Assembly (NCBI GenBank): GCA_015061845.1
Contig: SUVT01000001.1
Coordinates: 10,953-74,952, forward strand
Direction of reading: 5' to 3'
DNA: 64,000 nucleotides
Source: Lentisphaerota bacterium
Lineage (GTDB): Bacteria > Verrucomicrobiota > Lentisphaeria > Victivallales > UBA1829
A program made the position numbers and the translations under genes. Position 1 is the first letter of the stretch. The number at the start of each line of letters is the position of its first letter. The notes below the pieces were generated by a model. The model saw nothing but the letters and a program-made list of their open reading frames with translations. It searched no databases and had not been told where the DNA came from. This document shows, piece after piece, positions 1 to 64,000 of this stretch.

Positions 1-726
1 GTGAATCTGCTTCTTCCCATATTGCAAATCCCGACTGAAATCTGTTACGCTCAAATTCAATTTTCCGGCAAGCTCTTTCAGCTCTTGCTGATGTCCGATA
101 TCATCCGGACCGGCAATCACAATCCGCCAGCCGGCACGTTGTTCTTTGGAAAGCAATGACCACGCATTGAACAGATTTTCCAAACCTTTTACCGGATGAA
201 TCCGACTCAAAAAAAGTAAAACTTTTTCTTTCATGCCCCTGTTTTCATCAGGAAAGTTTACTCCTAAGGGAGCTGTAATCACGTTTTGTTTCAAACAAAT
301 CCGGGAAATATCTTTTTTTTCAGCTGTAGCAGTGACGTGGAAAGCCTTTGCTTTTTTCAAATCATTATATTGGTAAAGCAGCATCGCTGGAATTTTCTTC
401 CACCACTTAAATTTCAACGCCCACGGGGTCAAAGCTCCATGAGGAGACAATACATACGGAATATTCTTTTTTCTGCACCAGACCGCCATCCGATGCACAT
501 AGAGATTCCAAATACAATGCAAATGAACGATATCAGGCGTAAAATCAACTCTTTCCGGATCGTCCAATAATTGTACATTCAAATTTCCTGTTGGATAACC
601 GCAAGTCATGGTAGTTACGATACAAACATCATGCCCGGCATCAGCCTGCGCCTTTGCGATTTCCATAACAAAACAGGAAACTCCGCAAGTCTCCTGAATC
701 CCGGCTGTTACATGAAGTATTTTCAT
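1..726 (-). CDS. GT4 family glycosyltransferase (3'-truncated by window edge)
   Basis: Not in the ORF track. ATG at 726-724 overlaps the TGA of the upstream gene (ATGA). Reads MKILHVTAGIQETCGVS... and later FLSRIHPVKGLENL, typical GT4 motifs. Confidence 0.8.
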   Translation of the reverse strand, partial: MKILHVTAGIQETCGVSCFVMEIAKAQADAGHDVCIVTTMTCGYPTGNLNVQLLDDPERVDFTPDIVHLHCIWNLYVHRMAVWCRKKNIPYVLSPHGALTPWALKFKWWKKIPAMLLYQYNDLKKAKAFHVTATAEKKDISRICLKQNVITAPLGVNFPDENRGMKEKVLLFLSRIHPVKGLENLFNAWSLLSKEQRAGWRIVIAGPDDIGHQQELKELAGKLNLSVTDFSRDLQYGKKQIH

Positions 727-1280
727 TCTTTTATCCACGCCCTGCAATCTTCCAGTAATTTTACAGCCGCATTTTCCGGACTCCAAATCTCACGAATCGT
801 CTGCAGTGCATTTTTTCGGATCTCCTGATCCTTACCAGTTTTTTTCAAATTCCAGATCTGTTCAAGAATACATTCCAATTCTTTCACATTTTCTGAATGA
901 TAAAGAAAACCGTTTTTACCATGCTCGATCATGGTCGCAGAACTTCCGGCTTCAAAAGTTCCGACAGGAATCATGCCTTCATTCATTGCTTCATTGAGAG
1001 CAGCCCCCCAGCCTTCCCCGCCATCACTGGAAAGAACATAAACATCATTGGATTGCATAACTTTTCTGACTTGGTCAATCGGAATTGGATCATGCAAAAA
1101 AACGGGATGCCCCAAACTCAATTTTTCAAGTTTATTCTGTTCCGGACCATGACCATATAAATGCAGTTTCATGGACAATTTCTGAGAACTATTATTGAAA
1201 GCCCGAACTAAAATATCCACACGCTTCCAATCAAGCATTCTGCCAACCCATAGAATTTTTAATGTGCAATCATTTTGCAT
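723..1280 (-). CDS. GT4 glycosyltransferase, C-terminal (Glycos_transf_1) domain only
   Basis: ILWVGRMLDWKRVD and EGWGAALNEAM (EX7E) motifs; only 185 aa. Confidence 0.8.
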   Translation of the reverse strand: MQNDCTLKILWVGRMLDWKRVDILVRAFNNSSQKLSMKLHLYGHGPEQNKLEKLSLGHPVFLHDPIPIDQVRKVMQSNDVYVLSSDGGEGWGAALNEAMNEGMIPVGTFEAGSSATMIEHGKNGFLYHSENVKELECILEQIWNLKKTGKDQEIRKNALQTIREIWSPENAAVKLLEDCRAWIKE

Positions 1281-2010
1281 GAGACAGATCTTTCAAATAA
1301 TGCATCTTTACATATCTGGAAGCAAACGGGGTCAGCCCGCCATAAACGACTGAGGTCAATTCATCGGCAGAATAAAATTGAACAAGATTCCTTCTTACCA
1401 CCCCGGGAAACAGTTGATCATAATAATCACCGGGAACGGAAGAATACATCTTTGTATATCCGGCATTTCGACAACTGTTCAAAACCTCATCAGAAAAATA
1501 TCCGACAGGAAAACAAATTTCATTTACCTCATGCCCCAGCATATCTTCCAAATAAATCTTGGAATCTTTTACTTCGTGTTCCAATTCAGCGGAATTAAAA
1601 TCTGTTAGAACTTTATGAGACCAGCAGTGAGATTGAAAAATTACGCCATCAGCGTCCAATGTTGTTATCTCATCTTTCGTAAGATAACCCGGTTTTCCGA
1701 TCAGTTCTACAGCAATAAAAACTGTGGGTCTCCAATTTTGCTTCAAAATGTAATCCCGGCAATCCCAAAGTCCGCGAAATCCATCATCAAAGCAAATCTG
1801 AATTTCTTTTTTCGGATTTTTAATTTCTGTTACTATTTGAAAACCAAGTTGTTCCGCAGTTTTCACATGTTTCTGAAACGCTGTTAAGGACGTCGCCATA
1901 TCTGTATGAACAGTCTTATCTGAAATATCATGATAAAAAATAATTTTACTTGCTTCAGATCGACAAAGGAATCCGGCGCATTTCAACAACATTTTTTTTA
2001 CAAACTGCAT
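1270..2010 (-). CDS. Polysaccharide deacetylase (NodB/CE4 family)
   Basis: IIFYHD, ICFDDG, QSHCWSH and CFPVG motifs. Confidence 0.88.
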   Translation of the reverse strand: MQFVKKMLLKCAGFLCRSEASKIIFYHDISDKTVHTDMATSLTAFQKHVKTAEQLGFQIVTEIKNPKKEIQICFDDGFRGLWDCRDYILKQNWRPTVFIAVELIGKPGYLTKDEITTLDADGVIFQSHCWSHKVLTDFNSAELEHEVKDSKIYLEDMLGHEVNEICFPVGYFSDEVLNSCRNAGYTKMYSSVPGDYYDQLFPGVVRRNLVQFYSADELTSVVYGGLTPFASRYVKMHYLKDLSHAK

Positions 2011-2723
2011 TATTGCTCCAGTTTTTCATTAAAGTGATTTGATGACTGAACGAAATATCCCCAGATTTTAATTTTCTTCAAAAGGTCTGTATTTTCTATT
2101 TTATCCAAACGATCTTTCGGAAGAGAAATAAATCCATTTTTACGACAGCCTTTGATCTGTTCTTCACTGCAAACACCAGCCTTAACAGCATCTTCTAAAA
2201 GAGCAACCATTCCACCCGGTTCAGAATCAAAAATCAAGTTGGGCGAAATAAAGAAATATTTCATTTTTCCCTTAAGAAGAAGTATAAGCCGGATCATATC
2301 ACGGGCCGCATGAATTCCTTGAGGATAGTAAAAGAACAAAGGAGAATCAAATATTTTTGCAAATCTTTTTACCATACGGAAATAGGAAGGGGAAAAAAAA
2401 CGCAAAAAACCAACAGGCGGCTTGAACCAGCGTTCTGAAACATAAAATGTCACTTTTCCGGCAACTATTCGTTTTTCAAACAAATCTAACGCTCGCAATT
2501 CAGAAAATACGATATCTGCTTCCATCAAAAAAGGATCATCAACAGAACTCTGCACACACCACTGATCATCAGAAGCATCGTTCCATCCAAGCTGAACACG
2601 TTCTGACTCCAAAGGTTCCGTATAAATATAACGATAGGAATCGGCTCCGAGTTTTTTCACCAATTCTTTCGCAAGCGGAAGTTGATGTGGAGAAATTACG
2701 TTTGTTAAAAGAGCAACTTTCAT
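2010..2723 (-). CDS. Probable GT4 N-terminal domain (partner of 723..1280)
   Basis: MKVALLTNVISPHQLPL Rossmann-like start, SERWFK, ends near WGYFV; no EX7E motif. Confidence 0.6.
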   Translation of the reverse strand: MKVALLTNVISPHQLPLAKELVKKLGADSYRYIYTEPLESERVQLGWNDASDDQWCVQSSVDDPFLMEADIVFSELRALDLFEKRIVAGKVTFYVSERWFKPPVGFLRFFSPSYFRMVKRFAKIFDSPLFFYYPQGIHAARDMIRLILLLKGKMKYFFISPNLIFDSEPGGMVALLEDAVKAGVCSEEQIKGCRKNGFISLPKDRLDKIENTDLLKKIKIWGYFVQSSNHFNEKLEQ

Positions 2724-3211
2724 TTCAAAACCTTTGCAGGCACACCGACAGCAGTTATGCCACCGGGCAAATCTTTATTGACAACAGCACCTGCACCGAT
2801 GATCGTCATATTTCCAACCGTCACCCCCGGCAGGATCGTCGTTCTGGCACAAAGCCAACAGCCATCGCCGATTTTGATATCTTTATTCAAACCTTCACCT
2901 GCACAACGTTCTTTATCAAACTGCGGAACATGAGTTCCCGTTCCAAGATAAACCATGGGCGCAACATCAACATTTTTCCCGATTTCGATTTTAGAAGAAG
3001 CCATGATCAAACAATGCTGTCCTATCCAAGTATCATCACCAATGATGAGTTCTCCGCAGCCGAGAACTGTTGCAGAAGAACATATCCGGACATTTTGTCC
3101 GACTTCAGCCCCAGCCCAGCGCAGAAAACGCCGTTTCAAACCGAAACAGGATGTTTCCGGCATAAGATTTGTCAGCAACCGGTAAAGATATAATTTTTTC
3201 GGAGATAACAT
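2720..3211 (-). CDS. Hexapeptide-repeat (LbH) sugar O-acetyltransferase
   Basis: IGDDTWIG, IGDGCWL, ILPGVTVG and AVGVPAK motifs. Confidence 0.9.
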   Translation of the reverse strand: MLSPKKLYLYRLLTNLMPETSCFGLKRRFLRWAGAEVGQNVRICSSATVLGCGELIIGDDTWIGQHCLIMASSKIEIGKNVDVAPMVYLGTGTHVPQFDKERCAGEGLNKDIKIGDGCWLCARTTILPGVTVGNMTIIGAGAVVNKDLPGGITAVGVPAKVLK

Positions 3212-3212
3212 A

Positions 3213-4196
3213 TTATTTCTTTTCTTTCAGGATTTTTTCCATTTCCGGATAGAGAATATCTGCCATTTTTTTCTGTCCTTCCGGACCATAATGGATCGGA
3301 TCTCTGAACCAGGAAGAATCCAATCCATTGTTCAAATCGCAATAGAACGGAATTTTGTTTTCCTTTGCAAAGGAAACGATTTCTTCGCCCGAAGATTCCA
3401 GTTTGTTTGCTTTCAACTCATTTTGATTTGCATGCAGATAAATATACAACGGGATTTTATGCTTCTTTGCATAATCCAATATTGCAGCATATCCGGGATT
3501 GAATTTATCAGAAGCCTGCTCTATGTGGTGCTGCCTACGGAAATCTTCGTCTATTTCATCTTTGGTTTTGTGAAACAGAGACATATCGACATTCAGATAC
3601 CGATCCAGAAGTTCGACAATTGCAAGTTTATACTGTTTATTGGGATAGTATTTCAATTTCCCCACAACCGGGACAAAGGTCATAGTATCTCTGGCATCAT
3701 GAGAACTGGTAATCAGGAAAATTGCGTTTGCACCGAAATGCCCATGTTTCTTCAAATATGCTGCACAATTATCCGGTCCCCAGGAACCGGCGGACACATT
3801 CAAAACCTGAATATCTTTTTTTAGAGAAGCTGAAAGTTTTTCACTCAATAAAGTCGTCGCAAGATTTGAATGATCTGTAAGTGCGCCACCGTTTAGAATG
3901 GAATCTCCAATACACAATATTCTCAGGCTGTCATCTCTCAAATCATCAGACCGCATGGAATGACTGTTGTATTTTATGAGATTTCCAAAGCGTTTTCTGT
4001 TTTGATCCGGCTGTGCGATATATTCGTAATCCGGGTCTGATCTCATCAGAACCGCATCACATAAACCGTAATGCCACCGTAAGAAAAGTTCCAGTCCAAT
4101 CAATCCAAGGAGAAGAACGCCAAGACTTATCAGAAAAATCTTACAGATAAGAACTTTCTTACTTTGCAGTTTCTGTTTCAGGTACTGCCAATTCAT
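3213..4196 (-). CDS. Membrane-anchored SGNH/GDSL-family hydrolase/acetyltransferase
   Basis: N-terminal TM helix, IGDSI block I, DPIH catalytic motif. Confidence 0.75.
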   Translation of the reverse strand: MNWQYLKQKLQSKKVLICKIFLISLGVLLLGLIGLELFLRWHYGLCDAVLMRSDPDYEYIAQPDQNRKRFGNLIKYNSHSMRSDDLRDDSLRILCIGDSILNGGALTDHSNLATTLLSEKLSASLKKDIQVLNVSAGSWGPDNCAAYLKKHGHFGANAIFLITSSHDARDTMTFVPVVGKLKYYPNKQYKLAIVELLDRYLNVDMSLFHKTKDEIDEDFRRQHHIEQASDKFNPGYAAILDYAKKHKIPLYIYLHANQNELKANKLESSGEEIVSFAKENKIPFYCDLNNGLDSSWFRDPIHYGPEGQKKMADILYPEMEKILKEKK

Positions 4197-5421
4197 TGTT
4201 CACACTCTGCGGCTCAAGATAACGGTATATTCCAAGAGAAATACCTATTACCAGCCAGAAATACAGATAGGTAAAGTCTCCGGCTGCTGTAATATGGGCT
4301 TCACCATTCATATAAACAGCCCAGAAAACGACCTGCGAAATCAGCAAAACTGAATCACTCCGCTTTCGTTCTTTGATATCACTCCGGAGCTGCATAAATG
4401 AAATTCCAACAAGCCCCAACAGAGCCAGGAAAGAGAAGATCCCCATAGAACTGAATGCAAATAACCAGGCATTTCCGGGTTCAATCCGACCATCCGACTC
4501 AATGAATTCAGCACTGACTGAATGGCTGCCGATTCCAAAAATCGGTGATTTCTCAATTTCTGTGAACCGGGCATTCCATAAATCTTCTCTTGACTGCAGT
4601 GTTTGTTCCATATCAAAACCATCTTTCTGTTTATTCATGATACCATCCAGCATTCCGCCGGCAATAAAAGAGATAATACAGAGAACAATTCCAAAAAATA
4701 TGATATTCTTTATGATAACATTACCCTTTCCGGCAATCTGATAGGTCAAATAGGTGAATACAGCTATCATTACAGCAACTAAAGAGGTTCTGGAACTTGC
4801 AAAGAGAAGGACTGCCAAAGCGACAACAGCGCAAAATCCCATAATTCTTTTTTGCATTAGTTTATCACCATGAACACTTTCATGCAAACAATTCAAGCAG
4901 ACAAGAGCTGCAAGTGGAGCAAGGATCATGGAATGAGCAAAACACCCCAGATAATAACCATTGTTATCTGAAGGCAGGAATCCACCAATTCGTCCAAGGA
5001 ATGAGAACATGATCATTACAAACAGACATTTATTCAGAGCCTTCCAGATATAAAGGCGCAATTCAATCAGCTGTTTGCACAGAAGCCACGGTCCAAGAGC
5101 GAGCATAACGCCGCAAAACGCAATTGTCCGCTCCTCTGCTTGAAAAATCGCAGGCAATGTATCATAATTAAAAAGAATACTCAACCACATCACCAGCCAG
5201 AAAATCCACATTCCGACACTGATTGAAATCGGCTTTCCGATATTTGTTGTTATTAACAAAATATTCAATCCAATCATTACTGCATAATATACCATCTGCG
5301 GCAAATTGGGTGTGAATATAAATATTTGATTTACAGCACACAAAACCAGCATCCAAGCCAAAAACTTGCTTGTGCTGTTTAAGGAGCCTGATGTTGATTG
5401 AGTTAACAAGCTGTTTTCCAT
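4159..5421 (-). CDS. O-antigen ligase/Wzy-like polytopic membrane protein
   Basis: About 10 hydrophobic segments; SSRTS, SREDLW and SPIFGIG motifs of the Wzy_C/WaaL family. Confidence 0.78.
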   Translation of the reverse strand: MENSLLTQSTSGSLNSTSKFLAWMLVLCAVNQIFIFTPNLPQMVYYAVMIGLNILLITTNIGKPISISVGMWIFWLVMWLSILFNYDTLPAIFQAEERTIAFCGVMLALGPWLLCKQLIELRLYIWKALNKCLFVMIMFSFLGRIGGFLPSDNNGYYLGCFAHSMILAPLAALVCLNCLHESVHGDKLMQKRIMGFCAVVALAVLLFASSRTSLVAVMIAVFTYLTYQIAGKGNVIIKNIIFFGIVLCIISFIAGGMLDGIMNKQKDGFDMEQTLQSREDLWNARFTEIEKSPIFGIGSHSVSAEFIESDGRIEPGNAWLFAFSSMGIFSFLALLGLVGISFMQLRSDIKERKRSDSVLLISQVVFWAVYMNGEAHITAAGDFTYLYFWLVIGISLGIYRYLEPQSVNNELAVPETETAK

Positions 5422-5455
5422 ATTTTATCTCCTAAAGACTTCTACAATCAGAGAT

Positions 5456-6601
5456 TTATTGTTGATTGACACTTCCGATATATACTTTTTGCAATTTTTC
5501 TATGACAACCGGCATTGAAAAATGTTTTTTGCATACGGTATATGCTCTCTCTGCTAATGCAGCCCCGGTCTTTTGGTTCAGCATTTCTATAATCATTTGT
5601 GCCATTTTCTCACATTCGCCGGCATCAACACAAATACCGATGGGACCTTCCGTCCGGTGGATCTCAGCAATATCCTTCATGCCGCCATTCGTTTCCATAA
5701 ATGCAACCGGAATCTTGTTTGCCATAGCCTCCAGCAACGCCGTCGGAAGTCCTTCTGTAACAGAAGTCATTACAAAACAATCAAAATCTTTCACCAGTTC
5801 CGGAGCATCTTTCCGGTATCCCATCCAGTGGAAACGTTCTGAAACATTATATTTGGAGACAATCTCTTCCAAACTTTTCATATTCTCTTCACTACTCCCG
5901 CAAACTACGGCATGAGCAGTCGGCATGGAAGACAAAACCATGCACATAACTTCCGTAAACGCTTCAGGATCTTTTGGCGCTGAAATTCTGCAAGCAGTTC
6001 CGATGACAGGAGAATCCTCTGAAATCTCCAATATCTTATGAAGAGAATTTTTGTGAGGCAACACCTCTTGGAATTCCATCGGATTGTAAATATAAACGGA
6101 ATCCTTATCTCCGTGATAAAAATCCTGAACGCCTCGGGATATATATATCGTTTTCTTCGTCTTAACAGAAAACAAATGATAGAGCGATCTTTCTATCTTT
6201 TGTTTCAGAGTAACAGGCTTTGCGAATTTCCCACCTAAATGCTCCATGGTTATTCCGTGGACTGTACCGACTATCGGAATACCCCGTCTGAAAAGGCTCA
6301 AATAAACCCGTTCCATCAATGCCATCACATGAGAATGAATCATATCCGGTTTGAAATCTTTTATGACCTTACGGAAATTCCAGAAAATCTTGAAAGAATG
6401 CCCGGAAGTACCATTCAGGTGATAAACCCGAACGCCTGCAGATTCCAGAGAAGTTGTCAAATCGCCCGGAGGCATAGCGATGCAAACAGCAATCTCTATC
6501 CCAAGTTCCGGATGTTTTACAAAATATGCAGAAATATTCAGGATATGCCTTGCAATACCATCTGCAAGAGAATTATTTGTAATAAGATAAAGGATACGCA
6601 T
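5456..6601 (-). CDS. GT4 glycosyltransferase
   Basis: MRILYLI start, DMIHSH, EGLPTALLEAMA. Confidence 0.92.
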   Translation of the reverse strand: MRILYLITNNSLADGIARHILNISAYFVKHPELGIEIAVCIAMPPGDLTTSLESAGVRVYHLNGTSGHSFKIFWNFRKVIKDFKPDMIHSHVMALMERVYLSLFRRGIPIVGTVHGITMEHLGGKFAKPVTLKQKIERSLYHLFSVKTKKTIYISRGVQDFYHGDKDSVYIYNPMEFQEVLPHKNSLHKILEISEDSPVIGTACRISAPKDPEAFTEVMCMVLSSMPTAHAVVCGSSEENMKSLEEIVSKYNVSERFHWMGYRKDAPELVKDFDCFVMTSVTEGLPTALLEAMANKIPVAFMETNGGMKDIAEIHRTEGPIGICVDAGECEKMAQMIIEMLNQKTGAALAERAYTVCKKHFSMPVVIEKLQKVYIGSVNQQ

Positions 6602-6604
6602 TTT

Positions 6605-7813
6605 TTATCTGGTTTTTAACTTCTTTTCTATAGCAGAAACAAACGCTGATACCACAGACTTTCCCTCAAAGAGTTTCTGGATATTACACCGGTCAGGAAT
6701 TGTCTTATTTTCAAGAGTTTTTTCCATAACATCAGCTAACGAACCAATCTCTTCTACATCTGCAAAGCCGATTCCCGCCTCCGGGAATTCCTGACTCAAT
6801 TGGTACATCCAACTGTCTTTCCGGGCAAACACAACGATCGGTCGATCCGTAAAAAGAAGATAAACAAATTTTGATGGAATAAATGGAGTATAACCATAAT
6901 TGACTTTCAAATCAGCCACAAGATTAACATCTGCAGCCAGAAAAATAGAAGATGCCATTCGGGGACTGTTCAACTGTACATGCTTGAAATCAATTCCGGA
7001 GTCCTCCATCAGTTTTTTATCTCTATCCAGAATCCCGCCTGCCTGAAGAAAACCAGGAGTAATTCCCCGTTTTGCAAGAATTTCAAATTCACGGACAATT
7101 TCTTGGGAATAACGTCCGTCATAACAATTCCCTGTATGCGCAACAAATTTCTTTCCCACAAACGGATTGCCCCATTCCCCGGCTTTCAGAAACGGATCGC
7201 CGATGTGCGGAACGAGAATAAATTTATTACGGTCTATTTTTCCGAACTTTTCTTCAAAGAAACGCAACACCTCATTACAGGTAATTGTACAAAAATCAGA
7301 ATCAAACAGAAAACGTCTTGTCCAACGGTAAGTAAATTGATTCATGATTTTTCCCAAAAATCCGCCTTTAAGATAGTTGGGGAATGGATCACTGAAGTGG
7401 TTGATCCACATTGCTGCATCTTTACGGCAATGCCATGCAATGATCCCGGAGGCAGCCGGGCACATCCGGGAAATCAGAATCGGATTTTCATATTGTTTCA
7501 AAACATTGCGAAGAGTTTTTATACAGGCAGAATAATCAATAGCATCCCACTCCGGAGTTTGATAAACGATCCGGGGAAGATAACATTTTTTACCTTTCCG
7601 GCTGGGAATACGGGTAATATTTCTGACTGCAGGAATCAACTCCTGAACAACATCCTCCGGCAATTGCCGGGGATGTTCCATCGTCACAACATGAACATTG
7701 TGTCCGTTTTCAGCCAGCGCATTGACAAAACGAGCCGTACAAAATGCTTCCGCATCATTCAACGGAAGAAAATTATAGGAAAAAATTACAAAATTCACAA
7801 AACAATCTCCCAA
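6605..7813 (-). CDS. GT-B-fold glycosyltransferase-like protein
   Basis: GHNVHVVT, HFSDP, FIPSKFVYLLFTDRPI motifs. Confidence 0.65.
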   Translation of the reverse strand: MGDCFVNFVIFSYNFLPLNDAEAFCTARFVNALAENGHNVHVVTMEHPRQLPEDVVQELIPAVRNITRIPSRKGKKCYLPRIVYQTPEWDAIDYSACIKTLRNVLKQYENPILISRMCPAASGIIAWHCRKDAAMWINHFSDPFPNYLKGGFLGKIMNQFTYRWTRRFLFDSDFCTITCNEVLRFFEEKFGKIDRNKFILVPHIGDPFLKAGEWGNPFVGKKFVAHTGNCYDGRYSQEIVREFEILAKRGITPGFLQAGGILDRDKKLMEDSGIDFKHVQLNSPRMASSIFLAADVNLVADLKVNYGYTPFIPSKFVYLLFTDRPIVVFARKDSWMYQLSQEFPEAGIGFADVEEIGSLADVMEKTLENKTIPDRCNIQKLFEGKSVVSAFVSAIEKKLKTR

Positions 7814-7819
7814 TATTTT

Positions 7820-8893
7820 TTAACGTCCGCCTATTAAGAACTTATATGTTTTAGGACAGATGCGTTCAAAAATTTTTGAAATAAAAATACAAAGTGTAAG
7901 TGTTAACAAAAAAGAAAGAATACAATTCAACAGCAATACAGTTCCGCTATCACAGAAGAAAAATCGACTGAATGATCTGAAATATCCCAATACAGGTTGA
8001 TGTAAACAATAGATAAAAAATGTCATCGGAATATATTTCACAATACGGTCAGCCTGTTTACTGCATACATCATATAGTCCTGCCCAAAAAATTATTGCGC
8101 AATAAACTTTCCATGGATAGGATAGAATCCAATATGGTTTCAGAATGGATATGTGTACCATAGATTCATACACCGCAAACAAAACATAACAGGTTCCGCA
8201 CAATATACATAGCCAAACAGGAATCCGTTTTTCCCAAAAATCAATTTTTGCAGCAGCCATCCCTATTATGAAATAGGGAATTGCCCAAAGCCTCAATTCA
8301 AAATCTCCAAACTTATAAGCACTTTTGAAAAATACTATCAGTATAAGGGCTATAATAACTTCCAAAATTGGAAGTTTACTGCTCTTGTATACCAACATAA
8401 AAAGAGGTGAAATCAAAAACAATAAAAGTAATACCCGTACATACCAGAGAGGTCCATTATCAATCGGACCAGTTTCTACTATTCCAAAAATTTGATCAAT
8501 GCATCCGAAAAAAGTATAATTCCCTTTTTCTACAAAACTGTTGGACCACAATGATTTTCCTTGTAATATGTTGCATGTTAACGTAAGAGGGATTGTCATT
8601 ACAGTTCCAATCAACGCCCAGCAAAAATAAGGAAACATTAAAGATTTTATTTTTTTACCCAAAAATCTTCTGTATGAATTTCGGTAAGAATATGTGAACA
8701 AAAAACCGGAAACCATAAAAAAACATGGAACAGCCCAAGCTGTCATTCTAGTCATCAAAAATTGGGCTGTAAAACTTGTCAGACGTGAAGTATTCGGCAA
8801 AAAAGCGATAGCATTAGAATGAATCCAAACGACTGTTAAGGTGGCTATAAGAGTGAGCCATTTTAATTTTGAACTGGTATAAGATGATATCAT
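7820..8893 (-). CDS. Acyltransferase_3 family membrane O-acyltransferase
   Basis: VVWIH, AVPCFFMVSGF, PLWYV and IYCLH motifs; polytopic. Confidence 0.85.
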   Translation of the reverse strand: MISSYTSSKLKWLTLIATLTVVWIHSNAIAFLPNTSRLTSFTAQFLMTRMTAWAVPCFFMVSGFLFTYSYRNSYRRFLGKKIKSLMFPYFCWALIGTVMTIPLTLTCNILQGKSLWSNSFVEKGNYTFFGCIDQIFGIVETGPIDNGPLWYVRVLLLLFLISPLFMLVYKSSKLPILEVIIALILIVFFKSAYKFGDFELRLWAIPYFIIGMAAAKIDFWEKRIPVWLCILCGTCYVLFAVYESMVHISILKPYWILSYPWKVYCAIIFWAGLYDVCSKQADRIVKYIPMTFFIYCLHQPVLGYFRSFSRFFFCDSGTVLLLNCILSFLLTLTLCIFISKIFERICPKTYKFLIGGR

Positions 8894-8895
8894 TT

Positions 8896-10023
8896 TTACC
8901 TCAACAATTCATCCACGATCCGCTCAACAGCATGACCATCGCCATACGGATTCATTGCCTGAGACATCTTTCTGTATGCGTTTTCATCCGACAGAAGTAA
9001 TGTTGCTTCATTTACAATATTATCATACTCTGCGCCTATCAGTTTGACTGTTCCAGCTATTACAGCTTCAGGTCGTTCTGTGGTATCGCGCATGACCAGA
9101 ACAGGCTTTCCAAGACTGGGAGCTTCTTCCTGAACGCCGCCGGAATCGGTCAAAATCAAATAAGACCGGCTCATCAATGCCACAAATGGCAGGTAACTCT
9201 GCGGTTCGATCAGGAAAACATTTTCCAGTTTTTCATTGGCGATGATCCGTTCTACCGGTTCCCGTACATTTGGATTCAAGTGGACAGGATAGATAAACAC
9301 ATTGTCCGGGAATCGTTTTCCAAGTTCCACAATAGCATTGCAAATATCTTCAAAACCTTTCCCGAAGTTCTCTCTCCGGTGTCCGGTAATCAAAACAAGC
9401 CGCCGATCACCGATAAAATCCAGCGACTCGCCGGGCAAACCGGGAATCGTGATTTTTTCCTCTTTCAGCTTTTCCAATGACCAGAAAAGAGTGTCGATAA
9501 CGGTATTACCAGTGATATAAATCTGTTCAGCAAGTACCCCTTCTTTCAGCAGATTATCCCGGTTCAACTTTGTCGGACAGAAATGCCAATGAGCCAAACG
9601 GGTCGTCAAAACGCGGTTAGCTTCTTCGGGCCACGGGGAAAGCATATTTCCTGTCCGCAATCCAGCCTCTACATGAGCGATTGGGATCTTGTGATAAAAC
9701 GCGGTTAAGGATGCAGCAAAAACAGTTGTTGTATCACCTTGAACGACAACAGCATCCGGCTTTTCGATCTGAAAATAGGCATCCAGTTTTTCGATTGCAC
9801 CGGCAGTCAGTGTTCCCAGACTCTGGTTCGGACGCATCAGTTCCAAATCCATATCAGGAATGAGCCCAAAAAGCTCCAGCACAGAATCCAGCATCTGGCG
9901 GTGCTGTCCTGTCACACAAAGCTTGCAATCAACCTTATCAGGCATTGCCTTCAATGCAAGCACCAATGGAGCCAATTTGATTGCTTCCGGGCGGGTTCCG
10001 AGAACTATGATTATTTTTTTCAT
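8896..10023 (-). CDS. wecB: UDP-N-acetylglucosamine 2-epimerase (non-hydrolysing)
   Basis: GTRPEAIK, TGQH, HVEAGLR, HRREN, TDSGGVQEEAP, PYGDG. Confidence 0.97.
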   Translation of the reverse strand: MKKIIIVLGTRPEAIKLAPLVLALKAMPDKVDCKLCVTGQHRQMLDSVLELFGLIPDMDLELMRPNQSLGTLTAGAIEKLDAYFQIEKPDAVVVQGDTTTVFAASLTAFYHKIPIAHVEAGLRTGNMLSPWPEEANRVLTTRLAHWHFCPTKLNRDNLLKEGVLAEQIYITGNTVIDTLFWSLEKLKEEKITIPGLPGESLDFIGDRRLVLITGHRRENFGKGFEDICNAIVELGKRFPDNVFIYPVHLNPNVREPVERIIANEKLENVFLIEPQSYLPFVALMSRSYLILTDSGGVQEEAPSLGKPVLVMRDTTERPEAVIAGTVKLIGAEYDNIVNEATLLLSDENAYRKMSQAMNPYGDGHAVERIVDELLR

Positions 10024-10056
10024 AAGTAAAACTCCTCTGTAGAATTCTCTTGAGAG

Positions 10057-11070
10057 TTATTTTCCCTTTCCAAGATATTGCAATATCTTGCGACGGAGCA
10101 TTTTTGGAGAAAAATAATAAACAACGGCAAAAATCCTGGATTTCCAAGTACCATGTTTCATTAAAAAGGGAATTGCACAGGTATTGTAAAACGATGAATC
10201 CAATGTAGCTTCAATACATTTTCTTCTAATTTCACGATCATATTCATTCCCCAAGTATGCCATTCCAACAATACAAGCACAATATCGAACAGTCATTCCA
10301 GAAGTTTTGTGTTTTTGCCAAGTCTTATAAACTTCTTCCAACCAAGAAAACTTCGGAACAAGTTTTTCATAGGTCATAGACATTAAAGCTGACCCCTCTC
10401 TGAAAATTCTCTTATATCCGGTAATCTCCGGACATATAGCAGATATACCGGCTTCTGCATAAAACTGAATTGCAAACAATTCATCTTCTGAAATAGGAAT
10501 TCCTTCCATAAATCTTAACTGATTTTGTTCAATGACAGATCTCCGGAATATTTTGTAGCAGGAACATCTGGCAAGATTTGTATATTTCACACCAAAAGGA
10601 TCAGCAAGGATGTCATCACATTTCAGAAATCCTTTCGCAGGCAACCGGTCTTTACCACCAATGAGCTTCTTTCCATCCATGTAACAATAAACAGCAACAT
10701 GTTCTATTGTATCAACATCTGGATTTTTGTCAACTGCCTTGGCAAGTTTTTCCAAGAAATCAGATTCTAATGCATCATCAGAATCTAAAAATTGCACCCA
10801 TGTTCCAGATGCTATTTCCAAAGCTGAATTCCTGGCACCGCTCACACCTTTATTCTCTTGATGAACAACAATAAATTTTTCACCAAGCCCTTTGGCAACC
10901 ATCATATTTTTGTATTCATCAAGGATTTCTCCGCAACGGTCTGGACTGCCATCATCAACACAAATACATTCCCAATCCTTGAATGTTTGATTTATTACCG
11001 AATCCAAACATTTTTTCAGATATGGTTCTACATCGTAAACAGGAATGATGATTGAAAACAGCGGAGCCAT
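10057..11070 (-). CDS. GT2 glycosyltransferase
   Basis: SIIIPVY, VDDGSPD, FLDSDD. Confidence 0.93.
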   Translation of the reverse strand: MAPLFSIIIPVYDVEPYLKKCLDSVINQTFKDWECICVDDGSPDRCGEILDEYKNMMVAKGLGEKFIVVHQENKGVSGARNSALEIASGTWVQFLDSDDALESDFLEKLAKAVDKNPDVDTIEHVAVYCYMDGKKLIGGKDRLPAKGFLKCDDILADPFGVKYTNLARCSCYKIFRRSVIEQNQLRFMEGIPISEDELFAIQFYAEAGISAICPEITGYKRIFREGSALMSMTYEKLVPKFSWLEEVYKTWQKHKTSGMTVRYCACIVGMAYLGNEYDREIRRKCIEATLDSSFYNTCAIPFLMKHGTWKSRIFAVVYYFSPKMLRRKILQYLGKGK

Positions 11071-11071
11071 A

Positions 11072-11941
11072 TTATTTCTCTACCTTTGGGCCGTAATACC
11101 AAGGTGCTTTTTTTGATTTTGAATGTTCAGAAACTCTTTTTTCCACGGGAGGCGGCGTCATGTAGCTGTCTCCATAAAGTGTACGCAACGCAGCATCCCA
11201 TTTTTTCGGAACAGGAACTGTTATCGTTTCAAACAGAACAACTTCTGAATCATCAAAAATCTCTCGCAAAAAGCAGTATTCTTTTCTTTGAAAACGGGCA
11301 TCTAAACTACCGACACGAACAAATTTACATCCTGTGGTTGGATATTTTTTCACCCAAAGATCCAGCATAAACGCAAAATCATTTTCAGTTTTTCTTTTCC
11401 ACAAAAACAATCCCATAAACCAACCTGCGCAGCGAGAAATTGCTCCAGCTAAAGAACCATGTTTTCCTTTTCTGAAAAGATATTTTTTTCGGCAATATCC
11501 TACTGCATACCTGAGCAGGTCAAGTTTTTGTTCAATCCAGGAAGACGGCATGCCATCCAACGGAAAAATATCAATATATAACCCATGAGGATTAATATAA
11601 TCCGTTTCAGATTCAATTTTTTCATAAACCTCCCGACGGGATTCCTGAATTTTCCCAAAAATGGCTGGATATGCGGAACAATTCCGGTGCGTTACCAGCT
11701 TAAAATATTCCGGAAGCTCTTTGTCAGCTACAGATAAGAATTTTTCATAATCTTCGCGCAGCATAAAAATATCAAAATCATCATCCCAAGGGATAAAACC
11801 ATGATGCCGGACAGCCCCCAACATGGTTCCAAATGCTACCCAATGCTTCAATTGATGTTTTTCACAAACACTGGCAAAAGCCTGATAAATAGAAAGCAAT
11901 TCTTCCTTGATGAGCGGATTTATTTCATGTATTTCTGCCAT
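11072..11941 (-). CDS. licD: LicD family phosphotransferase
   Basis: GTMLGAVRHHGFIPWDDDFD, IDIFPLD, YGDSYMTPPP. Confidence 0.92.
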   Translation of the reverse strand: MAEIHEINPLIKEELLSIYQAFASVCEKHQLKHWVAFGTMLGAVRHHGFIPWDDDFDIFMLREDYEKFLSVADKELPEYFKLVTHRNCSAYPAIFGKIQESRREVYEKIESETDYINPHGLYIDIFPLDGMPSSWIEQKLDLLRYAVGYCRKKYLFRKGKHGSLAGAISRCAGWFMGLFLWKRKTENDFAFMLDLWVKKYPTTGCKFVRVGSLDARFQRKEYCFLREIFDDSEVVLFETITVPVPKKWDAALRTLYGDSYMTPPPVEKRVSEHSKSKKAPWYYGPKVEK

Positions 11942-11959
11942 ATTCTTCTTCCCTGAAAA

Positions 11960-13129
11960 TTACTGCAAACGTTTTTTCAAATTATTTGAGGAAACTGCAT
12001 CGACTGCTTTACGGACTTTTTCCAAATTCATTTTCATCTGCAAATATTCTTCGTTTGTCATTGTCAAAGCTTGCATGATTGTACCGGATAAATCATGGTC
12101 ATAAACGATCGTATTATCTGAAGAAAAACCGTAATGTTCTACAAACTCTTTCTGCATCAGCGAAATCATATTAAAACCAAGAATCAACTGACGGGAACCT
12201 GTTGTACAATACTTCAGATATGCACACTGCTTTTCCGGATCAAGCAATGGCAGAAAAAAATCTGCTTCTTCCAGATCCCGGTACATATCCTCAAAATTCA
12301 AGCGACCAAGAATTTTAAACTTTGAACGGAGTTTTTCAGGAACGCCATCCAAAGTTCCGCTTCCTATAACACGGATTTCATAATCCATGTTGTCCGGCAA
12401 ATTCAACAGAGCTTCAAACAGTTGAGAATAGTTTCTTGTATTATCAGAAATCTTTCCAACCGTAATAAATATTCTTTTTCCCTCTGAAAGAGTCTGTTTC
12501 GGCTTAATATCACCAAAATAATGGGGATTCAGCATTGGGATTTCCCTGCCTTTATAAGAAAAACCTGTCAAAACAAAGGTATGCTCAAACAATTCTTTCA
12601 GATATTTACTGTCTGCGGATTGTTTGTTCCAGAATTCGCCATAAGAATCGGCTCCAAATTCATGTTCGATCAATCCAACACCGCATTTCCCTTCCGGTAG
12701 CATTTTCAGAAAGTCAGGATATCTCCAGTAATAACGATATTCATTCATATAAGATCTGGCAGATGTCAACAGGATATATTCATAATTTTTAACTTTTCTG
12801 GAACGCAAATATTTTCTCATTCCCCAAATCGTCAAACAATAACGGGTTGGCTTTTCCGCAAACCGACAGAATGGATCCTCTTTGTAATTGACATAACGGC
12901 AAAGAATGACAATTTTATAGCCAAGTTCACGGAAATATTTCACATATCCCGGCAGACATTCACCGTGAAATGCATTCGGTTCCGCCAGAAGAACAGTTTT
13001 TTCCGGAACTTTTCCGAACAAAAGTTTCAGATAATGCCAACCACCAAGCAGGCATTCCTGAAAATTATTAACAATTCCACTGAGATATAAATAAATTCTG
13101 GAATGTTTCAATCTTTCAAAAAATCTCAT
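11960..13129 (-). CDS. Uncharacterised GT-B-like protein (paralogue of 15474..16667)
   Basis: Start moved to ATG 13129 (ATGA overlap with the upstream stop); shares ILGRL, ADFFLPLLDP and GSRQL motifs with its paralogue. Confidence 0.6.
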   Translation of the reverse strand: MRFFERLKHSRIYLYLSGIVNNFQECLLGGWHYLKLLFGKVPEKTVLLAEPNAFHGECLPGYVKYFRELGYKIVILCRYVNYKEDPFCRFAEKPTRYCLTIWGMRKYLRSRKVKNYEYILLTSARSYMNEYRYYWRYPDFLKMLPEGKCGVGLIEHEFGADSYGEFWNKQSADSKYLKELFEHTFVLTGFSYKGREIPMLNPHYFGDIKPKQTLSEGKRIFITVGKISDNTRNYSQLFEALLNLPDNMDYEIRVIGSGTLDGVPEKLRSKFKILGRLNFEDMYRDLEEADFFLPLLDPEKQCAYLKYCTTGSRQLILGFNMISLMQKEFVEHYGFSSDNTIVYDHDLSGTIMQALTMTNEEYLQMKMNLEKVRKAVDAVSSNNLKKRLQ

Positions 13130-15477
13130 GACAATCCACTTCTTAAGGTATCCAGCAACCAACTTTTGCTGGAAGATCGCAACTCTGCCAAAGTCTTCTG
13201 AACGTGCGCCCAATCCACAGGTTCTCCCAGCAGGTCCAATATATCATCTTCCGAAAAATCAATTGTTCTCTCTTCCATTCCCAAGGTTTTCAGTAATTCT
13301 GTATGCCGGGCATTCTGGGAACTCTTATTAGAACCATTTTGATTAACAGAAACCCATTTTTTCTCAAACAAGATGGAAAAAACTGTTCCATGGAAACTGT
13401 TTGTAATAACATATTCCGCATCACGATATGCACGCAAAAAATCCTCCGGGGCCGGAGAAATACCATATTTTACCGGGACATAATTTTCACTTCCTTGTGT
13501 ACCAATGATTTTTAAATCCACACCAAGCTGCTTTGCAATGTGTTCCAATTCTTCTAAATGAAGAGTCTCCATATCGCAATGAAGCAAATAACATAAAAGA
13601 GTAGGCTTGCGGAAAAACTTTTTCTTCGTCAAAATATTCAAATAATCCTGTTGCATTAACAACAAAGTCGGATCTAAAACCTGAACAATGCTTTTTTGTG
13701 GTAGAAGTTCCTTTAAGATTTCCTGTCCAATTTTTTCTCTGACAGAAATTCCATGGAACTCGTTCAATAATTCGGCAGTACTCCCTCTCCAGACTTCACT
13801 ATCTCTTGCAGTATACCAGTTCGAGCTTGCCGCATAAGAAATTTTTACGGATGACTCCGGGGCATGCTTCATGAATCGTCTGTATTGACTATCCAGATCC
13901 CACCAGAAAAACACCTGATCACTTCCTGCAAGGTAAATATCAGGTTTTCGACCTGGATTTTCCCGCCATGGACCAATCAAATGCGTAAAACTCCGTCTGA
14001 ATTTTATTGGACGTGTCATATACATACATGCAGCATAATGAGATATTTTTGGATACAAAGAAAGTTTTGTCAAAATAATCTTCAGAATTTTTTTACAGGC
14101 AGATAAAGAACATAACTGATTTTTCCACCATTTGTAGCCTTCATCCATCCCTTTATATGCCTGTGGTTCCCATACATTCCGGCAGACCGCAAAACCAGCC
14201 TCTTTCACAACACGTCTCAACGCATAGTGCTGTAAAAAAGTCCCGTAGTTATCAAGCATATAGCTCTCATCTATTGTAGTAATCTCAACCAGAGGCTTTG
14301 TCGAATTGCCTGGTTTGGAAAAATGAGAACATACTCCTCTAACGATAAAAGATTCTATCCGGGTGATAAAAGAAAAGATATCTTTGAGATAATGCGTCTT
14401 TTTCTTTCCGGCAATTCTAATAGCCTGTAAAAAAGACTTTTCTTGTAAATTTGAGTAAAAATCTTCTTTTTCACGAGGTTGTAATGACGGATGTTTTATA
14501 TTATCTTTTCCATAACATCCTGTAATAACAGGATACGGGGTCAGATTCAAATCCCCCTTTGACAACTGCAGCAGCTCCTGACCTTGTTTTGTATTAGCAA
14601 AAATAACAGATAATAATTCCGGAGCATCAACGGGCAAAACAGCTTTATCTATTCCCCAAAAATCCCCGATAGTTATATCCGATATTCGCTCAGGAGTGGC
14701 AAATTGACAATTGTGGCAGTGTTTTCTATACATTATTCCAGAAAGATACGCTTTCATGTATTCATCGGAAAAACTTCCCTCGGACTTTTGTTTGAAGGCG
14801 ACTCCACTTTTTAATGTTCCGGACAAAATCCCGCCCTCTCTGTTGCGGAAGGACAAAGTTTCTGGTTCATCTCCGAATACTTCTTGAACATACTGCTTGA
14901 TATATGCTGCAGGAGGAACCCCATGACATATCAAATCAATCAAGTACAAGTTGTCATATTTCTTTTCACCTAAATAACTCTTCAATCCGGCTATTTGACA
15001 GGGAGTTCCTATGTACAGTACTTTCTTATCGCTGTTTTCCAGAACTGTTTTTACTTCAGAATAGGTCTGACAAACATCACTCCATACATATTTTGAACCG
15101 GATAATGTATCCAGAGAATCCGTAGAACTCACAGCAATATGCTGAGCCTTCCCTGCCAAATATGCAGAACCGAAAACAATTCCATTTTGTTTCAAAACCG
15201 CAAGGGAAAATGCTCTGGCTGCACCACCGGAAGAGGACTTCTCCAAATCTACAGAAGATTTCAGCCATGCGGCATAACACTCTTTCGGATAATTTCCTTT
15301 TATTTTTTTATTCTGGGGACATACTGCAACACATTTGTTACAGTTGATACAAAGATTCTGATCAATGTATGGAATCTCTATCATGTGCTCAGATATCTTC
15401 CAGGAAATTGCCCCGACAGGACAAGTGTTGAGGCAAGCACCGCAAGCACTGCAAGTATTTGTATCTTTTAATTTCAT
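13126..15477 (-). CDS. Fusion: 4Fe-4S ferredoxin/FrhB-FdhB-like domain + polysaccharide pyruvyl transferase
   Basis: CSACGAC..CP, CINCNKC..CP, SSSGG, GTPCQ, CHGVP, DITIGDFWG; C-terminal NYG, GSDQV, SVRE, DPTLLL, TNSFHGTVFS. Confidence 0.88.
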   Translation of the reverse strand: MKLKDTNTCSACGACLNTCPVGAISWKISEHMIEIPYIDQNLCINCNKCVAVCPQNKKIKGNYPKECYAAWLKSSVDLEKSSSGGAARAFSLAVLKQNGIVFGSAYLAGKAQHIAVSSTDSLDTLSGSKYVWSDVCQTYSEVKTVLENSDKKVLYIGTPCQIAGLKSYLGEKKYDNLYLIDLICHGVPPAAYIKQYVQEVFGDEPETLSFRNREGGILSGTLKSGVAFKQKSEGSFSDEYMKAYLSGIMYRKHCHNCQFATPERISDITIGDFWGIDKAVLPVDAPELLSVIFANTKQGQELLQLSKGDLNLTPYPVITGCYGKDNIKHPSLQPREKEDFYSNLQEKSFLQAIRIAGKKKTHYLKDIFSFITRIESFIVRGVCSHFSKPGNSTKPLVEITTIDESYMLDNYGTFLQHYALRRVVKEAGFAVCRNVWEPQAYKGMDEGYKWWKNQLCSLSACKKILKIILTKLSLYPKISHYAACMYMTRPIKFRRSFTHLIGPWRENPGRKPDIYLAGSDQVFFWWDLDSQYRRFMKHAPESSVKISYAASSNWYTARDSEVWRGSTAELLNEFHGISVREKIGQEILKELLPQKSIVQVLDPTLLLMQQDYLNILTKKKFFRKPTLLCYLLHCDMETLHLEELEHIAKQLGVDLKIIGTQGSENYVPVKYGISPAPEDFLRAYRDAEYVITNSFHGTVFSILFEKKWVSVNQNGSNKSSQNARHTELLKTLGMEERTIDFSEDDILDLLGEPVDWAHVQKTLAELRSSSKSWLLDTLRSGLS

Positions 15478-16667
15478 ATCTGTTCAGTTGTAATAAAATT
15501 CATCTGAGACTTCAAATTATTCATAGATTCATTATAAACCTGCTCAGCATTCTGTTTTAATGAATCGACCATTTTTTGGTACTCATCGTCTTTCATATCA
15601 ATTGCACGCTGCATTGCAACTGACAATTCACCAGCATTATGCAACAGGGCATTTTCTTCGCTGAAATGATAATGCTCTCCAAACCATCTGTCTATAACAG
15701 GAATAACACAGAATCCTAAACACAGTTGACGGGATCCGGAGGTACTATCATTTTTGTACCTGAAATGTAATTCCTCATTCGGGTCAAGCAAAGGAAGGAA
15801 AAAGTCAGCTTGTGCCAATACCTTATACATTGATGAAAACGGAAGACGTCCCAGAATTTTTACTTTTGAGGGTAAGGAATTGAATAATGAAGGTTCCTGA
15901 ACAGTTCCAATAACCAACAATTCCCAATCGCCGGTCAACTTTTCACATATATTCAAAAACTCACTGAAGTTTCTTTTATTTTTCGCAATAGTCCCGACCA
16001 CGACGAACAAGGTTTGCTTATTTTTCCTGTGTCTTTTGACCTCTCCAAAGTAAAGCGGATTTAACATCGGCATTTGACGTTTGTTATTCAGCTGGAATGG
16101 AGTCAAAACAAAAGTCTTATCCAAAACCTGATCAAAATTCCAATCCCTGATGTTATCCGGCTGATATACATGCTGAGAATCATCCAATCCGTGGGCAATA
16201 ACACCGCAACCATATTTTCCCATTGGAGGACATCCAATGAAATCCCAAACTAATGTCCAGCTTACTTTACCATCAACCTGAAAATAAATCCGTTCCGATG
16301 TCGTTAACGTATAAGCAATTTTTTTAAAATCAACAGATGAAAATAGTCGTTTCATTTGAGACAAGTTCATATAAAAACGTGCAGGAGGATTTTCAAAAAG
16401 ACAAAATGGATTGTCAACATATCCTTTATATCTGGTCAATACAAATACATTAAACCCCAAGTCCTGAAAATATTTGCAATACCCCGGCAGGACCTCTGTA
16501 TGCCATTGATTAAACTCAACTAAAAAAACATTCTTTTTATTTTCAAATTGCTTTCTTATTGTAAAAAGACATAAAAGCCCACCACACCATTCTCGCAACA
16601 AAAGAACTTGCGTTTTTAAATAAGCAAAATAATGGCTCGTAAAATTTTTCAATTTTTTAAATATCAT
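15474..16667 (-). CDS. Uncharacterised GT-B-like protein (paralogue of 11960..13129)
   Basis: HTEVLPGY, PMLNPLYFG, ADFFLPLLDP, GSRQL. Confidence 0.6.
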   Translation of the reverse strand: MIFKKLKNFTSHYFAYLKTQVLLLREWCGGLLCLFTIRKQFENKKNVFLVEFNQWHTEVLPGYCKYFQDLGFNVFVLTRYKGYVDNPFCLFENPPARFYMNLSQMKRLFSSVDFKKIAYTLTTSERIYFQVDGKVSWTLVWDFIGCPPMGKYGCGVIAHGLDDSQHVYQPDNIRDWNFDQVLDKTFVLTPFQLNNKRQMPMLNPLYFGEVKRHRKNKQTLFVVVGTIAKNKRNFSEFLNICEKLTGDWELLVIGTVQEPSLFNSLPSKVKILGRLPFSSMYKVLAQADFFLPLLDPNEELHFRYKNDSTSGSRQLCLGFCVIPVIDRWFGEHYHFSEENALLHNAGELSVAMQRAIDMKDDEYQKMVDSLKQNAEQVYNESMNNLKSQMNFITTEQI

Positions 16668-16790
16668 ACAGTCAATCCATGAAAGAATTTCAATATTCCG
16701 GTAATACTACAGTATACCACGAGTAATTTCAAAAAACTCCTCTTTCCTCATTCCTTTGTTTACGTCAGCAATCTATCATTGAAAAAAAGA

Positions 16791-17825
16791 TTATTCGTGA
16801 GTCATTTTGTATGCTTTGATCTTTTTATAGCAAACAGAAATAAAATAAAAGAGAAAACGTCTTATCAAGTCGGCACAAAAACACATGCTAAAAATCATTA
16901 ATACTATCAACAAATGGCTTTGCCACTTGGAGAAATGCATGACAGTAGTCAATTCTGTTTTGGTTGCTCTTATAAAATCAAAACCAAGACTGGTACAATG
17001 AATCAAATAAACCCCCAGCGAACTGGGGGCAATAAAAAACAGTATTCTGGAAATCCACGCAGGTAAACGAATACCTTTGAACAAAAAGAATCCGCAAGCA
17101 GCAACAGCAAACGCAAACGGCGAAGAGTAACGGCTGAAGAAAAAGCTCAATGACACTAATGGGATAAGAATTAACATTGCTGTAAATAACAACCATTTTT
17201 TTGAAAATATTTTGTGATCCTGATATTTATTGCAAAATCTTGCACCGATGTAACACAAAATCAGCGTGACCGGTGAAAAAGCACCTAACCCCAATGTTCT
17301 GCCGAAACCATAATCGTACTGTGGCAGAATCAATTCAAAAACCCGATGAAAACGCCAATCGATCGCCCATGACCAAAGCCCCAAAATCAATAGAGGAATC
17401 CACCATTTCCATTGCTTTATATCACAATGTTTTTCCAGAATTTCGTTTAATATCGGACTTACCAACAATAAAACCGCATAGCATCCGACAAACCAATAAT
17501 CGCCTCCATTGTAAGCTGCATATTTCAACGCAGAAAATAAATGAATATTTCCACCGGTTAATGGTGTAAATATCAAATAAGAAATCCCGGCAGAGATATA
17601 TGCTGTTACAAACAACAAAAAAACTTTGGACAAACGGTACCGAACCCCATAAAAGCCTGAAATAAAAATAAAACCGCACACACTCCATTCTAACATACGG
17701 TATGTCTGTGTAGTCCATGACGAATGAATAATAACGACTCCCAATGTCAGTAAAATACGATATAATTCGATTCCGGACTCTCTTGATTTTATCTGCAAAG
17801 AGCTGTTGTTTTTCTCTGTATCCAT
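16791..17825 (-). CDS. Acyltransferase_3 family membrane O-acyltransferase
   Basis: RESGIELYR, VIIH, FIFISGF, YWFV, GVYLIH. Confidence 0.82.
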   Translation of the reverse strand: MDTEKNNSSLQIKSRESGIELYRILLTLGVVIIHSSWTTQTYRMLEWSVCGFIFISGFYGVRYRLSKVFLLFVTAYISAGISYLIFTPLTGGNIHLFSALKYAAYNGGDYWFVGCYAVLLLVSPILNEILEKHCDIKQWKWWIPLLILGLWSWAIDWRFHRVFELILPQYDYGFGRTLGLGAFSPVTLILCYIGARFCNKYQDHKIFSKKWLLFTAMLILIPLVSLSFFFSRYSSPFAFAVAACGFFLFKGIRLPAWISRILFFIAPSSLGVYLIHCTSLGFDFIRATKTELTTVMHFSKWQSHLLIVLMIFSMCFCADLIRRFLFYFISVCYKKIKAYKMTHE

Positions 17826-18857
17826 TTACTTGCTCTCTATTATTTTTTTTATTCCATAGAATACATATTCCATAAAATTGATTGTCTTGTTGAAGTGTCC
17901 TCGAAAAACCTCTAAGCGAAGATACATAAAAAAGTTAAAAGGGTAATAACCTGTGGAATGCTTGATAGCACTGCAGGTCTTACGGAATTTTTCCCGATAT
18001 TCTTTATCCAGCAAATTGTAACATTCACTGGCAGCCCCCATGACGTAAATCATTATTCCGGAAAAATGACGCTGGTAACACATACGTCTTTCTTCCTGCG
18101 AAAATCCGAAATCTTCCAACAATAATAGATGTTGATATGTATTGTACAGATAGTCAACCTTTTCCCGGGGAGATATCGTTGTTGAATGACTTCCAGGTCG
18201 ATCTACTCTATAAGCATAATTCCCGCTCTCAACAACATTTATCGTAACGTTCTCCCGTAAAATCTGTAAATAATAAGTTGAATCTTCTGCATAGCTTAAT
18301 GTTGAATCAAACCGGAGATGCTTTAATTTATCAGACCGATAAACCTTATTCACAGTTGCTCCTTTAACCCCCTTTTCTATTAACAGAAAATTCAAAGCCT
18401 CCCTGTGATCTGAAAAGAAGACTTGCGAAATGATTTTCTGCGGTTTGGAAAACACCTCTGACAAGTCTGACTTATCATGAAACCGATATACTAATCCTGT
18501 TTCCAATAAAACATCACTTTCTCTCTTCTCCAAGGCTTTATGCCATTCTTCCAGACAATGCGGTAAAAGCATGTCATCACTGTCTACATAAGTAAAATAA
18601 GTTCCGGTTATTTTCTCTAATCCATGATTGCGAGCGACAGATTGCCCCTGGTTTTCCTGATGAAAAACCTTGATACGTTCATCTTCTGCAGAATATCTCT
18701 GTAAAATTTCCAATGAATTATCTCTGCTTCCATCATCAATACAAATACATTCCCAGTCCTGAAACGTCTGTCCAATAATGGAACTTAAACAGTCATCCAG
18801 ATACAGTGCTGTGTTATAAACCGGTATTATGATAGAGAAAAAAGGAATCTTCGACAT
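17826..18857 (-). CDS. GT2 glycosyltransferase
   Basis: SIIIPVYN, IDDGSRD, YVDSDD. Confidence 0.93.
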   Translation of the reverse strand: MSKIPFFSIIIPVYNTALYLDDCLSSIIGQTFQDWECICIDDGSRDNSLEILQRYSAEDERIKVFHQENQGQSVARNHGLEKITGTYFTYVDSDDMLLPHCLEEWHKALEKRESDVLLETGLVYRFHDKSDLSEVFSKPQKIISQVFFSDHREALNFLLIEKGVKGATVNKVYRSDKLKHLRFDSTLSYAEDSTYYLQILRENVTINVVESGNYAYRVDRPGSHSTTISPREKVDYLYNTYQHLLLLEDFGFSQEERRMCYQRHFSGIMIYVMGAASECYNLLDKEYREKFRKTCSAIKHSTGYYPFNFFMYLRLEVFRGHFNKTINFMEYVFYGIKKIIESK

Positions 18858-18875
18858 TTTGAACTCTCTTATTTT

Positions 18876-20093
18876 TTATGATTTCAGCAATTGTTCGGCA
18901 AGAGCATCCATACTTAAAGCATCCGGGAATTCTCTCCGTCGATTTACACGGATGAACTCAATATCCCGTACACACCTCTCAAAAATATTCTTCCAACACT
19001 CCGGAGTATTTTGTTCAATGACCTGACCATACTTTTTCAAAAAATCTATTTGACCGATTTTGTCTGAACCAACAACATAACACCCACTATAAACAGATTC
19101 TCGAAGTGTTAACGGCCCTGTTTCATAAATTGTACTCGGAATACAGAATACATCAAAATTACCCAACTTTTCCGGTACCATTTCAGGGGGTATACTTTCA
19201 TACAGCTTTATCCGGGGATCATCTTGCGATATCTTTCGTAAATCCTCACAAAAAGGATTGGAAAATTTGCAGCCGTATATTTCCAGCTCAAAATCAATAT
19301 CTCTTGACATTTTTATAACCGCTTCGACTAAAATCTTGACCCCCTTTGTCTCACAACATCGTCCAATATATCCAAATCGCGGTATTCCCGTTCTTTCGTT
19401 CTGTGACTGTTTCAGGCATTCACTCAATCTGCTCTTCGACAACTCTTGCGGAAGACAAAGTATCTTTTCCGCTTTTATTCTGTTCTTTATTAACAGGTTT
19501 CTGTCTTGTGAGGTAAATACTATAACCTTTTCAGCATAGCAGATCATATTTTCTTTTTGTCTTGAAACAATCTTATTTTGGCACAATAAGGGATTTTTTC
19601 TGAGGCTCAACCGAAGCAAAATGTCTAAAATAATGACTTTCAGAAAACCAATAACTATATTTTCTTTAGGACGGCGACATATTGTACACTTTAACGGTTG
19701 AAACAAATCTGTACAGCTATATTTATCAAGAAATCGAAAATTTCCCTGATTACACAACCCGCTGTGCGTATGAAAAAAGTAATAGTAAGGGATCTTATAT
19801 TTTATGATCTCAGCTATTAAAAAGACATTTTCGTAAGATGAATGAATAAAGATCTTCTCAGGTTTTTCTTTTTGAAGAATTTCTGCAATCAATATTCTAT
19901 TATATTCTTCTGAATCCCGGGGATTGATATAATAAACGCCCGGCTCTTCCGGCGTGGCAGTTTCATTCCAGATTATCACTGAATTTTTAATATTCCGACT
20001 GCTCAACGCTGTACACAATGCATCTAGATAAACTTCTGTTCCTCCATAAGAAGTTGATATATGCCATTCTGTTATATGAAGTATTTTTTTCAC
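18876..20093 (-). CDS. GT4 glycosyltransferase
   Basis: YGGTE, GYIGR...KG, ETGPLTLRE (EX7E). Confidence 0.85.
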   Translation of the reverse strand: MKKILHITEWHISTSYGGTEVYLDALCTALSSRNIKNSVIIWNETATPEEPGVYYINPRDSEEYNRILIAEILQKEKPEKIFIHSSYENVFLIAEIIKYKIPYYYFFHTHSGLCNQGNFRFLDKYSCTDLFQPLKCTICRRPKENIVIGFLKVIILDILLRLSLRKNPLLCQNKIVSRQKENMICYAEKVIVFTSQDRNLLIKNRIKAEKILCLPQELSKSRLSECLKQSQNERTGIPRFGYIGRCCETKGVKILVEAVIKMSRDIDFELEIYGCKFSNPFCEDLRKISQDDPRIKLYESIPPEMVPEKLGNFDVFCIPSTIYETGPLTLRESVYSGCYVVGSDKIGQIDFLKKYGQVIEQNTPECWKNIFERCVRDIEFIRVNRRREFPDALSMDALAEQLLKS

Positions 20094-21115
20094 AATATAT
20101 TCCGTAAAAACCTGTAAGATTTTTGCAGCAAAACTGACCTGCTGTAAATGTTAAGAATCGTTCCTCTGATTTTTTTTCTTAACAAAAAATATAATTCATA
20201 TTCAGGATAAGCATTCCGGTATAAATCCCAATGAGTATTCATGGAAATTCCAGCATCCATTCCATATTCTTTAAGCATCTTACGATTTTTCTTTTTCCAT
20301 ATTTTTTTCCCATCCGGATAAAAACGATCAATCATTTTCAGATCATAGGCGAAATTGTAAAAATAGCGACAGCACGCAACTCTATATGCTCTTTCAAAAT
20401 GATTTTTTTTGAAAAAATCCATTTGTTCTTCGATAGCCTGATATTTTACCAAACACGCAGGATTCCAATGCGAACGCATTATGCTCTCATTGTTCTTATA
20501 GTAAAAATATAATGGCATATCAACAAATGAAATATTCTCATTCTGAAAAAGAATTTTGTATGTAGTAAATTCATCTTCATGAATTTTCCCGACCGGATAA
20601 CGGAGAGTTTCAAAGAATTTTCTAACATACAACTTTCCCCATGCTGTAGTGGTTTCAACAGCTTTTTTAACAAAAAATTCTTCCGGATCACAGAGTTGCG
20701 GTCTGTTGCCTTTTTGGGGAAAAGATATTGTTTCATCTGAAAATTCAATGTAACTTCCAATGCTGACATCACAACCGGTGCTTTCTGCGGCATTAAGCAG
20801 AACTTCCAGATAGCGGGGATGAACATAATCATCACTGTCAATGAATGAAAACCACTCGGAATCACTGTTCTGGAATACCCAGTCGATTCCGGCATTTCTG
20901 GCTGCAGAAAGTCCGCCGTTCTGCTGATGAATCACCCGGACTCTGGAATCTTTTTCCGCATATTCATCGCAGATTTGCGGACAGCTGTCCGGAGAACCAT
21001 CATCTACAAGAATCAACTCAAAATCGGAATATGTCTGTCCCAATATGCTGTCAACACACCGTTTCAGGTAGTTTTCAACTTTATATACCGGAACAATGAC
21101 GCTGATCTTTGCCAT
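20090..21115 (-). CDS. GT2 glycosyltransferase
   Basis: ISVIVPVYKVE, VDDGSPD, FIDSDD, GKIHEDE. Confidence 0.94.
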   Translation of the reverse strand: MAKISVIVPVYKVENYLKRCVDSILGQTYSDFELILVDDGSPDSCPQICDEYAEKDSRVRVIHQQNGGLSAARNAGIDWVFQNSDSEWFSFIDSDDYVHPRYLEVLLNAAESTGCDVSIGSYIEFSDETISFPQKGNRPQLCDPEEFFVKKAVETTTAWGKLYVRKFFETLRYPVGKIHEDEFTTYKILFQNENISFVDMPLYFYYKNNESIMRSHWNPACLVKYQAIEEQMDFFKKNHFERAYRVACCRYFYNFAYDLKMIDRFYPDGKKIWKKKNRKMLKEYGMDAGISMNTHWDLYRNAYPEYELYFLLRKKIRGTILNIYSRSVLLQKSYRFLRNIL

Positions 21116-23214
21116 TAACGGAGTCTTTCTGCAATGATATTCTTCAATTCTTCAAAATATGGACGCAATGGTGCATCATCATACTTGCACTCTTTCATCG
21201 CCAGTAGTTCCGGAATCAAAGCAATCGCTTCGTCAACATTATTTACAAATCTTATGTAAGGCAAATGGCGAATCCACTCGTAAGTACTCTTGATCTTATG
21301 GTTATAATTGGAAAAAGCAATACATGGTGTTCCTGTAATTGCAGAACAAACCATGCCATGTAAACGATCTGTAATTACAAGATTCCCACTGAAATACTGA
21401 TTCAGTTTCTCCTGAATTTCCTTCATCCGTTCCCTTTTGAAAACATCATAAGGCAATTGCATATCCATTTTCTCTATTTCTTCTGAATGGGATTTGCAAG
21501 CCTTGTACAATTTTGTTTGATCATCCTGAGATAAAATCTTTTCAACATCATCCCTCATGCACCAGAGAATTTTGTTCTCAATGCGCGCCACAGTCCGTTC
21601 CGGTCTCTTGCTGAAAACAATATCAGGAATCAGGAAACTTGCTGCATTAAAATTCTTCTGAGCGAAGTCATATGAGACTTTTTCTCTGGCACAAATGGAA
21701 ATATTTTCCGCACCATCTATGATTTTTTTTGCTTCTGCAAGAAATCTCTTTCCATCATCACTGTCGGAATAGTCTATTGTCTGCGGGAACATTATGATTG
21801 GGTTATTTCTCCAATTTTTGAGAATATCCATACGGGTATTTTCTGCAAATGGATATGCATCGCCCCAATTCCCACCTCCGGGCGTAACGATAAGATCCTT
21901 TTCTGTAATATATTTTAGTAAGAATGGACGGTATATGCTATATTCCGGTGCAGAAATTTCCAATAAACTGTATTCAGGAAAATGCTTCTTAAAAAATTCT
22001 GTAACTGCTGAATTGATCAGATGATCCCCAACATTCCCGAATTCTTCTGTCCCAAGGTAAAAAATCCGTTTGGGATTTTTCAGGAAATCTTTCAGTTTTT
22101 GCTCTGCATTTTTTTGATCTCTGCTGTAATTCTTAAACAAGCGTGGATGGAAAGTCAATTCCTGCAGAATTCTTGAAAAAATTTTGAATCGTAAAAAATT
22201 ACCCGTCAGAAGATATTTTATAAAGGCTTTGTTCTGTACAACAGTAAAATAAGGCATAAATCCTATTGAGGAGAATAGGCTGCATGCCTTTTTCAGATTT
22301 GATTCAAAAAAACAAAAATTTGGTATATTCCGACAAACATCATCGGGAAGATTCTCTATCCCTACAACCTTACACCGTCTTTCTATCTCAGGTCTTAATA
22401 TAGCATAATGAATTAATGGATAATTCCGCAACAGGCACACACTGTCTGTCTGCTTGTAATGTTCATATAGAGCTTCTGACAACAGAGAAAAACGGGAAAT
22501 ATTATTTTTTTTCAGATCATTTCCCATTATAGAATCTTCTCTGATCACATAATAATATAAAACATCTTTTATGCAAACCAGTTGATCAATATGAGCTAAA
22601 TAACAAAGTGAAAAATACAAATCTTCTGCAAAAATTTTGCGGTTATCAACAAAACGGAGATGATGTTTATCAATGATCTTTTTTACGAAAATCCGACTCC
22701 ATGCCTCCCAGGCAATTGTATATCTACAGAATTTTTCCACGATGAATTTCATACGATCTTCATCGTTCACGAATGCATGTTTATGAGTCTCGAGATTGCT
22801 TGGTTCCAGCTTTTCTCCCCGCACAAAATAATAGTTGAACGCAACCAGCTGATTCCCCCGTTCTAAATAAGGAACAACGGTTTCAAGTAAGTTTTCTTTG
22901 ATGTAATCATCGCTGTCAAAGAAATATATATAATCGCCTGTTGCAACATCCAAACCTGCATTCCGGGCTGAAGAAAGACCTCCATTTTCTTTGTGAATCA
23001 CATGGATGCGGGAGTCTTTTGTCAGCCATTCATCACACATCCGACCGGAATTATCCGTTGAACCGTCATCAACCAAAATAATCTCCGTATTGCGATACGT
23101 TTGATTACATGCAGATAAAACAGCCCTGTCGAGATACGCTTCGACATTATAGACAGGAATAATAATACTGACTTTTTTCATATTTAATTTTTCAATGATC
23201 AATGCTTTCATCAA
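21115..23214 (-). CDS. Fusion: GT2 glycosyltransferase + polysaccharide pyruvyl transferase (EpsI-like)
   Basis: N-terminal IIIPVYN/DDGSTD/FFDSDD; C-terminal NVGD, GGGNWGD, FPQT, ARE, TDRLHGM. Confidence 0.88.
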   Translation of the reverse strand: MMKALIIEKLNMKKVSIIIPVYNVEAYLDRAVLSACNQTYRNTEIILVDDGSTDNSGRMCDEWLTKDSRIHVIHKENGGLSSARNAGLDVATGDYIYFFDSDDYIKENLLETVVPYLERGNQLVAFNYYFVRGEKLEPSNLETHKHAFVNDEDRMKFIVEKFCRYTIAWEAWSRIFVKKIIDKHHLRFVDNRKIFAEDLYFSLCYLAHIDQLVCIKDVLYYYVIREDSIMGNDLKKNNISRFSLLSEALYEHYKQTDSVCLLRNYPLIHYAILRPEIERRCKVVGIENLPDDVCRNIPNFCFFESNLKKACSLFSSIGFMPYFTVVQNKAFIKYLLTGNFLRFKIFSRILQELTFHPRLFKNYSRDQKNAEQKLKDFLKNPKRIFYLGTEEFGNVGDHLINSAVTEFFKKHFPEYSLLEISAPEYSIYRPFLLKYITEKDLIVTPGGGNWGDAYPFAENTRMDILKNWRNNPIIMFPQTIDYSDSDDGKRFLAEAKKIIDGAENISICAREKVSYDFAQKNFNAASFLIPDIVFSKRPERTVARIENKILWCMRDDVEKILSQDDQTKLYKACKSHSEEIEKMDMQLPYDVFKRERMKEIQEKLNQYFSGNLVITDRLHGMVCSAITGTPCIAFSNYNHKIKSTYEWIRHLPYIRFVNNVDEAIALIPELLAMKECKYDDAPLRPYFEELKNIIAERLR

Positions 23215-24311
23215 GGGATCAATTTACGACGGATTTTTCCCGCTGTTGCTCTGAACTTGAAATAAATGCGCTTACTCTGATATTTAGTCTCAAACCAGAA
23301 CTTTTCAATAGCATTGTATTCCCGGTTACTTTCACACAATCTCGAGGAAAAAAACTCTTTTACTTCAGGTGTTAACCATTCGGTATTATCAGTACAAACT
23401 CGATTTCTGAGTTCTGCATAACACGGAGTTTTTAATTCAGGGATAGCCCCAAATGTAAGAAAAGCATGACTATTGTAACAATGGGGCATTGCACAATGAC
23501 AACCTACTGGTTTTTGAGGAAAGGGCTTATCTATATTATCAAAAATATTTCCTATTTTCCGTTCATAGTTACAACCGTATAAGTCGCCATTAATCAAATC
23601 TATGACATACGACCAAACTCCAGCATAACAAAATTCTTTTCTTTTTACATAAAATGTTTCTGATTTAAATCTGAACAGCTCAGAATCAAATATACTCCAA
23701 GTCTTTTTATAATCTTCATAACAGAGGTCAGAAAGGACGTTGAACCCCGTTATTTCATTGCGAGCAACAGTTAAATGACACATTGCCCCAACGCGTTCAA
23801 TACACATATTTTTCAGCTTATCAATGTAAGGTATCAATTCATCAGAAGGAGTAACTTCAACTGTAAATGAAACCTTATTTTCTTTCATCAAATTTACGTT
23901 ATAGAAAAATGTATCAAACATGTTCAGTCTTTCCATTTCAAGGTAGTGAAATGAAAATTTAATCATCAACCGTTTTCTTATTTCTATAGGCCATTTTGCT
24001 ATTTCTTCAAACCGATTTTTCAATGTACCATTTGTAACGATCATTACATAATGGCCTTCTTCCAATAACGCTTTAGAAGCAAATAAGATATCCTCTGTAA
24101 GCAAAGTCTCGCCACTTGCACAAACATTTATCACACAAGGACCCCCTAATCGTTTTTTTGAAAAGGCTTTACGGATAATTTCCGGAGGATACTTGAGAGG
24201 TATCGGCTTTTGCAAAAAACGCCGATGCTGAGTTATATAACAATAATGACAGCGTAGGTTGCAAGCTTCACTTGAAATATAACAATCAATAAAGAGTTTT
24301 ATCTTTCCCAT
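23211..24311 (-). CDS. Radical SAM protein with Cys-rich C-terminus
   Basis: CNLRCHYC (CX3CX2C), GET, VTNG; CYAG...C...CHC..PHC tail. Confidence 0.85.
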   Translation of the reverse strand: MGKIKLFIDCYISSEACNLRCHYCYITQHRRFLQKPIPLKYPPEIIRKAFSKKRLGGPCVINVCASGETLLTEDILFASKALLEEGHYVMIVTNGTLKNRFEEIAKWPIEIRKRLMIKFSFHYLEMERLNMFDTFFYNVNLMKENKVSFTVEVTPSDELIPYIDKLKNMCIERVGAMCHLTVARNEITGFNVLSDLCYEDYKKTWSIFDSELFRFKSETFYVKRKEFCYAGVWSYVIDLINGDLYGCNYERKIGNIFDNIDKPFPQKPVGCHCAMPHCYNSHAFLTFGAIPELKTPCYAELRNRVCTDNTEWLTPEVKEFFSSRLCESNREYNAIEKFWFETKYQSKRIYFKFRATAGKIRRKLIP

Positions 24312-24318
24312 TTTAGAT

Positions 24319-25599
24319 TTATCCTTTCGTAATTTCCAGTTTATTATTATATACGTGTCCCCAATACTTACTTAACCATGGCATATTATTATTAAAACCA
24401 TCTTTGGGTTCCACATCGAAAATTACGATGTTATGCATTCCGTCCAAATAACAATCTGTGCCGAATTCATTTACCTGATATAAAATCATATTCAGTGCAT
24501 ATCTTCCCGGGGCAAGCATACTGGTATCAAGGGTAAATTCTGTCGAATTTATTGTTTGAGCTTCTATAGCTATATTTTGCGAAGAAGTTCCCATCATAAC
24601 AGGAATATCGTCTATACTTTTTATTATAATCCTCAAATGCGCATTTTGATAGTCATTTTTGCTTGTAAATTTTATCAAAGCTGAGATTTTTTCTCCAACT
24701 GTATATTTTGCGTATTCTCGATCAGTCAAACAGATAGACTGAAAAGATGCATTATGAGAAGAAAACTCCGGAGGACGTATTACATTTGAAAGATCTACAA
24801 AAGCAGGAGAACATTCATATTCGCCCAAATACATGGCTATCGCCTTTTCTGTCTCTCCATAAAACGCAACCCGCCCCTGCTTTAATACCATACATTTACT
24901 GCATAACTGGCGGATCGTGTTCATGTTATGACTAACATAAAGAACTGTTCTTCCCTGACAGTTAGCGGCATCATCCATCTTTCCCAGACATTTCTGCTGG
25001 AACTTCATATCTCCCACCGCCAAAACTTCGTCCATGATCATAATTTCACTGTCAAGGTGTGCTGCAACAGAGAAAGCCAGTTTCACATACATTCCGGAAG
25101 AATAACGTTTGACTGGTGTATCAATAAACTTGGCAATTTCTGCAAATTCTACGATCTCATCAAATTTTTTGCTGATTTCAGCCTTGCTCATTCCGAGAAT
25201 CGCACCGTTCATATAGATATTTTCACGCCCCGTCAATTCTGGGTGGAATCCTGTCCCGACTTCCAGCATAGAGGCAATTCTGCCGTTAAACTGAATCAAA
25301 CCTTTACTTGGTCCGGTCACCCGGGAAAGAATTTTCAGTAAGGTGGATTTTCCGGCTCCATTATGACCAATGATTCCAAGGGCTTCCCCTTTTTTCACTT
25401 CAAAAGAGACATCATCCAAGGCAAGAAAACGTTCCCCGATCTTGATATCTGTACGCTGTCCGATTTTAGCATTGGGATCCTCTTTATGGCGAATTTTCGC
25501 CCACAGCGTCTGCAGGTCTCCGCGCAATGTTCCCCCGCCGATTGCTCCTAAACGGTACTCCTTGGAAAGATGATCAACTTTGATTGCAATATCACTCAT
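24319..25599 (-). CDS. wzt: Polysaccharide ABC exporter ATP-binding subunit with C-terminal Wzt_C domain
   Basis: GHNGAGKST, YSSGM, DEVLAVGD, VSH. Confidence 0.95.
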   Translation of the reverse strand: MSDIAIKVDHLSKEYRLGAIGGGTLRGDLQTLWAKIRHKEDPNAKIGQRTDIKIGERFLALDDVSFEVKKGEALGIIGHNGAGKSTLLKILSRVTGPSKGLIQFNGRIASMLEVGTGFHPELTGRENIYMNGAILGMSKAEISKKFDEIVEFAEIAKFIDTPVKRYSSGMYVKLAFSVAAHLDSEIMIMDEVLAVGDMKFQQKCLGKMDDAANCQGRTVLYVSHNMNTIRQLCSKCMVLKQGRVAFYGETEKAIAMYLGEYECSPAFVDLSNVIRPPEFSSHNASFQSICLTDREYAKYTVGEKISALIKFTSKNDYQNAHLRIIIKSIDDIPVMMGTSSQNIAIEAQTINSTEFTLDTSMLAPGRYALNMILYQVNEFGTDCYLDGMHNIVIFDVEPKDGFNNNMPWLSKYWGHVYNNKLEITKG

Positions 25600-25608
25600 C
25601 TTGTCACC

Positions 25609-26463
25609 TCAAATCGTATCCATAAATGTTTTTTCAACACGGCTGAACATCATCACACCCAGTGTAAAAATCACAACCGTCACCAACCAGCTGATACCGT
25701 AATAATGCCAATTCATTTCACCGATCCCAAGAAAAGCATGACGGAATCCGTTAATGATCGGTGTCATCGGGTTCAACATGTAAAGTCCCTTATATTTTGC
25801 CGGAACAATGTTGATATCATAAGCAACAGGAGTTCCATACATCCAGAGCTGTATTCCAAAACCAACCAGCATCGCAAGGTCACGATATTTGATCGTCAAA
25901 GCTGAAATGATCACACCGCAACCAAGCCCCAACAAAGCCATGTGAACGATAAAAACAGGTGCCATCAACATATAAATATTAGGCGAAACAGCACCTTTAT
26001 ACCAGTAATAACCAAGAAACGCTGAAAACATAATACCTTGAATCAAAAACGGTATCATATTCGTTAAAACTGTTGAAATCGGCATAACCAGACGGGGAAA
26101 GTAAACTTTTCCGAGAATTCCGACATTTCCGATAAATGTATTTGCTGTTTGAGTCAAACATCCTGCAAAATAGCCCCATGCCACCGTTCCGCTCATGAAG
26201 AATACGAATGCCGGCGTTCCTTTTGCAGAGAGACCTGCCAGATTCCCGAAAATCACTGTAAAAACAACCGTTGTCAGCAACGGCTGGATAATTGCCCAGG
26301 CAGGCCCTAAAATAGTCTGTTTATAGAGAGCAACAAAATTCCGTCTCACAAACAATAACATCAAATCCCGGTATTTCCATAATTCACGGAAGTTGATGTC
26401 TAACCAACCGTTCCGGGCTGTTATCGTTGTTTCAAATTGTTCTTCTGTTTGCATCTTATGCAC
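25609..26463 (-). CDS. wzm: Polysaccharide ABC exporter permease
   Basis: ELWKYRDL, YKQTILG, KVYFPR, LNPMTP. Confidence 0.95.
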   Translation of the reverse strand: MHKMQTEEQFETTITARNGWLDINFRELWKYRDLMLLFVRRNFVALYKQTILGPAWAIIQPLLTTVVFTVIFGNLAGLSAKGTPAFVFFMSGTVAWGYFAGCLTQTANTFIGNVGILGKVYFPRLVMPISTVLTNMIPFLIQGIMFSAFLGYYWYKGAVSPNIYMLMAPVFIVHMALLGLGCGVIISALTIKYRDLAMLVGFGIQLWMYGTPVAYDINIVPAKYKGLYMLNPMTPIINGFRHAFLGIGEMNWHYYGISWLVTVVIFTLGVMMFSRVEKTFMDTI

Positions 26464-26469
26464 CTTATG

Positions 26470-27396
26470 TTATTTTGAAAAATACCAATCTTTGGTCAAA
26501 GCCAAGCCGTCACGGATATTGCATTTGACGGAATAACCAAGTTTTTCTTTTGCTTTGCTGATGTCAGCAAAGGAATGCGGAATATCCCCTTTCCGGGGGT
26601 CGCCGTGGATCGGTTCGATCCCGGTTCCTTCGCTCAAATATTCAAACAGCTGATTCAGACTCGTCCGTTCACCGCAGGCTATGTTGTAAACAGTGTTCAC
26701 ATGCGCCGTTTTCAATGCAAGCAGGTTCGCTTGAACCACATTGTCGATATAAGTAAAATCCCGGCTGAAACTGCCGTCGCCATTGATGACTGGGCGTTCT
26801 CCACGCTGCAGCAGCATGATGAATTTCGGAATCACTGCAGCATACGCTCCGTTGGGGTCCTGACGTTTGCCAAACACGTTGAAATAACGCAAGCCAATCG
26901 TTTCAAAACCATAAACCCGATTGTAATTTTCCGCAACCAATTCATTCATCTGTTTGCTTAAAGCGTACGGACTCAAGGCTTTACCGGTGAACTCCTCCAC
27001 TTTCGGTAAATGCTCATCATCGCCATAAACAGAGGAACTGGAAGCATAAATAAACCGTTTCACGCCAGCCAGACGCGCAGCTTCAATCATGTTGCAGAAG
27101 CCCTGCACATTCACCTCAAAACTGGCTTGCGGGTTCGCAACGGAACGGGGAACGCTCCCCAGTGCCGCTTCATGGAAAACATAATCACAGCCCGCAACCG
27201 CTTTTTTGCAGGTCTCGAAATCACGGATATCGCCCTCGATCAGCGTAAAGTCCGGATTTCCGGCGCATTGGCTCAAATTTTCACGCTTTCCGGTGGAAAA
27301 GTTGTCAAGCACAACGACTTGATCGCCCTGCTCCAGCAAGGCATCCACAAGATTGGAACCGATGAAACCGGCTCCTCCTGTCACACAAATTTTCAT
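26470..27396 (-). CDS. NAD-dependent UDP-hexosamine(uronate) 4-epimerase (WbpP/TviC-like SDR)
   Basis: Start moved to ATG 27396 (MKICVTGGAGFIG); AALGSVPRS, YALSK, LRYFNVFG. Confidence 0.9.
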   Translation of the reverse strand: MKICVTGGAGFIGSNLVDALLEQGDQVVVLDNFSTGKRENLSQCAGNPDFTLIEGDIRDFETCKKAVAGCDYVFHEAALGSVPRSVANPQASFEVNVQGFCNMIEAARLAGVKRFIYASSSSVYGDDEHLPKVEEFTGKALSPYALSKQMNELVAENYNRVYGFETIGLRYFNVFGKRQDPNGAYAAVIPKFIMLLQRGERPVINGDGSFSRDFTYIDNVVQANLLALKTAHVNTVYNIACGERTSLNQLFEYLSEGTGIEPIHGDPRKGDIPHSFADISKAKEKLGYSVKCNIRDGLALTKDWYFSK

Positions 27397-27397
27397 C

Positions 27398-28684
27398 TTA
27401 TAATCTGCCGTCAACTTGCTCTTTCGGCAGGATTCCTTTGATATCATAAACAACGGCATCGCCATCAGAGAACTGTGCAATATCAAGCGTTATAAACTCT
27501 TTATGAGCAACTGCTAACACAATTGCATCGTAGTTTTTCAATTGCAGTTTTGAAACGTCCTGAACGGACTCAACTCCATACTCTTTTTTCACTTCTGCGG
27601 GGTCGGCTTTCGGATCGAATACATCCACCTGACAGCCGAACTCCTGCAAGCCGTAAACCACGTCTATGGCATGACTGTTCCGGATATCCGGACAGTTCTC
27701 CTTGAACGTGATCCCAAGCTGTAACACCTTACCATCCTTGACTTTACGGTCTTTTTTGATCAGCAGTTTCACGATCTCTGCCGCAATATATTTTCCCATG
27801 CCGTCATTGATCCGGCGTCCGGCTAAAATCACTTCGGGCAAATAGCCTAAAGACTGGGCTTTATGGGTTAAATAATAAGGATCAACGCCGATACAATGCC
27901 CACCGACCAAGCCCGGTTTGAACGGTAGAAAGTTCCATTTTGTACCGGCTGCTGCCAAAACTTCATGAGTGTCAATGCCGATCAGATGGAAGATTTTTGC
28001 GAGTTCGTTGACGAATGCGATATTCAAATCGCGCTGGCTGTTTTCAATCACTTTTGCCGCTTCCGCAACCTTGATGGAACTGGCTTTATGGGTTCCGCTT
28101 TTCAGAATACTGTTGTAAAGCGCATCCACGATTTCCGCTGTTTCCGGCGTGGAACCGGAGGTGATTTTCAGGATTTTCGTAAGCGTATGTTCCTTATCGC
28201 CGGGGTTGATCCGCTCCGGTGAATACCCGCAGAAAAAGTCCTGATTGAACTTCAATCCGCTGAATTTTTCCAGAACCGGCACACACTCTTCCTCGGTACA
28301 ACCCGGGAAAACGGTGGATTCATAAACGACGATTGTGCCCGGTTTCATCACTTTTCCGACCGTTTCGCTGGCACGGTAAAGCGGTGTCAGATCCGGACGG
28401 TTGTACTTATCCACGGGTGTCGGAACAGTAACGATGAAGAAATCCCGGTCGCGCAGATCTTCCGGATCGGAGCTGTAACGCAATCTTACCGCAGATTTCA
28501 GCTCTTCAGTGGAGGTTTCGCAGGTCACATCCTCAAAGTTCCGCAACGCATTCAAGCGGGATTCTTTGACATCGAACCCAACGACATCGAACTTTTTCCC
28601 GAACTCAACAGCCAACGGAAGACCGACATAACCAAGTCCGATCACGCCGATTTTCAATTCAAATTTTTGGATTTTCTCAAGCAT
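27398..28684 (-). CDS. UDP-N-acetylhexosamine dehydrogenase (TviB/WbpO-like)
   Basis: GLGYVGLP, YSPERINPGD, GGHCIGVDP, FKENCPD. Confidence 0.93.
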   Translation of the reverse strand: MLEKIQKFELKIGVIGLGYVGLPLAVEFGKKFDVVGFDVKESRLNALRNFEDVTCETSTEELKSAVRLRYSSDPEDLRDRDFFIVTVPTPVDKYNRPDLTPLYRASETVGKVMKPGTIVVYESTVFPGCTEEECVPVLEKFSGLKFNQDFFCGYSPERINPGDKEHTLTKILKITSGSTPETAEIVDALYNSILKSGTHKASSIKVAEAAKVIENSQRDLNIAFVNELAKIFHLIGIDTHEVLAAAGTKWNFLPFKPGLVGGHCIGVDPYYLTHKAQSLGYLPEVILAGRRINDGMGKYIAAEIVKLLIKKDRKVKDGKVLQLGITFKENCPDIRNSHAIDVVYGLQEFGCQVDVFDPKADPAEVKKEYGVESVQDVSKLQLKNYDAIVLAVAHKEFITLDIAQFSDGDAVVYDIKGILPKEQVDGRL

Positions 28685-29705
28685 TTTTTGAGATCAATTC
28701 TTTTACGCGCTGTTCTTCGGAAAGCGGACAAACCAACACAGCATCACCAGACTGGATAAAAGCGATATCGTGCATTCCAATTACACCCAACGTAATATCG
28801 CTGTCACCAATGATGACATTGTCATGAGAATCCAGAGAGATAACATTGCCTTTGGTCACATTACCATTTTCATCCAACGGGAACAAGGAACGCAAACTGC
28901 TCCAGGAACCAATATCGTTCCAGCGGAAATCGGCTTTTCCTACTTTCACGTTCACTGCGTTTTCCATGATGGCATAGTCAATGGAAATACTCTTACAATC
29001 AGCAAAATCTTTATGGAAGTCAGCACCATTCCCCCACGCAGAAATCTTCTCTGCCAAATCCGGACAATGTTGCTGAAACGCTTTTTCGATCACATCTGTT
29101 CGCCAGATAAAAATCCCGCTGTTCCAGAAATAATTACCGTCACGCAAAAACTCTTCAGCGGTTTTCCGGTCTGGTTTTTCTTTGAACTCCAAGACATCGG
29201 CAAAACCATTCTCAAAATCTCCGGCGTGAATGTAGCCATAACCGGTTGACGGCATATAGGGAATGACACCCAACGTCACCAAAGAACCGGACTGAGCAAT
29301 TTTCGCAGCTTCTAAAACTGTCGATTGGAATTTTTTTGCCGGGGAAATCACATGATCTGCCGGAAGCAGGACCATTGTTGACTCCGGATCACGCTGTTTC
29401 AACAGAGCTGTTGCCAATGCAACGCAGGGTGCAGTATTCCGTCCAACGGGTTCGCCAATTACATTTTCAGCAGGAATCGGCAATAATTCCCGGGTCTGTT
29501 CCACAAAATCCTGATTTGTGATCACCAGAATCCGTTCCGGGGGCAGTAACGGAAACAGCCGCTGAACGGTTTCCTCAATCAAAGATTTTTCACTTACCAA
29601 CGGCAAAAACTGCTTTGGACGGTTCCAGCGTCCGACGGGCCAGAAACGTTCTCCGCGCCCGCCAGCCATAATGACCGCATACAAATGTGAAATGTCAAAA
29701 TTCAT
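28677..29705 (-). CDS. manC: Mannose-1-phosphate guanylyltransferase
   Basis: MAGGRGERFWP, PKQF, EPVGRNTAP, FKEKP, WNSG, SIDYA, WNDIGSW. Confidence 0.93.
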   Translation of the reverse strand: MNFDISHLYAVIMAGGRGERFWPVGRWNRPKQFLPLVSEKSLIEETVQRLFPLLPPERILVITNQDFVEQTRELLPIPAENVIGEPVGRNTAPCVALATALLKQRDPESTMVLLPADHVISPAKKFQSTVLEAAKIAQSGSLVTLGVIPYMPSTGYGYIHAGDFENGFADVLEFKEKPDRKTAEEFLRDGNYFWNSGIFIWRTDVIEKAFQQHCPDLAEKISAWGNGADFHKDFADCKSISIDYAIMENAVNVKVGKADFRWNDIGSWSSLRSLFPLDENGNVTKGNVISLDSHDNVIIGDSDITLGVIGMHDIAFIQSGDAVLVCPLSEEQRVKELISKNA

Positions 29706-29717
29706 ACTTCGACAAAA

Positions 29718-30860
29718 TCAATTATTTCCATAACAGGGAACGACTTTTATGGCATTTGGGATCTTCTGATCGGAAATTAAGATCCAATAACCGCCACCGC
29801 CGCAACCGCTGACCTTCCAGCCGTAAGCCTTGTCTTTGTACTCTTCAATAGCGGCACGCATTTCATTGGTGATCATTGCCGGATACATCTCAATTTGTGC
29901 GGCAAAACAATCTTTTGTTGCTTCGCCCCAAGCCTTTACATCACGATTCTGAATCGCTTTCCAAGCCCGTTCAGTGGCATCTGCCAACTTCTTTGCGCTG
30001 ACAGCATTGATGTTGGTATTGCCAAGAACGTCATAATCTTTTTTCCGCTGCGGCAATGAAACCAGCCAGAGATTCTTTGTCACAAAATCCAAGGTTTCAT
30101 GATCGGTTTTTGATTCAATGGAAACGGGCCAGTAACCGTTATCGTAATTCAATTTGTTCAAGCCGGGGAGCAGCATTCCAAGCTGATCCTGAGATCCGCT
30201 GATTGCTTTTGTTCCCGGAGGATTTTCCACACAGAAAAGCAAATGCGCCAACTCTTCACGGTTTCCAACAGGAATCTGAGTCTGCCACATCTGAACAGCT
30301 TTTTTACGGGAGCTTGTCGCCATACCGGCTTTGTCATTGAACTCAATAGTCGGCTCAATGGACAATGTGATCACCGGTCCGGGACAAAGAGAATTGACAG
30401 ACGGCTGATCCAGCCAGCCGCCGCAGAGTTCCACACGGTAAGGGATCCGGCATTCCTGTCGGAGAGATGTGGTTGACCGGGCAGGCAATCCGGCTTCCGG
30501 AATCCGTTCACTGACAACAAGTTCGATTCCAAGCTCATCACAAAATTCTTTCTTTGCCGGAGTATAGCCATCGGTATTCACAAAGAAATAATCCGGCTTG
30601 AGTTCCCGAACTTCGTTGACAAAATCCATGATCCCGGAACCGGAACTGATCCAGGCATCTTTTACGCAGCGTAATGCTTTTACCATGTAAAGGCGTTCTG
30701 CGTTGTTATTGATCGTACGGCGTCCTTTTAGTTCCCAGATCGTTTCATCAGAGCCGAGTCCGACATACAAATCACCAAGTTTTGCGGCTTCTTCAAAGAA
30801 TGCAACATGACCGCTGTGAAGCATGTCGTAACATCCTGATACAAACACTTTTTTAGGCAT
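29718..30860 (-). CDS. Fusion: cytidylyltransferase (HxGH) + GHMP-kinase-like domain
   Basis: SGCYDMLHSGH, RSTT; then PYRVELCGGWLD, GMATS, KVSGCGGGG. Confidence 0.85.
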   Translation of the reverse strand: MPKKVFVSGCYDMLHSGHVAFFEEAAKLGDLYVGLGSDETIWELKGRRTINNNAERLYMVKALRCVKDAWISSGSGIMDFVNEVRELKPDYFFVNTDGYTPAKKEFCDELGIELVVSERIPEAGLPARSTTSLRQECRIPYRVELCGGWLDQPSVNSLCPGPVITLSIEPTIEFNDKAGMATSSRKKAVQMWQTQIPVGNREELAHLLFCVENPPGTKAISGSQDQLGMLLPGLNKLNYDNGYWPVSIESKTDHETLDFVTKNLWLVSLPQRKKDYDVLGNTNINAVSAKKLADATERAWKAIQNRDVKAWGEATKDCFAAQIEMYPAMITNEMRAAIEEYKDKAYGWKVSGCGGGGYWILISDQKIPNAIKVVPCYGNN

Positions 30861-31092
30861 TATCTCTTCCCGGTTCAGTTTGAAGCTATGTTTTGAATTT
30901 ATATCGCGACAGAAATTTTACAATCTTCTTAAATACAAGCGGTAATGCCCCCCAAAAAACGAATATTCGGCAGAATTTTTTCGGATAAAAGGAACAGAAC
31001 CGACGGTGGAAACAGAGTTTACTTTACAGAAAAAATCATTTTATGAAAACTACTCCAGATGAGCTTGCAGCTCTTCTCTCCAGTGTGTCCAT

Positions 31093-31665
31093 TTAATCGA
31101 TTTTTCTCATTTTGTAATTACATGGATCAATTTCAACGTTCACAAACTGACCTAACAATTCAATTTTTATCACCCATAGGAATCTTTTTTGTTTTTGCAC
31201 TAAATAGCCATATATCCCTTCAAATTCCCTGGGAGACTCAATTACAAAACGATCATTGACCTGGATCTCTTTTTTATACTCCAGTTTAGAAGATCTTGCA
31301 AGAACTTCCATCATTTGCAAGCCCCTCAACTCTTCAATAAATACCGGCTGATACTCTTCAGACACCTCAAAGATCTTGAGGATTGATTTTGAATTCCAGA
31401 TATTTCTTTTTTGAACAGGATTGAGTTGGGCGAAAAGATAGGATTTCAACATGGGACGCAAGACCTCTTTTCTATAAGAATATGGTCTTCCATTCCTGAC
31501 AATGTTATGAATTTTGAAATCGGGAATCACCGGCAAATAAACAGGAATCTCACGCTCCCTTAAGTAATTATACAACCTGAATTCATGCAAAGCATGGGTA
31601 TAAATAGGAAACCACATATGGTTTTCTCTAGGGGATATCTCTAATGTCTGAGGTTGAAAATCCAT
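31093..31665 (-). CDS. NusG paralogue (RfaH/UpxY/LoaP-like) transcription antiterminator
   Basis: WFPIYT..HE, PVYLP, RPMLKSYLF NGN-like motifs and a KOW-like C-terminus; first gene of the polysaccharide operon. ATG 31665 preferred over TTG 31710. Confidence 0.8.
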   Translation of the reverse strand: MDFQPQTLEISPRENHMWFPIYTHALHEFRLYNYLREREIPVYLPVIPDFKIHNIVRNGRPYSYRKEVLRPMLKSYLFAQLNPVQKRNIWNSKSILKIFEVSEEYQPVFIEELRGLQMMEVLARSSKLEYKKEIQVNDRFVIESPREFEGIYGYLVQKQKRFLWVIKIELLGQFVNVEIDPCNYKMRKID

Positions 31666-31673
31666 ATTTTTTC

Positions 31674-31687
31674 CACGCGCCGCCCCT
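31674..31687 (-). promoter_or_regulatory. ops-like element AGGGGCGGCGCGTG
   Basis: Matches the enterobacterial JUMPstart/ops AGGGGCGGTAGCGTG except TAG->CG; on the non-template strand just 5' of the NusG-paralogue ATG. Confidence 0.5.
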
Positions 31688-31842
31688 CCTCGAGAAAACT
31701 GAAACCTCAAAGAGTGGCCTGGATCTATTAGCCGGTCTATGCAGTGCAGAACGTCGTGTCAAGACAACCGCAACGACCCCATCATTACTTCTTTTTGATA
31801 TTTTCCCGAAGTTTTCAGCAAAGAGAAAATACGTTTAAAACC

Positions 31843-31893
31843 AAAAAAGATACCCCATGAAAACAGCCTATCGAGGTCGCATGAGTTATCTTT
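31843..31893 (-). terminator. Terminator-like hairpin in the 5' leader of the polysaccharide operon
   Basis: Minus strand AAAGATAACTCATG-20nt-CATGGGGTATCTTTTTT (one GU pair, one mismatch, U-tract). Confidence 0.4.
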
Positions 31894-32106
31894 CCGAAAT
31901 ACGAGGCATGAAATCTCTTCTGTGCAAAGAAATTTTTCCTTTGTGCTTGCACTCTCTCCGTTCGCACAAGCCGCACTACGACATAAATAAAAATCCATGG
32001 ATACATTCGGATAAAAACTGCTAAAAATACTAACTGTATTCGGCAGTGAATTCAAAATGCGCCTCATCGTGATCTCCATTCTGTCGTGTTAAATATCTCC
32101 GCGCCT

Positions 32107-32134
32107 AATTTAGCACATTATCTAAAAAAATCAA
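32107..32134 (-). promoter_or_regulatory. Sigma70-like promoter for the polysaccharide operon
   Basis: Minus strand TTGATT-16bp-TAAATT with TGn extended -10. Confidence 0.5.
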
Positions 32135-32261
32135 GTTTTTTTCAAAAAAATATATACTACATCGCACAAGTTTTCATGAAACAGTCACCTAAAATTGTCT
32201 CAAAAATAATTATCAGCAATTGTAAGTATTTTGTAATTTTTCAGAAAATTGAAATTTCTCT

Positions 32262-33278
32262 TTACCTACTCGAAATTTCCGGAATTGATTCCTGCCGGAC
32301 GACTTCCGTTTCAATCAGTTTCTGTATCTTCAATTCGGGATTCCGGATTTTTCTTACCAGTTGTTTATACGCTTCGATCCCCGTAAGAAATGGATGCTGC
32401 TCAACGGTAGCTATTGGATAAAAATCGCTGATCCCACGCAGATTACCGAACCCGCCCAGGGCAATTTTTCCCTGCCAATCTATGGATCGCTGATTCAAAC
32501 ATTTGATCAAACGGAACGTATCATCATCAGAACAGGTTAATGCGGCAGTAAAGTCCGGATATTTTTTCAGGATCCGGGACAGGTTGATATTTGCTTCTCC
32601 GACAGAATCTTCATTCAGGATAAATGACCGTTCTTTCCAATCCCGGATCCCAAACTCTTTCATGGCATCAAACATTCCGTCCAGACGTTTCAGATTGTTC
32701 GCAGAATGATAGATCATCACAATATCCCGGTGTCCTTTTTCAAGAACAGCTTTCATGAGCTGGTATCCTCCGGAATAAGAATCACAAGCAACATATTCGG
32801 GAAAAACAGTACTTCCCGCCATATCTTCCAGATAAAGCACCGGCAGCCCCACATCAGGAAGCACCCCGTAATTGGCAGTAAGAATCCCATCTACGGGGAT
32901 CGACCGCAATTCCTGAAGTACGGCATTCATCTGATCCATACCGGGAGAACAGATAGTGACAATGGAGTGATCCTGAATTGCGGCATGCTGGATTCCATAA
33001 GCAATCCGGGAATAGTAGGGAGAATGGATCGCTCCGAAAAAGACAAAGTGATATTTTGGATATTTTCCTGTCCGGAGTACAGTTGTGCCGCCTCTGCCGA
33101 TTCCCCGTTTCACCAGATTTTCTGCTGCAAGCAGGCTTACCGCTTTATTCGCCGTCTTTTTATTGACATTGAACCGTTCCGCCAGTTCATATTCAGAAGG
33201 GAATCTGGTTCCGACCGGATATTTTCCATCACACAACTCTTTTTTCAATGTTGCAACAATACGATCTATCTTTTCCAT
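32262..33278 (-). CDS. GntR-HTH / LacI-type sugar-binding transcriptional regulator
   Basis: FPSEYELAERFNVNKKTANKA HTH; periplasmic-binding-protein-like C-terminus (ATVEQH). Confidence 0.9.
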   Translation of the reverse strand: MEKIDRIVATLKKELCDGKYPVGTRFPSEYELAERFNVNKKTANKAVSLLAAENLVKRGIGRGGTTVLRTGKYPKYHFVFFGAIHSPYYSRIAYGIQHAAIQDHSIVTICSPGMDQMNAVLQELRSIPVDGILTANYGVLPDVGLPVLYLEDMAGSTVFPEYVACDSYSGGYQLMKAVLEKGHRDIVMIYHSANNLKRLDGMFDAMKEFGIRDWKERSFILNEDSVGEANINLSRILKKYPDFTAALTCSDDDTFRLIKCLNQRSIDWQGKIALGGFGNLRGISDFYPIATVEQHPFLTGIEAYKQLVRKIRNPELKIQKLIETEVVRQESIPEISSR

Positions 33279-33305
33279 TATACGCTCCAGTTCTCATTTC
33301 TCATA

Positions 33306-33334
33306 AATATAGCACACATAATCGGATGGGTCAA
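33306..33334 (-). promoter_or_regulatory. Sigma70 promoter of the regulator gene
   Basis: Minus strand TTGACC-17bp-TATATT with TGn extension. Confidence 0.7.
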
Positions 33335-33424
33335 TAAAGTTTTGAAAAAAAATTAAAAATATATTGACAATATGAAATTTTCGATGTATAATAGCAGCGA
33401 GGGATCTTTTAATTGGATGGGTCA
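33324..33424. repeat. 10-bp direct repeat GGATGGGTCA (33324-33333, 33415-33424), candidate operator pair
   Basis: Exact repeat; one copy overlaps the -35 of the leftward promoter, the other lies just downstream of the rightward promoter. Confidence 0.6.
33364..33392 (+). promoter_or_regulatory. Consensus sigma70 promoter
   Basis: TTGACA (33364-69)-17bp-TATAAT (33387-92). Confidence 0.85.
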
Positions 33425-33518
33425 TTTCAAGTTAAAAAAACGAGACCGGATAAATGAGACAATATGAGAAGTTCTCTTGGTTTATCATATTTTCTCTTTT
33501 TATTCTCAAAATAAATAC

Positions 33519-33547
33519 TTGATTTTGCATCCGGAAGCTAATATATT
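33519..33547 (+). promoter_or_regulatory. Possible second sigma70 promoter
   Basis: TTGATT-17bp-TATATT upstream of the prepilin remnant. Confidence 0.4.
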
Positions 33548-33606
33548 TAGAAAGTATTTGATTTTTGGACAATAAGATGATGAAGCAGAGAAAGGATGGA
33601 ACGACG

Positions 33607-33906
33607 ATGAAAAAAACGCTGGAACATGTGACAAAAGACCAGACCCGCCTGAGTGTAAGAATGTTTACCCTGATTGAACTTCTTGTAAATGCTGCTTGTA
33701 AAGTTAGGGTTTCGCCGTTGTTTCAACTCAAAAAATTTGATAAAAACTGCACATCCTTACGCCCGACAGGGCGCACTTCACGTTTGACGCAGTCAAACTC
33801 TTCACACCTTCACATCTTCACTCAATCAGCGTTCACGCTGATTGAACTTCTGGTTGTGATTGCGATCATCGTAATCTCTACCAATAATTGTATCATCGCA
33901 AATTAA
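33607..33906 (+). pseudogene. Truncated prepilin-type gene with two FTLIELLV motifs separated by an in-frame insertion
   Basis: MFTLIELLV...[14 protein letters not shown] then diverges ([11 protein letters not shown]); no globular domain. Confidence 0.7.
33670..33851. mobile_element. Candidate REP/MITE-like in-frame insertion bounded by a 14-bp direct repeat CTGATTGAACTTCT
   Basis: Repeats at 33670-33683 and 33838-33851 (168 bp apart); hairpins CGCCC-GACA-GGGCG (33760-73) and GTTTGAC-GCA-GTCAAAC (33782-98); four CTTCAC copies. Confidence 0.55.
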
Positions 33907-33937
33907 AGTATTTTCACCAACAACGAGAGGTAAAAAA

Positions 33938-34681
33938 ATGAAAAACTGCCAATCAAAAAGAATAGGTTTTACGCTTATCGAATTATTGGTTGTAATTGCG
34001 ATTATCGCAATTCTTGCCGGGATGCTGCTTCCGGCATTGAACAGTGCAAGGGAGAAAGGACGTTCCAGTAACTGTACCAACAATCATAAACAGATCGGCG
34101 GGATGTATTTCATGTATGCCGGAGATAATGATGATATGCTTCCCGGATATTACTACAGCTATTTCAGCAACGGCAATGCCAACAGCTACTGGCATTACAA
34201 ACTGTCGGAAAAATATGGTGGAAAATTCAATTCCAGACAGTTTGTCTGTCCTACGCTTTACGAAAGGATCTACGGTTCCAAAAAAGGGGCTGCCTGGGTA
34301 CAATGCACCTACGGAGCATCCGTTGCAAATCAGAAATTTGCCTATGGATATCTTTCCCTGCCCGCAAGAAAATTATCAAAATTTGCCTATGCTGCACGGG
34401 GCGGAATGATCATAGAAAATTATGGGCATACCATGTGGGAACCGACTACAAGCGGTTTCGATATTGCGACACTTAACGGAACGGGAACATACCGGACAGC
34501 CTTTGTGCATAATGATCGCGCAAATGTCACTTTCGTTGATGGTCATACAGAAGCCAGACAGAAACGGGAAATTCCTGATGATCAATCTTATCCGGATCTT
34601 GCCAAAACGGTTTGGATCAACACGATCTTTTTCCGTTCAGAGAAGCCGCTTGCCGGCTGGGCAACCATCGAAGGACTGTAA
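33938..34681 (+). CDS. Prepilin-type N-methylation / H-X9-DG (DUF1559-like) pseudopilin
   Basis: G|[46 protein letters not shown] (H-X9-DG). Confidence 0.92.
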
Positions 34682-34691
34682 GAAAATAATC

Positions 34692-34725
34692 ATTCTCTGC
34701 CGAAAACTGCAGTTTCGCAGAGAAT
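34692..34725 (+). other. Intergenic stem-loop after the pseudopilin gene
   Basis: ATTCTCTGC ... GCAGAGAAT, 9-bp perfect arms around a quasi-palindromic centre; no U-tract. Confidence 0.55.
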
Positions 34726-34787
34726 ATTAGAAATATCCCGGAACGAATTGTTCCATACAACAAAAAACAATCAGAAAGGAAAATGCA

Positions 34788-35819
34788 GTGAAAAAACTTT
34801 TACTCTTTGCAGGTGTTTTTTTGCTCCATGCTGCACTTTCCGCACAAATGAAGGAGCTATCCTTTTATGAAGTGCGTCCCAGAACAGGGGAAATCGTTAT
34901 CGATGGAAAGATCGGCGTGAAAGAGTGGCAAAATGTCCCTGTCCACAGCAACTATTACGAATATTACAAAGACAATCCCAAGCCCGGTGAGCTGAAAACC
35001 ACATTCCGCATGGTCTATGACGACAAAGGGATCTACATGGCAGTCGTCAATTTTGATGATAACATTCCCGGTTTGAAACGGAATATCACAGAATATGACA
35101 ATATGGATATCTGGCTGGATGACTGCGGAGAATTTCATTTTGACCCCTTTGCGAACGGGATCAGTTATACAAAGTTCACCATCAATGCAAACGGTGCGTT
35201 CCATGATATGCGCCGTCAGGATACCGCAGTTTATCTGCATGACTGGAGCGGTTATGGAACTGTAACTGCTGCGACAATCGGAAAAGATGCCTGGTATGTA
35301 GAGGCCTTCTTCCCCTGGGATAATCTCAACGGTGTCGCAAAGAACGGGTCTCTCTGGCAGTTCTGTCATACCCGTTACTCCTGGACAAAGAAATTCCGCG
35401 GGATGGTCTCTTCTCCCGGCGGGAACTACAATGCGACAGACAAGTTCGGATATCTCTATTTCTCCGATGGGAAAACAAAACTTGCGCCGGAAAAAATCGG
35501 TTCTCTTCTTCAAACGAAAGCAGCTGTTCCGTGGTGTATTCCCTATGGAAATACACTGGTCAGTTGTACAGGCAGCGGTCTGAAAATGGATGATCTTTCC
35601 GGGCTTCTGAAAGTTGAACGCGAAAAGTACCGGCTCAGCCTCATGGAGATCTCCGCTCTGAACGACAAATCCGTAGAAAAAGAACTTACCAAAATCAAAA
35701 AATCTGTAAGCGATCTTGAATCTTACGGAGGAATGGCGTTCTACAATGCATGTCTCAAAGCAAATGAAGAACTCTTCAATCTGAAATGGAAGATCCTCTT
35801 CAAGAAAAATTTCCAATAA
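34788..35819 (+). CDS. Secreted CBM9-like/DOMON sugar-binding domain protein
   Basis: Signal peptide; IDGK...EW, YDDKGIY, DDCGEFHFDP, WYVEAFFPW. Confidence 0.75.
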   Translation: MKKLLLFAGVFLLHAALSAQMKELSFYEVRPRTGEIVIDGKIGVKEWQNVPVHSNYYEYYKDNPKPGELKTTFRMVYDDKGIYMAVVNFDDNIPGLKRNITEYDNMDIWLDDCGEFHFDPFANGISYTKFTINANGAFHDMRRQDTAVYLHDWSGYGTVTAATIGKDAWYVEAFFPWDNLNGVAKNGSLWQFCHTRYSWTKKFRGMVSSPGGNYNATDKFGYLYFSDGKTKLAPEKIGSLLQTKAAVPWCIPYGNTLVSCTGSGLKMDDLSGLLKVEREKYRLSLMEISALNDKSVEKELTKIKKSVSDLESYGGMAFYNACLKANEELFNLKWKILFKKNFQ

Positions 35820-35837
35820 CAGTATAAAAGGTGAAGT

Positions 35838-38800
35838 ATGAAAAAACTGTTTTTTACAGCTTGTCTCCTCGCTGCGTCGCTGACTTATGCGAAGCATGAC
35901 GGTTGGTATGTCAATAAATTGACAGAAAATTACAAAACGCCCCATTTGACCTGGGATAAAACCACTCCGCCGCTGAAAGTATTGTTTTTCATTCAGCCCA
36001 CGGGAGCCCGTGATGTTGTTGAACTTGCTCAGAGAATGAATATCAAATACACTCCGTTTATCACAAATACTTATTATTCATACACTTCCAACAGTGTTTA
36101 CCGGGCAGCTCTTTCAGGGACCTCCGAGTTTGAAAAAAATGAAGAGATCCGCCAGAAAGCAGCTCAGGATCTGGATGTGATCTTTATCGGAAACGCCCCT
36201 TTCACCAAGGTACCGTCCGATATTCAATACCAGATCATGCTGAAAGTTCACAGCGGAACCGGTCTGGTCGTTCACGTTACCAAACTGCCGTTCAAGAAAT
36301 TGACAGCCAATCCGATTCCCCTGCCCGATTTTCTGAAAGAAGTCATTCCGCCTCTGGATCAGAAATATCTGAAAGCATACCAGTTCGGCAAGGGAAGAGT
36401 TCTCATGATCAATAATCCGAAATACATGTACACTCCGGCACTTGCCAGTTCCTATTATGCAACAGACAACCGTGCAAAAGCCATTCAGGAAAATGATTTT
36501 GTCTTCCTGACCCGTGCAATGCAATGGGCTGCCGGGAAAGATATCTCCACCGGGATCGTGACCGATAAAGGCACCTGGCTTTCCGCTCCCGACGGTGCAA
36601 ACTACAGGATCCGTGATGAATTCAACAACATCCTTGCAACAGGAACTGTAAAAAACGGAAGGATCGACTTCAGCAATCATACCGACGGAAAATATTTCTG
36701 CGATATCATTGTCAAAGGAAAAGCCTGCAGTGTGTTCCCGTTTGAACGGAAATCTGTTCTCGGGAAAGCAAAATTATCCGTCTCAGCAGAATATCTCCGG
36801 GGAAAAGCTCCGTTCAAAGGAACATTTGCGCTGGAAAAAGCCTCAGAAAAGCCTTTGACTCTTACTCTGACATTGACAGATTCTCCTCATGCACGGATCT
36901 GGGAAAAGAAAACGATCCAGCTCCCTGCCGGAGAAAAAACAGTCTCCTTTGAATTCAAAAACTACCGTATGCCTACAGAAGCAGGTTTTCTCTATGCAAC
37001 AGTTACCGATAAAGACGGAACTGTGATCGCCAGAGCTGATAAGGATATGTATTTCCCCTCTGCGGTTCTTCCTGAATATTTTCAGACGACATTCGGGACT
37101 GCCTCCAGCATCAACATGGCAAATCAGCTTGTAGACAATCTCGGATTCGGATTGGCTCTTGGGTGTCCGGATATCAAAGGAAGCAAACAGTTTGCCCAGA
37201 AAAACCTGCAGATGGTCTGCTATCTCGTCCGCATTGCCATGGGAAAAGGACCTGAAGGAAATGTCAAACTGCAGTTCCTCACTTCCCAGGAAGCAAAAGA
37301 AGCTGCAAAACTCAAAGATCACAGTGTTTATAATCCGGTTCTCAGAGAACTCTGGAAAAAACAGGTCATGAGAAAATTGGATGGGGTAATCAGAGTTTCA
37401 CCTATTCTTTACAGTCTCGGTGACGAAAACGTGTTGAGCGTTTCCGGCGGTTACGGAGCCTCCGACCTCCCGGCTTTCCGTGCATTCCTGAAGAAAAAAT
37501 ACGGTACCATTGCAAAACTCAATGAAAACTGGAACCGTTCTTATCAGAGCTTTGATGAAGTCCCCAACCGGGATCTCACCGTTTCTCTGAAAGAAAAGAA
37601 TTATCCGGAATGGAACGATCACATCGAATATATGGAACGGCAATTTGCTGATCTTCACCATTATACAGCTGATTTGATCAAATCCAAAGATCCCCACGCC
37701 AAAGTCGGACTGGAAGGAACGTTCGGAAATCATAACATTGAAATGATGATGGAAAAACTGGATTGGTGGGGACCCTACACCAATGAACTGGAAGACCAGG
37801 TTCTGCGGAGTCTCTTCCCCAACGTTCCCCGGTTCGTCTGGTCCGGTTATCACGGTGAACGCGGAATGAAATCACCGCTGATGAGCCGCTACATCCTGCT
37901 GGGATCTGTCAACGGAAACGGCTGGTATGCAACAGCTACCGACTTCAACCACGACATTCTCTCAGTGGATCAGTCACCCTCTTTCAACAAAACTTTCATG
38001 GCGGAACTTCAGAGACTTCGGATGGGACTCGGACGCACCCTTGTTGCCAATCCTATGTTCGATTCCAAGATCGGGATCTACTGGAATCACATCTCCCGCA
38101 GATCTCCGAAAGTTGATGAACGCTGCATCTCTCCGGAAACCGGGATCACTCCGCTGATCCGGTTCAGCAATAAAACCGGTGCTGGCTTTGAATTCGTCAC
38201 CGCCAAAAACGGGAAAGAACGTCTGCCGAAAATCAAAGTCCTCTTCCTTTTCGGAATCCATGCAATGAGCGATAAAGAAGCGGAAATGATACTGGATTTT
38301 GTGAAAAAAGGCGGAACCGTGATTGCAGACTTCGCACCTGCCAGACTGAATGAAAATCTTGCAGTCAGAGACCATAATCCGCTGGCAGAGTTGTTCGGAA
38401 ACCAGACTTTGCAGGAAAAGAACAAGTACGTTGTCAAGGCGATTTCCATTCCCGGATTCAAGGCTTCCAAGGCTCTCGTAGATCCTTCCCGGCCTCTCAT
38501 GCAGGTCAGAACCTACGGAAAAGGAAAAGCGATCCTGACAAATTTCAACTTCGGGATCGTGGAAACTTCTGCGGATAAATCTACCCCGTTCACCGGATTT
38601 GTGAAAGATCTGCTGGTCAAACACGGCGCTGTCATCCCCTTCAGCCAGACAAACCAGAACAGCCTCTTCCGGGTCAGAACCGGAAAAGATTTCACCTTGT
38701 TCGGTGTTTATGAAAACAGGGATAACAGCAACACAACGATCAAACTGCCTGAATCAAAATATATCTATGAATCAGGCGTTGGCTTCGTCGGAAAACAGTC

Positions 38801-39140
38801 TGAAATCACAGCGGAATTTTCTCAGGCTGTTCCGTTAAGGGTCTATGCAGCATTTGAGAAAGAACAGGAAGCTCCGATCCTGAAAGCACCCCGTACCGTC
38901 AAAGCCGGGGAAAATGTTCTTCTCTCTTACAAAAACCTTCCTGCCGGACGCACGATCGTGATCCGCGTAACCGCACCCGATGGCAAGGAAATGATGGGAA
39001 GAACCGTGATCACAAGTACAGATCAAAGCAAAGAATACAGCTTCGGGATTCCCTATAATGCTGCAAAAGGCACTTACAAATTCACCGTCATGGATCATAT
39101 CACAGGTCTTGCATCTGTAAAGAGTGTAACCATTAAATAA
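35838..39140 (+). CDS. Secreted GH42-like (beta-galactosidase-type) glycoside hydrolase with trimerisation domain
   Basis: Signal peptide; LGDE, FRAFLKKKYGTIAKLNENW, FVKKGGTVIAD. Confidence 0.72.
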   Translation: MKKLFFTACLLAASLTYAKHDGWYVNKLTENYKTPHLTWDKTTPPLKVLFFIQPTGARDVVELAQRMNIKYTPFITNTYYSYTSNSVYRAALSGTSEFEKNEEIRQKAAQDLDVIFIGNAPFTKVPSDIQYQIMLKVHSGTGLVVHVTKLPFKKLTANPIPLPDFLKEVIPPLDQKYLKAYQFGKGRVLMINNPKYMYTPALASSYYATDNRAKAIQENDFVFLTRAMQWAAGKDISTGIVTDKGTWLSAPDGANYRIRDEFNNILATGTVKNGRIDFSNHTDGKYFCDIIVKGKACSVFPFERKSVLGKAKLSVSAEYLRGKAPFKGTFALEKASEKPLTLTLTLTDSPHARIWEKKTIQLPAGEKTVSFEFKNYRMPTEAGFLYATVTDKDGTVIARADKDMYFPSAVLPEYFQTTFGTASSINMANQLVDNLGFGLALGCPDIKGSKQFAQKNLQMVCYLVRIAMGKGPEGNVKLQFLTSQEAKEAAKLKDHSVYNPVLRELWKKQVMRKLDGVIRVSPILYSLGDENVLSVSGGYGASDLPAFRAFLKKKYGTIAKLNENWNRSYQSFDEVPNRDLTVSLKEKNYPEWNDHIEYMERQFADLHHYTADLIKSKDPHAKVGLEGTFGNHNIEMMMEKLDWWGPYTNELEDQVLRSLFPNVPRFVWSGYHGERGMKSPLMSRYILLGSVNGNGWYATATDFNHDILSVDQSPSFNKTFMAELQRLRMGLGRTLVANPMFDSKIGIYWNHISRRSPKVDERCISPETGITPLIRFSNKTGAGFEFVTAKNGKERLPKIKVLFLFGIHAMSDKEAEMILDFVKKGGTVIADFAPARLNENLAVRDHNPLAELFGNQTLQEKNKYVVKAISIPGFKASKALVDPSRPLMQVRTYGKGKAILTNFNFGIVETSADKSTPFTGFVKDLLVKHGAVIPFSQTNQNSLFRVRTGKDFTLFGVYENRDNSNTTIKLPESKYIYESGVGFVGKQSEITAEFSQAVPLRVYAAFEKEQEAPILKAPRTVKAGENVLLSYKNLPAGRTIVIRVTAPDGKEMMGRTVITSTDQSKEYSFGIPYNAAKGTYKFTVMDHITGLASVKSVTIK

Positions 39141-39152
39141 AGGAACAGAAAC

Positions 39153-40235
39153 ATGAAAAAACTTCTCATTTTTGCCGCAGCTGCTGCAATGATCGGGCTT
39201 TCCGCAGGAGAACCCGCAATAAAACTTACGGAAAAACAGATCAACAGAAAAGGGGTCAAGTTGACCAGAAAATCATGGAAAGTGAATTTTCATCATTCCA
39301 CTTTGACCTTCAGCAATACGCTCTCTCCGGAAGGAAAACTCATCACAAGTGCATGGGATGATCTTTTTCTCGGTATCGGTCATGGAAGTATCAACAATGG
39401 CTCCTGGGATGGATGGAACTTCCTCTCTGCCCAGGGGATCAAGTCAAAGCCTTTGCCGGGTGCAGCACCCGCTTCCAAGGTGGATCTCGTTCGTTATAAC
39501 GACAGTTCTTCTGTAAATATCAACTGGCAGAATGGACAGTTCCGGATTCTTCAACAGGCAAATACACCTGCATGGCTTTATGTAAAAGTTACCATTCCCG
39601 AAGGAATCAAAGAGGTGACTCTTCGTGTTCGTCCCGGCGGTTCTCATTACAACATCAAAGGCAGGGAACGCTGGATCCGCTACAATGGAGCAGATTTTGA
39701 AAGTAAAGGCTGGAGTGCCAAAGCCTTTATGCCTGCTGCCGGCGTTGACGGCATGACATTTTTCAGCAGAAATTATAATGAAAAATATGGAAATCTTCTT
39801 GTTTTTGAATCTGCAAAAGTGGAAAAAATCACATATCGCTGTGAAAATCCGATCTACATCTCTTTCTATGCAAAGCCGGGTGTAAAGGAAATGAATTTTG
39901 CGCTCAGTTACTTCAAGAACGAAGATGCTGAAAATGCGATGAAACGCTTCCTTGTGGAACAGCTTCCCACAGCAAAAAAAGCGATGGATTCCATTCAGTG
40001 GGATAAAGCTCCGGATTTTACCGAGTTCTCCCGTAATGCAGCTCAAGTCAAGACTCTCATCAGTGGAATTCAAGGTTCAAAGAAAGCCGCGTTTGAAAAG
40101 GAATTTGCAGAAATCAATGCAGCTTACGAAACGGCAAAAGCCAAAAATGATGTTCCCGGCTATACAAATGCGCTGGAACGTCTGCGTAAACTTCAGAAAA
40201 ATGTCGGATCTGCCGCAATGGATCTCCTGAACTGA
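39153..40235 (+). CDS. Secreted hypothetical protein
   Basis: MKKLLIFAAAAAMIGLSA signal peptide, RBS, same operon. Confidence 0.7.
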   Translation: MKKLLIFAAAAAMIGLSAGEPAIKLTEKQINRKGVKLTRKSWKVNFHHSTLTFSNTLSPEGKLITSAWDDLFLGIGHGSINNGSWDGWNFLSAQGIKSKPLPGAAPASKVDLVRYNDSSSVNINWQNGQFRILQQANTPAWLYVKVTIPEGIKEVTLRVRPGGSHYNIKGRERWIRYNGADFESKGWSAKAFMPAAGVDGMTFFSRNYNEKYGNLLVFESAKVEKITYRCENPIYISFYAKPGVKEMNFALSYFKNEDAENAMKRFLVEQLPTAKKAMDSIQWDKAPDFTEFSRNAAQVKTLISGIQGSKKAAFEKEFAEINAAYETAKAKNDVPGYTNALERLRKLQKNVGSAAMDLLN

Positions 40236-40263
40236 TCCGTTCCAAATATCGGAACTCAGAATG

Positions 40264-40298
40264 AAAAGCCGGATGACAACACGCCATCCGGCTTTTTT
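40264..40298 (+). terminator. Rho-independent terminator
   Basis: AAAAGCCGGATG-9nt-CATCCGGCTTTTTT. Confidence 0.85.
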
Positions 40299-40398
40299 AT
40301 TGACATTACAGGAAAAATTCATTATGTTCCAACAATCGGATATTCAACTTCTTATGCAAAGATATAAAAAAAATAAGAAAAAAAAATATAAAAGGGGA

Positions 40399-40455
40399 TT
40401 GACATTTCACCGCTTTATGGTATAATATGTATAATCAGAATAATGTGTATAATCA
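40399..40455 (+). promoter_or_regulatory. Sigma70 promoter with TGTATAATCA direct repeats
   Basis: TTGACA (40399-404)-16bp-TATAAT (40421-26); TGTATAATCA at 40428-37 and 40446-55. Confidence 0.7.
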
Positions 40456-40461
40456 CAGGAA

Positions 40462-41598
40462 GTGGATAAAATGTTGAATTTTCGGATTGAAAAAAATTCA
40501 GACAAGGCGATTTATGCCCAGTTGAAAGATGCCATCAAGACAGCTGTTGCCGATGGAAAGCTGCACCCGATGTCAAAACTCCCGCCTGTGTCTCAAATAG
40601 CAAAAGAAGCCGGTGTCAGTCTGCGGACAGCAGACATGGCACTTCAGGAATTGATCAATGAAGGAGTCTGCTTCCGGAGACCGAAGAAGGGAACCTTTAT
40701 TGCCGGGATAGACACTTCACGGAAACAGAAAATTTGCGGGATTCTCGGAACGCTCAATCCTGTTTCCTATCCGTTGCAAACGATTCTGTATTGCGGGATC
40801 ATGGAAGCAGCGGCAAGGAACAATTCTCCGGCATTTATGATTCCGCTTCCGGAAGCCGGAAAAGGAGAAACACCGGAAAGTGTGATCCGCCGCTGTGATC
40901 GGGGATTGGAATTTGAGTTGAAAGGAATTTTTGTCATTGATTTACAGCATCATAAAGCAGCTTTAGAACTGGCAAAAAAATTCCCGTCAAAGCGTTTTAT
41001 CCTTCTGAACTATCAGGGCGAATTTCTTAAAAATCTTCCGGAAAATGTTGCAGCAGTCATCAATGACGACTTTTTCGGGGCACATCATCTTGCAGAATAT
41101 GTTTTTTCTGAATACAAAGTCAAAACAGCCGTTGTACTTTCCATTGATCTTGATATCAACGATAATACTTATAAAGAGCGTGAAAAAGGGATCAAAGCCG
41201 CTGCCCGCAAGAATGGGGTTCATATGATGAAAACCATACAGCTCCCGCGCATATCCGGCTTTCTGGATAAGCAGGTGACAGCTGCAAAAGAAGCTGTTCA
41301 GGAGCTGCTGAACAAGAAAAACAGACCGGATTTTATTTTTGCCGTAAACGATGCTCTGGCTCATGGAGCAAGTGAAGTGATCAAAGAAACCGGTTTGCAA
41401 GATGAGATCAATGTCAGCGGATACGACGATCTGCACCCGCTCCGGGACAGTGATATTCCATCAGCGAAAGTTCTTTATACAGAGATGGGAAAAGTCGGAC
41501 TTCAAAAGATACTGGATCCCGGAAGTAAGATGCAATGTGTTGTAAAGCTGCTGCCGGAAATCATCAAGCCAGTCAGAAATATCAATTTAGAGAACTGA
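40462..41598 (+). CDS. GntR-HTH / LacI-type transcriptional regulator
   Basis: IYAQLKD..KLPPVSQIAKEAGVSLRT, KKGTFI; AVNDALA, GYDD. Confidence 0.9.
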   Translation: MDKMLNFRIEKNSDKAIYAQLKDAIKTAVADGKLHPMSKLPPVSQIAKEAGVSLRTADMALQELINEGVCFRRPKKGTFIAGIDTSRKQKICGILGTLNPVSYPLQTILYCGIMEAAARNNSPAFMIPLPEAGKGETPESVIRRCDRGLEFELKGIFVIDLQHHKAALELAKKFPSKRFILLNYQGEFLKNLPENVAAVINDDFFGAHHLAEYVFSEYKVKTAVVLSIDLDINDNTYKEREKGIKAAARKNGVHMMKTIQLPRISGFLDKQVTAAKEAVQELLNKKNRPDFIFAVNDALAHGASEVIKETGLQDEINVSGYDDLHPLRDSDIPSAKVLYTEMGKVGLQKILDPGSKMQCVVKLLPEIIKPVRNINLEN

Positions 41599-41798
41599 TT
41601 TCCAAAGTCTCTGCAAATATCAGAAAAATCTTGTAGTGTGCTGCAAATGAAGCGGTTCAGGGGATTACTCTTTGAACAGACGCTCCCGCACTGTCATTTT
41701 CAGCCCATCAGCAATCTTTTTCTGCCGATTTTTTCTGGACTTTTTTGGAATTGCTCAAAAGAAATTTCTTATACAAAACATCATAGAAAGGGAAAAAA

Positions 41799-42863
41799 AT
41801 GAGCTTAAAAGTACAACGTTTCAGCGGAAATCCGATTTTGGGTCCGCGTCCGGGGGTCCAGTGGCGCGGAACAGCCAGAAATCCCGGCGTCGTTTATGAC
41901 GGAACAAAATTCCACATGGTCTTTACTGCGGACTCCAACCCGGCAGATGGGATCATCCGTCTCGGTTATGCCCACAGTACGGATGGGTTTCATTTTACAG
42001 AACGGGAAGGTGTCTGGATGGATCACTCTTTTGAACCGAAAGATTTTGACCATGCCGGTTGTGAAGATGCCAGAGTGACATTTCTGGATGGACGGTATTA
42101 CATTGCTTATGCGGGGCGTTCGCTGAACGGACGCGATTACGCCAGCGGAACCAGACGCCGCGGACCGAACGGGAACATGAATCCGACATGGACAGACAAT
42201 TTCCGCCGGGTCGGACTGGCTGTCACAGATGATTTTGTCACTTACGAAAAGCTCGGTCCCATCACCAGTGAGCATATCAGTGATGCCAATGTGGCACTCT
42301 TTCCGGAAAAAATCAATGGAAAATATGCCATGCTTCACCGTCCGACGGCATTTATTCCGTGGATGCTCCCCCTGCACTATCACCCCGGCTGCATCTGGCT
42401 TGCGTTTTCAGATGATCTGACCCACTGGAGCAGCAACAAGCGGGAGATGCCCTGGGATATGATCGACGGGGAAGATGTTATGGATGAAGTACTTCTGATG
42501 GCGCCGGAAAAAGATTGGGAAGTCCTGAAAATCGGTGCTTCCGGAGTTCCGATCCCAACAGATGACGGCTGGCTGATGACCTACCATGCTGTAGACCGCC
42601 AAAGTGTCTACCGGATCGGGCTTGTGCTGTTGGATCGTGAAGATCCCCGGAAAGTGATTGCCCGTACACCGGAACCGATTTTTGAACCGGCAGACGAATG
42701 GGATTTCTCGAAATGGGGTCTCAGCTGTGTGTTCCCCTGTTCCAATGTCGTTGTCGGGGATGAAGTTTTCATGTATTACGGCTGCGGTGATAACTATGTC
42801 AGCCTTGCAACATTCTCACTGAAAGAAGCATTGGCTCACGTCAAGCAGTTCAGAAGATATTGA
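41799..42863 (+). CDS. GH130 family glycoside phosphorylase/glycosidase
   Basis: NPIL, RNPGV, GCEDARV, LFPEKINGKYAMLHRP, VFP, YYG. Confidence 0.9.
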   Translation: MSLKVQRFSGNPILGPRPGVQWRGTARNPGVVYDGTKFHMVFTADSNPADGIIRLGYAHSTDGFHFTEREGVWMDHSFEPKDFDHAGCEDARVTFLDGRYYIAYAGRSLNGRDYASGTRRRGPNGNMNPTWTDNFRRVGLAVTDDFVTYEKLGPITSEHISDANVALFPEKINGKYAMLHRPTAFIPWMLPLHYHPGCIWLAFSDDLTHWSSNKREMPWDMIDGEDVMDEVLLMAPEKDWEVLKIGASGVPIPTDDGWLMTYHAVDRQSVYRIGLVLLDREDPRKVIARTPEPIFEPADEWDFSKWGLSCVFPCSNVVVGDEVFMYYGCGDNYVSLATFSLKEALAHVKQFRRY

Positions 42864-42962
42864 AAAACATTGACTGATTTCCGGGCGGACGATCTCAAAC
42901 TGGCACGATGAAGCGGGATCATCCGAACGGCTGTCAGTTCAAATCCAGAACTTATAAACAAA

Positions 42963-43676
42963 ATGAAAACGAAGGAAGAAAGACTTATGAATCAATCCAG
43001 TTTAACATTCAGGAATGTCAGTAAATCCAGAAATTTCACACTGATCGAATTGCTTGTTGTGATTGCAATTATCGCGATTCTCGCAGGAATGTTGTTGCCT
43101 GCCCTGAACCAATCCAGAGAAAAGGGACGGGCCGCAAGCTGTACATCCAATCTGAAACAACTCGGTCTGACCAACGCAAGCTATTCTGCGGATAACAACG
43201 ATTACATGCCGAACGGACAGGCTCACGGAACCGGTCAGGCGTGGCAGAAACAGATTTATCCTTATCTCAGAACCAAAGGAAGTCCTTATAACTTCATGAC
43301 GGATCCGGTTGTACCGGTCTTTCTCTGTCCCACTGATAAAGCTCCGTGCGGTGGAAGATTCAGTTATTTTTATAATAAATATCTGATGTATCAAGTTGAT
43401 AGTGCGTTGAATACCCGCAACACAAAAGTCGGCAGACTCAAGTCTGATGGAATTGCTGCAGCAGATTCCAGGGGTGTGGGAAATTCGCTGAATGCGGCAG
43501 ACAATGTTTCCGGATCGATTTATGAAGATGAGCCGGGTAACGGATATCCGTTCCGTCTGGTAAAACGCCACTCCGGTCAGGTAAACATTCTTGCCATCGG
43601 TGGACATGTTTTCCAGAACAGCGGCACAGAACATAAGTCCGGAACAGTCGATAAAGACTTCTGGAACAGTCATTGA
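42963..43676 (+). CDS. Prepilin-type N-methylation (DUF1559-like) pseudopilin
   Basis: N|[50 protein letters not shown]; alternative start 42987. Confidence 0.9.
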
Positions 43677-43704
43677 TTTCAAGTTAAAGAGAAGGATGAT
43701 TTGA

Positions 43705-44274
43705 ATGATGAAAAAACTTTTTATATCATTGGCACTCACAGCAGCGGCTGCTCTTTCAGCTCAGAATGTTTTGCTGAATCCGGATTTTGAGGAGATCGTT
43801 CCTGCAAAATTTACTGCAAAACTGAAAAAGTATATTGATGCTGATGAGGTCCCCAAAGGATGGAGCTTCAATCCACCGTCCAATCCCTCCAAATTCACTA
43901 TGGTAACCGATGCAGAAACCTCTCAGAATGGCTCCTGTTATCTCCGTGTTGAACAGAAAGACCCGAAAAAGAACAGTTCCTGTTCCCAGTGGTGGCGTCC
44001 GGTCAAGGGTGGACAGACCTATCGTTTTACCGTTTGGGCAAAGGGAAACGGGAACCTTCTTCTGCAGGTTATTGCTTACGACAGAAAAATTAATGTACTC
44101 GGTTCGTTTGTGAACAACCGGAAAATGGAAAAGGTTTCCTCCGCTGAAGAGTGGAAGAAATACGAATATACATTCAAGATGCCGGAAAAGACTTCAAAGG
44201 TCGTTGTTCACATAAAAATGAATGGTGTGATTGATCTCGACAATGCATATCTCGGTCCGGCAGAAGCAAAATAA
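43705..44274 (+). CDS. Secreted CBM4/9-like galactose-binding-fold protein
   Basis: Signal peptide, NVLLNPDFE, YRFTVWAKG, IDLDN. Confidence 0.75.
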   Translation: MMKKLFISLALTAAAALSAQNVLLNPDFEEIVPAKFTAKLKKYIDADEVPKGWSFNPPSNPSKFTMVTDAETSQNGSCYLRVEQKDPKKNSSCSQWWRPVKGGQTYRFTVWAKGNGNLLLQVIAYDRKINVLGSFVNNRKMEKVSSAEEWKKYEYTFKMPEKTSKVVVHIKMNGVIDLDNAYLGPAEAK

Positions 44275-44295
44275 AAAGGAAGGGAAGAAAAGAAA

Positions 44296-47200
44296 ATGAA
44301 AAAATTGCTCAGTTGTCTTCTGGTAGTATTTTTCGGGGTGTTGTGCGCAGCGGCTCCGAGAATCACGATCGGGAAAACAGATAAAAAGCCTGTGATCGAC
44401 GGTTCGATCAAGGCTGAAGAGTGGAAGAATGCTGTGGAAATTTCGGGATTATCCTATTTCCTTGGAGGAAAATATCTTCCGTCGGATTTTGTATTCTATG
44501 CAATGTATGATGATCAGAATATCTACCTTGCGGCACGCAGTAGCTGCAAGGGCGGTCAGCCATTTAAAAAACCGGCTGAAAAAGATTTCTGGAGTAATGA
44601 TTCTCTTGATATCCGTTTCAGACCTGATTTGAAAGACAGAGGGGAATCTGTTTTTCTGGTAGCAACAGAAGCGATGGGAAGTGTATTTTACCGGAAAACA
44701 AACAAGCTGAAAGATTGGCAACCGTCCGGCATTACTGTAAAAGGAATTTTGCGTGATTCCGGCGAAATCGTGGGCGGGGTGAAAACCTTTGCCAAAGGGA
44801 TCTGGGAAGTGGAAATTGCAATTCCGTTCCGTGAACTCGGAATGCAGAAACCGGAAGATGGAAAAGAGATTGGTATTTCCCTGATGAGAAACTACTCGAC
44901 CAATTCCAGAATGAAAGATATGCGCTGGTGTTCCTGGAACCGTCACTCTCCGGGTAAAAGATTCGGGGGGCTCGAGGATTACGGACGTTTGGTTTTCGGC
45001 GGAAAAATCCCGGTGTATAAACTTGCTCCGCTTATGGATGATCTGACAGGCGGAGATGTTGCACTGCGCGGAGAAATCCGGAACCCATCAGGAAAAAACG
45101 TAAAAGTTTCTTCCGGAATGATCGTAACGATCCCTTCCCGGAAAAACAAAGTTGCCCTGAATAAATTTGTCGACAACACGCTGAAAAACGGACAGAATAT
45201 CAAGATCGACAACAAGGGAAAGGTTTATTTGCGCCGTGCGCTGGACCTGCACCTGACCAACCGCATCGTTGCTGATGGAAAAGTTCTGTATGAAAACACC
45301 ATTCTGTTTACGACGCTTCCGGCATTTCACTGTGAAATCATTCCGCTTTTCCTGCAGAATAAAATGATTTTGAGTTCCAATGTGAAGAAACTGGGCGGTC
45401 TCTCAAAAGATTTCAAGGTAACAGCATCCATCAAAGCAAAAGCTGACGGAAAAGAGATCAAAGGACTTACACTTTTACCGTATAAAGAACCGAAAGTTCT
45501 GCGGTGCATGACATCTCTTGCCATGTTCAAGCCCGGACTTCATATCGCAACCATCATGCTTCATGACAAAGGAAAACTGGTTGCTGTTCAAACCCATGAG
45601 TTCAACATTCCTGAAAAACCGGAATGGCTCGGCAATAAACTGGGGATCAGTGATAAAGTCCCGCCGCCGTTCACTCCGGTTACCAGTACAAAAGACTCTG
45701 TTTCCATGTGGGGAAGAACCTATAAATTCGGAAAGAGCCTCTTCCCGGAACAGATCATCAGTCAGGATGGAGCAGTCATCAGCGGGCCTATGGAACTGTG
45801 TGCTGTGACGGATAAGGGCAAAGTCGTCTGGAAGAATCCGAAACTGACCCGCCGTTATACAAAAGATACGGAAGCCGTGTTCGATTTTACGGCAACACAT
45901 CCGCAGCTGAATCTGAAGGGAACTGTAAAAGTCGAGTATGACGGATTTTCACGGATCGACTTCACCCTGGATCCCAAAAGCAAGGTGACACTCAAGCATC
46001 TCTCTTTGAAATTCAATACAACTGACAAGAATGCGTACTATGCAAGAGCATTGAGTACCGTGGATTCCATGGGGCTGGCTGCGTATCTGAAAAAAGATGG
46101 AACCGGCGGAGTCCTGAAGCAGAACATCTGGCGATTCTCCGGAAACGGCTGGAAATGGGAAGATGTCTTTATCTACTATCTCTGGGTTGGCGGCGATGAC
46201 TCCGGCGTGACACTCATGGTTGAATCTGATGAAGGATTCAATACGGATAAGTATGTTCAGATCACACCGAACGGAGAAACCTGCGATGTCGTCTGGAACT
46301 TCATCAACAAAGATACAAAAATCACTTCTGCCAGGACTTATTCCATGGTACTTCAGGCGACCCCTGTAAAGGCTATGCCGAAACCGGAAGCATATCGCTT
46401 CGGATATTATTTCCCCCTGCCGGAAAAGAACCAGTCTGCTATGAAAGGTACTTATGCAGCAGCGTGTTACTCAAAACTGGCAGCCGGCTGTGCTTATCCC
46501 GGTTTGACTCAATACGGGAAAAAACTAAGCTCCAAGATGTACAATCAGTATAACTTCCGTGTTTTTGCAGACGGTGCTTACAGCTGGGTGGCAACCGATC
46601 TTCCGATCCATCAGGTTTATGGAAAAGAGCTGCAGAATTCCTCCAACTTCAGCATGAATTACGGCGGGAAAAATACTGTTTCCTATTGCAGAAAAGGTGC
46701 ATTCACTGATTATCTGTGCTGGATCTACAAAAAACGGTTTGAAGATGGTGCAAGAGGAATGTACCATGACGGAGTGAACCTATCTTTCTGTAATTCAGAA
46801 TTCCATGGTTGCGGATATTTGAAAGAAGACGGTACAAGAGGCAAAACAAATAATGTCTTTGCTGTTCATGAAACATTCAAACGGCTTTATACCATGCACA
46901 AAGAGCTGGCTCCGGACTTCTTCACATTCGTTCATAATTCACCCATTACGCCTATCGGGGGATTTGCTGACGGATGCTGTGAAGGGGAATCCTGGACAGA
47001 AGATTACAGAAACATGACCACTCATCAGTTCCGAGCCGGTTTTGCGGTTTATAACAGAATGAGTGCGCCGTTCAATCTTTATCCCTTCGTTTCTTACAGC
47101 TGGAGATATAAAAATCTGAAGGCGGTAACAAAAACCTGGGAACTGATTCCGATCTGCTTGAGTTACAACATGTATCCGGCAAGCTCCGGAATCGGCGGCG

Positions 47201-47625
47201 GAGAAGATTGTATCGGTTTTGCGAATCTTTATCCGGTCTGGGAAATCATGGATGAATGGTTTACCACCTCCAAACTGTACCGGTTCTGGGATAAGGATAA
47301 TCCGGTCAAAGTGTCCACACCTGACCTGAAAGCAACTGTCTATCTGAAAAAGGATCAGAACAGAGCTTTGGTTCTGATTACCAATATTGACCGGAAAAAA
47401 GTCAATGGAACATTCACCATTGATACCGCAAAATTTTTCGGAAAGAAAGATGGTTATGAAATCCGTGAAATCTTCCCGACAGAATACGAATACACTACCA
47501 AAAAGGGCTTGGTTCTTCTGAAAAAGAAGAGTTCAGCTGTATTAAAGGAAAAACCGGGAACTCCGGTCAAGGCTTCATTTGATAAACGTGGAGTCCGTTA
47601 TTTTGAGGTTGTTAAAAAAAAATGA
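44296..47625 (+). CDS. Secreted CBM9-like + putative glycoside hydrolase (DUF6067/GH123-like) protein
   Basis: Signal peptide; PVIDG..EEW, YDDQNIYLA, WEVEIAIPF; VPPPFTP, EYDG, GMYHDG, HGCGY. Confidence 0.62.
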   Translation: MKKLLSCLLVVFFGVLCAAAPRITIGKTDKKPVIDGSIKAEEWKNAVEISGLSYFLGGKYLPSDFVFYAMYDDQNIYLAARSSCKGGQPFKKPAEKDFWSNDSLDIRFRPDLKDRGESVFLVATEAMGSVFYRKTNKLKDWQPSGITVKGILRDSGEIVGGVKTFAKGIWEVEIAIPFRELGMQKPEDGKEIGISLMRNYSTNSRMKDMRWCSWNRHSPGKRFGGLEDYGRLVFGGKIPVYKLAPLMDDLTGGDVALRGEIRNPSGKNVKVSSGMIVTIPSRKNKVALNKFVDNTLKNGQNIKIDNKGKVYLRRALDLHLTNRIVADGKVLYENTILFTTLPAFHCEIIPLFLQNKMILSSNVKKLGGLSKDFKVTASIKAKADGKEIKGLTLLPYKEPKVLRCMTSLAMFKPGLHIATIMLHDKGKLVAVQTHEFNIPEKPEWLGNKLGISDKVPPPFTPVTSTKDSVSMWGRTYKFGKSLFPEQIISQDGAVISGPMELCAVTDKGKVVWKNPKLTRRYTKDTEAVFDFTATHPQLNLKGTVKVEYDGFSRIDFTLDPKSKVTLKHLSLKFNTTDKNAYYARALSTVDSMGLAAYLKKDGTGGVLKQNIWRFSGNGWKWEDVFIYYLWVGGDDSGVTLMVESDEGFNTDKYVQITPNGETCDVVWNFINKDTKITSARTYSMVLQATPVKAMPKPEAYRFGYYFPLPEKNQSAMKGTYAAACYSKLAAGCAYPGLTQYGKKLSSKMYNQYNFRVFADGAYSWVATDLPIHQVYGKELQNSSNFSMNYGGKNTVSYCRKGAFTDYLCWIYKKRFEDGARGMYHDGVNLSFCNSEFHGCGYLKEDGTRGKTNNVFAVHETFKRLYTMHKELAPDFFTFVHNSPITPIGGFADGCCEGESWTEDYRNMTTHQFRAGFAVYNRMSAPFNLYPFVSYSWRYKNLKAVTKTWELIPICLSYNMYPASSGIGGGEDCIGFANLYPVWEIMDEWFTTSKLYRFWDKDNPVKVSTPDLKATVYLKKDQNRALVLITNIDRKKVNGTFTIDTAKFFGKKDGYEIREIFPTEYEYTTKKGLVLLKKKSSAVLKEKPGTPVKASFDKRGVRYFEVVKKK

Positions 47626-50600
47626 AAAACTTTGACTTGTGTGTTTATGGCGGAAATGCTGCGGGGATCTCCGCAGCATACACCGCAGCTGACCTCGGAT
47701 TGAATGTCGTTGTCGTGGAATACACGAACCATCCCGGCGGTATGAGTGCCGCCGGATTGGGACATACTGACCAGGGGGATTTTGACCAGCTGGGCGGAGT
47801 CTCTGAGATGTTCTATCAGCAGATCAGAAAACACTATCAGAACTCGGAATATGCCAGCCGCTATCAGGGTCCGAAAGGACACCGGCACGAACCCCATGTG
47901 GCAGAAAAAATCTTCTGGGATATGATCCGGGAAAAGAATATCACGTTCATCACAGGACATCGCCTGAACCGGGTGGAAATGGATGGCAAAAAGATCAAAA
48001 CTGCGATTTTTGATTATGCCCCGCCGGGTGTAGATGGCGTTCCCCCCGCAAAACCGGAAAAAGCGGAAGCATTGAAAATCTCTGCCCGTTATTTTATGGA
48101 TGCTTCTTACGAAGGAGATTTGCTTGCAAGCGCAGGTGTCTCTTATACTGTCGGAAGAGAATCCCGGGAAACATACGGAGAAAGTTATGCCGGTTACCGG
48201 GTCAATGGAGCTTTGGATATCGACGCATACAAGATCCCCGGGAAACCGGAAAGCGGAATTCTTCCGCTGCTTCAACCGTGGCAGGGGAAACAGAATGGGG
48301 AAGCGGATGAGACAACACAGGCTTACAACTTCCGCATGTGTCTGACTGACAGAGAAAATCAGGTAAAAATCACGCCCCCGCAAAATTATGATCCTGCCAC
48401 ATACGAAGTGTTCGGCAGATGGATCGCACTCTGGGAAAAGCAGAAGAAACCCATGCTGCCGGAACATTATCATGAACAGTTCAATCCCTATTTTCATCCG
48501 AGACTGCTCAAATTTTCTCCGATTCCAAACGGAAAAGTTGATTTGAACAATGCCGAGGGCGGAACAACGGACATGGTCGGTTTCAGCCGGGATTGGCCCG
48601 AAGGGAACTGGGAAGTCCGTTCCAAACTCTGGCAGCAGCATGTGGATTACACCAAAGGTTTGCTTTATTTTCTGCAGACAGATCCCCGGATCCGTCCGGA
48701 AACCAGAGCCGAACTTACACGCTGGGGCTTGCCCAAAGATGAGTTTAAAGATACCAATCACTGGCCCTTCCAGCTTTATGTCCGTGAAGCACGCCGGATG
48801 AAAGGGATGTATATCATGACTCAGAAGGATTGTCAGCAGGATCTTGCCGAAGATTCGATCGGGCTCGGTTCCTATCCGCTGGATTCCCATAACTGCAACC
48901 GTCTGGCTAAAGATGGAAAAATGTGTTTTGAGGGTTCTTTCTGGGATCATTCTGTCCGGGAATTTTACCGGATCTCCATGAGAGCCCTTCTGCCGGTTCA
49001 GAAAGAGTGCGAAAACCTGACGGTTCCCGTTTGCGTTTCTGCAAGTCATGTCTCTTATGCTTCCATGCGGATGGAACCTGTGATGATGGTCATGGGAGAA
49101 GCTGCTGGAGTTATCACTGCTCTCGCTGCGGAAAAAGATATTCCGGTTCAGAAAGTTGCTTACAAATCTGTTCAAAAGATCCTGAAAAACCGGAAAGGTT
49201 GTCTTGATCAGGAGGATCTGGAAAAGAAAAAGACGATTCCGTTCAAGCATATTTCGATTCAGCCTTACCGCTGGACAGAGGACGAAATCAAGGCGCAATG
49301 GAAGAAATGTGCCGACTTGGAAAAATGCGGGGTCACGCACTTTGCTTTCTGTTCCTCTCTTGAACCAAGCAATGCGGAAAAACCGTATATGCACGCAGAG
49401 GCGTTGGCTGCACAATTCCAGAAGATCCGTGCCGGACTCAAAGGAGATGCCAAAGCAGGATTCCTGATCCAGAGCACCCTTTCCCACGGATGGCGTTCGG
49501 AAGCGTTGCCGGGATTTTCTGAAATCATCACTCTGGACGGCAGAAACAATCACCGGTTCTGTCCCCTTGACAGAAATTTCCGGGAGTACATGAAAAATGT
49601 TGCGGTCATCCTCTGCAAAGCAAAACCGGATTTCCTTATTGTCGATGACGATTTCCGTATGGTTCTTGCCGGGATGGGGTGTTACTGTGATGCTCATTTG
49701 CAACGTTTTGCAAAACTTTCCGGGAAAAAGTATTCCAGAGAGGAACTTCAGAAGATTTTTGATCAGACGGATCCGGAATCACGGAAACTGGGGGATCTTT
49801 ATGTAAAGATGACGATGGACTCTCTGATGGAAGTTGCAGCCGCAATCCGCGAGGGAATCGACTCCGTCAACCCCGATCTTGAGTGCGGATACTGTACCTC
49901 CAGTGAAGGCGGGGAATTTGCCTATTCTGCAGATATGGCAAAAATCCTTGCAGGGAAAAATACGCCCTTTGTCCGTCTGAACAACGGTTTTTACATGGAA
50001 GACGGCGCATTGAGTTTCCCGTACCGGCAGATGAATACAGCAATAGAAACTTACTATATCAAAGATAAGGTCGATCAGGTAATTTCTGAATGTGACTCCT
50101 ACCCGCAAAACCGGTACAGCCTTTCCCTGACCGGACTGGATATGCACATCACCTCTTCTTTGATGACCGGATGCACCGGAGTGAAAATGTGGATTGAAAA
50201 CCACAGGTTCCATGATGAAAAGATCAATCGTCTTTACCTGAACTCCGTCAAAAAGAATTGGAAAAAATGGCGGGAGATCTATCACTCCGCACGCCGTTAC
50301 CGCTGGCTGGGTGCTGTCACCCCGCTTCCGGCAAAAGCTCCCACCTTCCTGAATCCCGCAAAAACAGGAAAACAGATCCGTACCGGAGATTTCATGGCAG
50401 ACTGTTTCGGCGTTCTCGGAATCGCCGGAAGCTATGGTGATGACGGAAGTTCCATCGTTGCGCTGACAGGGGATCAGCTGAAGTTCTTCTCTGATAATGA
50501 GTTGAAAGAGCTGTTAAAACGGAAGATGGTCACAGACATCAACGGAGCCAGAGAGCTGCTGTCCCGTGGAATGGGGAAAGAGATCGGTGTTGAAAAAGTG

Positions 50601-51215
50601 GTTGAACTTCCCCAGAGTGTAATGGAAGAAATCACAGATCCCGAACTCAAGAAAAAGAAAATCCCTTCCATCCTCTCATTCCAGAGAACCGGGGGCGGAC
50701 AGCTCGTCCCGATGAAAGGAGCAAGAGTCTTGACAACATTGGTCAGACCGCCTTTCCCCAATGGACCGACGCACTTGACCACGCCTGTCTCTCCCGGTGC
50801 CGTCATGTTCAAAAATGAGAGAGGCGGAACCATTATCACGCTTCCCATCCTCATGACAAGAGAAGTCTGGACGCGGAACATCAATCTTCACCATGCGGAC
50901 CGGAAACCTTATTTCCAGGCTCTGCTGGAACTGCTGGATGAAAAAAGAGCTCCGGTTTATGTCGATACTGACCTCAGCTGTTATCTGATGTATAAATTCC
51001 GCGGGGAAGACAACACTTTCCTTGCCGCAGTTTATAATCTCTCGCTTGATTCCATGGAAGAGATCGCGCTGCATCTCAGAAAAGAAGTCAAAGAGATCAG
51101 ATTGCTGCTGGATAACGGAAAGTGGAAATCCGTTCCGTTCAAACAGAAAAATGGAACTGTAAGATTCCAATGTCCGGAAGGACAACGAACCGTAGTCATT
51201 ACCGGTTCTTATTAA
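47622..51215 (+). CDS. Fusion: FAD-dependent oxidoreductase (FAD_oxidored-like) + GH-like TIM-barrel domain
   Basis: VYGGNAAG, GGM, DASYEGD, YVREARRM, SASHVSYASMRMEP; second half CPLD, VDDDFR, LRL, ECD. Confidence 0.75.
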   Translation: MKNFDLCVYGGNAAGISAAYTAADLGLNVVVVEYTNHPGGMSAAGLGHTDQGDFDQLGGVSEMFYQQIRKHYQNSEYASRYQGPKGHRHEPHVAEKIFWDMIREKNITFITGHRLNRVEMDGKKIKTAIFDYAPPGVDGVPPAKPEKAEALKISARYFMDASYEGDLLASAGVSYTVGRESRETYGESYAGYRVNGALDIDAYKIPGKPESGILPLLQPWQGKQNGEADETTQAYNFRMCLTDRENQVKITPPQNYDPATYEVFGRWIALWEKQKKPMLPEHYHEQFNPYFHPRLLKFSPIPNGKVDLNNAEGGTTDMVGFSRDWPEGNWEVRSKLWQQHVDYTKGLLYFLQTDPRIRPETRAELTRWGLPKDEFKDTNHWPFQLYVREARRMKGMYIMTQKDCQQDLAEDSIGLGSYPLDSHNCNRLAKDGKMCFEGSFWDHSVREFYRISMRALLPVQKECENLTVPVCVSASHVSYASMRMEPVMMVMGEAAGVITALAAEKDIPVQKVAYKSVQKILKNRKGCLDQEDLEKKKTIPFKHISIQPYRWTEDEIKAQWKKCADLEKCGVTHFAFCSSLEPSNAEKPYMHAEALAAQFQKIRAGLKGDAKAGFLIQSTLSHGWRSEALPGFSEIITLDGRNNHRFCPLDRNFREYMKNVAVILCKAKPDFLIVDDDFRMVLAGMGCYCDAHLQRFAKLSGKKYSREELQKIFDQTDPESRKLGDLYVKMTMDSLMEVAAAIREGIDSVNPDLECGYCTSSEGGEFAYSADMAKILAGKNTPFVRLNNGFYMEDGALSFPYRQMNTAIETYYIKDKVDQVISECDSYPQNRYSLSLTGLDMHITSSLMTGCTGVKMWIENHRFHDEKINRLYLNSVKKNWKKWREIYHSARRYRWLGAVTPLPAKAPTFLNPAKTGKQIRTGDFMADCFGVLGIAGSYGDDGSSIVALTGDQLKFFSDNELKELLKRKMVTDINGARELLSRGMGKEIGVEKVVELPQSVMEEITDPELKKKKIPSILSFQRTGGGQLVPMKGARVLTTLVRPPFPNGPTHLTTPVSPGAVMFKNERGGTIITLPILMTREVWTRNINLHHADRKPYFQALLELLDEKRAPVYVDTDLSCYLMYKFRGEDNTFLAAVYNLSLDSMEEIALHLRKEVKEIRLLLDNGKWKSVPFKQKNGTVRFQCPEGQRTVVITGSY

Positions 51216-51226
51216 GGTTGAAACCA

Positions 51227-51256
51227 CCTGACCGGAGAAATAAGTATCCGGTCAGG
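51227..51256. other. Intergenic 10-bp perfect stem-loop
   Basis: CCTGACCGGA-10nt-TCCGGTCAGG. Confidence 0.55.
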
Positions 51257-51275
51257 GAAAAATTGGAGAATAGAA

Positions 51276-52637
51276 ATGAAAATAGCATTTATCGGAGGCG
51301 GATCGCTCCGGCTTTTGCCGATTTTACGGGGGGCAATGTCTGATTCTCCGAAAATCTTCAATAATGGAGAACTCCGTTTTATTGATCTGAAACAGGATCG
51401 TGCGGAGGCTGTTGCCGCAATGGTGAAAGCCACACCGGAATTTTCCAGTGTTGTGAATTGCAAAATATCCTGTCCTTCAACAGAAGAAGGGTTGAAGGAT
51501 ATTGATATTCTTTACCTGACAATGGCAGCACGCAGGGAACCGCAAAATTCCCAATCATTGATTCTGGCACATGAATACGGTTTCTATTCCAACGATCAAC
51601 TGACAATCAGCGGAGCATTTCTTTCCATCCGTTTGGGGAGGATCATTCTGGATCTGGCAAAGAAACTGGAACGTCTTTCGCCAAAGGCACTTATGCTGAT
51701 TTTCCCGAACCCGGTCGCCGTTTACAGTGCTCTTGTCAACAATTATACAAAAATCAAAGCGATCGGGATTTGCGGCGGATTCAACAATCACCGCTGGGAT
51801 CTGACTCGCGCCCTGCTGAACCGGAATGAATATGATCCGGAATGGGACGTTGTCGCAGCCGGGATCAATCACATGTCCTTTATTTTGCGGGGAAATTACA
51901 AAGGGGAAGATCTGTACTCTTCTTTGTGTCCCCGGGTATTTACCGATGACTGGAAACCGCTCCCCGGATCAGAATTGGTGACCAATGTTCTGCATCAATG
52001 TTACAAAAAGTACGGGACAATGATCTTTTCCACTGAATTTGATGGACTTGCAAAGATTTTTCCTGATTTGATTTCTGATTGGACAGAGAAACAGCTGCAG
52101 GCTTCACAGCCGTTCGATCCGGTATTGTGTGAAGAAAGATGGAAAAATAAATACGAAACAAAGTTCCGTTCATTCATAAAAACAGCAGAAAATCCGGCGG
52201 ATTTGGATTGGGATGCACCCGAAAATCAGGAGTTGTACGGTAAAAATCTCAGAGACATCTCTCTGCCGATTTTTAAGGCTGTTGCAGGGAAAAAGACGAT
52301 GCGGATCGTTGCATCTGCGCCCAGCCGGGGAGCCATTGCGGATTTTCCGTCCCATTGGGCAGCAGAATATACAATGGATATCTGCGGAAAAGAGTTGATC
52401 CCGGTGAAGGATCAATATATCCCGGAACCTTTCTACGGTTTGACGGCCTCACTTTCCGAACATCAGACACTGCTTGCCCGGGCGATCGCGGAACGTTCTC
52501 CGGAAGTGTTTGCTCTTGCATTGGAAGCATATCCGATCCATCGTTTTACCGGGAAACGGAATGAATTTTACCGCAGAATGTTTGACCTTTACCAGGATCT
52601 TGATCCGGAAATCATGAAAGCAAAAAAATTCTTTTGA
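51276..52637 (+). CDS. GH4 family NAD+/Mn2+-dependent glycosidase (divergent)
   Basis: KIAFIGGGS, NPV, GIC, AGINH motifs. Confidence 0.8.
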   Translation: MKIAFIGGGSLRLLPILRGAMSDSPKIFNNGELRFIDLKQDRAEAVAAMVKATPEFSSVVNCKISCPSTEEGLKDIDILYLTMAARREPQNSQSLILAHEYGFYSNDQLTISGAFLSIRLGRIILDLAKKLERLSPKALMLIFPNPVAVYSALVNNYTKIKAIGICGGFNNHRWDLTRALLNRNEYDPEWDVVAAGINHMSFILRGNYKGEDLYSSLCPRVFTDDWKPLPGSELVTNVLHQCYKKYGTMIFSTEFDGLAKIFPDLISDWTEKQLQASQPFDPVLCEERWKNKYETKFRSFIKTAENPADLDWDAPENQELYGKNLRDISLPIFKAVAGKKTMRIVASAPSRGAIADFPSHWAAEYTMDICGKELIPVKDQYIPEPFYGLTASLSEHQTLLARAIAERSPEVFALALEAYPIHRFTGKRNEFYRRMFDLYQDLDPEIMKAKKFF

Positions 52638-52733
52638 ACAATACAATGGCGGACGGTGCAATATTTGAGGGATATTCTTTATAACACACTTGGTATCAAG
52701 GAACAACCTTTTGACAGATCATAACTGATCTTT

Positions 52734-53033
52734 GAAGAAACATTATCTTACATGGATTTTCCATCAGAACATTGGCGTAAGATCCGGACAAATAACGGGT
52801 TGGAGCGTATTATGAAAGAGATTCGACGGCGAACAAGAGTTGTTGGCAGTTTTCCTGATGGATATTCTGCAATGATGTTAGTCGGAGCAAGATTACGGCA
52901 TATTTCTACGACAAAATGGGAAGATCGTCAATATCTCGTTTGTAAAATGGAATTTTGGTAATATAGTAAACAAAACGTACATGGTTTTGATAATCGGTCA
53001 AAATAAAATGTGCGCAAAATTTAGGACACTATC
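52734..53033 (+). mobile_element. IS256-family transposase C-terminal remnant with probable right inverted repeat
   Basis: FPSEHWRKIRTNNGLERIMKEIRRRTRVVGSFPDG is the IS256 C-terminal signature; ends ...GTGCGCAAAATTTAGGACACTATC. Confidence 0.85.
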
Positions 53034-53052
53034 ACTCAGGAGAGAAATCACC

Positions 53053-54384
53053 ATGAAAAAAATTATACCTAATATGGTATCAGCAACTGCTCTAGCTCTC
53101 TGTATGGGATGTTCAACAACTGACATGGAACAGCCGGACGGCAAAGTTTGGAGAAAGGGTGCTTTGCATTGTCATACACTCTGGTCAGATGGCAGATCGC
53201 TTCCGGAAACAGCCGTTCAGACATATAAAAATCTGGGATATGATTTTATGTGTATTTCAGATCATAATGTTTACCCTGAAGGGGATTTATGGCTTCCAGT
53301 TCAACGGGAAACCGGTCCATGGCCCTGTAATCTCGGTTCTGTTGAATATGAACATGCAAAAAAACTGATGAAGGGAAATGTAATTTCCAAAAAAATCAGT
53401 TTCCGCACATATGTCAAGCTCCGAACGATGAAAGAGCTGCAAGAACTGTTCAATGAAGAAGATAAATTCTTGCTTGTCCCCGGGGAAGAAATTACAGTAA
53501 TGGGTCTGAAATTTAATGACAGACCCGGTACTTATCAGAATCATTTTAATGTTTTCAATATAGCAAAAACGTTTCCGCCGCTTTCCGGAAAAACCGGAAC
53601 AGAAACTGTAAAAAAGAACTTTGAACAATATAAAAAAGCGGTAAACTCCAATCCTGCTCATTCTTTCTTCATGGTCAACCATCCGTACTCCTGGGCATGG
53701 GATGTTGACCCTGTTACCGTTCTTGACAATCCGGAGATCACCCACTTTGAAATTTGCAATAATGGAAGTTCTATTCCTGTTGATCATATTTTTTCCGCAG
53801 AAAAATTCTGGGATTTTATTTTGGCACTCCGCCTTGATCGCGGACAGAATATTATCTATGGAACAGCCACAGATGATTCTCATTTCTATATTGATGCTGT
53901 TGGAAAATATTCGGGCAACAATCTTGGATGGGTCATGGTGAATTGTCCGGGAAAAATGACAGGAAATTCTCTTGCAGAAGCCTTGAACCGAGGGGACTTC
54001 TATGCAACAAATGGTGTGATTTTGGAAGATGTCACTCTTGACAGCAATGCTAAAACCTTAACGGTCAAAGTGAAAGCTGAAAAAAATGTAAACTATCAAA
54101 TCCGGTTCATCGTTACCAACAAAAACTTCGATCGTTCGATTGAGTACAGGGAATTTCCCGCCAAAGAACCGAAATACACAAGAAAATTACCGATAATTCC
54201 TGAAAATATCGGTACAACTGCTCTGACTGTAAAGGGATCAGAAGGTTCTTATAAGCTCAAAGATGATGATCTTTATGTCCGTGCTATTGTTATTTCTGAC
54301 AAAAAATCCCGTTTCCAAGCACCGCTTTATCCTGAAACCGAATGTGCCTGGACCCAACCCCTTGTTAATAAACATCTGAAATAA
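53053..54384 (+). CDS. PHP-domain metallohydrolase-like lipoprotein
   Basis: Start moved to ATG 53053 (RBS AGGAGAG); lipobox MGC; LHCHTLWSDG, SDHN, GEE, NHP, TDDSH. Confidence 0.8.
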   Translation: MKKIIPNMVSATALALCMGCSTTDMEQPDGKVWRKGALHCHTLWSDGRSLPETAVQTYKNLGYDFMCISDHNVYPEGDLWLPVQRETGPWPCNLGSVEYEHAKKLMKGNVISKKISFRTYVKLRTMKELQELFNEEDKFLLVPGEEITVMGLKFNDRPGTYQNHFNVFNIAKTFPPLSGKTGTETVKKNFEQYKKAVNSNPAHSFFMVNHPYSWAWDVDPVTVLDNPEITHFEICNNGSSIPVDHIFSAEKFWDFILALRLDRGQNIIYGTATDDSHFYIDAVGKYSGNNLGWVMVNCPGKMTGNSLAEALNRGDFYATNGVILEDVTLDSNAKTLTVKVKAEKNVNYQIRFIVTNKNFDRSIEYREFPAKEPKYTRKLPIIPENIGTTALTVKGSEGSYKLKDDDLYVRAIVISDKKSRFQAPLYPETECAWTQPLVNKHLK

Positions 54385-54538
54385 TGGAATCTGACAAGGA
54401 AAGGATTGAAATATGTCATGAATCCAGAGATAATTTCATGACAACTGAATCTTTATACAACATGACCTTTACCGGGATCTTGATCCGGAAATCCTGAAAG
54501 CAAAAGAGTTTTTTTAAAACTGACAAAGGAGACTTAAA

Positions 54539-54886
54539 ATGCAAATAAAGAATTATGCAAAAGTTGATTTTTCCGATATTCTCCCCGTCCCGTGTCCCTG
54601 CGGAATGAGCAAACGGGCTTTTATTCAGGAATCAGATGGGGAAGTCTCTTTCCATGTAGTTGAAATCAGTATTGATGCAAAACTGCATTATCATAAAAAA
54701 CACAGAGAGATCTACTATATTTTGGAGGGAAACGGTTTTCTGGAGCTGGACGGCGAAAAACTGGCTGTCGAACCCGGCAGTTCCATCATGATCAACCCTG
54801 GTTGCCGTCATCGTGCATTGGGGAACTTGAAAGTGGTAAACGTTTCTCTTCCCGCCTTTGATCCTGAAGATGAATTTTTTGATTGA
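54539..54886 (+). CDS. Cupin domain protein
   Basis: HYHKKHREIYYILEG...GCRHRA. Confidence 0.88.
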   Translation: MQIKNYAKVDFSDILPVPCPCGMSKRAFIQESDGEVSFHVVEISIDAKLHYHKKHREIYYILEGNGFLELDGEKLAVEPGSSIMINPGCRHRALGNLKVVNVSLPAFDPEDEFFD

Positions 54887-54905
54887 CAGTTTGCCTGAAT
54901 TACGT

Positions 54906-54937
54906 AAAAAAAAGCGGCACCTTTTTATTGGTGCCGC
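54906..54937 (-). terminator. Rho-independent terminator for the heparinase-like gene
   Basis: GCGGCACC/GGTGCCGC stem preceded by A8 on + (U-tract on -). Confidence 0.7.
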
Positions 54938-54961
54938 CGCAAAGGAATTGTTTTCCCGGGA

Positions 54962-56878
54962 TCATTTCTCCTCAAAGGTGATTTTATAATCATTTCCGGT
55001 ACTTTTCAATTCAACGGCTGTCAGTTTTTCCCAGTAACGCCCCAAATCTCTGGGAGAAAGTTTCTGCAGCTTGATCCCGTGCAGAACTATTTTCACATCG
55101 CCAAGCAAAATCGTATTGTCAGAAAGCACCTGAACGCTGCAGGGGGTCAGGAACGTCACGGTTGCAGGAAGAGAAGCTGAAGTTGCAAACTGATCAGAAA
55201 GAGACACTTTATTTTCTGAGAAATCAACACTCCGTTTGAAACTCTTTACCCCGGCTTTTTCCGGATATGCGTTTCCAAGATCCACTGTGATATTCTTCCG
55301 GTCAACCCGGAGGAACTTTGCGGTATATTGACGTCCAACCACCTGTTCACGGGAACCGAAAACAGGGGCATTGTGTCCGGAACCTCTTGTGTACCATAAG
55401 GTATAACGCTTATTGGAAAAATTAGTCCTTGTATAAACTCCAGAACCGGCATCAATGATGATCGGTTGATTTTTGAAATAAAGAGTGACATGCCCGAGGT
55501 CATTATGACCGTGAAGCTCCTGATTATGTCCGGCTTTAACGGCAACGGAAAACCCTTTGGAACGGAGAATCGCAAGGCGGTCCTTGAACAGGGAAAACGG
55601 TTGAATCTCACAATTGTTATTCTGTAATTCCGGAAGTTCAAAGAGAAGTTTCATACAGTTGCTGAGGTGATTTGCACTTTCCCCGAGAGTGAATTCTGAA
55701 TCTTTATTATTCAATCCTTTCAGAGGAGCGGATTTCAGGATTTCTCCGCAAATCGGAACATTGACCTCTATGGTGGGATATGGACCGTTATCACCATAAT
55801 TCACCACATGGTTATCCCCGATCCCCACATGGGAAATATATTCAAAAATTGCCCGGACACGGGGCATGGAGAATACTTTATCCATGCTGCCCGGACGGAT
55901 TTTGTGGAAAAGATACAGGGAAGAAAACACCTTCAACCCGGCTTTCGTGAAATAAACAGGCCCCTCTTCACAATAGCCGTCATCGGTATAATGGTATGTA
56001 AAATTAGCATTGATATTCAAAAATTCCCGGAGAAAAGCTGCTGTTCTTGCAGGATCTTTTTCCAAAAATACAGCGACGATGCTGTTATTGTAAGAACACC
56101 AGACACTCCAGTTGGACTTTTGGGATAATCTCCACCAGGTCATTTCTTTCGTCAGAGGGTGGTACATGATGGAATAAAGAGTCCGTTCCAAAGTTACAGT
56201 CCGGATTCGTTCTGAAAGATTTTCAATGTATTTATCGAATTCTGCTCCGAGGATATGGTGAAGGATCGCCATTTGCGCCCCGGTTTCCGAGGCAAAAAGA
56301 TCCGCACGGGGACGGTCAAACAAGAATTTTTTCTTGAAATCCCATTGGGCATGGGCGGGAACACACCAGTAAGATTCTTCCAGGATCGCCAGCACATGAT
56401 CCAGCAGCCGGGGCATATATTTTTCTTTATCGCCAGTCAGACAAAGAGCAAGAGAAAGATAAGCCATCTGTTTCCGACGCTGGTAATAGGGTGTTTGATA
56501 ATCGACTCTGTTGCCATCCGTGACAAAACGGCGGTAGTTGCTGAAAAGAAGCTGCGGGACCTGATGTTCCGGGACCGCATCAGCCAGCTTGATGATCTGA
56601 TCCGCATATTTGCTCTGCCGTGCTTTTTCCCATGCTTTGCGGTCCGAAAAGACCGGATAGAAATTACGGGTGAACTCGCCCTTTGCAATTTTTTCAAAGA
56701 GGTCTGTTGGAAGAGATGCATCAAAGTATGCAGCTCCATCCAATTTCGGTGAATAAACAGCATTTTTCCTGATATTTTCCTGCCATTGCTCCTGTATTGT
56801 CTGAGCATCGTTGACTGAGCCGTGAAGAATGCTTGCAAAACATCCCGCAATTCCGGCAAGCAGAATAGAATATTTCAT
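54962..56878 (-). CDS. Secreted heparinase II/III-like protein (polysaccharide lyase-like)
   Basis: Signal peptide; WCVPAH, DLFASET, NWSVWC, DDGYCEEG, HGHNDLG, DAG, GHNAP. Confidence 0.82.
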   Translation of the reverse strand: MKYSILLAGIAGCFASILHGSVNDAQTIQEQWQENIRKNAVYSPKLDGAAYFDASLPTDLFEKIAKGEFTRNFYPVFSDRKAWEKARQSKYADQIIKLADAVPEHQVPQLLFSNYRRFVTDGNRVDYQTPYYQRRKQMAYLSLALCLTGDKEKYMPRLLDHVLAILEESYWCVPAHAQWDFKKKFLFDRPRADLFASETGAQMAILHHILGAEFDKYIENLSERIRTVTLERTLYSIMYHPLTKEMTWWRLSQKSNWSVWCSYNNSIVAVFLEKDPARTAAFLREFLNINANFTYHYTDDGYCEEGPVYFTKAGLKVFSSLYLFHKIRPGSMDKVFSMPRVRAIFEYISHVGIGDNHVVNYGDNGPYPTIEVNVPICGEILKSAPLKGLNNKDSEFTLGESANHLSNCMKLLFELPELQNNNCEIQPFSLFKDRLAILRSKGFSVAVKAGHNQELHGHNDLGHVTLYFKNQPIIIDAGSGVYTRTNFSNKRYTLWYTRGSGHNAPVFGSREQVVGRQYTAKFLRVDRKNITVDLGNAYPEKAGVKSFKRSVDFSENKVSLSDQFATSASLPATVTFLTPCSVQVLSDNTILLGDVKIVLHGIKLQKLSPRDLGRYWEKLTAVELKSTGNDYKITFEEK

Positions 56879-57021
56879 ATTTTACTCTCCTTTGTTTCTA
56901 TCATTTTCTGTTTTGGAATTATGTAAGTTCATAAGCATTACGCTTACAGTTTACTATAGGTTTTCCACAGGTATTTATCAAGCAGGAAACAGCAAAAAAC
57001 TGAATAAAAAACGATATAAAA

Positions 57022-57241
57022 ATTAAACAGTTTGAGCAGTATAGCAGAAGGATTTTTTTTACAAAAACATGTGATAATAAAACATTTCTGACAGATGTAA
57101 AAAACTGATGTTTTTTATCGCGGCTGATTTGCAGGCTCAACTGTTCAAAAAAAATTTCTTTTGATTAAACAGTATTTGAAAACATCTGTCAAACAGTTTA
57201 TCTTTATGCAGAGTTTGAAACAATATGGGGAGATAAACAGT
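57022..57241. promoter_or_regulatory. Divergent intergenic region with repeated AAACAGT motif and a 10-bp inverted repeat
   Basis: AAACAGT at 57025, 57167, 57191, 57235; TGACAGATGT (57089-98) / ACATCTGTCA (57182-91). Confidence 0.45.
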
Positions 57242-57242
57242 C

Positions 57243-58286
57243 ATGGATAAAACCGAATCAAACCAGAAAAGGATCTACAGGTCTCTGCTGGCAAATATCC
57301 GGAACAAAGTTTATCCGGAGGGAGAATTCCTGCCGTCACTCCGCAAACTTGCAAAAATCTATTTCAGCACACCGGGGACAGTACGGCAAGCGTTGATGAA
57401 GCTTCAGGATGACGGACTGATCACGGCTCATCAGGGGCTTGGTTACTGTGTGAATGTTCCCAAGCCTCAATCAAAAAAGATTTTGATTCTGGAACAAACC
57501 AAAAGTGCGCATCTGTATGGTAATTTTCTGAGTGAACTTTGTGCCTGTATTCAGGAATATCCGGAATATGCTGTTCTGCTGGAAGATACCATCCGCTACA
57601 AAAACGAGCCGGAAAAACTCTATGAACGGCTTCTTTTATTTGCAGATCAATATGAAGCGATCTTTTTCGACGGGTATGATGTAAGACTTCCGGCAGAGGC
57701 GTTTTCTGAACTCAAAAAAAGAACAAAGCTGTTCTATTATTTTGATGCAAACGCCAACGCAGTAACAGTCGGGATCCCGGGGGTTTCCACGGATTGGAAC
57801 CATGGAATGTATATCGGAGTCCGTCACCTGATCGACTGCGGCTGCCGCCGGATCCTTGTGCATACAGGATGGAATGTATCAAGCGATGGCGCATTCGCGG
57901 CTGTCAAGGACTCCTGCAAGGATGTGGAGCTGATCCTTTCGGAAGACAGACTGGTGGATTTTTACAAGATCGTTGAGAGTGAAACCTTTGACGGAGTTTA
58001 CAGTTCACAGGACATTGTGGCAGTAAGAGCGATTGCGATTCTCAGGAAACGCGGATTCAAAATTCCCGGAGATATTGCCGTTATAGGCTATTACAACACC
58101 CCATGGTGTGAACATCCATTCTGCCCACTGACTTCTATCAGTATCAACGAAAAAGAGATGATCCGGAAAACATTTGATATGTTTCTTCAAAACAAAAGTT
58201 CAGGGCAAATCTTTGTCTTGCCCTCTCTGGCGATCCGAAATTCAACAACTGATTTTATAAAAAACAAAAAGAGAAAGGAAATATGA
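57243..58286 (+). CDS. GntR-HTH / LacI-type transcriptional regulator
   Basis: LPSLRKLA...TVRQAL..L HTH; [15 protein letters not shown]. Confidence 0.9.
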
Positions 58287-59059
58287 TGATGACAAACAAA
58301 ATGACAAAATCTGTTCAGCACCTCTTCCGCAAGCAGACAAAGCAATCGTACTTTACCTTGATTGAACTGCTTGTTGTGATTGCCATTATTGCAATTCTCG
58401 CAGGAATGCTGCTGCCGGCGTTGAATAATGCCAGAGCCAAGGGCTGGAGTGCTTCCTGTACATCCAACCTGAAACAGGCTGGTGTGATATTCGGAAATTA
58501 TGCATCTGACAACAATGATTTCATGCCGTACAGATATTTTAAGAAATCAAATGAGAAAATTTCCCCATTCTATACTCTTTTTGCTGCCGGGTATACGGAT
58601 ATAAAAAAGAATGGCGTTTCTATCAAAATCTTTGATTGTCCCGGAGATCGGTCAAGGGAATTTGGTAAAGTCGCAAATGGTACAATGAACTATGATTGGC
58701 AGAAAGAAAATAAAAAATCCGTAAACCGCAGTTACGGCGTTCAACAATTGCTCGGCTATTTTGTGAATCCTCCGAAGTATTATTCTCCGTTTAAATTCGG
58801 AAAGGGAAATGTAGCAATGACAAGAATCATTCTCATGGCTGATACTCATGATTATACCGCCGAATCAAATCAAACTGTATATGGTCTTCAGGATTTCAGT
58901 TCAAAGAGAAGTACAATGATGCCGGATTCCCACCATCAGGGGTCCGATAATGTCCTTGCTGTTGCAGGGAATGTCAGATCCTTCAGGGGAGAATATTTCT
59001 GGAAGAACAAAGTGTTTTTTGAAGAACCGAAATATACACAATTCACCTATGAGCCGTAA
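58283..59059 (+). CDS. Prepilin-type N-methylation (DUF1559-like) pseudopilin
   Basis: Y|[51 protein letters not shown]. Confidence 0.9.
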
Positions 59060-59127
59060 TAAAAGAAATATTGCAGGCTGTATTTCAGATAACAGATTCA
59101 ATATTCAACTGAGAAGGAGTAAAAACA

Positions 59128-61986
59128 GTGAAACGACTATTCATTTCAGCAGCAATTCTGGCAATTTCTGCATTGAACGCAGCAGAATTTTATCTTGTGC
59201 GTGATTCCAAACCGACAGCACAAATTCAAATCGGGAACGATCTTGACAAGGCAAGTCTGGAACAGATCGATCTTTTCAATACATATTTGAAAAAAATTAC
59301 CGGTTCCGCCCTGCCCAAAAACGGGAAAGCCCTGCCCTATACCATTCAGATCGTCATTGATAAGAATGTAAAACTGGGAAAACATCATGACTGGAAAATC
59401 GAATTTCCGTCTGAGAAAGTAATGAAGATCACAGCTTCTCAGCACTCCATTTTCCAGGCTTTGAACATGCTGTTGGAAAAAGGAGCTGACACCCGTTTCC
59501 TCGGTGCAGAAAAATGTATGTTCCAGTATGAACCCAGAAAGCATGTCTCGGTTGAAACGAAGATGATGAAGTCTGCGGAAGGCTACTCTCTGCATCGCAG
59601 TATCTGGTATCAGGCAAATCATAACATCGAACTTGGGATTTATGACAAAGCCGGATTCCAGCACGGTCACGGGCTCCCGGTTTACGCTTTCCCGGCGCAC
59701 AAATACAAAAAAGGCTGGCCCGAAGCGATCATGCCTGTTTTGCGCGGAAAGAAACTTGTCAAACCGGCAAGTCTCTACAACAGATGGCAGCCTTGCTATT
59801 CCAATCCGAAAACAGCAAAGGAAGCTGCAAAAAACATTCTTGAGATCCTGAAAAACAATCCGCAGCCGTCCATCACTCTCGGCTGCAATGACAATGGAGG
59901 ATTCTGCCAATGCAAAGACTGCCTTGAGATGGATAAAGGGCTCCGCCGCAGCATTTTTATCAATGACAAATCCAACCACTCTCACAGCTATTATACATTC
60001 GTTAACAGAGTCGCTGAGATCGTCTGCAAAGAATATCCTGATTTGAAGATCGGACTTCTTGCCTACACCGGAACCATTATGCCGCCGGCGTTCCCGGTTC
60101 ATAAAAATGTTGTACCGGTCATGACACTTGACTCTGTTCTCAGTGCCTTTGATCCTGCCGTCAAAAAAAGACATTACGGTGTGATCAAAGAGTGGGGTGA
60201 AAAGGTTCCCAATACAGGTATCTGGGATTACTCCTGGGGCAGAAATTATATCATTCCCCGGGTCAACTTCAAGAATCATGCCGCTTTGCTGAAATATCTT
60301 TATGCCAACGGCGGACGCTCCTACTTTGCGGAAAACCGTATGATGGATATGCTCGACGGACCGAAATTCTATCTCGTCAGCCGTCTGTTGAAAGATATCA
60401 ATGCTGATCCCGATCAGATCCTGGAAGAGTGGTACATCCGTTTTGCCGGAAAAGATGCCGCACCTCATCTGAAAAAGATTTATCAGCTGTCTGAAAATTA
60501 CTGGCTCTCTGCAGAAATGAAAAAAACTCCGATTTACCGCGCACGGAATTATATTTATGCCTATGCCAACGAAAACCACATGTTCGCACTGAAACCGGGT
60601 TTTACCAAACAGCTGGTCGATCTTGCGATCAAGGTGAATGAACTTGCCAAAACACCCGGTGAAAAAGCCCGCGCCGCTCTGCTGCTCCGCCACATGGAAA
60701 ATGTCGACTGTGAAGCATCTTTCAAAGGAATGGCATACCGTGCATCCGACAACGGCGAATTCCGTACTGTCAAAGATACTATTGCATACTTCAATTTCCT
60801 GAAGAGTGATATGCCCCGTCTTCTTGCTCAGCACAAACGGGCAACTGCATACTTCACCAATCCGGATTTCGGTAAAGAGTTGCAGAATGTTTATATCAAA
60901 CGCAGAATGTATGAAACCGATGAAAGCGTTCTGATCACCGCCGGTCTGTTGAAATCCATACGCTATCTTGAGTCCAAAGAAGTGCTGAAAAGCCTGAAAA
61001 CTTTGGAGAGCATCCCCGGACTTCCGAAAAATGTGAAAGATATGATCGGTCTCATCACACTGGGAGACAAGGCGAAAAACCATTTCTGCAACCCCGGTTT
61101 GACTAAGCCGGTGTCAACGATGAGGATCAAAACTTCTGTTCCTTATGAGATCACCGATAAAGTTCTCTGCAACGGACAGAAGACACTCAAACTCATGCCT
61201 GCACAGCCCAAAGGGGTGCCGAATCCCGATGATAACATGCTCAGCCATGTTGTCTCCTTTACGATCACAGAAGATCTCAAGCCGGGGATCTGGGCTGTTT
61301 CCATGAAGGTGAAAACTCCGTCAAAACAGGCGATCATGGATCTTTCTCTCTGGCCCTGTGTCGATGGCAGAAACAAAAATTGGGAAGATTTGCGTCAGAT
61401 CAAGATCCCTGCAAACCAGTGGCAGGTCTTTACGCAAGTCGTAACGGTCAGAGTCGTCCACACCGGAGCCAATATCATTATCCGTCCTTCCAATTTCAAG
61501 AAAGATGAACCGCTTTACATCGGTGACATTCGTTTGATCCGCATCGGCGATGCCGCTGTCAGCAAAGAAGAGGCAAAACGGAATTACACTGCAACTAAAA
61601 TAAAAAGAAGAGGTGGCTCCGTCATGGGCGAACTTTTTGGCAAAAAAGCTGTGATCAATAAAAGTCCGAAAGGACAGGTGCAGTTTGCCCATGTTCAGTT
61701 CCGCTGGTATGGCACCTCCCTGAACGTGACAGTGAGTGCCGCGCGTCCGGCAGACAGCAAATCCGGACAGATCGGCATAGGGATCTGTGAATTGCAGGAC
61801 GGTAAATGGGTCCCGAAATCCACTCCTTTGTGGAACAGAAAACTTTCCAATAAGGGCTTTGAACAGATCAAGGTCAAAGTCAGTGGAAAAGGTATGAAAA
61901 TCGGTGCCAAATATCTGATGATCTTCTACAAGATGAACGGAACAGAAGCCGCCGCGATTTCCGATGTGACCATTGAATACAAGTAA
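59128..61986 (+). CDS. Secreted DUF4838-type putative glycoside hydrolase with C-terminal CBM-like domains
   Basis: Signal peptide; YLKKITG, QPCYSNP, NDNGGFCQCKDC, LLAY. Confidence 0.72.
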   Translation: MKRLFISAAILAISALNAAEFYLVRDSKPTAQIQIGNDLDKASLEQIDLFNTYLKKITGSALPKNGKALPYTIQIVIDKNVKLGKHHDWKIEFPSEKVMKITASQHSIFQALNMLLEKGADTRFLGAEKCMFQYEPRKHVSVETKMMKSAEGYSLHRSIWYQANHNIELGIYDKAGFQHGHGLPVYAFPAHKYKKGWPEAIMPVLRGKKLVKPASLYNRWQPCYSNPKTAKEAAKNILEILKNNPQPSITLGCNDNGGFCQCKDCLEMDKGLRRSIFINDKSNHSHSYYTFVNRVAEIVCKEYPDLKIGLLAYTGTIMPPAFPVHKNVVPVMTLDSVLSAFDPAVKKRHYGVIKEWGEKVPNTGIWDYSWGRNYIIPRVNFKNHAALLKYLYANGGRSYFAENRMMDMLDGPKFYLVSRLLKDINADPDQILEEWYIRFAGKDAAPHLKKIYQLSENYWLSAEMKKTPIYRARNYIYAYANENHMFALKPGFTKQLVDLAIKVNELAKTPGEKARAALLLRHMENVDCEASFKGMAYRASDNGEFRTVKDTIAYFNFLKSDMPRLLAQHKRATAYFTNPDFGKELQNVYIKRRMYETDESVLITAGLLKSIRYLESKEVLKSLKTLESIPGLPKNVKDMIGLITLGDKAKNHFCNPGLTKPVSTMRIKTSVPYEITDKVLCNGQKTLKLMPAQPKGVPNPDDNMLSHVVSFTITEDLKPGIWAVSMKVKTPSKQAIMDLSLWPCVDGRNKNWEDLRQIKIPANQWQVFTQVVTVRVVHTGANIIIRPSNFKKDEPLYIGDIRLIRIGDAAVSKEEAKRNYTATKIKRRGGSVMGELFGKKAVINKSPKGQVQFAHVQFRWYGTSLNVTVSAARPADSKSGQIGIGICELQDGKWVPKSTPLWNRKLSNKGFEQIKVKVSGKGMKIGAKYLMIFYKMNGTEAAAISDVTIEYK

Positions 61987-62016
61987 GCGAAAACATTTTG
62001 TTTTTCAAGCTGAAAG

Positions 62017-62066
62017 AAAAGCAGATCTCCCGTACGAAAAACCATCGTCGGGAGATCTGCTTTTTT
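62017..62066. terminator. Bidirectional intrinsic terminator between convergent operons
   Basis: AAAAGCAGATCTCCC-18nt-GGGAGATCTGCTTTTTT. Confidence 0.85.
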
Positions 62067-62114
62067 ATTGACCGGAACGGAATTGCAGATCCGCTCCGGC
62101 GTTATTGATCCGGC

Positions 62115-62735
62115 TTATTCTTTGACCTCTTTCAGGACGATATCATCGATATAATAGCCGCCCTTGGAGCCGTAGTGAGCAAGTGCCCCTTGCTTTACAT
62201 CAGCGATGCCTTTGCCGATTTCAACGACCTTCTTGTACTGTTTCCACTGGTCAGGGCTGTTTGCAGTGATGAAACAAACCACTCTGGAGGTGATATGTCT
62301 GCCGATTTTCCCTGTGGTGGGATTAATCCCGTACAGGTAGGTGACAAATCCGAATTTTCCAGTGCCTTTGTACCAGAAGGAGATTTCATATTTTCCGGGT
62401 TTGACATTGCAGCTGCTTGCAAAGTGTCCGTTCATCTCTTCAAAATAAAGAGCATTTTTTCCGCCGTGGACATTTTCTTTATTTTCGCCTTTTTCGCCGA
62501 CAGTGATGACACGGAGTTTGCCTTTTCCGCCGTTCAGAAGCCAATTTTTCGGAAGAGTTACAACAGGCCCTGCCCCGAGATCCCAACCGTTCCGGATCTG
62601 ACCGATCAGATACTTACTGGTCGCTTTTGCACTCTTTTCAATAGATTCAAAATCTCCATTCGGAACCAGATTTTCCTGTGCAAAAAGTCCGAACATCATA
62701 GCTGCTGCCGCAAATCCTGCAATAAGTTTTTTCAT
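62115..62735 (-). CDS. Secreted CBM4/9-like protein (similar to 43705..44274)
   Basis: Signal peptide, NLVPNGDFE, YEISFWYKG, YIDD. Confidence 0.75.
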   Translation of the reverse strand: MKKLIAGFAAAAMMFGLFAQENLVPNGDFESIEKSAKATSKYLIGQIRNGWDLGAGPVVTLPKNWLLNGGKGKLRVITVGEKGENKENVHGGKNALYFEEMNGHFASSCNVKPGKYEISFWYKGTGKFGFVTYLYGINPTTGKIGRHITSRVVCFITANSPDQWKQYKKVVEIGKGIADVKQGALAHYGSKGGYYIDDIVLKEVKE

Positions 62736-62751
62736 TTTTCTTTCTCCTTGA

Positions 62752-64000
62752 TTATTTTACAGTAAAGGCAGTTTCAGAGGAAAGTCCGCTGACAACGTCA
62801 CGGACAGATACTTTCCATGTTCCTGTTTTATCGTTGTATGCAGGAACGAAACGGGCGCTGTTTGTTGTGACACGCTGAACATCAGCAACTTTTCCATCAG
62901 GATCGGTAATGGTCACGATCGCAGTGTTATCCACATTGGAAAGACGGAATTCAACTGCTTCGCCGCGGGTCACACGGCTGAACATCCCTTTCACAGAAAC
63001 GCCGGGAACCCTGGCAAGTTCTTCTTTGCAGGCAAAGACTCTGCCGACTGCTGGCTCAAGTTCCACGGTGAACTCTTTGATTTTGCCAAGATATTTCTTG
63101 TTCATAATGTCATAGACATGCATAGGTTTGAGCAGAGTGACCTTTCTGGTGAAAGAACCGCCGACAGCAGTATTTGCACTTGCTCCGCCTTCAGCACCAA
63201 CGGCACTGACCCGCTTTTCCCCCTCAACAGAACGCTGCGCCAGCATACAAACATAGGTGGTGTTCTTGAAGTCAAAGAGGGCAACTTCACGGATCTTGTC
63301 ATCGCTGTCGATCACGCTTGCAAAGGGCTTGACACCGGCTTTGCTCAAGATCCGGAGGATTCCATTCTGGATTCCGGATGCCTGATTTTTCATGATTCTG
63401 GCATTGACACCGCTGAGGTAGTCATCAAGATAGACAGCATACCCTTTTCCGTAACGGTTGATATTCATCTTTTTGAACTTGCCGAAGACATCTGCAAGCT
63501 GGCTCTTGTCAAGCCATCTGCCGTGCTGATTGGCAAATGCAGGATTGTGGTCAGCAATCAACATTCCGCCGCGTTTGACGAACTGACGGAGATTTTCCAC
63601 TTCTTTCGGACTCATTGCCTGAGAGTAAGGCAGGAAGATGACCCTGGTCTTTGCAGGGACACCTTTTTCCAGTTCCGGCGGGGAGATGTAACGATATCCC
63701 AGTCCGAGGCTTCCCAGCAACCCCTGCAAGTCAGTGTGGGAGATCTCCCATGTACTCTTGTCAGGATAAAGAGTGGAAGCATGCAAACTGTTATTGGAAT
63801 AATGCACAAGGATTTGATCATCACGCAGTTGTGAATTTATCAGCAGTTTACCGACACCGCTTTCTTTGATGAGAGTGACTTCTTCGGCAGCTTTTGTGAA
63901 CTGACGGAGCATCCGCAGGTCGGGACCGTTGATTCCGCTGGTGGTAAATCCGCCGACACCGGTGGGAGCACCACTGAACCAGTAGAAAGCACCGCCCAGA
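62752..64000 (-). CDS. GH42-like protein, C-terminal trimerisation/Ig part (5' end outside window)
   Basis: Frame stays open to the window edge; FVKRGGMLIAD, YGKG, PAYNDKTGTW resemble the C-terminus of 35838..39140. Confidence 0.7.
   Translation of the reverse strand, partial: LGGAFYWFSGAPTGVGGFTTSGINGPDLRMLRQFTKAAEEVTLIKESGVGKLLINSQLRDDQILVHYSNNSLHASTLYPDKSTWEISHTDLQGLLGSLGLGYRYISPPELEKGVPAKTRVIFLPYSQAMSPKEVENLRQFVKRGGMLIADHNPAFANQHGRWLDKSQLADVFGKFKKMNINRYGKGYAVYLDDYLSGVNARIMKNQASGIQNGILRILSKAGVKPFASVIDSDDKIREVALFDFKNTTYVCMLAQRSVEGEKRVSAVGAEGGASANTAVGGSFTRKVTLLKPMHVYDIMNKKYLGKIKEFTVELEPAVGRVFACKEELARVPGVSVKGMFSRVTRGEAVEFRLSNVDNTAIVTITDPDGKVADVQRVTTNSARFVPAYNDKTGTWKVSVRDVVSGLSSETAFTVK

Follow-up and report, generated by a model that had tools for sequence, protein, structure and literature searches.

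Pilin-like genes head most glycan-degrading operons of a gut Lentisphaerota bacterium, and one pilin subfamily carries an invertible start segment

Introduction

Why should a pilin-like gene stand repeatedly between a sugar-type regulator and genes for secreted carbohydrate-active enzymes (CAZymes)? The question is raised by a 64,000-nt stretch of DNA (the window) from a gut Lentisphaerota bacterium, in which an earlier note had described such a module three times. Analysis of the genome (3.2 Mb, 83% complete) showed that most of its glycan-degrading operons start with a pilin-like gene, often directly behind a sugar-type regulator. In the recurrent order a pilin gene, behind a sugar-type regulator where there is one, precedes an optional gene for a small CBM-like protein and then one or more genes for large CAZyme-like proteins secreted through Sec. 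New here is an invertible segment of 136-137 nt in a pilin subfamily that includes the first pilin of the window. We hold the layout and the switch as such with high confidence. No paper describing a pilin-headed glycan operon layout was found in the literature, and the arrangement offers a way to test whether DUF1559, a very large family whose role is unknown, is linked to the use of glycans.

Results

Pfam searches confirmed all three modules of the window, and the arrangement proved far commoner genome-wide. Features lie on the plus strand unless stated otherwise. The first module had been described as headed by the regulator at 32262; the regulator is indeed present (32262..33278; GntR-type HTH, 7.9e-12, with a LacI-type periplasmic-binding-protein sugar domain, Peripla_BP_3 3.5e-9), but it lies on the minus strand, divergent from pilin 1. 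The operon 1 promoter region (33324..33424) was located by a consensus scan and by repeats seen directly in the sequence: a perfect sigma-70-like TTGACA-17-TATAAT at 33364-33392 (12/12) has a direct copy of GGATGGGTCA on either side (33324-33333 and 33415-33424), and both copies are candidate operators of operon 1. An approximately 210-nt repeat (33664..33875; blastn within the genome), with a 14-residue peptide sequence at both ends, is followed by pilin 1 (33938..34681), a DUF1559-type prepilin-like protein of 247 aa (N_methyl 2.8e-8; PF07596 24.4 bits against a cut-off of 23.3; pilin fold in the AF2 model). Behind it come a CBM9-like secreted protein (34788..35819; PF06452 1.3e-6; Sec-type N terminus by a crude rule), a GH42-like secreted protein of 1100 aa (35838..39140; partial match to PF02449, 2e-6) and, as the last gene of the operon, a 360-aa protein with no Pfam match (39153..40235).

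In the second module, a perfect sigma-70-like promoter (40399..40426; 12/12 with extended TG) precedes regulator 2 (40462..41598; GntR HTH and Peripla_BP by Pfam), a GH130 mannoside phosphorylase-like protein that lacks a signal peptide by the crude rule (41799..42863; PF04041 1.5e-46) and pilin 2 (42963..43676; 237 aa; PF07596 36.1 bits, N_methyl). A CBM4_9 secreted protein (43705..44274; PF02018 4.4e-12) and a GH123_N-containing secreted protein of 1109 aa (44296..47625; PF19543 3.4e-24) follow, with an FAD-dependent oxidoreductase (1197 aa; PF12831 1.9e-96) and a GH4 protein (PF02056, PF11975) downstream in operon 2 (47622..52637). The third module comprises regulator 3 (57243..58286; GntR HTH and Peripla_BP_3 by Pfam), pilin 3 (58283..59059; 258 aa; N_methyl 21.6 bits, PF07596 16.7 bits and below cut-off), whose start overlaps the regulator 3 stop by 4 nt, and a DUF4838 secreted protein of 952 aa (59128..61986; PF16126 2.4e-34). 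An RNA-library contig (57957-58334; weak evidence) spans regulator 3 into pilin 3. A fourth module, on the minus strand, reaches into the window with its tail (62115..64000), which by its neighbourhood and a Pfam scan encodes a 206-aa protein and a GH42-like protein of 1159 aa; the CBM9 gene and pilin of this module lie past the window end (contig C31, 77180-78803). The absence of a TonB receptor, SusD or ABC importer from these ~32 kb, claimed previously, agrees with a Pfam scan of 21 ORFs (32.2-63.9 kb), in which neither TonB receptor nor SusD was matched and the sole ABC-related match was ABC_transp_aux (23 bits against a cut-off of 34.7) on the GH42-like protein at 62752-63912.

The genome holds ~100 DUF1559-type prepilin-like genes. 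Three pilins per 30 kb is only ~3x the genome density; what departs from chance is how often pilins adjoin regulators and CAZyme-like genes. GntR-HTH/LacI-type regulators lie within two genes of a profile-defined pilin in 31 of 47 cases (permutation mean 6.7, maximum 13, 500 permutations) and of a motif-defined pilin in 29 of 47 (mean 5.7, maximum 12, 1000 permutations). Directly before the pilin, transcription factors occupy 33 of 84 positions (18 GntR-PBP, nine LacI, five AraC and one GntR-SBP). Glycan-related Pfam families account for 61/146 genes at positions +1/+2, compared with 9/104 control genes lying more than two genes from any pilin and drawn from 15 random 12-kb regions (Fisher p 2.4e-9; Pfam E<=1e-8, with our own grouping of families and test-set E-values transcribed by hand). 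A same-strand protein of at least 700 aa stands at +1/+2 of 59/84 pilins, a length found in 10.4% of all genes, and dedicated CBM9, CBM4_9 or LamG proteins directly follow many pilins. The gap from pilin to next gene has a median of 21 nt and is at most 60 nt in 68/78 cases; intergenic gaps of the pilin loci are operon-like. For about 30 of the 84 pilins no glycan-related gene could be recognised at +1/+2, and a few pilins adjoin unrelated genes, for an arginine kinase, SecG or a TIR protein. Chance adjacency, or importers just outside the loci, had been named as findings that would count against the module. The permutation and Fisher comparisons place the adjacency above chance, no sugar importer occurs among the 202 proteins scanned at pilin positions -1/+1/+2, and no TonB-dependent receptor was matched anywhere in the genome.

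Different Lentisphaerota genera keep the regulator-pilin-enzyme order, the tight spacing and intact reading frames. Among Lentisphaerota-labelled loci (28 loci, 35 pilins), a regulator stands at -1 in 13 cases and a protein of at least 600 aa at +1/+2 in 20, and 15/36 downstream proteins are glycan-related; the corresponding counts in other phyla (50 loci, 55 pilins) are 0 and 7, and the layout was not found in those 50 loci.

The three window pilins had been reported to share an identical 25-aa N terminus encoded with synonymous differences, and 14-18 of the 75 nt do differ. The same 25 residues are common to 80 called genes with 80 distinct 75-nt sequences (mean pairwise nucleotide identity 0.80), whereas the heads of paralogs diverge to ~30% identity. 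The N-terminal assembly helix is kept identical under purifying selection across paralogs, which fits subunits that have to enter one shared machine. The 25-aa N terminus is a genome-wide trait of the pilins and is not peculiar to the window locus. Assignment of all three to the H-X9-DG proteins held in part: pilin 1 has the canonical motif, but pilins 2 and 3 read H-X9-GG and H-X9-AG by eye. None of them matches TIGR04294 at E<=1e-4, a model matched by 17/63 pilins. Glycine at -1 is the classical prepilin peptidase requirement; it occurs in only 4/80 genes with the shared N terminus, and the organism's own GspG, GspI and GspJ likewise lack it, so its rarity may be a lineage trait.

The AF2 model of pilin 1 (pLDDT 75.4, pTM 0.74) predicts a head that is a plain pilin fold. 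The best 21 rows of a VIA structure comparison were all pilins or pseudopilins, led by PilA4 (Z 6.2) and EpsG (Z 4.9), with no lectin, CBM, solute-binding or other known carbohydrate-binding fold in the head model. A language-model search with the head alone as query returned DUF1559 clusters at 0.97. Agreement between the head tree and the downstream enzyme family is weak: the tree needs 28 changes, where shuffling gives a mean of 32.4 and 3/300 shuffles need 28 or fewer. With named families alone it needs 10, where shuffling gives a mean of 13.8 and a minimum of 9. This is a poor fit to tight pilin-enzyme pairing.

In the subfamily that includes pilin 1, the invertible segment of 136-137 nt is found at seven sites in this genome. 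Its inversion connects the pilin to, or cuts it off from, its ribosome-binding site, its start codon, its leader and its first residues, and displaces neither the enzyme genes nor the promoter upstream. At pilin 1 the putative segment (136 nt; 33868..34003) is in the ON orientation, and within it lie the ribosome-binding site, the ATG and the leader of the pilin together with its first residues; the assignment of the segment rests on geometry, on in-silico inversion at paralogous loci, which interconverts the ON and OFF states, and on a flipped orthologous locus. Its left core is degenerate, with three mismatches to the foldback pattern, and flipping of the pilin 1 copy itself was not seen. 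The fixed left arm (F1; 33832..33906), which has the same geometry at two other ON loci (C131 and C85), consists of a copy of the pilin N-terminal coding sequence running into a reverse-complement arm and then a stop, 106 nt upstream of the pilin's own N-terminal coding sequence (33968). The orthologous pair comprises G000:C125 of this genome and G001:C214 of a genome of the same genus: the flanks are collinear (95.5% and 97.3% identity) and the middle is reversed, with the pilin gene intact (ON) in G001:C214 and without a start (OFF) in G000:C125, so that both orientations are seen between two genomes only. OFF-state copies retain intact, invertible start cassettes. The crossover cores are palindromic codons for IAIIAI, and no recombinase gene is adjacent to the switch sites. 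By blastn the ~210-nt repeat occurs 12 times in the genome, nearly always at the 5' end of a pilin gene, and related genomes have copies at 78-95% identity; a 168-nt repeat gives 110 matches. Repeats and foldbacks cluster at pilin 5' ends, and contig ends frequently fall at pilins.

Discussion

The reading that we favour, with rather less than even confidence, is that these operons serve sugar-regulated polysaccharide degradation in a PVC bacterium without SusC/D and that their first structural gene provides one of the interchangeable subunits of a type IV filament that the operons share at the cell surface and that serves the enzymes or the substrate. Once an operon is induced, its pilin would be processed and join those of other induced operons in one common filament; the variable head would act at the cell surface, holding either the operon's CBM protein and enzymes or the glycan substrate near the cell. 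The genome encodes one prepilin peptidase, a type IV pilus-like set and Tad genes. ON/OFF inversion is usually met in structures that are exposed at the surface to pressure from phages or a host; that the pilin alone is switched in this way inclines us towards a filament at the surface and away from a pseudopilus confined to the periplasm. Such a pseudopilus, that of the single canonical type II secretion system, is the basis of a possible but unlikely alternative, in which each pilin is a cargo-specific pseudopilin that recognises or pushes out the large, folded, Sec-exported enzymes of its operon, as a secretion adaptor and not a fibre on the surface. Nearly all downstream proteins have Sec-type N termini and are large, multidomain and hydrolase-like, as is usual for type II secretion cargo; the pilin precedes them at operon-like spacing; one complete type II system is encoded on contig C129 (GspD-E-F-G-I-J-K and GspM); and GspG is the top NCBIfam family for 62/63 pilins, for the N-terminal part only. 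However, the window pilins reach 24-34 bits against the GspG cut-off of 88.85, the helix of the genuine GspG differs from the 80 identical ones, and head phylogeny follows enzyme family weakly. Phase variation is also unusual for a periplasmic part, and with the adaptor OFF and its cargo still transcribed the enzymes would strand in the periplasm.

The earlier note had the pilin subunit capture or import glycan as part of a shared type II secretion/type IV filament, in the role of SusD; in the form considered here, the head would bind the target glycan of the operon and a retractile, PilT-powered filament would reel it in through a secretin, in place of SusD/SusC-type capture and import. Variable heads on an invariant stem, the lack of any TonB-dependent receptor match, a PilT-family ATPase (463 bits) accompanied by PilC and two PilB-like ATPases, and eight matches to secretins (including two to the Amuc_1098 family) speak for such import, as do the few transporter matches (seven ABC permease and three SSF; MFS_1, Sugar_tr and PTS were outside the search). 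Inversion-based phase variation, also described for Bacteroides fragilis SusC/SusD pairs (PMC9881135), is a further point in favour. The adjacency, the lack of importers and the shared helix all stand, but capture or import by the head is unsupported, the model giving a pilin fold only, and the separate CBM9, CBM4_9 or LamG proteins behind many pilins mean that glycan binding need not lie in the pilin. To our knowledge polysaccharide import by pilus retraction has no precedent, and we consider it quite unlikely. It is more doubtful still that the proteins form no filament and stay uncleaved in the inner membrane as N-in/C-out anchors, with heads in the periplasm that chaperone, dock or sense operon products. 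The Pfam name of PF07596, SBP_bac_10, echoes an old guess of a solute-binding role; the rarity of glycine at -1 and the failure of our search to find a small major pilin with the shared N terminus would suit such anchors. Canonical pseudopilins of the same genome lack that glycine too, however, and the head is not a binding-protein fold. Moreover, although synonymous change is free, 80 paralogs all keep F1, T2, L3, I4 and E5 and the 20 residues that follow. Such constancy is difficult to account for in a simple membrane anchor; it is typical of pilin stems, which are processed and packed. Least probable of all, the adjacency may have no glycan-specific meaning, pilin genes and their repeats being the lineage's most mobile and duplicative 5' cassettes, which gather before highly expressed secreted-protein operons. 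The repeats and contig ends at pilins and the non-glycan contexts of some pilins point that way; the gene order, spacing and frames kept across genera, the strong purifying selection on the N terminus and the intact start cassettes of OFF copies argue against it.

Set beside known systems, the proteins resemble the DUF1559 (PF07596, "SBP_bac_10") or H-X9-DG proteins of PVC bacteria in their class III signal-like N terminus, DUF1559 match and many paralogs; P. limnophila has 68 paralogs of unknown function (PMC10632474). In Lentisphaerota, however, these genes open CAZyme operons and follow a sugar-type regulator, whereas the sampled loci of Planctomycetota, Verrucomicrobia and others have such a regulator in 0/55 cases and a small 100-200-aa protein next in 9/55. 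The proteins here are also shorter (~240 aa), match TIGR04294 less often than not and rarely have glycine at -1. Like the polysaccharide utilisation loci (PULs) of Bacteroidota, each locus combines a substrate-specific regulator with surface and secreted CAZymes, and many paralogous loci share a genome. PUL regulators are typically hybrid two-component or ECF types, whereas those here are GntR, LacI or AraC types; and where PULs have TonB-dependent receptors and SusD, this genome has no such receptor, the window ORFs include no SusD match, and what recurs beside the enzymes is a pilin-like protein without enzymatic function. Some PUL surface components are phase-variable through DNA inversion (PMC9881135).

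The Sulfolobus bindosome (Bas system) likewise involves sugar-utilisation proteins with a pilin-type signal: its sugar-binding proteins have class III signal peptides and need a type IV filament-like assembly system (PMC3047682). Those are solute-binding proteins of ABC transporters, whereas the present proteins have a predicted pilin-fold head, belong to no solute-binding family and have no adjacent ABC importers. The pilin inversion of Moraxella bovis (Marrs 1988, listed in PMC11868660) and the PilV shufflons, which are gene-altering programmed inversions (PMC9881135), share with the present switch recombination sites inside conserved pilin coding sequence and an inversion that alters what joins the pilin gene. 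Here the outcome is ON/OFF, the segment carrying start signals and first residues and not alternative pilin bodies, and there are IAIIAI-codon cores at seven sites with no recombinase gene beside them. Type IV pili of Streptococcus sanguinis have modular or lectin-carrying minor pilins with a glycan-related function (PMC9934059, PMC8179133). Those minor pilins are few and encoded in the pilus locus, whereas here ~100 paralogs with no detectable lectin module are scattered in catabolic operons; the likeness would lie in pilins that give one filament a glycan-related function.

Regulator-pilin-CAZyme modules in the window

The assembly of the studied Lentisphaerota genome comprises 3.21 Mb in 169 contigs and is 82.7% complete with 1.5% contamination; the window corresponds to C31:10953–74952 of it. 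Pfam annotation of the 21 ORFs at 32.2–63.9 kb of the window bore out three modules, each with a regulator, a DUF1559-type prepilin-like gene (pilin 1, 2 or 3) and CAZyme genes. In module 1, regulator 1 (32262–33278; GntR-HTH/Peripla_BP in Pfam) is followed by pilin 1 (33938–34681), a CBM9-like protein (34788–35819), a GH42-like protein (35838–39140) and a Pfam-less 360-aa protein. The regulator-pilin neighborhood is as the earlier note had it, but the co-directional arrangement that it implied is wrong here, because regulator 1 lies on the minus strand, divergent from pilin 1. Module 2 runs from regulator 2 (40462–41598) through a GH130 gene to pilin 2 (42963–43676) and on to CBM4_9, a GH123_N protein, an FAD oxidoreductase and GH4. 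Regulator 3 (57243–58286) overlaps pilin 3 (58283–59059) by 4 nt, and a DUF4838 protein (59128–61986) completes module 3. The minus strand of 62115–64000 carries the tail of a fourth module, with its CBM9 gene and pilin just past the window end. Perfect sigma-70-like promoters were located before operon 1 (33364–33392, flanked by two copies of GGATGGGTCA) and before regulator 2 (40399–40426), and no Rfam family was found within the window at gathering thresholds. The claimed lack of a TonB receptor, SusD and ABC importer held for all 21 ORFs, with no match to SusD families at E ≤ 0.01.

Upstream of the modules, the minus strand at approximately 16700–28700 (locus L073) holds a polysaccharide-synthesis cluster with GT2 glycosyltransferases, a pyruvyl transferase, UDP-glucose/GDP-mannose dehydrogenase and an ABC-2 type pair; the pair (ABC_tran and ABC2_membrane) is an exporter, not a sugar importer.

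RNA matches to the window were short contigs from the gut metatranscriptomes of one study, at 90–99% identity. Contigs from run X1 reached all 30 bins of 42001–62000. A single contig spans the regulator 3/pilin 3 junction. DNA carry-over is possible in these data, and contigs cannot prove a single transcript. Depth peaks at the pilin N-termini came from cross-mapping among paralogs. A further peak, present in all four runs, is explained by a fragment of approximately 295 nt (52732–53030) that separates GH4 from the gene after it and is repeated on contigs C152 (three copies) and C30; the fragment may correspond to the C-terminal part of an IS256-type transposase.

Pilins lie beside regulators and glycan-related genes throughout the genome

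Gene calling with a codon-usage scorer gave 2511 genes, and 84 full-length pilins were marked by their N-terminal motif. A profile built from 63 pilins gave 106 matches, of which approximately 100 are pilin-like genes of 150–340 aa. Given this abundance, three pilins in 30 kb are merely about three times the background density; it is the pilin neighborhood, not pilin density, that is non-random. A profile from the three window regulators retrieved 47 regulators of 300–470 aa genome-wide. Eighteen of the 47 are adjacent to a motif-defined pilin and 29 are within two genes of one, compared with permutation means of 3.1 and 5.7 and maxima of 10 and 12 (1000 permutations). With profile-defined pilins the counts rose to 20 and 31, and 500 permutations gave on average 6.7 for the within-two count and never more than 13.

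The neighbor scan covered all 202 genes at positions −1, +1 and +2 relative to a pilin, except pilins and such regulators themselves. A transcription factor occupies −1 of 33 of the 84 pilins (18 GntR-PBP, 9 LacI, 5 AraC and 1 GntR-SBP). Glycan-related Pfam families (E ≤ 1e-8; our own grouping, with test-set E-values copied by hand) were assigned to 61 of 146 genes at +1/+2, compared with 9 of 104 control genes more than two genes from any pilin (Fisher p = 2.4e-9). The controls were drawn from 15 random 12-kb regions (120 genes in total), and seven of the nine glycan-related controls sit three to five genes away from a pilin. The families at +1/+2 include DUF4838 (20), GH123_N (13), Laminin_G_3, CBM9, GH42, SGNH esterases and GH78-like proteins, among others. 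These data indicate that pilins adjoin both CAZyme genes and regulators above chance.

The downstream genes share further features. A same-strand protein of at least 700 aa is encoded at +1/+2 of 59 of the 84 pilins, and such lengths make up 10.4% of genes genome-wide. Pilins are separated from the gene that follows by a median gap of 21 nt, with 68 of 78 gaps measuring at most 60 nt, and almost all downstream proteins have Sec-type signal-peptide-like starts by a crude rule. At other loci, the small CBM9, CBM4_9 or LamG proteins of position +1 have their counterparts in N-terminal domains fused to the large enzyme; a binding module and a catalytic module therefore follow the pilin in every case. 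Many signal-peptide proteins of 800–1330 aa behind pilins had no Pfam family at E ≤ 1e-5 (examples are L001:1–2529, L002:1–3081, L006:1470–4538, L054:1–3993 and L063:1–3411, numbered by sampled locus). These are possible new enzyme families, and undescribed enzymes may thus be stored among the Pfam-less downstream proteins.

The layout is a Lentisphaerota trait

Relatives were scanned with one genome per species, giving 78 loci. The 28 loci labeled Lentisphaerota, Victivallales or Oligosphaeraceae hold 35 pilins, with a regulator at −1 in 13, a regulator within two genes in 17 and a same-strand protein of at least 600 aa at +1/+2 in 20. For the 55 pilins at 50 loci from other phyla, the corresponding counts are 0, 0 and 7; the layout is therefore particular to Lentisphaerota and makes use of a PVC family that is older. 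Fifteen of 36 downstream proteins at the Lentisphaerota loci were glycan-related (E ≤ 1e-8), with DUF4838, GH123, GH42, GH43, GH78, GH36N, heparinase-like, pectate-lyase-like, LamG and sulfatase families represented. Cultured relatives carry the layout too: a Victivallis vadensis MAG encodes a regulator, a pilin and a 728-aa protein in that order (L158).

Outside Lentisphaerota, a same-strand protein of 100–200 aa follows 9 of the 55 DUF1559-type pilins, several with signal-peptide-like N-termini, and 0 of 55 have a sugar-type regulator. Such loci come from Verrucomicrobia and Planctomycetota (L091, L113, L118, L119, L145, L153, L156 and others). The small protein looks like a different, possibly older, pilin partner.

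Pilin stems are invariant and heads are diverse

The same 25-residue N-terminus (the stem) is encoded by 80 called genes, and all 80 coding sequences are distinct, with a mean pairwise nucleotide identity of 0.80 (range 0.67–0.97) over this stretch. The three window pilins differ from one another at 14–18 of 75 nt, in agreement with the many synonymous differences that had been noted. That 80 differing sequences encode one peptide indicates, at the level of sequence comparison, purifying selection on the protein and not gene conversion. The variable C-terminal heads are approximately 30% identical and retain a Cys pair, two Tyr and the His of the H-X9-DG region.

Class III signal features (F+1, E+5 and a hydrophobic helix) are present; PF07963 (N_methyl) was found in all three window pilins, and both it and TIGR02532 match 62 of 63 aligned paralogs (E ≤ 0.01). 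Of the 80 genes, only 4 have Gly at −1; the remainder have Ser (15), Cys (11), Lys (8), Ala (8), Asn (8) or another residue there. In the window, the −1 residue is Gly in pilin 1 (33965–33967), Asn in pilin 2 (43029–43031) and Tyr in pilin 3 (58349–58351). Type II secretion system (T2SS) pseudopilins GspG, GspI and GspJ of the same genome also lack Gly at −1, having Ser, Lys and Pro, so the peptidase of this lineage may not need it. This suggests a prepilin peptidase of unusual specificity in the lineage.

The pilins are probably divergent DUF1559 members. PF07596 scores were 24.4, 36.1 and 16.7 bits for pilins 1, 2 and 3 (cut-off 23.3), and 49 of 63 paralogs matched (E ≤ 0.01), mostly over the first 65 of 268 model positions. 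An Atlas feature search with the head alone returned DUF1559 clusters at 0.97. The H-X9-DG model TIGR04294 matched 17 of 63 paralogs at E ≤ 0.01 and none of the three window pilins at 1e-4; by eye, the C-terminal motif reads H-X9-DG in pilin 1, H-X9-GG in pilin 2 and H-X9-AG in pilin 3. Assignment of the window pilins as GspG (TIGR01710) was rejected, as they scored 24–34 bits against a cut-off of 88.85 and matched in the N-terminal part only. The genuine GspG of this genome scored 159.8 bits, and its N-terminal helix is unlike that of the pilin family.

An AlphaFold (AF2) model of pilin 1, built with the paralog alignment, had a pLDDT of 75.4 and a pTM of 0.74. In a VIA structure search, which is independent of Foldseek, the first 21 rows were all pilins or pseudopilins with modest Z scores of 6.2 to 3.0, led by PilA4 (6.2), the ETEC type IVb pilin (5.0) and EpsG (4.9). 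Foldseek returned no PDB match for the model at E ≤ 1e-3. The predicted structure, at these modest Z scores, is that of a pilin alpha/beta-roll, and the structure search yielded no lectin, CBM or binding-protein fold. Likewise, Pfam gave no SBP family in the window trio or the 63 paralogs. Mapped on a tree of the pilin heads, the downstream enzyme family requires 28 changes, compared with a shuffled mean of 32.4 (3 of 300 shuffles gave 28 or fewer); this is a quick tree, and the result is weak either way.

Importers and filament assembly machines

The TonB-dependent receptor family (PF00593) had 0 matches in the whole genome (82.7% complete). The other whole-genome transporter searches covered BPD_transp_1 (seven ABC permease matches), SSF (three matches) and MFS_2 (no match above cut-off). 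None of the 202 proteins at pilin −1/+1/+2 is a sugar importer.

Assembly machinery is plentiful, with eight secretin matches, five T2SSE ATPases above cut-off, one prepilin peptidase and T2SSF platform proteins. NCBIfam models identified a canonical T2SS on contig C129 (GspD, E, F, G, I, J, probable K and GspM), a T4P-like set on C163 that comprises PilT, PilC and a pair of PilB-like ATPases, and Tad genes. Apart from the T2SS secretin, the genome encodes two tandem Amuc_1098-family secretins (864 and 1002 aa) and an Amuc_1099-family protein at C66:35206–42231. These Amuc_1098-family secretins are candidate outer-membrane ports for the pilin family.

A DNA inversion switch on pilin start cassettes

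Six-frame pilin-motif matches outside genes revealed a foldback in which a pilin start (RBS, ATG, leader and N-terminal residues) abuts its own reverse complement. The center of the foldback is formed by the IAIIAI codons, which can be written as an 8-1-8 palindrome (ATTGCGATTATCGCAAT in window pilin 1). A second core, joined to the pilin body, lies 135–137 nt downstream, and the pair is present at five loci. In the ON orientation, the pilin body stands behind its own RBS, ATG, leader and FTLIE, and an upstream mini-ORF stops after the foldback; the pilin-like N-terminal start of this mini-ORF is 106 nt before the pilin gene at window pilin 1, C131 and C85. In the OFF orientation, the start cassette faces the other way; the body opens with FAVIQLLVV or FAMIQLLVV and lacks a start codon, a leader and Glu5. 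The window switch (33832–34012) is ON. Elsewhere in the genome, switches were located at C11:7294–7461, C125:28843–29010, C126:630–790, C85:35589–35749, C131:10749–10931, C29:1070–1260 and C98:14088–14134; C11, C125, C126 and C29 are OFF, and C98 and C119 are degenerate. In-silico inversion of 136–137 nt turned OFF copies into intact prepilin genes and ON copies into start-less ones at all four loci where both cores were recognized. At C126 and the window copy, one core alone was recognized by the core pattern.

The promoter of operon 1 is approximately 540 nt upstream of the pilin 1 ATG and outside the invertible segment; the switch therefore acts on the translation start of the pilin and spares the operon promoter. 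The window copy has a degenerate left core, with three mismatches, and may therefore be undergoing decay while ON.

The two-armed foldback pattern (≤2 mismatches) occurs at seven sites in the studied genome and five in the same-genus genome G001, and at none in 39 other relatives including a second same-genus genome, G002; the reversed pattern, used as a control, gave 0 matches. A short IAIIAITT pattern matched 24 of 41 genomes, and these counts were discarded as unspecific because the antisense strand of ordinary pilin genes also matches. When C125 was aligned with its ortholog on contig C214 of G001, the flanks were collinear at 95.5% and 97.3% identity and the middle was reversed at 92%. 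The pilin is start-less in the studied genome and intact in G001, and the rest of the protein is near-identical. Both orientations of one locus are thus seen in the aligned sequences, between genomes only. The ortholog pair C126/G001:C221 has the same orientation in both genomes. For the C11 and C85 loci, an ortholog search of G001, G002 and a further relative (G010) returned paralog-level or repeat matches only. In metagenome scans, the C125 pilin body matched 0 stretches and the foldback pattern matched four, none near the studied genome and none with a second core by motif, so the scans are uninformative on flipping.

No recombinase gene lies beside the switch loci. The genome encodes three Phage_integrase (tyrosine) matches, on C160, C153 and C100, and one truncated serine recombinase, none adjoining a switch.

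Two repeats were observed near pilin genes. A repeat of approximately 210 nt (window 33664–33875), with pilin N-terminal-like sequence at both ends, has 12 genome copies, nearly all directly 5′ of pilins; several are read in frame as a leader of 60–77 aa, copies often lie at contig ends, and relatives carry it at 78–95% identity. A MITE-like repeat of approximately 168 nt (C85:34826–34993) gave 110 blastn matches in the studied genome and dozens in same-genus genomes (90–99%), and also lies at many contig ends of G001, G002 and G010. One copy is situated between a pilin and its DUF4838 gene.

Possible functions of the pilins

The earlier note read the modules as SusC/D-free loci in which pilins capture or import glycan, in the role that SusD has elsewhere. 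Its observation was confirmed and now extends genome-wide; its interpretation is supported only in part. We tentatively favor a different reading, in which a surface filament keeps the CBM protein and enzymes of an operon, or their substrate, at the cell. Each sugar-induced operon would contribute its own pilin to a single type IV filament common to all, where the pilin head would serve its operon at the cell surface. This is favored because the identity of the stems points to co-polymerization and because it is exposed structures that typically come under inversion control, which here affects the pilin only. The switch further suggests that phages or the host exert pressure on exposed pilins. 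The same stem, with its invariant F1–E5 stretch, makes it very unlikely that the pilin is a non-assembled membrane anchor, and a meaningless mobile cassette is less probable again given the conserved gene order. It is rather unlikely that the pilin is a T2SS cargo adaptor: the Sec-type proteins encoded downstream would be fitting cargo, but the stem of the genuine GspG differs from the pilin stem, the OFF switch leaves the cargo expressed, and head phylogeny follows enzyme family weakly (28 compared with 32.4 changes in the quick tree).

Capture and import by the pilin itself is quite unlikely; the genome does encode PilT and secretins, and few importers were found among the families searched, but the pilin fold lends no support. 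A bolder reading, which we also consider doubtful, is a "glycan pilus" of mosaic, phase-variable make-up: a single retractile type IV filament with approximately 100 interchangeable operon-encoded subunits, each recognizing a different polysaccharide or carrying the enzymes of its operon. Such a filament would bring substrate to the cell in a SusC/D-independent form of selfish capture, and sugar-responsive regulators, together with inversion at individual subunit genes, would determine which subunits it contains.

Relation to known systems

DUF1559-type prepilin-like proteins are among the largest PVC paralog families. In guts and sediments, complex glycans are broken down by Lentisphaerota, Kiritimatiellia and related bacteria, which do so without SusC/D. 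Two papers describe DUF1559 as a large paralog family without known function (PMC10632474; PMC2754498). Our main-text literature searches found neither the layout nor the switch described. Those on DUF1559 gave nothing on function, those on H-X9-DG nothing relevant, and those on pseudopilins and polysaccharide utilization, Kiritimatiellia, Victivallis/Lentisphaerota pilins and PVC prepilin cleavage nothing on the layout. In the text searched, neither a Kiritimatiellia synteny preprint (10.64898/2026.10.06.756941) nor PMC13526803 mentions pilins, GntR, LacI, TonB or type II secretion. The layout places the DUF1559 family in a definite setting that can be tested: every pilin has as partners a regulator, whose inducing sugar can be sought, and defined secreted enzymes. 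The switch supplies natural ON and OFF alleles of single pilins for direct comparison.

The loci resemble Bacteroidota PULs in their working, but no SusC-like receptor match exists in the genome. They also recall the archaeal bindosome (PMC3047682), in which, however, the class III signal is on ABC-type solute-binding proteins; no such fold occurs here. An inversion switch on pilin start cassettes is new here. It belongs with the pilin inversion of Moraxella bovis and the PilV shufflons in the class of programmed inversions that alter genes (PMC11868660, PMC9881135). Unlike those systems, it is an ON/OFF cassette for the gene start, very short and multi-copy, and its crossover core is formed by the pilin's own IAIIAI codons.

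Follow-up and report, generated by a model that had tools for sequence, protein, structure and literature searches.

The locus described here raises the question of how one open reading frame comes to encode the prepilin signal motif FTLIELL twice, and of what the DNA between the two motifs is. The window, by which we mean the whole stretch of 64,000 nt that was analysed (contig SUVT01000001.1 of the Lentisphaerota assembly GCA_015061845.1, genome G000 in the following), contains an open reading frame of 113 aa at 33565..33906 on the + strand, in which Pfam recognizes only N_methyl and in which the two motifs share a single stop-free frame, as a preliminary description of the sequence had pointed out. 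The same description had noticed a 14-bp repeat at a distance of 168 bp, and the 14-mer CTGATTGAACTTCT is indeed found at 33670-33683 and again at 33838-33851. The original gene start (33607..33684, + strand) is made up of a leader (MKKTLEHVTKDQTRLSVRM) and of the host FTLIELL codons at 33664-33684, and it is followed on the same strand by a 168-nt insert, labelled E168, at 33685..33852 (GTAAATGCT...GAACTTCTG), which lies between the LL and the VV codons of the signal motif (LL/VV junction). The last 24 nt of E168 (33829..33852, + strand) encode A-FTLIELL, by which the motif is rebuilt, in agreement with the earlier suggestion that the insert brings in a fresh copy of it. In the other copies of the element the left motif differs synonymously from gene to gene (pS 0.85) and therefore belongs to the host. 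A second inserted element starts at 33853 and brings the reading frame to an end 18 codons past the second motif. Ahead of all these parts, a stretch matching the sigma-70 consensus (TTGACA, 17 nt, TATAAT) at 12 of 12 positions forms a putative promoter (33364..33392, + strand), and is kept in G002:C8, where it adjoins the same GntR/LacI-type regulator gene.

The preliminary description had called for orthologues with an empty site, and four occupied/empty pairs, which define the boundaries given above, were found between the genomes G000 and G001. The element is present in G000 at C148 and C158 and absent from their counterparts G001:C56 and G001:C80, while the reverse holds for G001:C36 and G001:C210, whose G000 orthologues C58 and C98 are empty. 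In all four pairs the flanks are otherwise collinear, the break falls after the second L codon and the junctions are exact to 2-3 nt, only GT(G) being ambiguous. E168 is a true insertion. The copy in C158 is 98.6% identical to that of the window. None of the four pairs has a target-site duplication, and reading the 14-mer as such a duplication was rejected, the right-hand copy being part of E168. Terminal inverted repeats are likewise missing from the alignment of copies A1, in which the 5′ terminus GTRARTGYT... has no inverted counterpart in the 3′ terminus ...GCTGATTGAACTNYTG; the sole inverted repeat at an end of E168 is hairpin 3, described below, which is internal to the 3′ end. The FTLIELL codons carried by eight G000 copies have a mean pairwise identity of 92%, against 76% for the corresponding codons of 91 element-free genes, and none of 2000 samples of the same size reached 92%.

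The insert was not unique, as the preliminary description had anticipated in likening it to REP/BIME repeats. In G000 there are 11 copies on 11 contigs, with 74-100% identity, among 122 motif sites, and 5 of the 11 lie at contig ends; C18, C63 and C76 are occupied besides C148 and C158. Of 61 related genomes 11 gave matches, all within one family; nine of these carry the element itself, the match being confined in G013 and G035 to 21-25 nt of CTTCAC repeats. A search for the exact pattern yielded more than 115 loci, a lower bound, in MAGs of ruminant-gut Victivallales, and among the matches listed 80 of 80 come from Lentisphaeria/Victivallales MAGs of sheep, roe deer and yak. At least 521 public protein clusters carry the E168 peptide. 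The length of the copies ranges from 144 to 195 nt. All 36 full copies of one survey are in frame between two motifs, spaced by 52, 56, 59 or 65 codons; of another 81 copies, contig ends truncate 17, a further 13 have been shortened or have decayed, and 51 have the upstream motif in frame, at 48-59 codons in 49 of them and at 88-91 codons in the other two. The expectation that length variants would keep to multiples of three and be flanked by FTLIELL codons was thus borne out, and the variants are stop-free. In every copy whose flanks could be read, the junction is the same LL/VV, the orientation is that of the gene and the gene is of the N_methyl/DUF1559 type. Together, these data show an integration in one orientation and at one position, the LL/VV junction of the class-III signal motif, in N_methyl/DUF1559 pilin-like genes of ruminant-gut Victivallales, and the copies and their sites bear out the earlier view of a small non-autonomous repeat in the most conserved codons of a large gene family. 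Tandem or stacked copies occur at L051, L072 and L118, and L090 and L139 are apparently stacked with a decayed upstream copy.

Both flanks consist of conserved family DNA, and the insert might instead never have transposed, having arisen once and spread among more than 100 paralogues by ectopic gene conversion or template switching through homology of the motif, with FTLIELL on the left. Unequal exchange could yield the tandem copies, and next to the junction the motif codons of all four occupied/empty pairs diverge more than the surrounding DNA, which could reflect some conversion of the flank. In the same direction, a comparison of the ELL codons on the two sides of a copy gives 7.05 matches in 9 positions against 6.88 after shuffling, a value reached by 146 of 5000 shuffles and too close to chance to indicate a target duplication, and none of the four transposase and reverse-transcriptase families considered below tracks the element. 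The homology available on the left, however, amounts to just 21 nt with about 76% identity between genes, and the occupied gene of the clearest pair equals the empty allele in its left motif to the last base. Co-conversion of the flanks was not found overall: the 24 host nt on the 3′ side of the element have a similarity of 0.817 in occupied genes and of 0.818 in element-free ones. Moreover, copies of E168 from four genera share 85-93% identity, whereas none was found in G002 (93% complete), a genome of the same genus. We therefore regard a spread by conversion as unlikely.

The two GC-rich hairpins and four CTTCAC units of the preliminary description were recovered where it had placed them, all on the + strand. 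Hairpin 1 (33760..33773, CGCCC-GACA-GGGCG) has five stem pairs kept in 33-34 of 34 copies, with the loops GACA, GTCA, GGAA, GCAA, GATA, GGCA and ATCA in alignment A1 and GCGA in the short C108 variant. Hairpin 2 (33782..33798, GTTTGAC-GCA-GTCAAAC) is variable in length, with three classes that differ by 9 and 27 nt; six of its seven pairs have changed on both sides, and pairing is kept in 99.2% of cells. A CTTCAC unit follows each of these hairpins. The four units span 33776..33821 (starts 33776, 33800, 33808 and 33816), the last three being in an 8-nt phase, and in A1 their columns vary hardly or not at all. In addition, we identified a third hairpin (TCAATCAGCG-TTCA-CGCTGATTGA, 33822..33845, + strand), absent from the preliminary description, which is an 11-nt perfect inverted repeat whose 3′ arm is formed by the T-L-I-E codons of E168 itself, that is, of the second set. 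Its 10 pairs are kept in 99.1% of cells, with one G-C compensatory change and eight G-U cells on the + strand. Folding of 33655-33875 as the + strand gives z = -3.9, and none of 200 shuffles is as good. Over 34 copies and 22 pairs 99.1% of cells are paired and seven pairs have changes on both sides; the covariation score was matched by none of 500 shuffles, and controls slid along the alignment pair at 33-43%.

Three covarying hairpins, together with G-U pairs that favour the sense strand, are what would be expected of a host feature, in the form of a structured mRNA or a pro-peptide by which certain DUF1559 genes would have their translation, export or processing tuned. The frame is preserved and the peptide basic throughout, and E168 sequence is present in contigs of the metatranscriptome run X19, where DNA carry-over is possible. 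Against this reading, presence of the element varies between orthologues of very close genomes, the host genes have no relation beyond the family fold, stacks hold decaying older copies, and the element body has a pN/pS of 0.92, compared with 0.04-0.11 in the motif parts. A search of 33300-34200 against Rfam with permissive thresholds gave a best match of 23.6 bits, where the gathering score is 98, and no intron or ribozyme family. Units of hairpin plus CTTCAC are also found in intergenic DNA: they occur at C163 and C54 of G000, in G013 (L011) and in G021 (L019), between genes and just past tRNA genes, and the stem AATCAGCG/CGCTGATT of hairpin 3 recurs in an intergenic array of G021; 11 of the 13 hairpin/CTTCAC loci of G000 lie within prepilin-type reading frames. 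A function for the host appears very improbable on these grounds.

The identical 14-nt runs at both ends and the hairpin at the 3′ end would also suit an insert that is skipped before the protein is made, be it by an intron-like splice, by ribosome hopping between the FTLIELL runs or by frequent excision of the DNA, in which case its reading frame would not matter. Skipping, however, would not need length variants that are all multiples of 3 and stop-free, nor a locus such as L140, in which a frameshift is offset by a compensating one, and no intron or ribozyme family was matched. In the assembled Logan contigs of four public runs, which break inside the repeat and carry no information on excision or inversion within a sample, there is no joint that skips 33685-33852, nor any excision product, circle junction or polymorphism within a sample; the sole long skip in them (skips 339) comes from paralogues. 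We consider this explanation exceedingly improbable.

E168 adds 41-58 residues, and the net charge of the insert peptides, of which 70 are distinct, lies between +4 and +11 in every case. Genes downstream of the element remain open, and upstream motifs have decayed, for example to FTLIKPLV, FTLPELLA and FTLFDLPA. As the added peptide is unconstrained but always basic, it most likely represents a harmless lengthening of the cytoplasmic leader. Prepilin peptidase might remove the insert, as the preliminary description had proposed; the usual cleavage rule, however, cannot be assumed here, because just 4 of 92 element-free G000 genes have G ahead of F, and in E168 this residue is A. G000 has one Peptidase_A24 gene, at C141. 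The first FTLIELL with the first 12 residues of the insert is moderately hydrophobic, with a mean Kyte-Doolittle value of 1.4 against 2.7 for the real helix, and might form a membrane segment in a two-helix topology. Among interrupted genes, that of C158 exceeds the curated Pfam cut-offs for both N_methyl and SBP_bac_10, and in that of C148 N_methyl passes while SBP_bac_10, with 20.3 bits, stays below its cut-off of 23.3. A comparison with inteins, made in the preliminary description, finds no support, as leader cleavage is the only removal suggested at the protein level.

Taking all this together, we think it likely that E168 is a selfish non-autonomous element built of REP-like hairpin-CTTCAC units, which inserts in frame at the LL/VV junction, is tolerated as a leader extension and is moved by an enzyme acting in trans. 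Movement would consist of a precise cut-and-join at LL/VV, ambiguous only for the GT of the V codon, and the conserved hairpins are probably recognised, in single-stranded or folded DNA, by the trans-acting enzyme. After insertion the gene comprises the host leader, the host FTLIELL, the 41-58 added residues, the rebuilt motif and an unchanged body. The downstream motif would then be the functional one, with selection acting only on frame and openness while the old upstream motif decays, and the basic peptide would remain on the cytoplasmic side as a leader extension that is cut off or harmless. Because its 3′ end rebuilds the target site, new copies would be able to pile up in the same gene.

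The candidates for such an enzyme were sought in the genomes at hand, which are MAGs, in which mobile genes are often left unassembled. The RAYT/IS200-type transposase that the preliminary description had suggested looking for did not appear: Y1_Tnp (PF01797) was not found in the incomplete MAGs of the element carriers G000 (83% complete), G001 (90%) and G018 (92%), and is present in G011, G019 and G021. A homing mechanism based on TnpB and omega-RNA fits the anatomy, with a structured 3′ module at a conserved flank, and was dropped, as TnpB (PF07282) exceeded the cut-off in 0 of 61 genomes. Retro-copying, which fits a conserved 3′ and a variable 5′ end, was dropped as well, reverse transcriptase (PF00078) being found in one of nine element-bearing genomes (G028, E = 7.6e-10) and in none of the other eight. 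The IS110 DEDD transposase (PF01548) is present in two of the nine (G000 and G001), and also in the element-free G002. Serine recombinases (Resolvase) and tyrosine recombinases (Phage_integrase, sought in five genomes) are too widespread to be informative.

The likeness to REP/BIME repeats claimed in the preliminary description holds for the anatomy, that is, hairpin plus CTTCAC, arrays and intergenic units, and fails for an extragenic location and for the Y1 transposase. REP sequences consist of a short G+C-rich hairpin beside a fixed short motif, without terminal inverted repeats or target duplication. In E168 the motif is CTTCAC on the 3′ side of the hairpin, or GTGAAG on the 5′ side when read on the other strand, and terminal inverted repeats and target duplication are missing as they are in REP/BIME and in IS200/IS605-derived elements; unlike REP/BIME, E168 is intragenic and in frame, and its target is a conserved sequence of about 20-40 nt instead of 4-5 nt. 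With classical MITEs it shares the small size, the multiple copies and the lack of coding capacity of its own, but has neither terminal inverted repeats nor a target-site duplication. Phages and islands that integrate at tRNA genes carry a replacement for the displaced part of a conserved target gene, and E168 likewise restores the segment at the crossover, leaving the target intact with precise junctions. It differs from them in being 168 nt long, in having no integrase and in restoring the 5′ motif of a protein-coding gene, and the identity segment is not shared, the left one being of the host and the right one of the element.

The analogy with Rickettsia palindromic elements (RPEs) proved apt: as summarised in a later paper (PMC10969869, citing Ogata et al. 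2000), these are palindrome-rich, multi-copy, non-autonomous elements of about 150 bp that go in frame into protein-coding genes and leave the host protein usable, so that in both cases the host reading frame is kept. E168 is likewise small, palindrome-rich, multi-copy, non-autonomous and in frame. RPEs lie in unrelated genes and at varied positions, whereas E168 occupies one codon junction of one gene family in one orientation. Unlike RPEs, it also brings a replacement of the motif that it splits, and it lands in a signal/leader region. To our knowledge the two have no sequence relation. In the literature searched, which covers no subscription journals, we found no description of inserts of this kind in prepilin codons.

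In the window, the gene itself has taken a different course. The second inserted element (33853..33988, + strand) is a 136-nt invertible start-codon cassette in its 'on' orientation. It consists of VVIAII codons, the reverse complement of FAMIQLLVE preceded by a stop, a spacer with GAGAGG, an ATG at 33938 and FTLIELL at 33968-33988. The reverse-complement part reads ...STNNCIIAN and ends in the stop at 33904-33906. The expressed gene (33938..34681, + strand) starts at the ATG of the cassette and encodes a pilin-like protein of 247 aa with N_methyl (E = 2.8e-8) and DUF1559 (SBP_bac_10, E = 3.6e-5), both over the curated Pfam cut-offs. This shows that the cassette has separated the gene from the start carrying E168, and that it provides a ribosome-binding site, a start codon, a leader and an FTLIELL of its own. 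The earlier proposal that the insert sits silently in the leader of the gene does not apply to the window, where the frame is ended by the cassette and the gene uses the start codon of the latter.

The cassette has the features of an inverton, with flanking inverted repeats (33859-33902 and 33968-34011, 44 nt, 77% complementary) and both orientations at one locus: at one orthologous site G002 lacks the cassette, G001 has it 'on' and G000 has it inverted, the sequences G001:C214 and G000:C125 being 95% identical over 2.7 kb with a core of about 110 nt inverted. G000 has six copies of the cassette, three in each orientation. Contigs of the runs X1 and X7 bridge 33831/33834 to 34008/34700. In intragenic invertons, as outlined in a preprint (10.1101/2023.03.11.532203), a short coding segment flanked by inverted repeats flips and alters translation. 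Compared with that outline, the cassette is itself inserted, as the empty G002 orthologue shows, and is present in multiple copies; its repeats are the signal-motif codons of the family, and it carries a ribosome-binding site and a start codon. DUF1559 genes here head glycan-degradation operons, and the cassette suggests an on/off switching (phase variation) of individual DUF1559 genes in a gut bacterium.

The crossover of the inversion (ACTACCAAYA / TRTTGGTAGT) spans the same L/V junction that is used by E168, and the IAIIAI codons beside it form a near-perfect 17-nt palindrome. Because of this coincidence, it is conceivable, although we hold it rather doubtful, that about 40 bp of signal-motif DNA centred on LL/VV are the attachment site of a dedicated site-specific recombination system that inserts, stacks and flips small cassettes across the genes of more than 100 paralogous surface proteins. 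E168, the invertible cassette and two or more further insert families would be cargoes of this one system, which would work like an integron or a shufflon, but inside a signal peptide. Since no usual transposase family tracks E168, its recombinase would be new or a hijacked housekeeping enzyme of the Xer type. Pfam detects no recombinase, transposase or invertase in the 26 ORFs of the window that were scanned between 27398 and 63912.

As a selfish element, the reading that we favour, E168 would use a new hiding place for such DNA, namely the stretch of a pilin-type protein that precedes its processing site; with the interrupted motif rebuilt, hundreds of genes bear it without much apparent cost. 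The public clusters with the E168 peptide are annotated simply as prepilin-type, DUF1559 or type II secretion proteins; their N-termini are mobile-element sequence, which distorts the statistics of leader length and cleavage site of the family; the element also breaks assemblies. A precise, oriented insertion without target duplication, inverted ends or a known transposase points to an unrecognised mechanism. As a minor observation, a weak likeness seen by eye would allow the 5′ portion of E168 to derive from a protein segment of 17 residues that has decayed.

The open reading frame (ORF) with the double motif lies on the + strand of the window at 33565..33906 and encodes a leader, FTLIELLV, 48 residues, a second motif copy and a stop; the 14-mer CTGATTGAACTTCT occurs in it as an exact pair, at 33670-33683 and 33838-33851. 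The preliminary description had proposed an in-frame, hairpin-rich element at the FTLIELLV codons of a prepilin gene, and the two hairpins that it claimed were located at 33760-33773 and 33782-33798. The element, named E168 (168 nt, 33685-33852), also holds four CTTCAC units (starts at 33776, 33800, 33808 and 33816) and a third hairpin, formed at 33822-33845 by a perfect inverted repeat of 11 nt whose 3′ arm is the second T-L-I-E codon set. The + strand fold of the region beat 200 of 200 shuffles (z = -3.9), the - strand fold was unremarkable (z = -1.7) and Rfam returned no family match to it.

The genome of the window, G000, and the related genome G001 are 93-99% identical in orthologous DNA and provided four pairs of occupied and empty alleles, two occupied in G000 (C148 and C158, empty at G001:C56 and G001:C80, respectively) and two occupied in G001 (C36 and C210, empty at G000 C58 and C98, respectively). 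The empty allele of the cleanest pair has the sequence ...GAGTTACTT|GTTGTCATT..., where the bar marks the insertion point; there the occupied allele carries 168 nt that begin with GTGAGTG... and end with ...GAACTTTTG. Because these alleles leave just the GT opening the V codon ambiguous, the insertion point of E168 falls between the LL codons and the VV codons; FTLIELL on the left belongs to the host gene and A-FTLIELL on the right to the element. Between copies, synonymous divergence is saturated in the left motif (pS 0.85) compared to a pS of 0.15-0.17 in the element. Furthermore, likeness in the element's own FTLIELL codons is 92% among eight G000 copies versus 76% for these codons among 91 element-free genes, and none of 2000 samples reached the former value. 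No flank conversion was detectable in the 24 host nt 3′ of the element (likeness 0.817, background 0.818). Left and right ELL codons within one copy matched at 7.05 of 9 positions, compared to 6.88 of 9 in shuffled pairs, and neither this comparison nor the G000-G001 pairs revealed a target duplication. No terminal inverted repeat was found in A1, our alignment of 34 copies from six genomes.

Using the insert (33684-33831) as query, 11 copies of at least 63 nt were identified on 11 contigs of G000, which has 122 motif sites, with 74-100% identity; an additional shortened variant lies on C108. Contig ends truncate five of these copies; the remaining six are complete and lie, in frame, between two copies of the motif, and the complete copies other than that of the window continue 3′ into an intact DUF1559-type body (223-242 residues). 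Matches were found in 11 of 61 related genomes; those of G013 and G035 comprise only 21-25 nt of CTTCAC repeats, and the nine carriers (G000, G001, G011, G018, G019, G021, G025, G028 and G033) all belong to one family and to four of 34 genera. E168 was not found in G002, a genome of the same genus that is 93% complete. An exact-pattern scan with one genome per species gave at least 115 stretches, and the 80 loci among the matches listed are all from Lentisphaeria/Victivallaceae/Victivallales metagenome-assembled genomes (MAGs) of sheep, roe deer and yak. The insert peptide is present in 521 protein clusters; the few with a name are annotated as prepilin-type, DUF1559 or type II secretion proteins. 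Thirteen studies of animal gut or faeces contributed 20 public runs that contain parts of the stretch, and the junctions 33831/33834 to 34008/34700 are spanned by contigs of the runs X1 and X7; an artefact of a single assembly therefore does not explain the arrangement.

All 36 full copies are open and in frame, with the two motifs 52, 56, 59 or 65 codons apart. The 81 further copies comprise 17 truncated at contig ends, 13 shortened or decayed variants and 51 with the upstream motif in frame, at a spacing of 48-59 codons in 49 and of 88-91 codons in two, both with a further insert. The length classes differ by whole codons throughout; even at L140 (JAFWBQ010000122.1) a frameshift is compensated by a second one, the total being a whole number of codons, and THPYARQGALHV is read in place of TSLRPxGRTSR, with hairpin 1 translated in another frame. 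The insert peptide is free to change, pN/pS being 0.92 in the element body versus 0.10 in the element's FTLIELL part, and the distinct insert peptides are basic in 70 of 70 cases (+4 to +11). In older copies the upstream motif has decayed (FTLIKPLV, FTLPELLA, FTLFDLPA) and the downstream motif is perfect. Tandem copies occur at three loci (L051, L072 and L118), apparent stacks with a decaying older upstream copy at L090 and L139, and a different insert family upstream of E168 at L123. The kept frame, the free and basic peptide, the decay of the upstream motif and the stacks together suggest that the downstream motif is the working signal motif and that the insert lengthens the putative cytoplasmic leader, which measures ~66-85 residues in occupied genes, compared to a median of 10 among the 92 genes without the element. 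This leader may be cut off, and a single Peptidase_A24 gene is present in G000. Only 4 of the 92 element-free G000 genes have G in front of F, a position at which S, K and C are commonest; the prepilin-type genes of this genome do not follow the usual G-1 rule of prepilin peptidase cleavage. In most of these 92 genes FTLIELL is preceded by S, K, C, R or N.

The early stop of the window ORF is due to a second inserted element, an invertible cassette at 33853-33988. From 33853 its + strand comprises the VVIAII codons, the reverse complement of *FAMIQLLVE, which translates to ...STNNCIIAN and the stop at 33904-33906, a spacer with GAGAGG, an ATG at 33938 and FTLIELL at 33968-33988; the inverted repeat that the two motif copies make up (I1) measures 44 nt. 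The ~136 nt of the cassette provide a start codon with a ribosome-binding site, a leader and FTLIELL, and inverted prepilin-motif codons flank it. The next ORF, 33938..34681, encodes a complete N_methyl + DUF1559 protein. From 5′ to 3′ the window stack consists of a predicted promoter, host leader with FTLIELL, E168, cassette ('on') and gene body, and the 113-residue ORF is a by-product. Three of the six G000 cassettes face the gene body (C31, C131 and C85) and three face away (C11, C125 and C126), the latter leaving a body with *FAVIQLLVV... and no start codon. One orthologous locus was found in three states, absent, 'on' and inverted: a plain gene without cassette in G002:C16 (L189), a 135-nt cassette facing the body in G001:C214 (L188), and an inverted core of ~110 nt in G000:C125, which is 95% identical to G001:C214 over 2.7 kb. 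The exchange falls within ACTACCAAYA / TRTTGGTAGT, that is, the L-V-V codons; cassette crossover and E168 insertion use the same junction. Beside this LL|VV junction, the IAIIAI codons ATTGCGATCATCGCAAT (33853-33870, in all family members) form a near-perfect 17-nt palindrome, which accounts for self-inverted BLAST hits at many family genes (C54, C98).

In A1 the conserved part of E168 is its 3′ module, ordered as hairpin 1, CTTCAC, hairpin 2, three CTTCAC units in 8-nt phase, hairpin 3 and FTLIELL; the 5′ module exists in several unrelated versions (VSVTCQIGVLPLYCLKKIHKNC, VSAACKVRVLPFYYLKIIYKND, VTTAQQNCFSKIKKY). Hairpin 1 keeps its stem with a variable loop. Hairpin 2 varies in sequence and length (+9, +27 nt) with pairing kept and changes on both sides at six of seven pairs, and hairpin 3 shows one G-C compensatory change and eight G-U cells on the sense strand. 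Overall, 99.1% of the cells are paired, compared to 33-43% in slid controls, and the covariation score was reached by none of 500 shuffles. Hairpin-plus-CTTCAC units were also found outside genes, downstream of a tRNA gene on G000 C163, on G000 C54, after tRNA-like ends in G013 (L011, C2) and between two genes in G021 (L019, C34), where they include the AATCAGCG/CGCTGATT stem known from hairpin 3 but no prepilin codons. Since its units occur outside genes, E168 looks like a REP-like array that gained prepilin-motif ends. Arrays outside prepilin genes reach seven 8-nt CTTCAC repeats in tandem.

E168 junctions are exact at one dinucleotide, the orientation is single, and the element rebuilds its target, which can be hit again. 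Gain or loss is recent, as orthologues differ between genomes ~5% apart, and E168 is patchily distributed over four genera at 85-93% identity. Homologous exchange would have only 21 nt of left homology, at ~76% identity, which argues against it; exact junctions, one orientation, the rebuilt target, conserved hairpins, recent gain or loss and patchy spread lead us to favour an active, site-specific, probably enzyme-driven movement. The enzyme was sought by co-occurrence in genomes that are all MAGs, so that absence is weak evidence. Y1_Tnp was not found in the MAGs G000, G001 and G018, and TnpB exceeded the cut-off in none of 61 MAGs. A reverse transcriptase occurs in one of nine carriers, and IS110 transposase in two of nine and also in the element-free G002. 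Resolvase-type and tyrosine recombinases are general across the genomes, and G018 has only two of them, both Xer-like by score and cross-genome conservation; in these MAGs, none of these enzyme groups tracks E168.

In-frame palindromic repeats have already been described, Rickettsia palindromic elements (RPEs) being the best example (PMC10969869), as have intragenic invertons (preprint 10.1101/2023.03.11.532203). The open-access literature yielded no element restricted to one signal-motif codon junction across a paralogous family, none carrying a replacement motif, and no mobile invertible start-codon cassette with the same motif as repeats. Perhaps a single recombination system with several cargoes uses the motif DNA as its attachment site, an idea that we hold to be possible but less likely than not.

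At least two other insert families occur at the FTLIELL|V junction, 'KRSHLCC..GQVKQYC' and 'LYNRCG..TDKYG' (L123, 382-471; L108; G000 C161, at a contig end). The former was detected in two of the 61 related genomes; its end also comprises a hairpin plus CTTCAC, together with a decayed FTLIELL of its own. Head-to-head remnants in G000 (C119:14295; C8, - strand, 12361; C29) have a leader and FTLIELLV abutting the reverse complement of another motif copy, with a gene body on neither side; one carries the element's ...TQSAF signature on the other strand.

The predicted promoter at 33364-33392 is a perfect consensus, TTGACA-17-TATAAT. It adjoins a divergently read GntR/LacI-type regulator gene (32262-33278) and is conserved in G002 (L024, C8), where the pilin-like gene begins ~400 nt sooner, with neither element. 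Three times between 32262 and 63912, the window shows one and the same succession of genes, namely a regulator of the GntR/periplasmic-binding type (32262, 40462 and 57243), a DUF1559 pilin-like gene and carbohydrate-binding plus glycoside-hydrolase genes, suggesting that the pilin-like genes head glycan-use operons.
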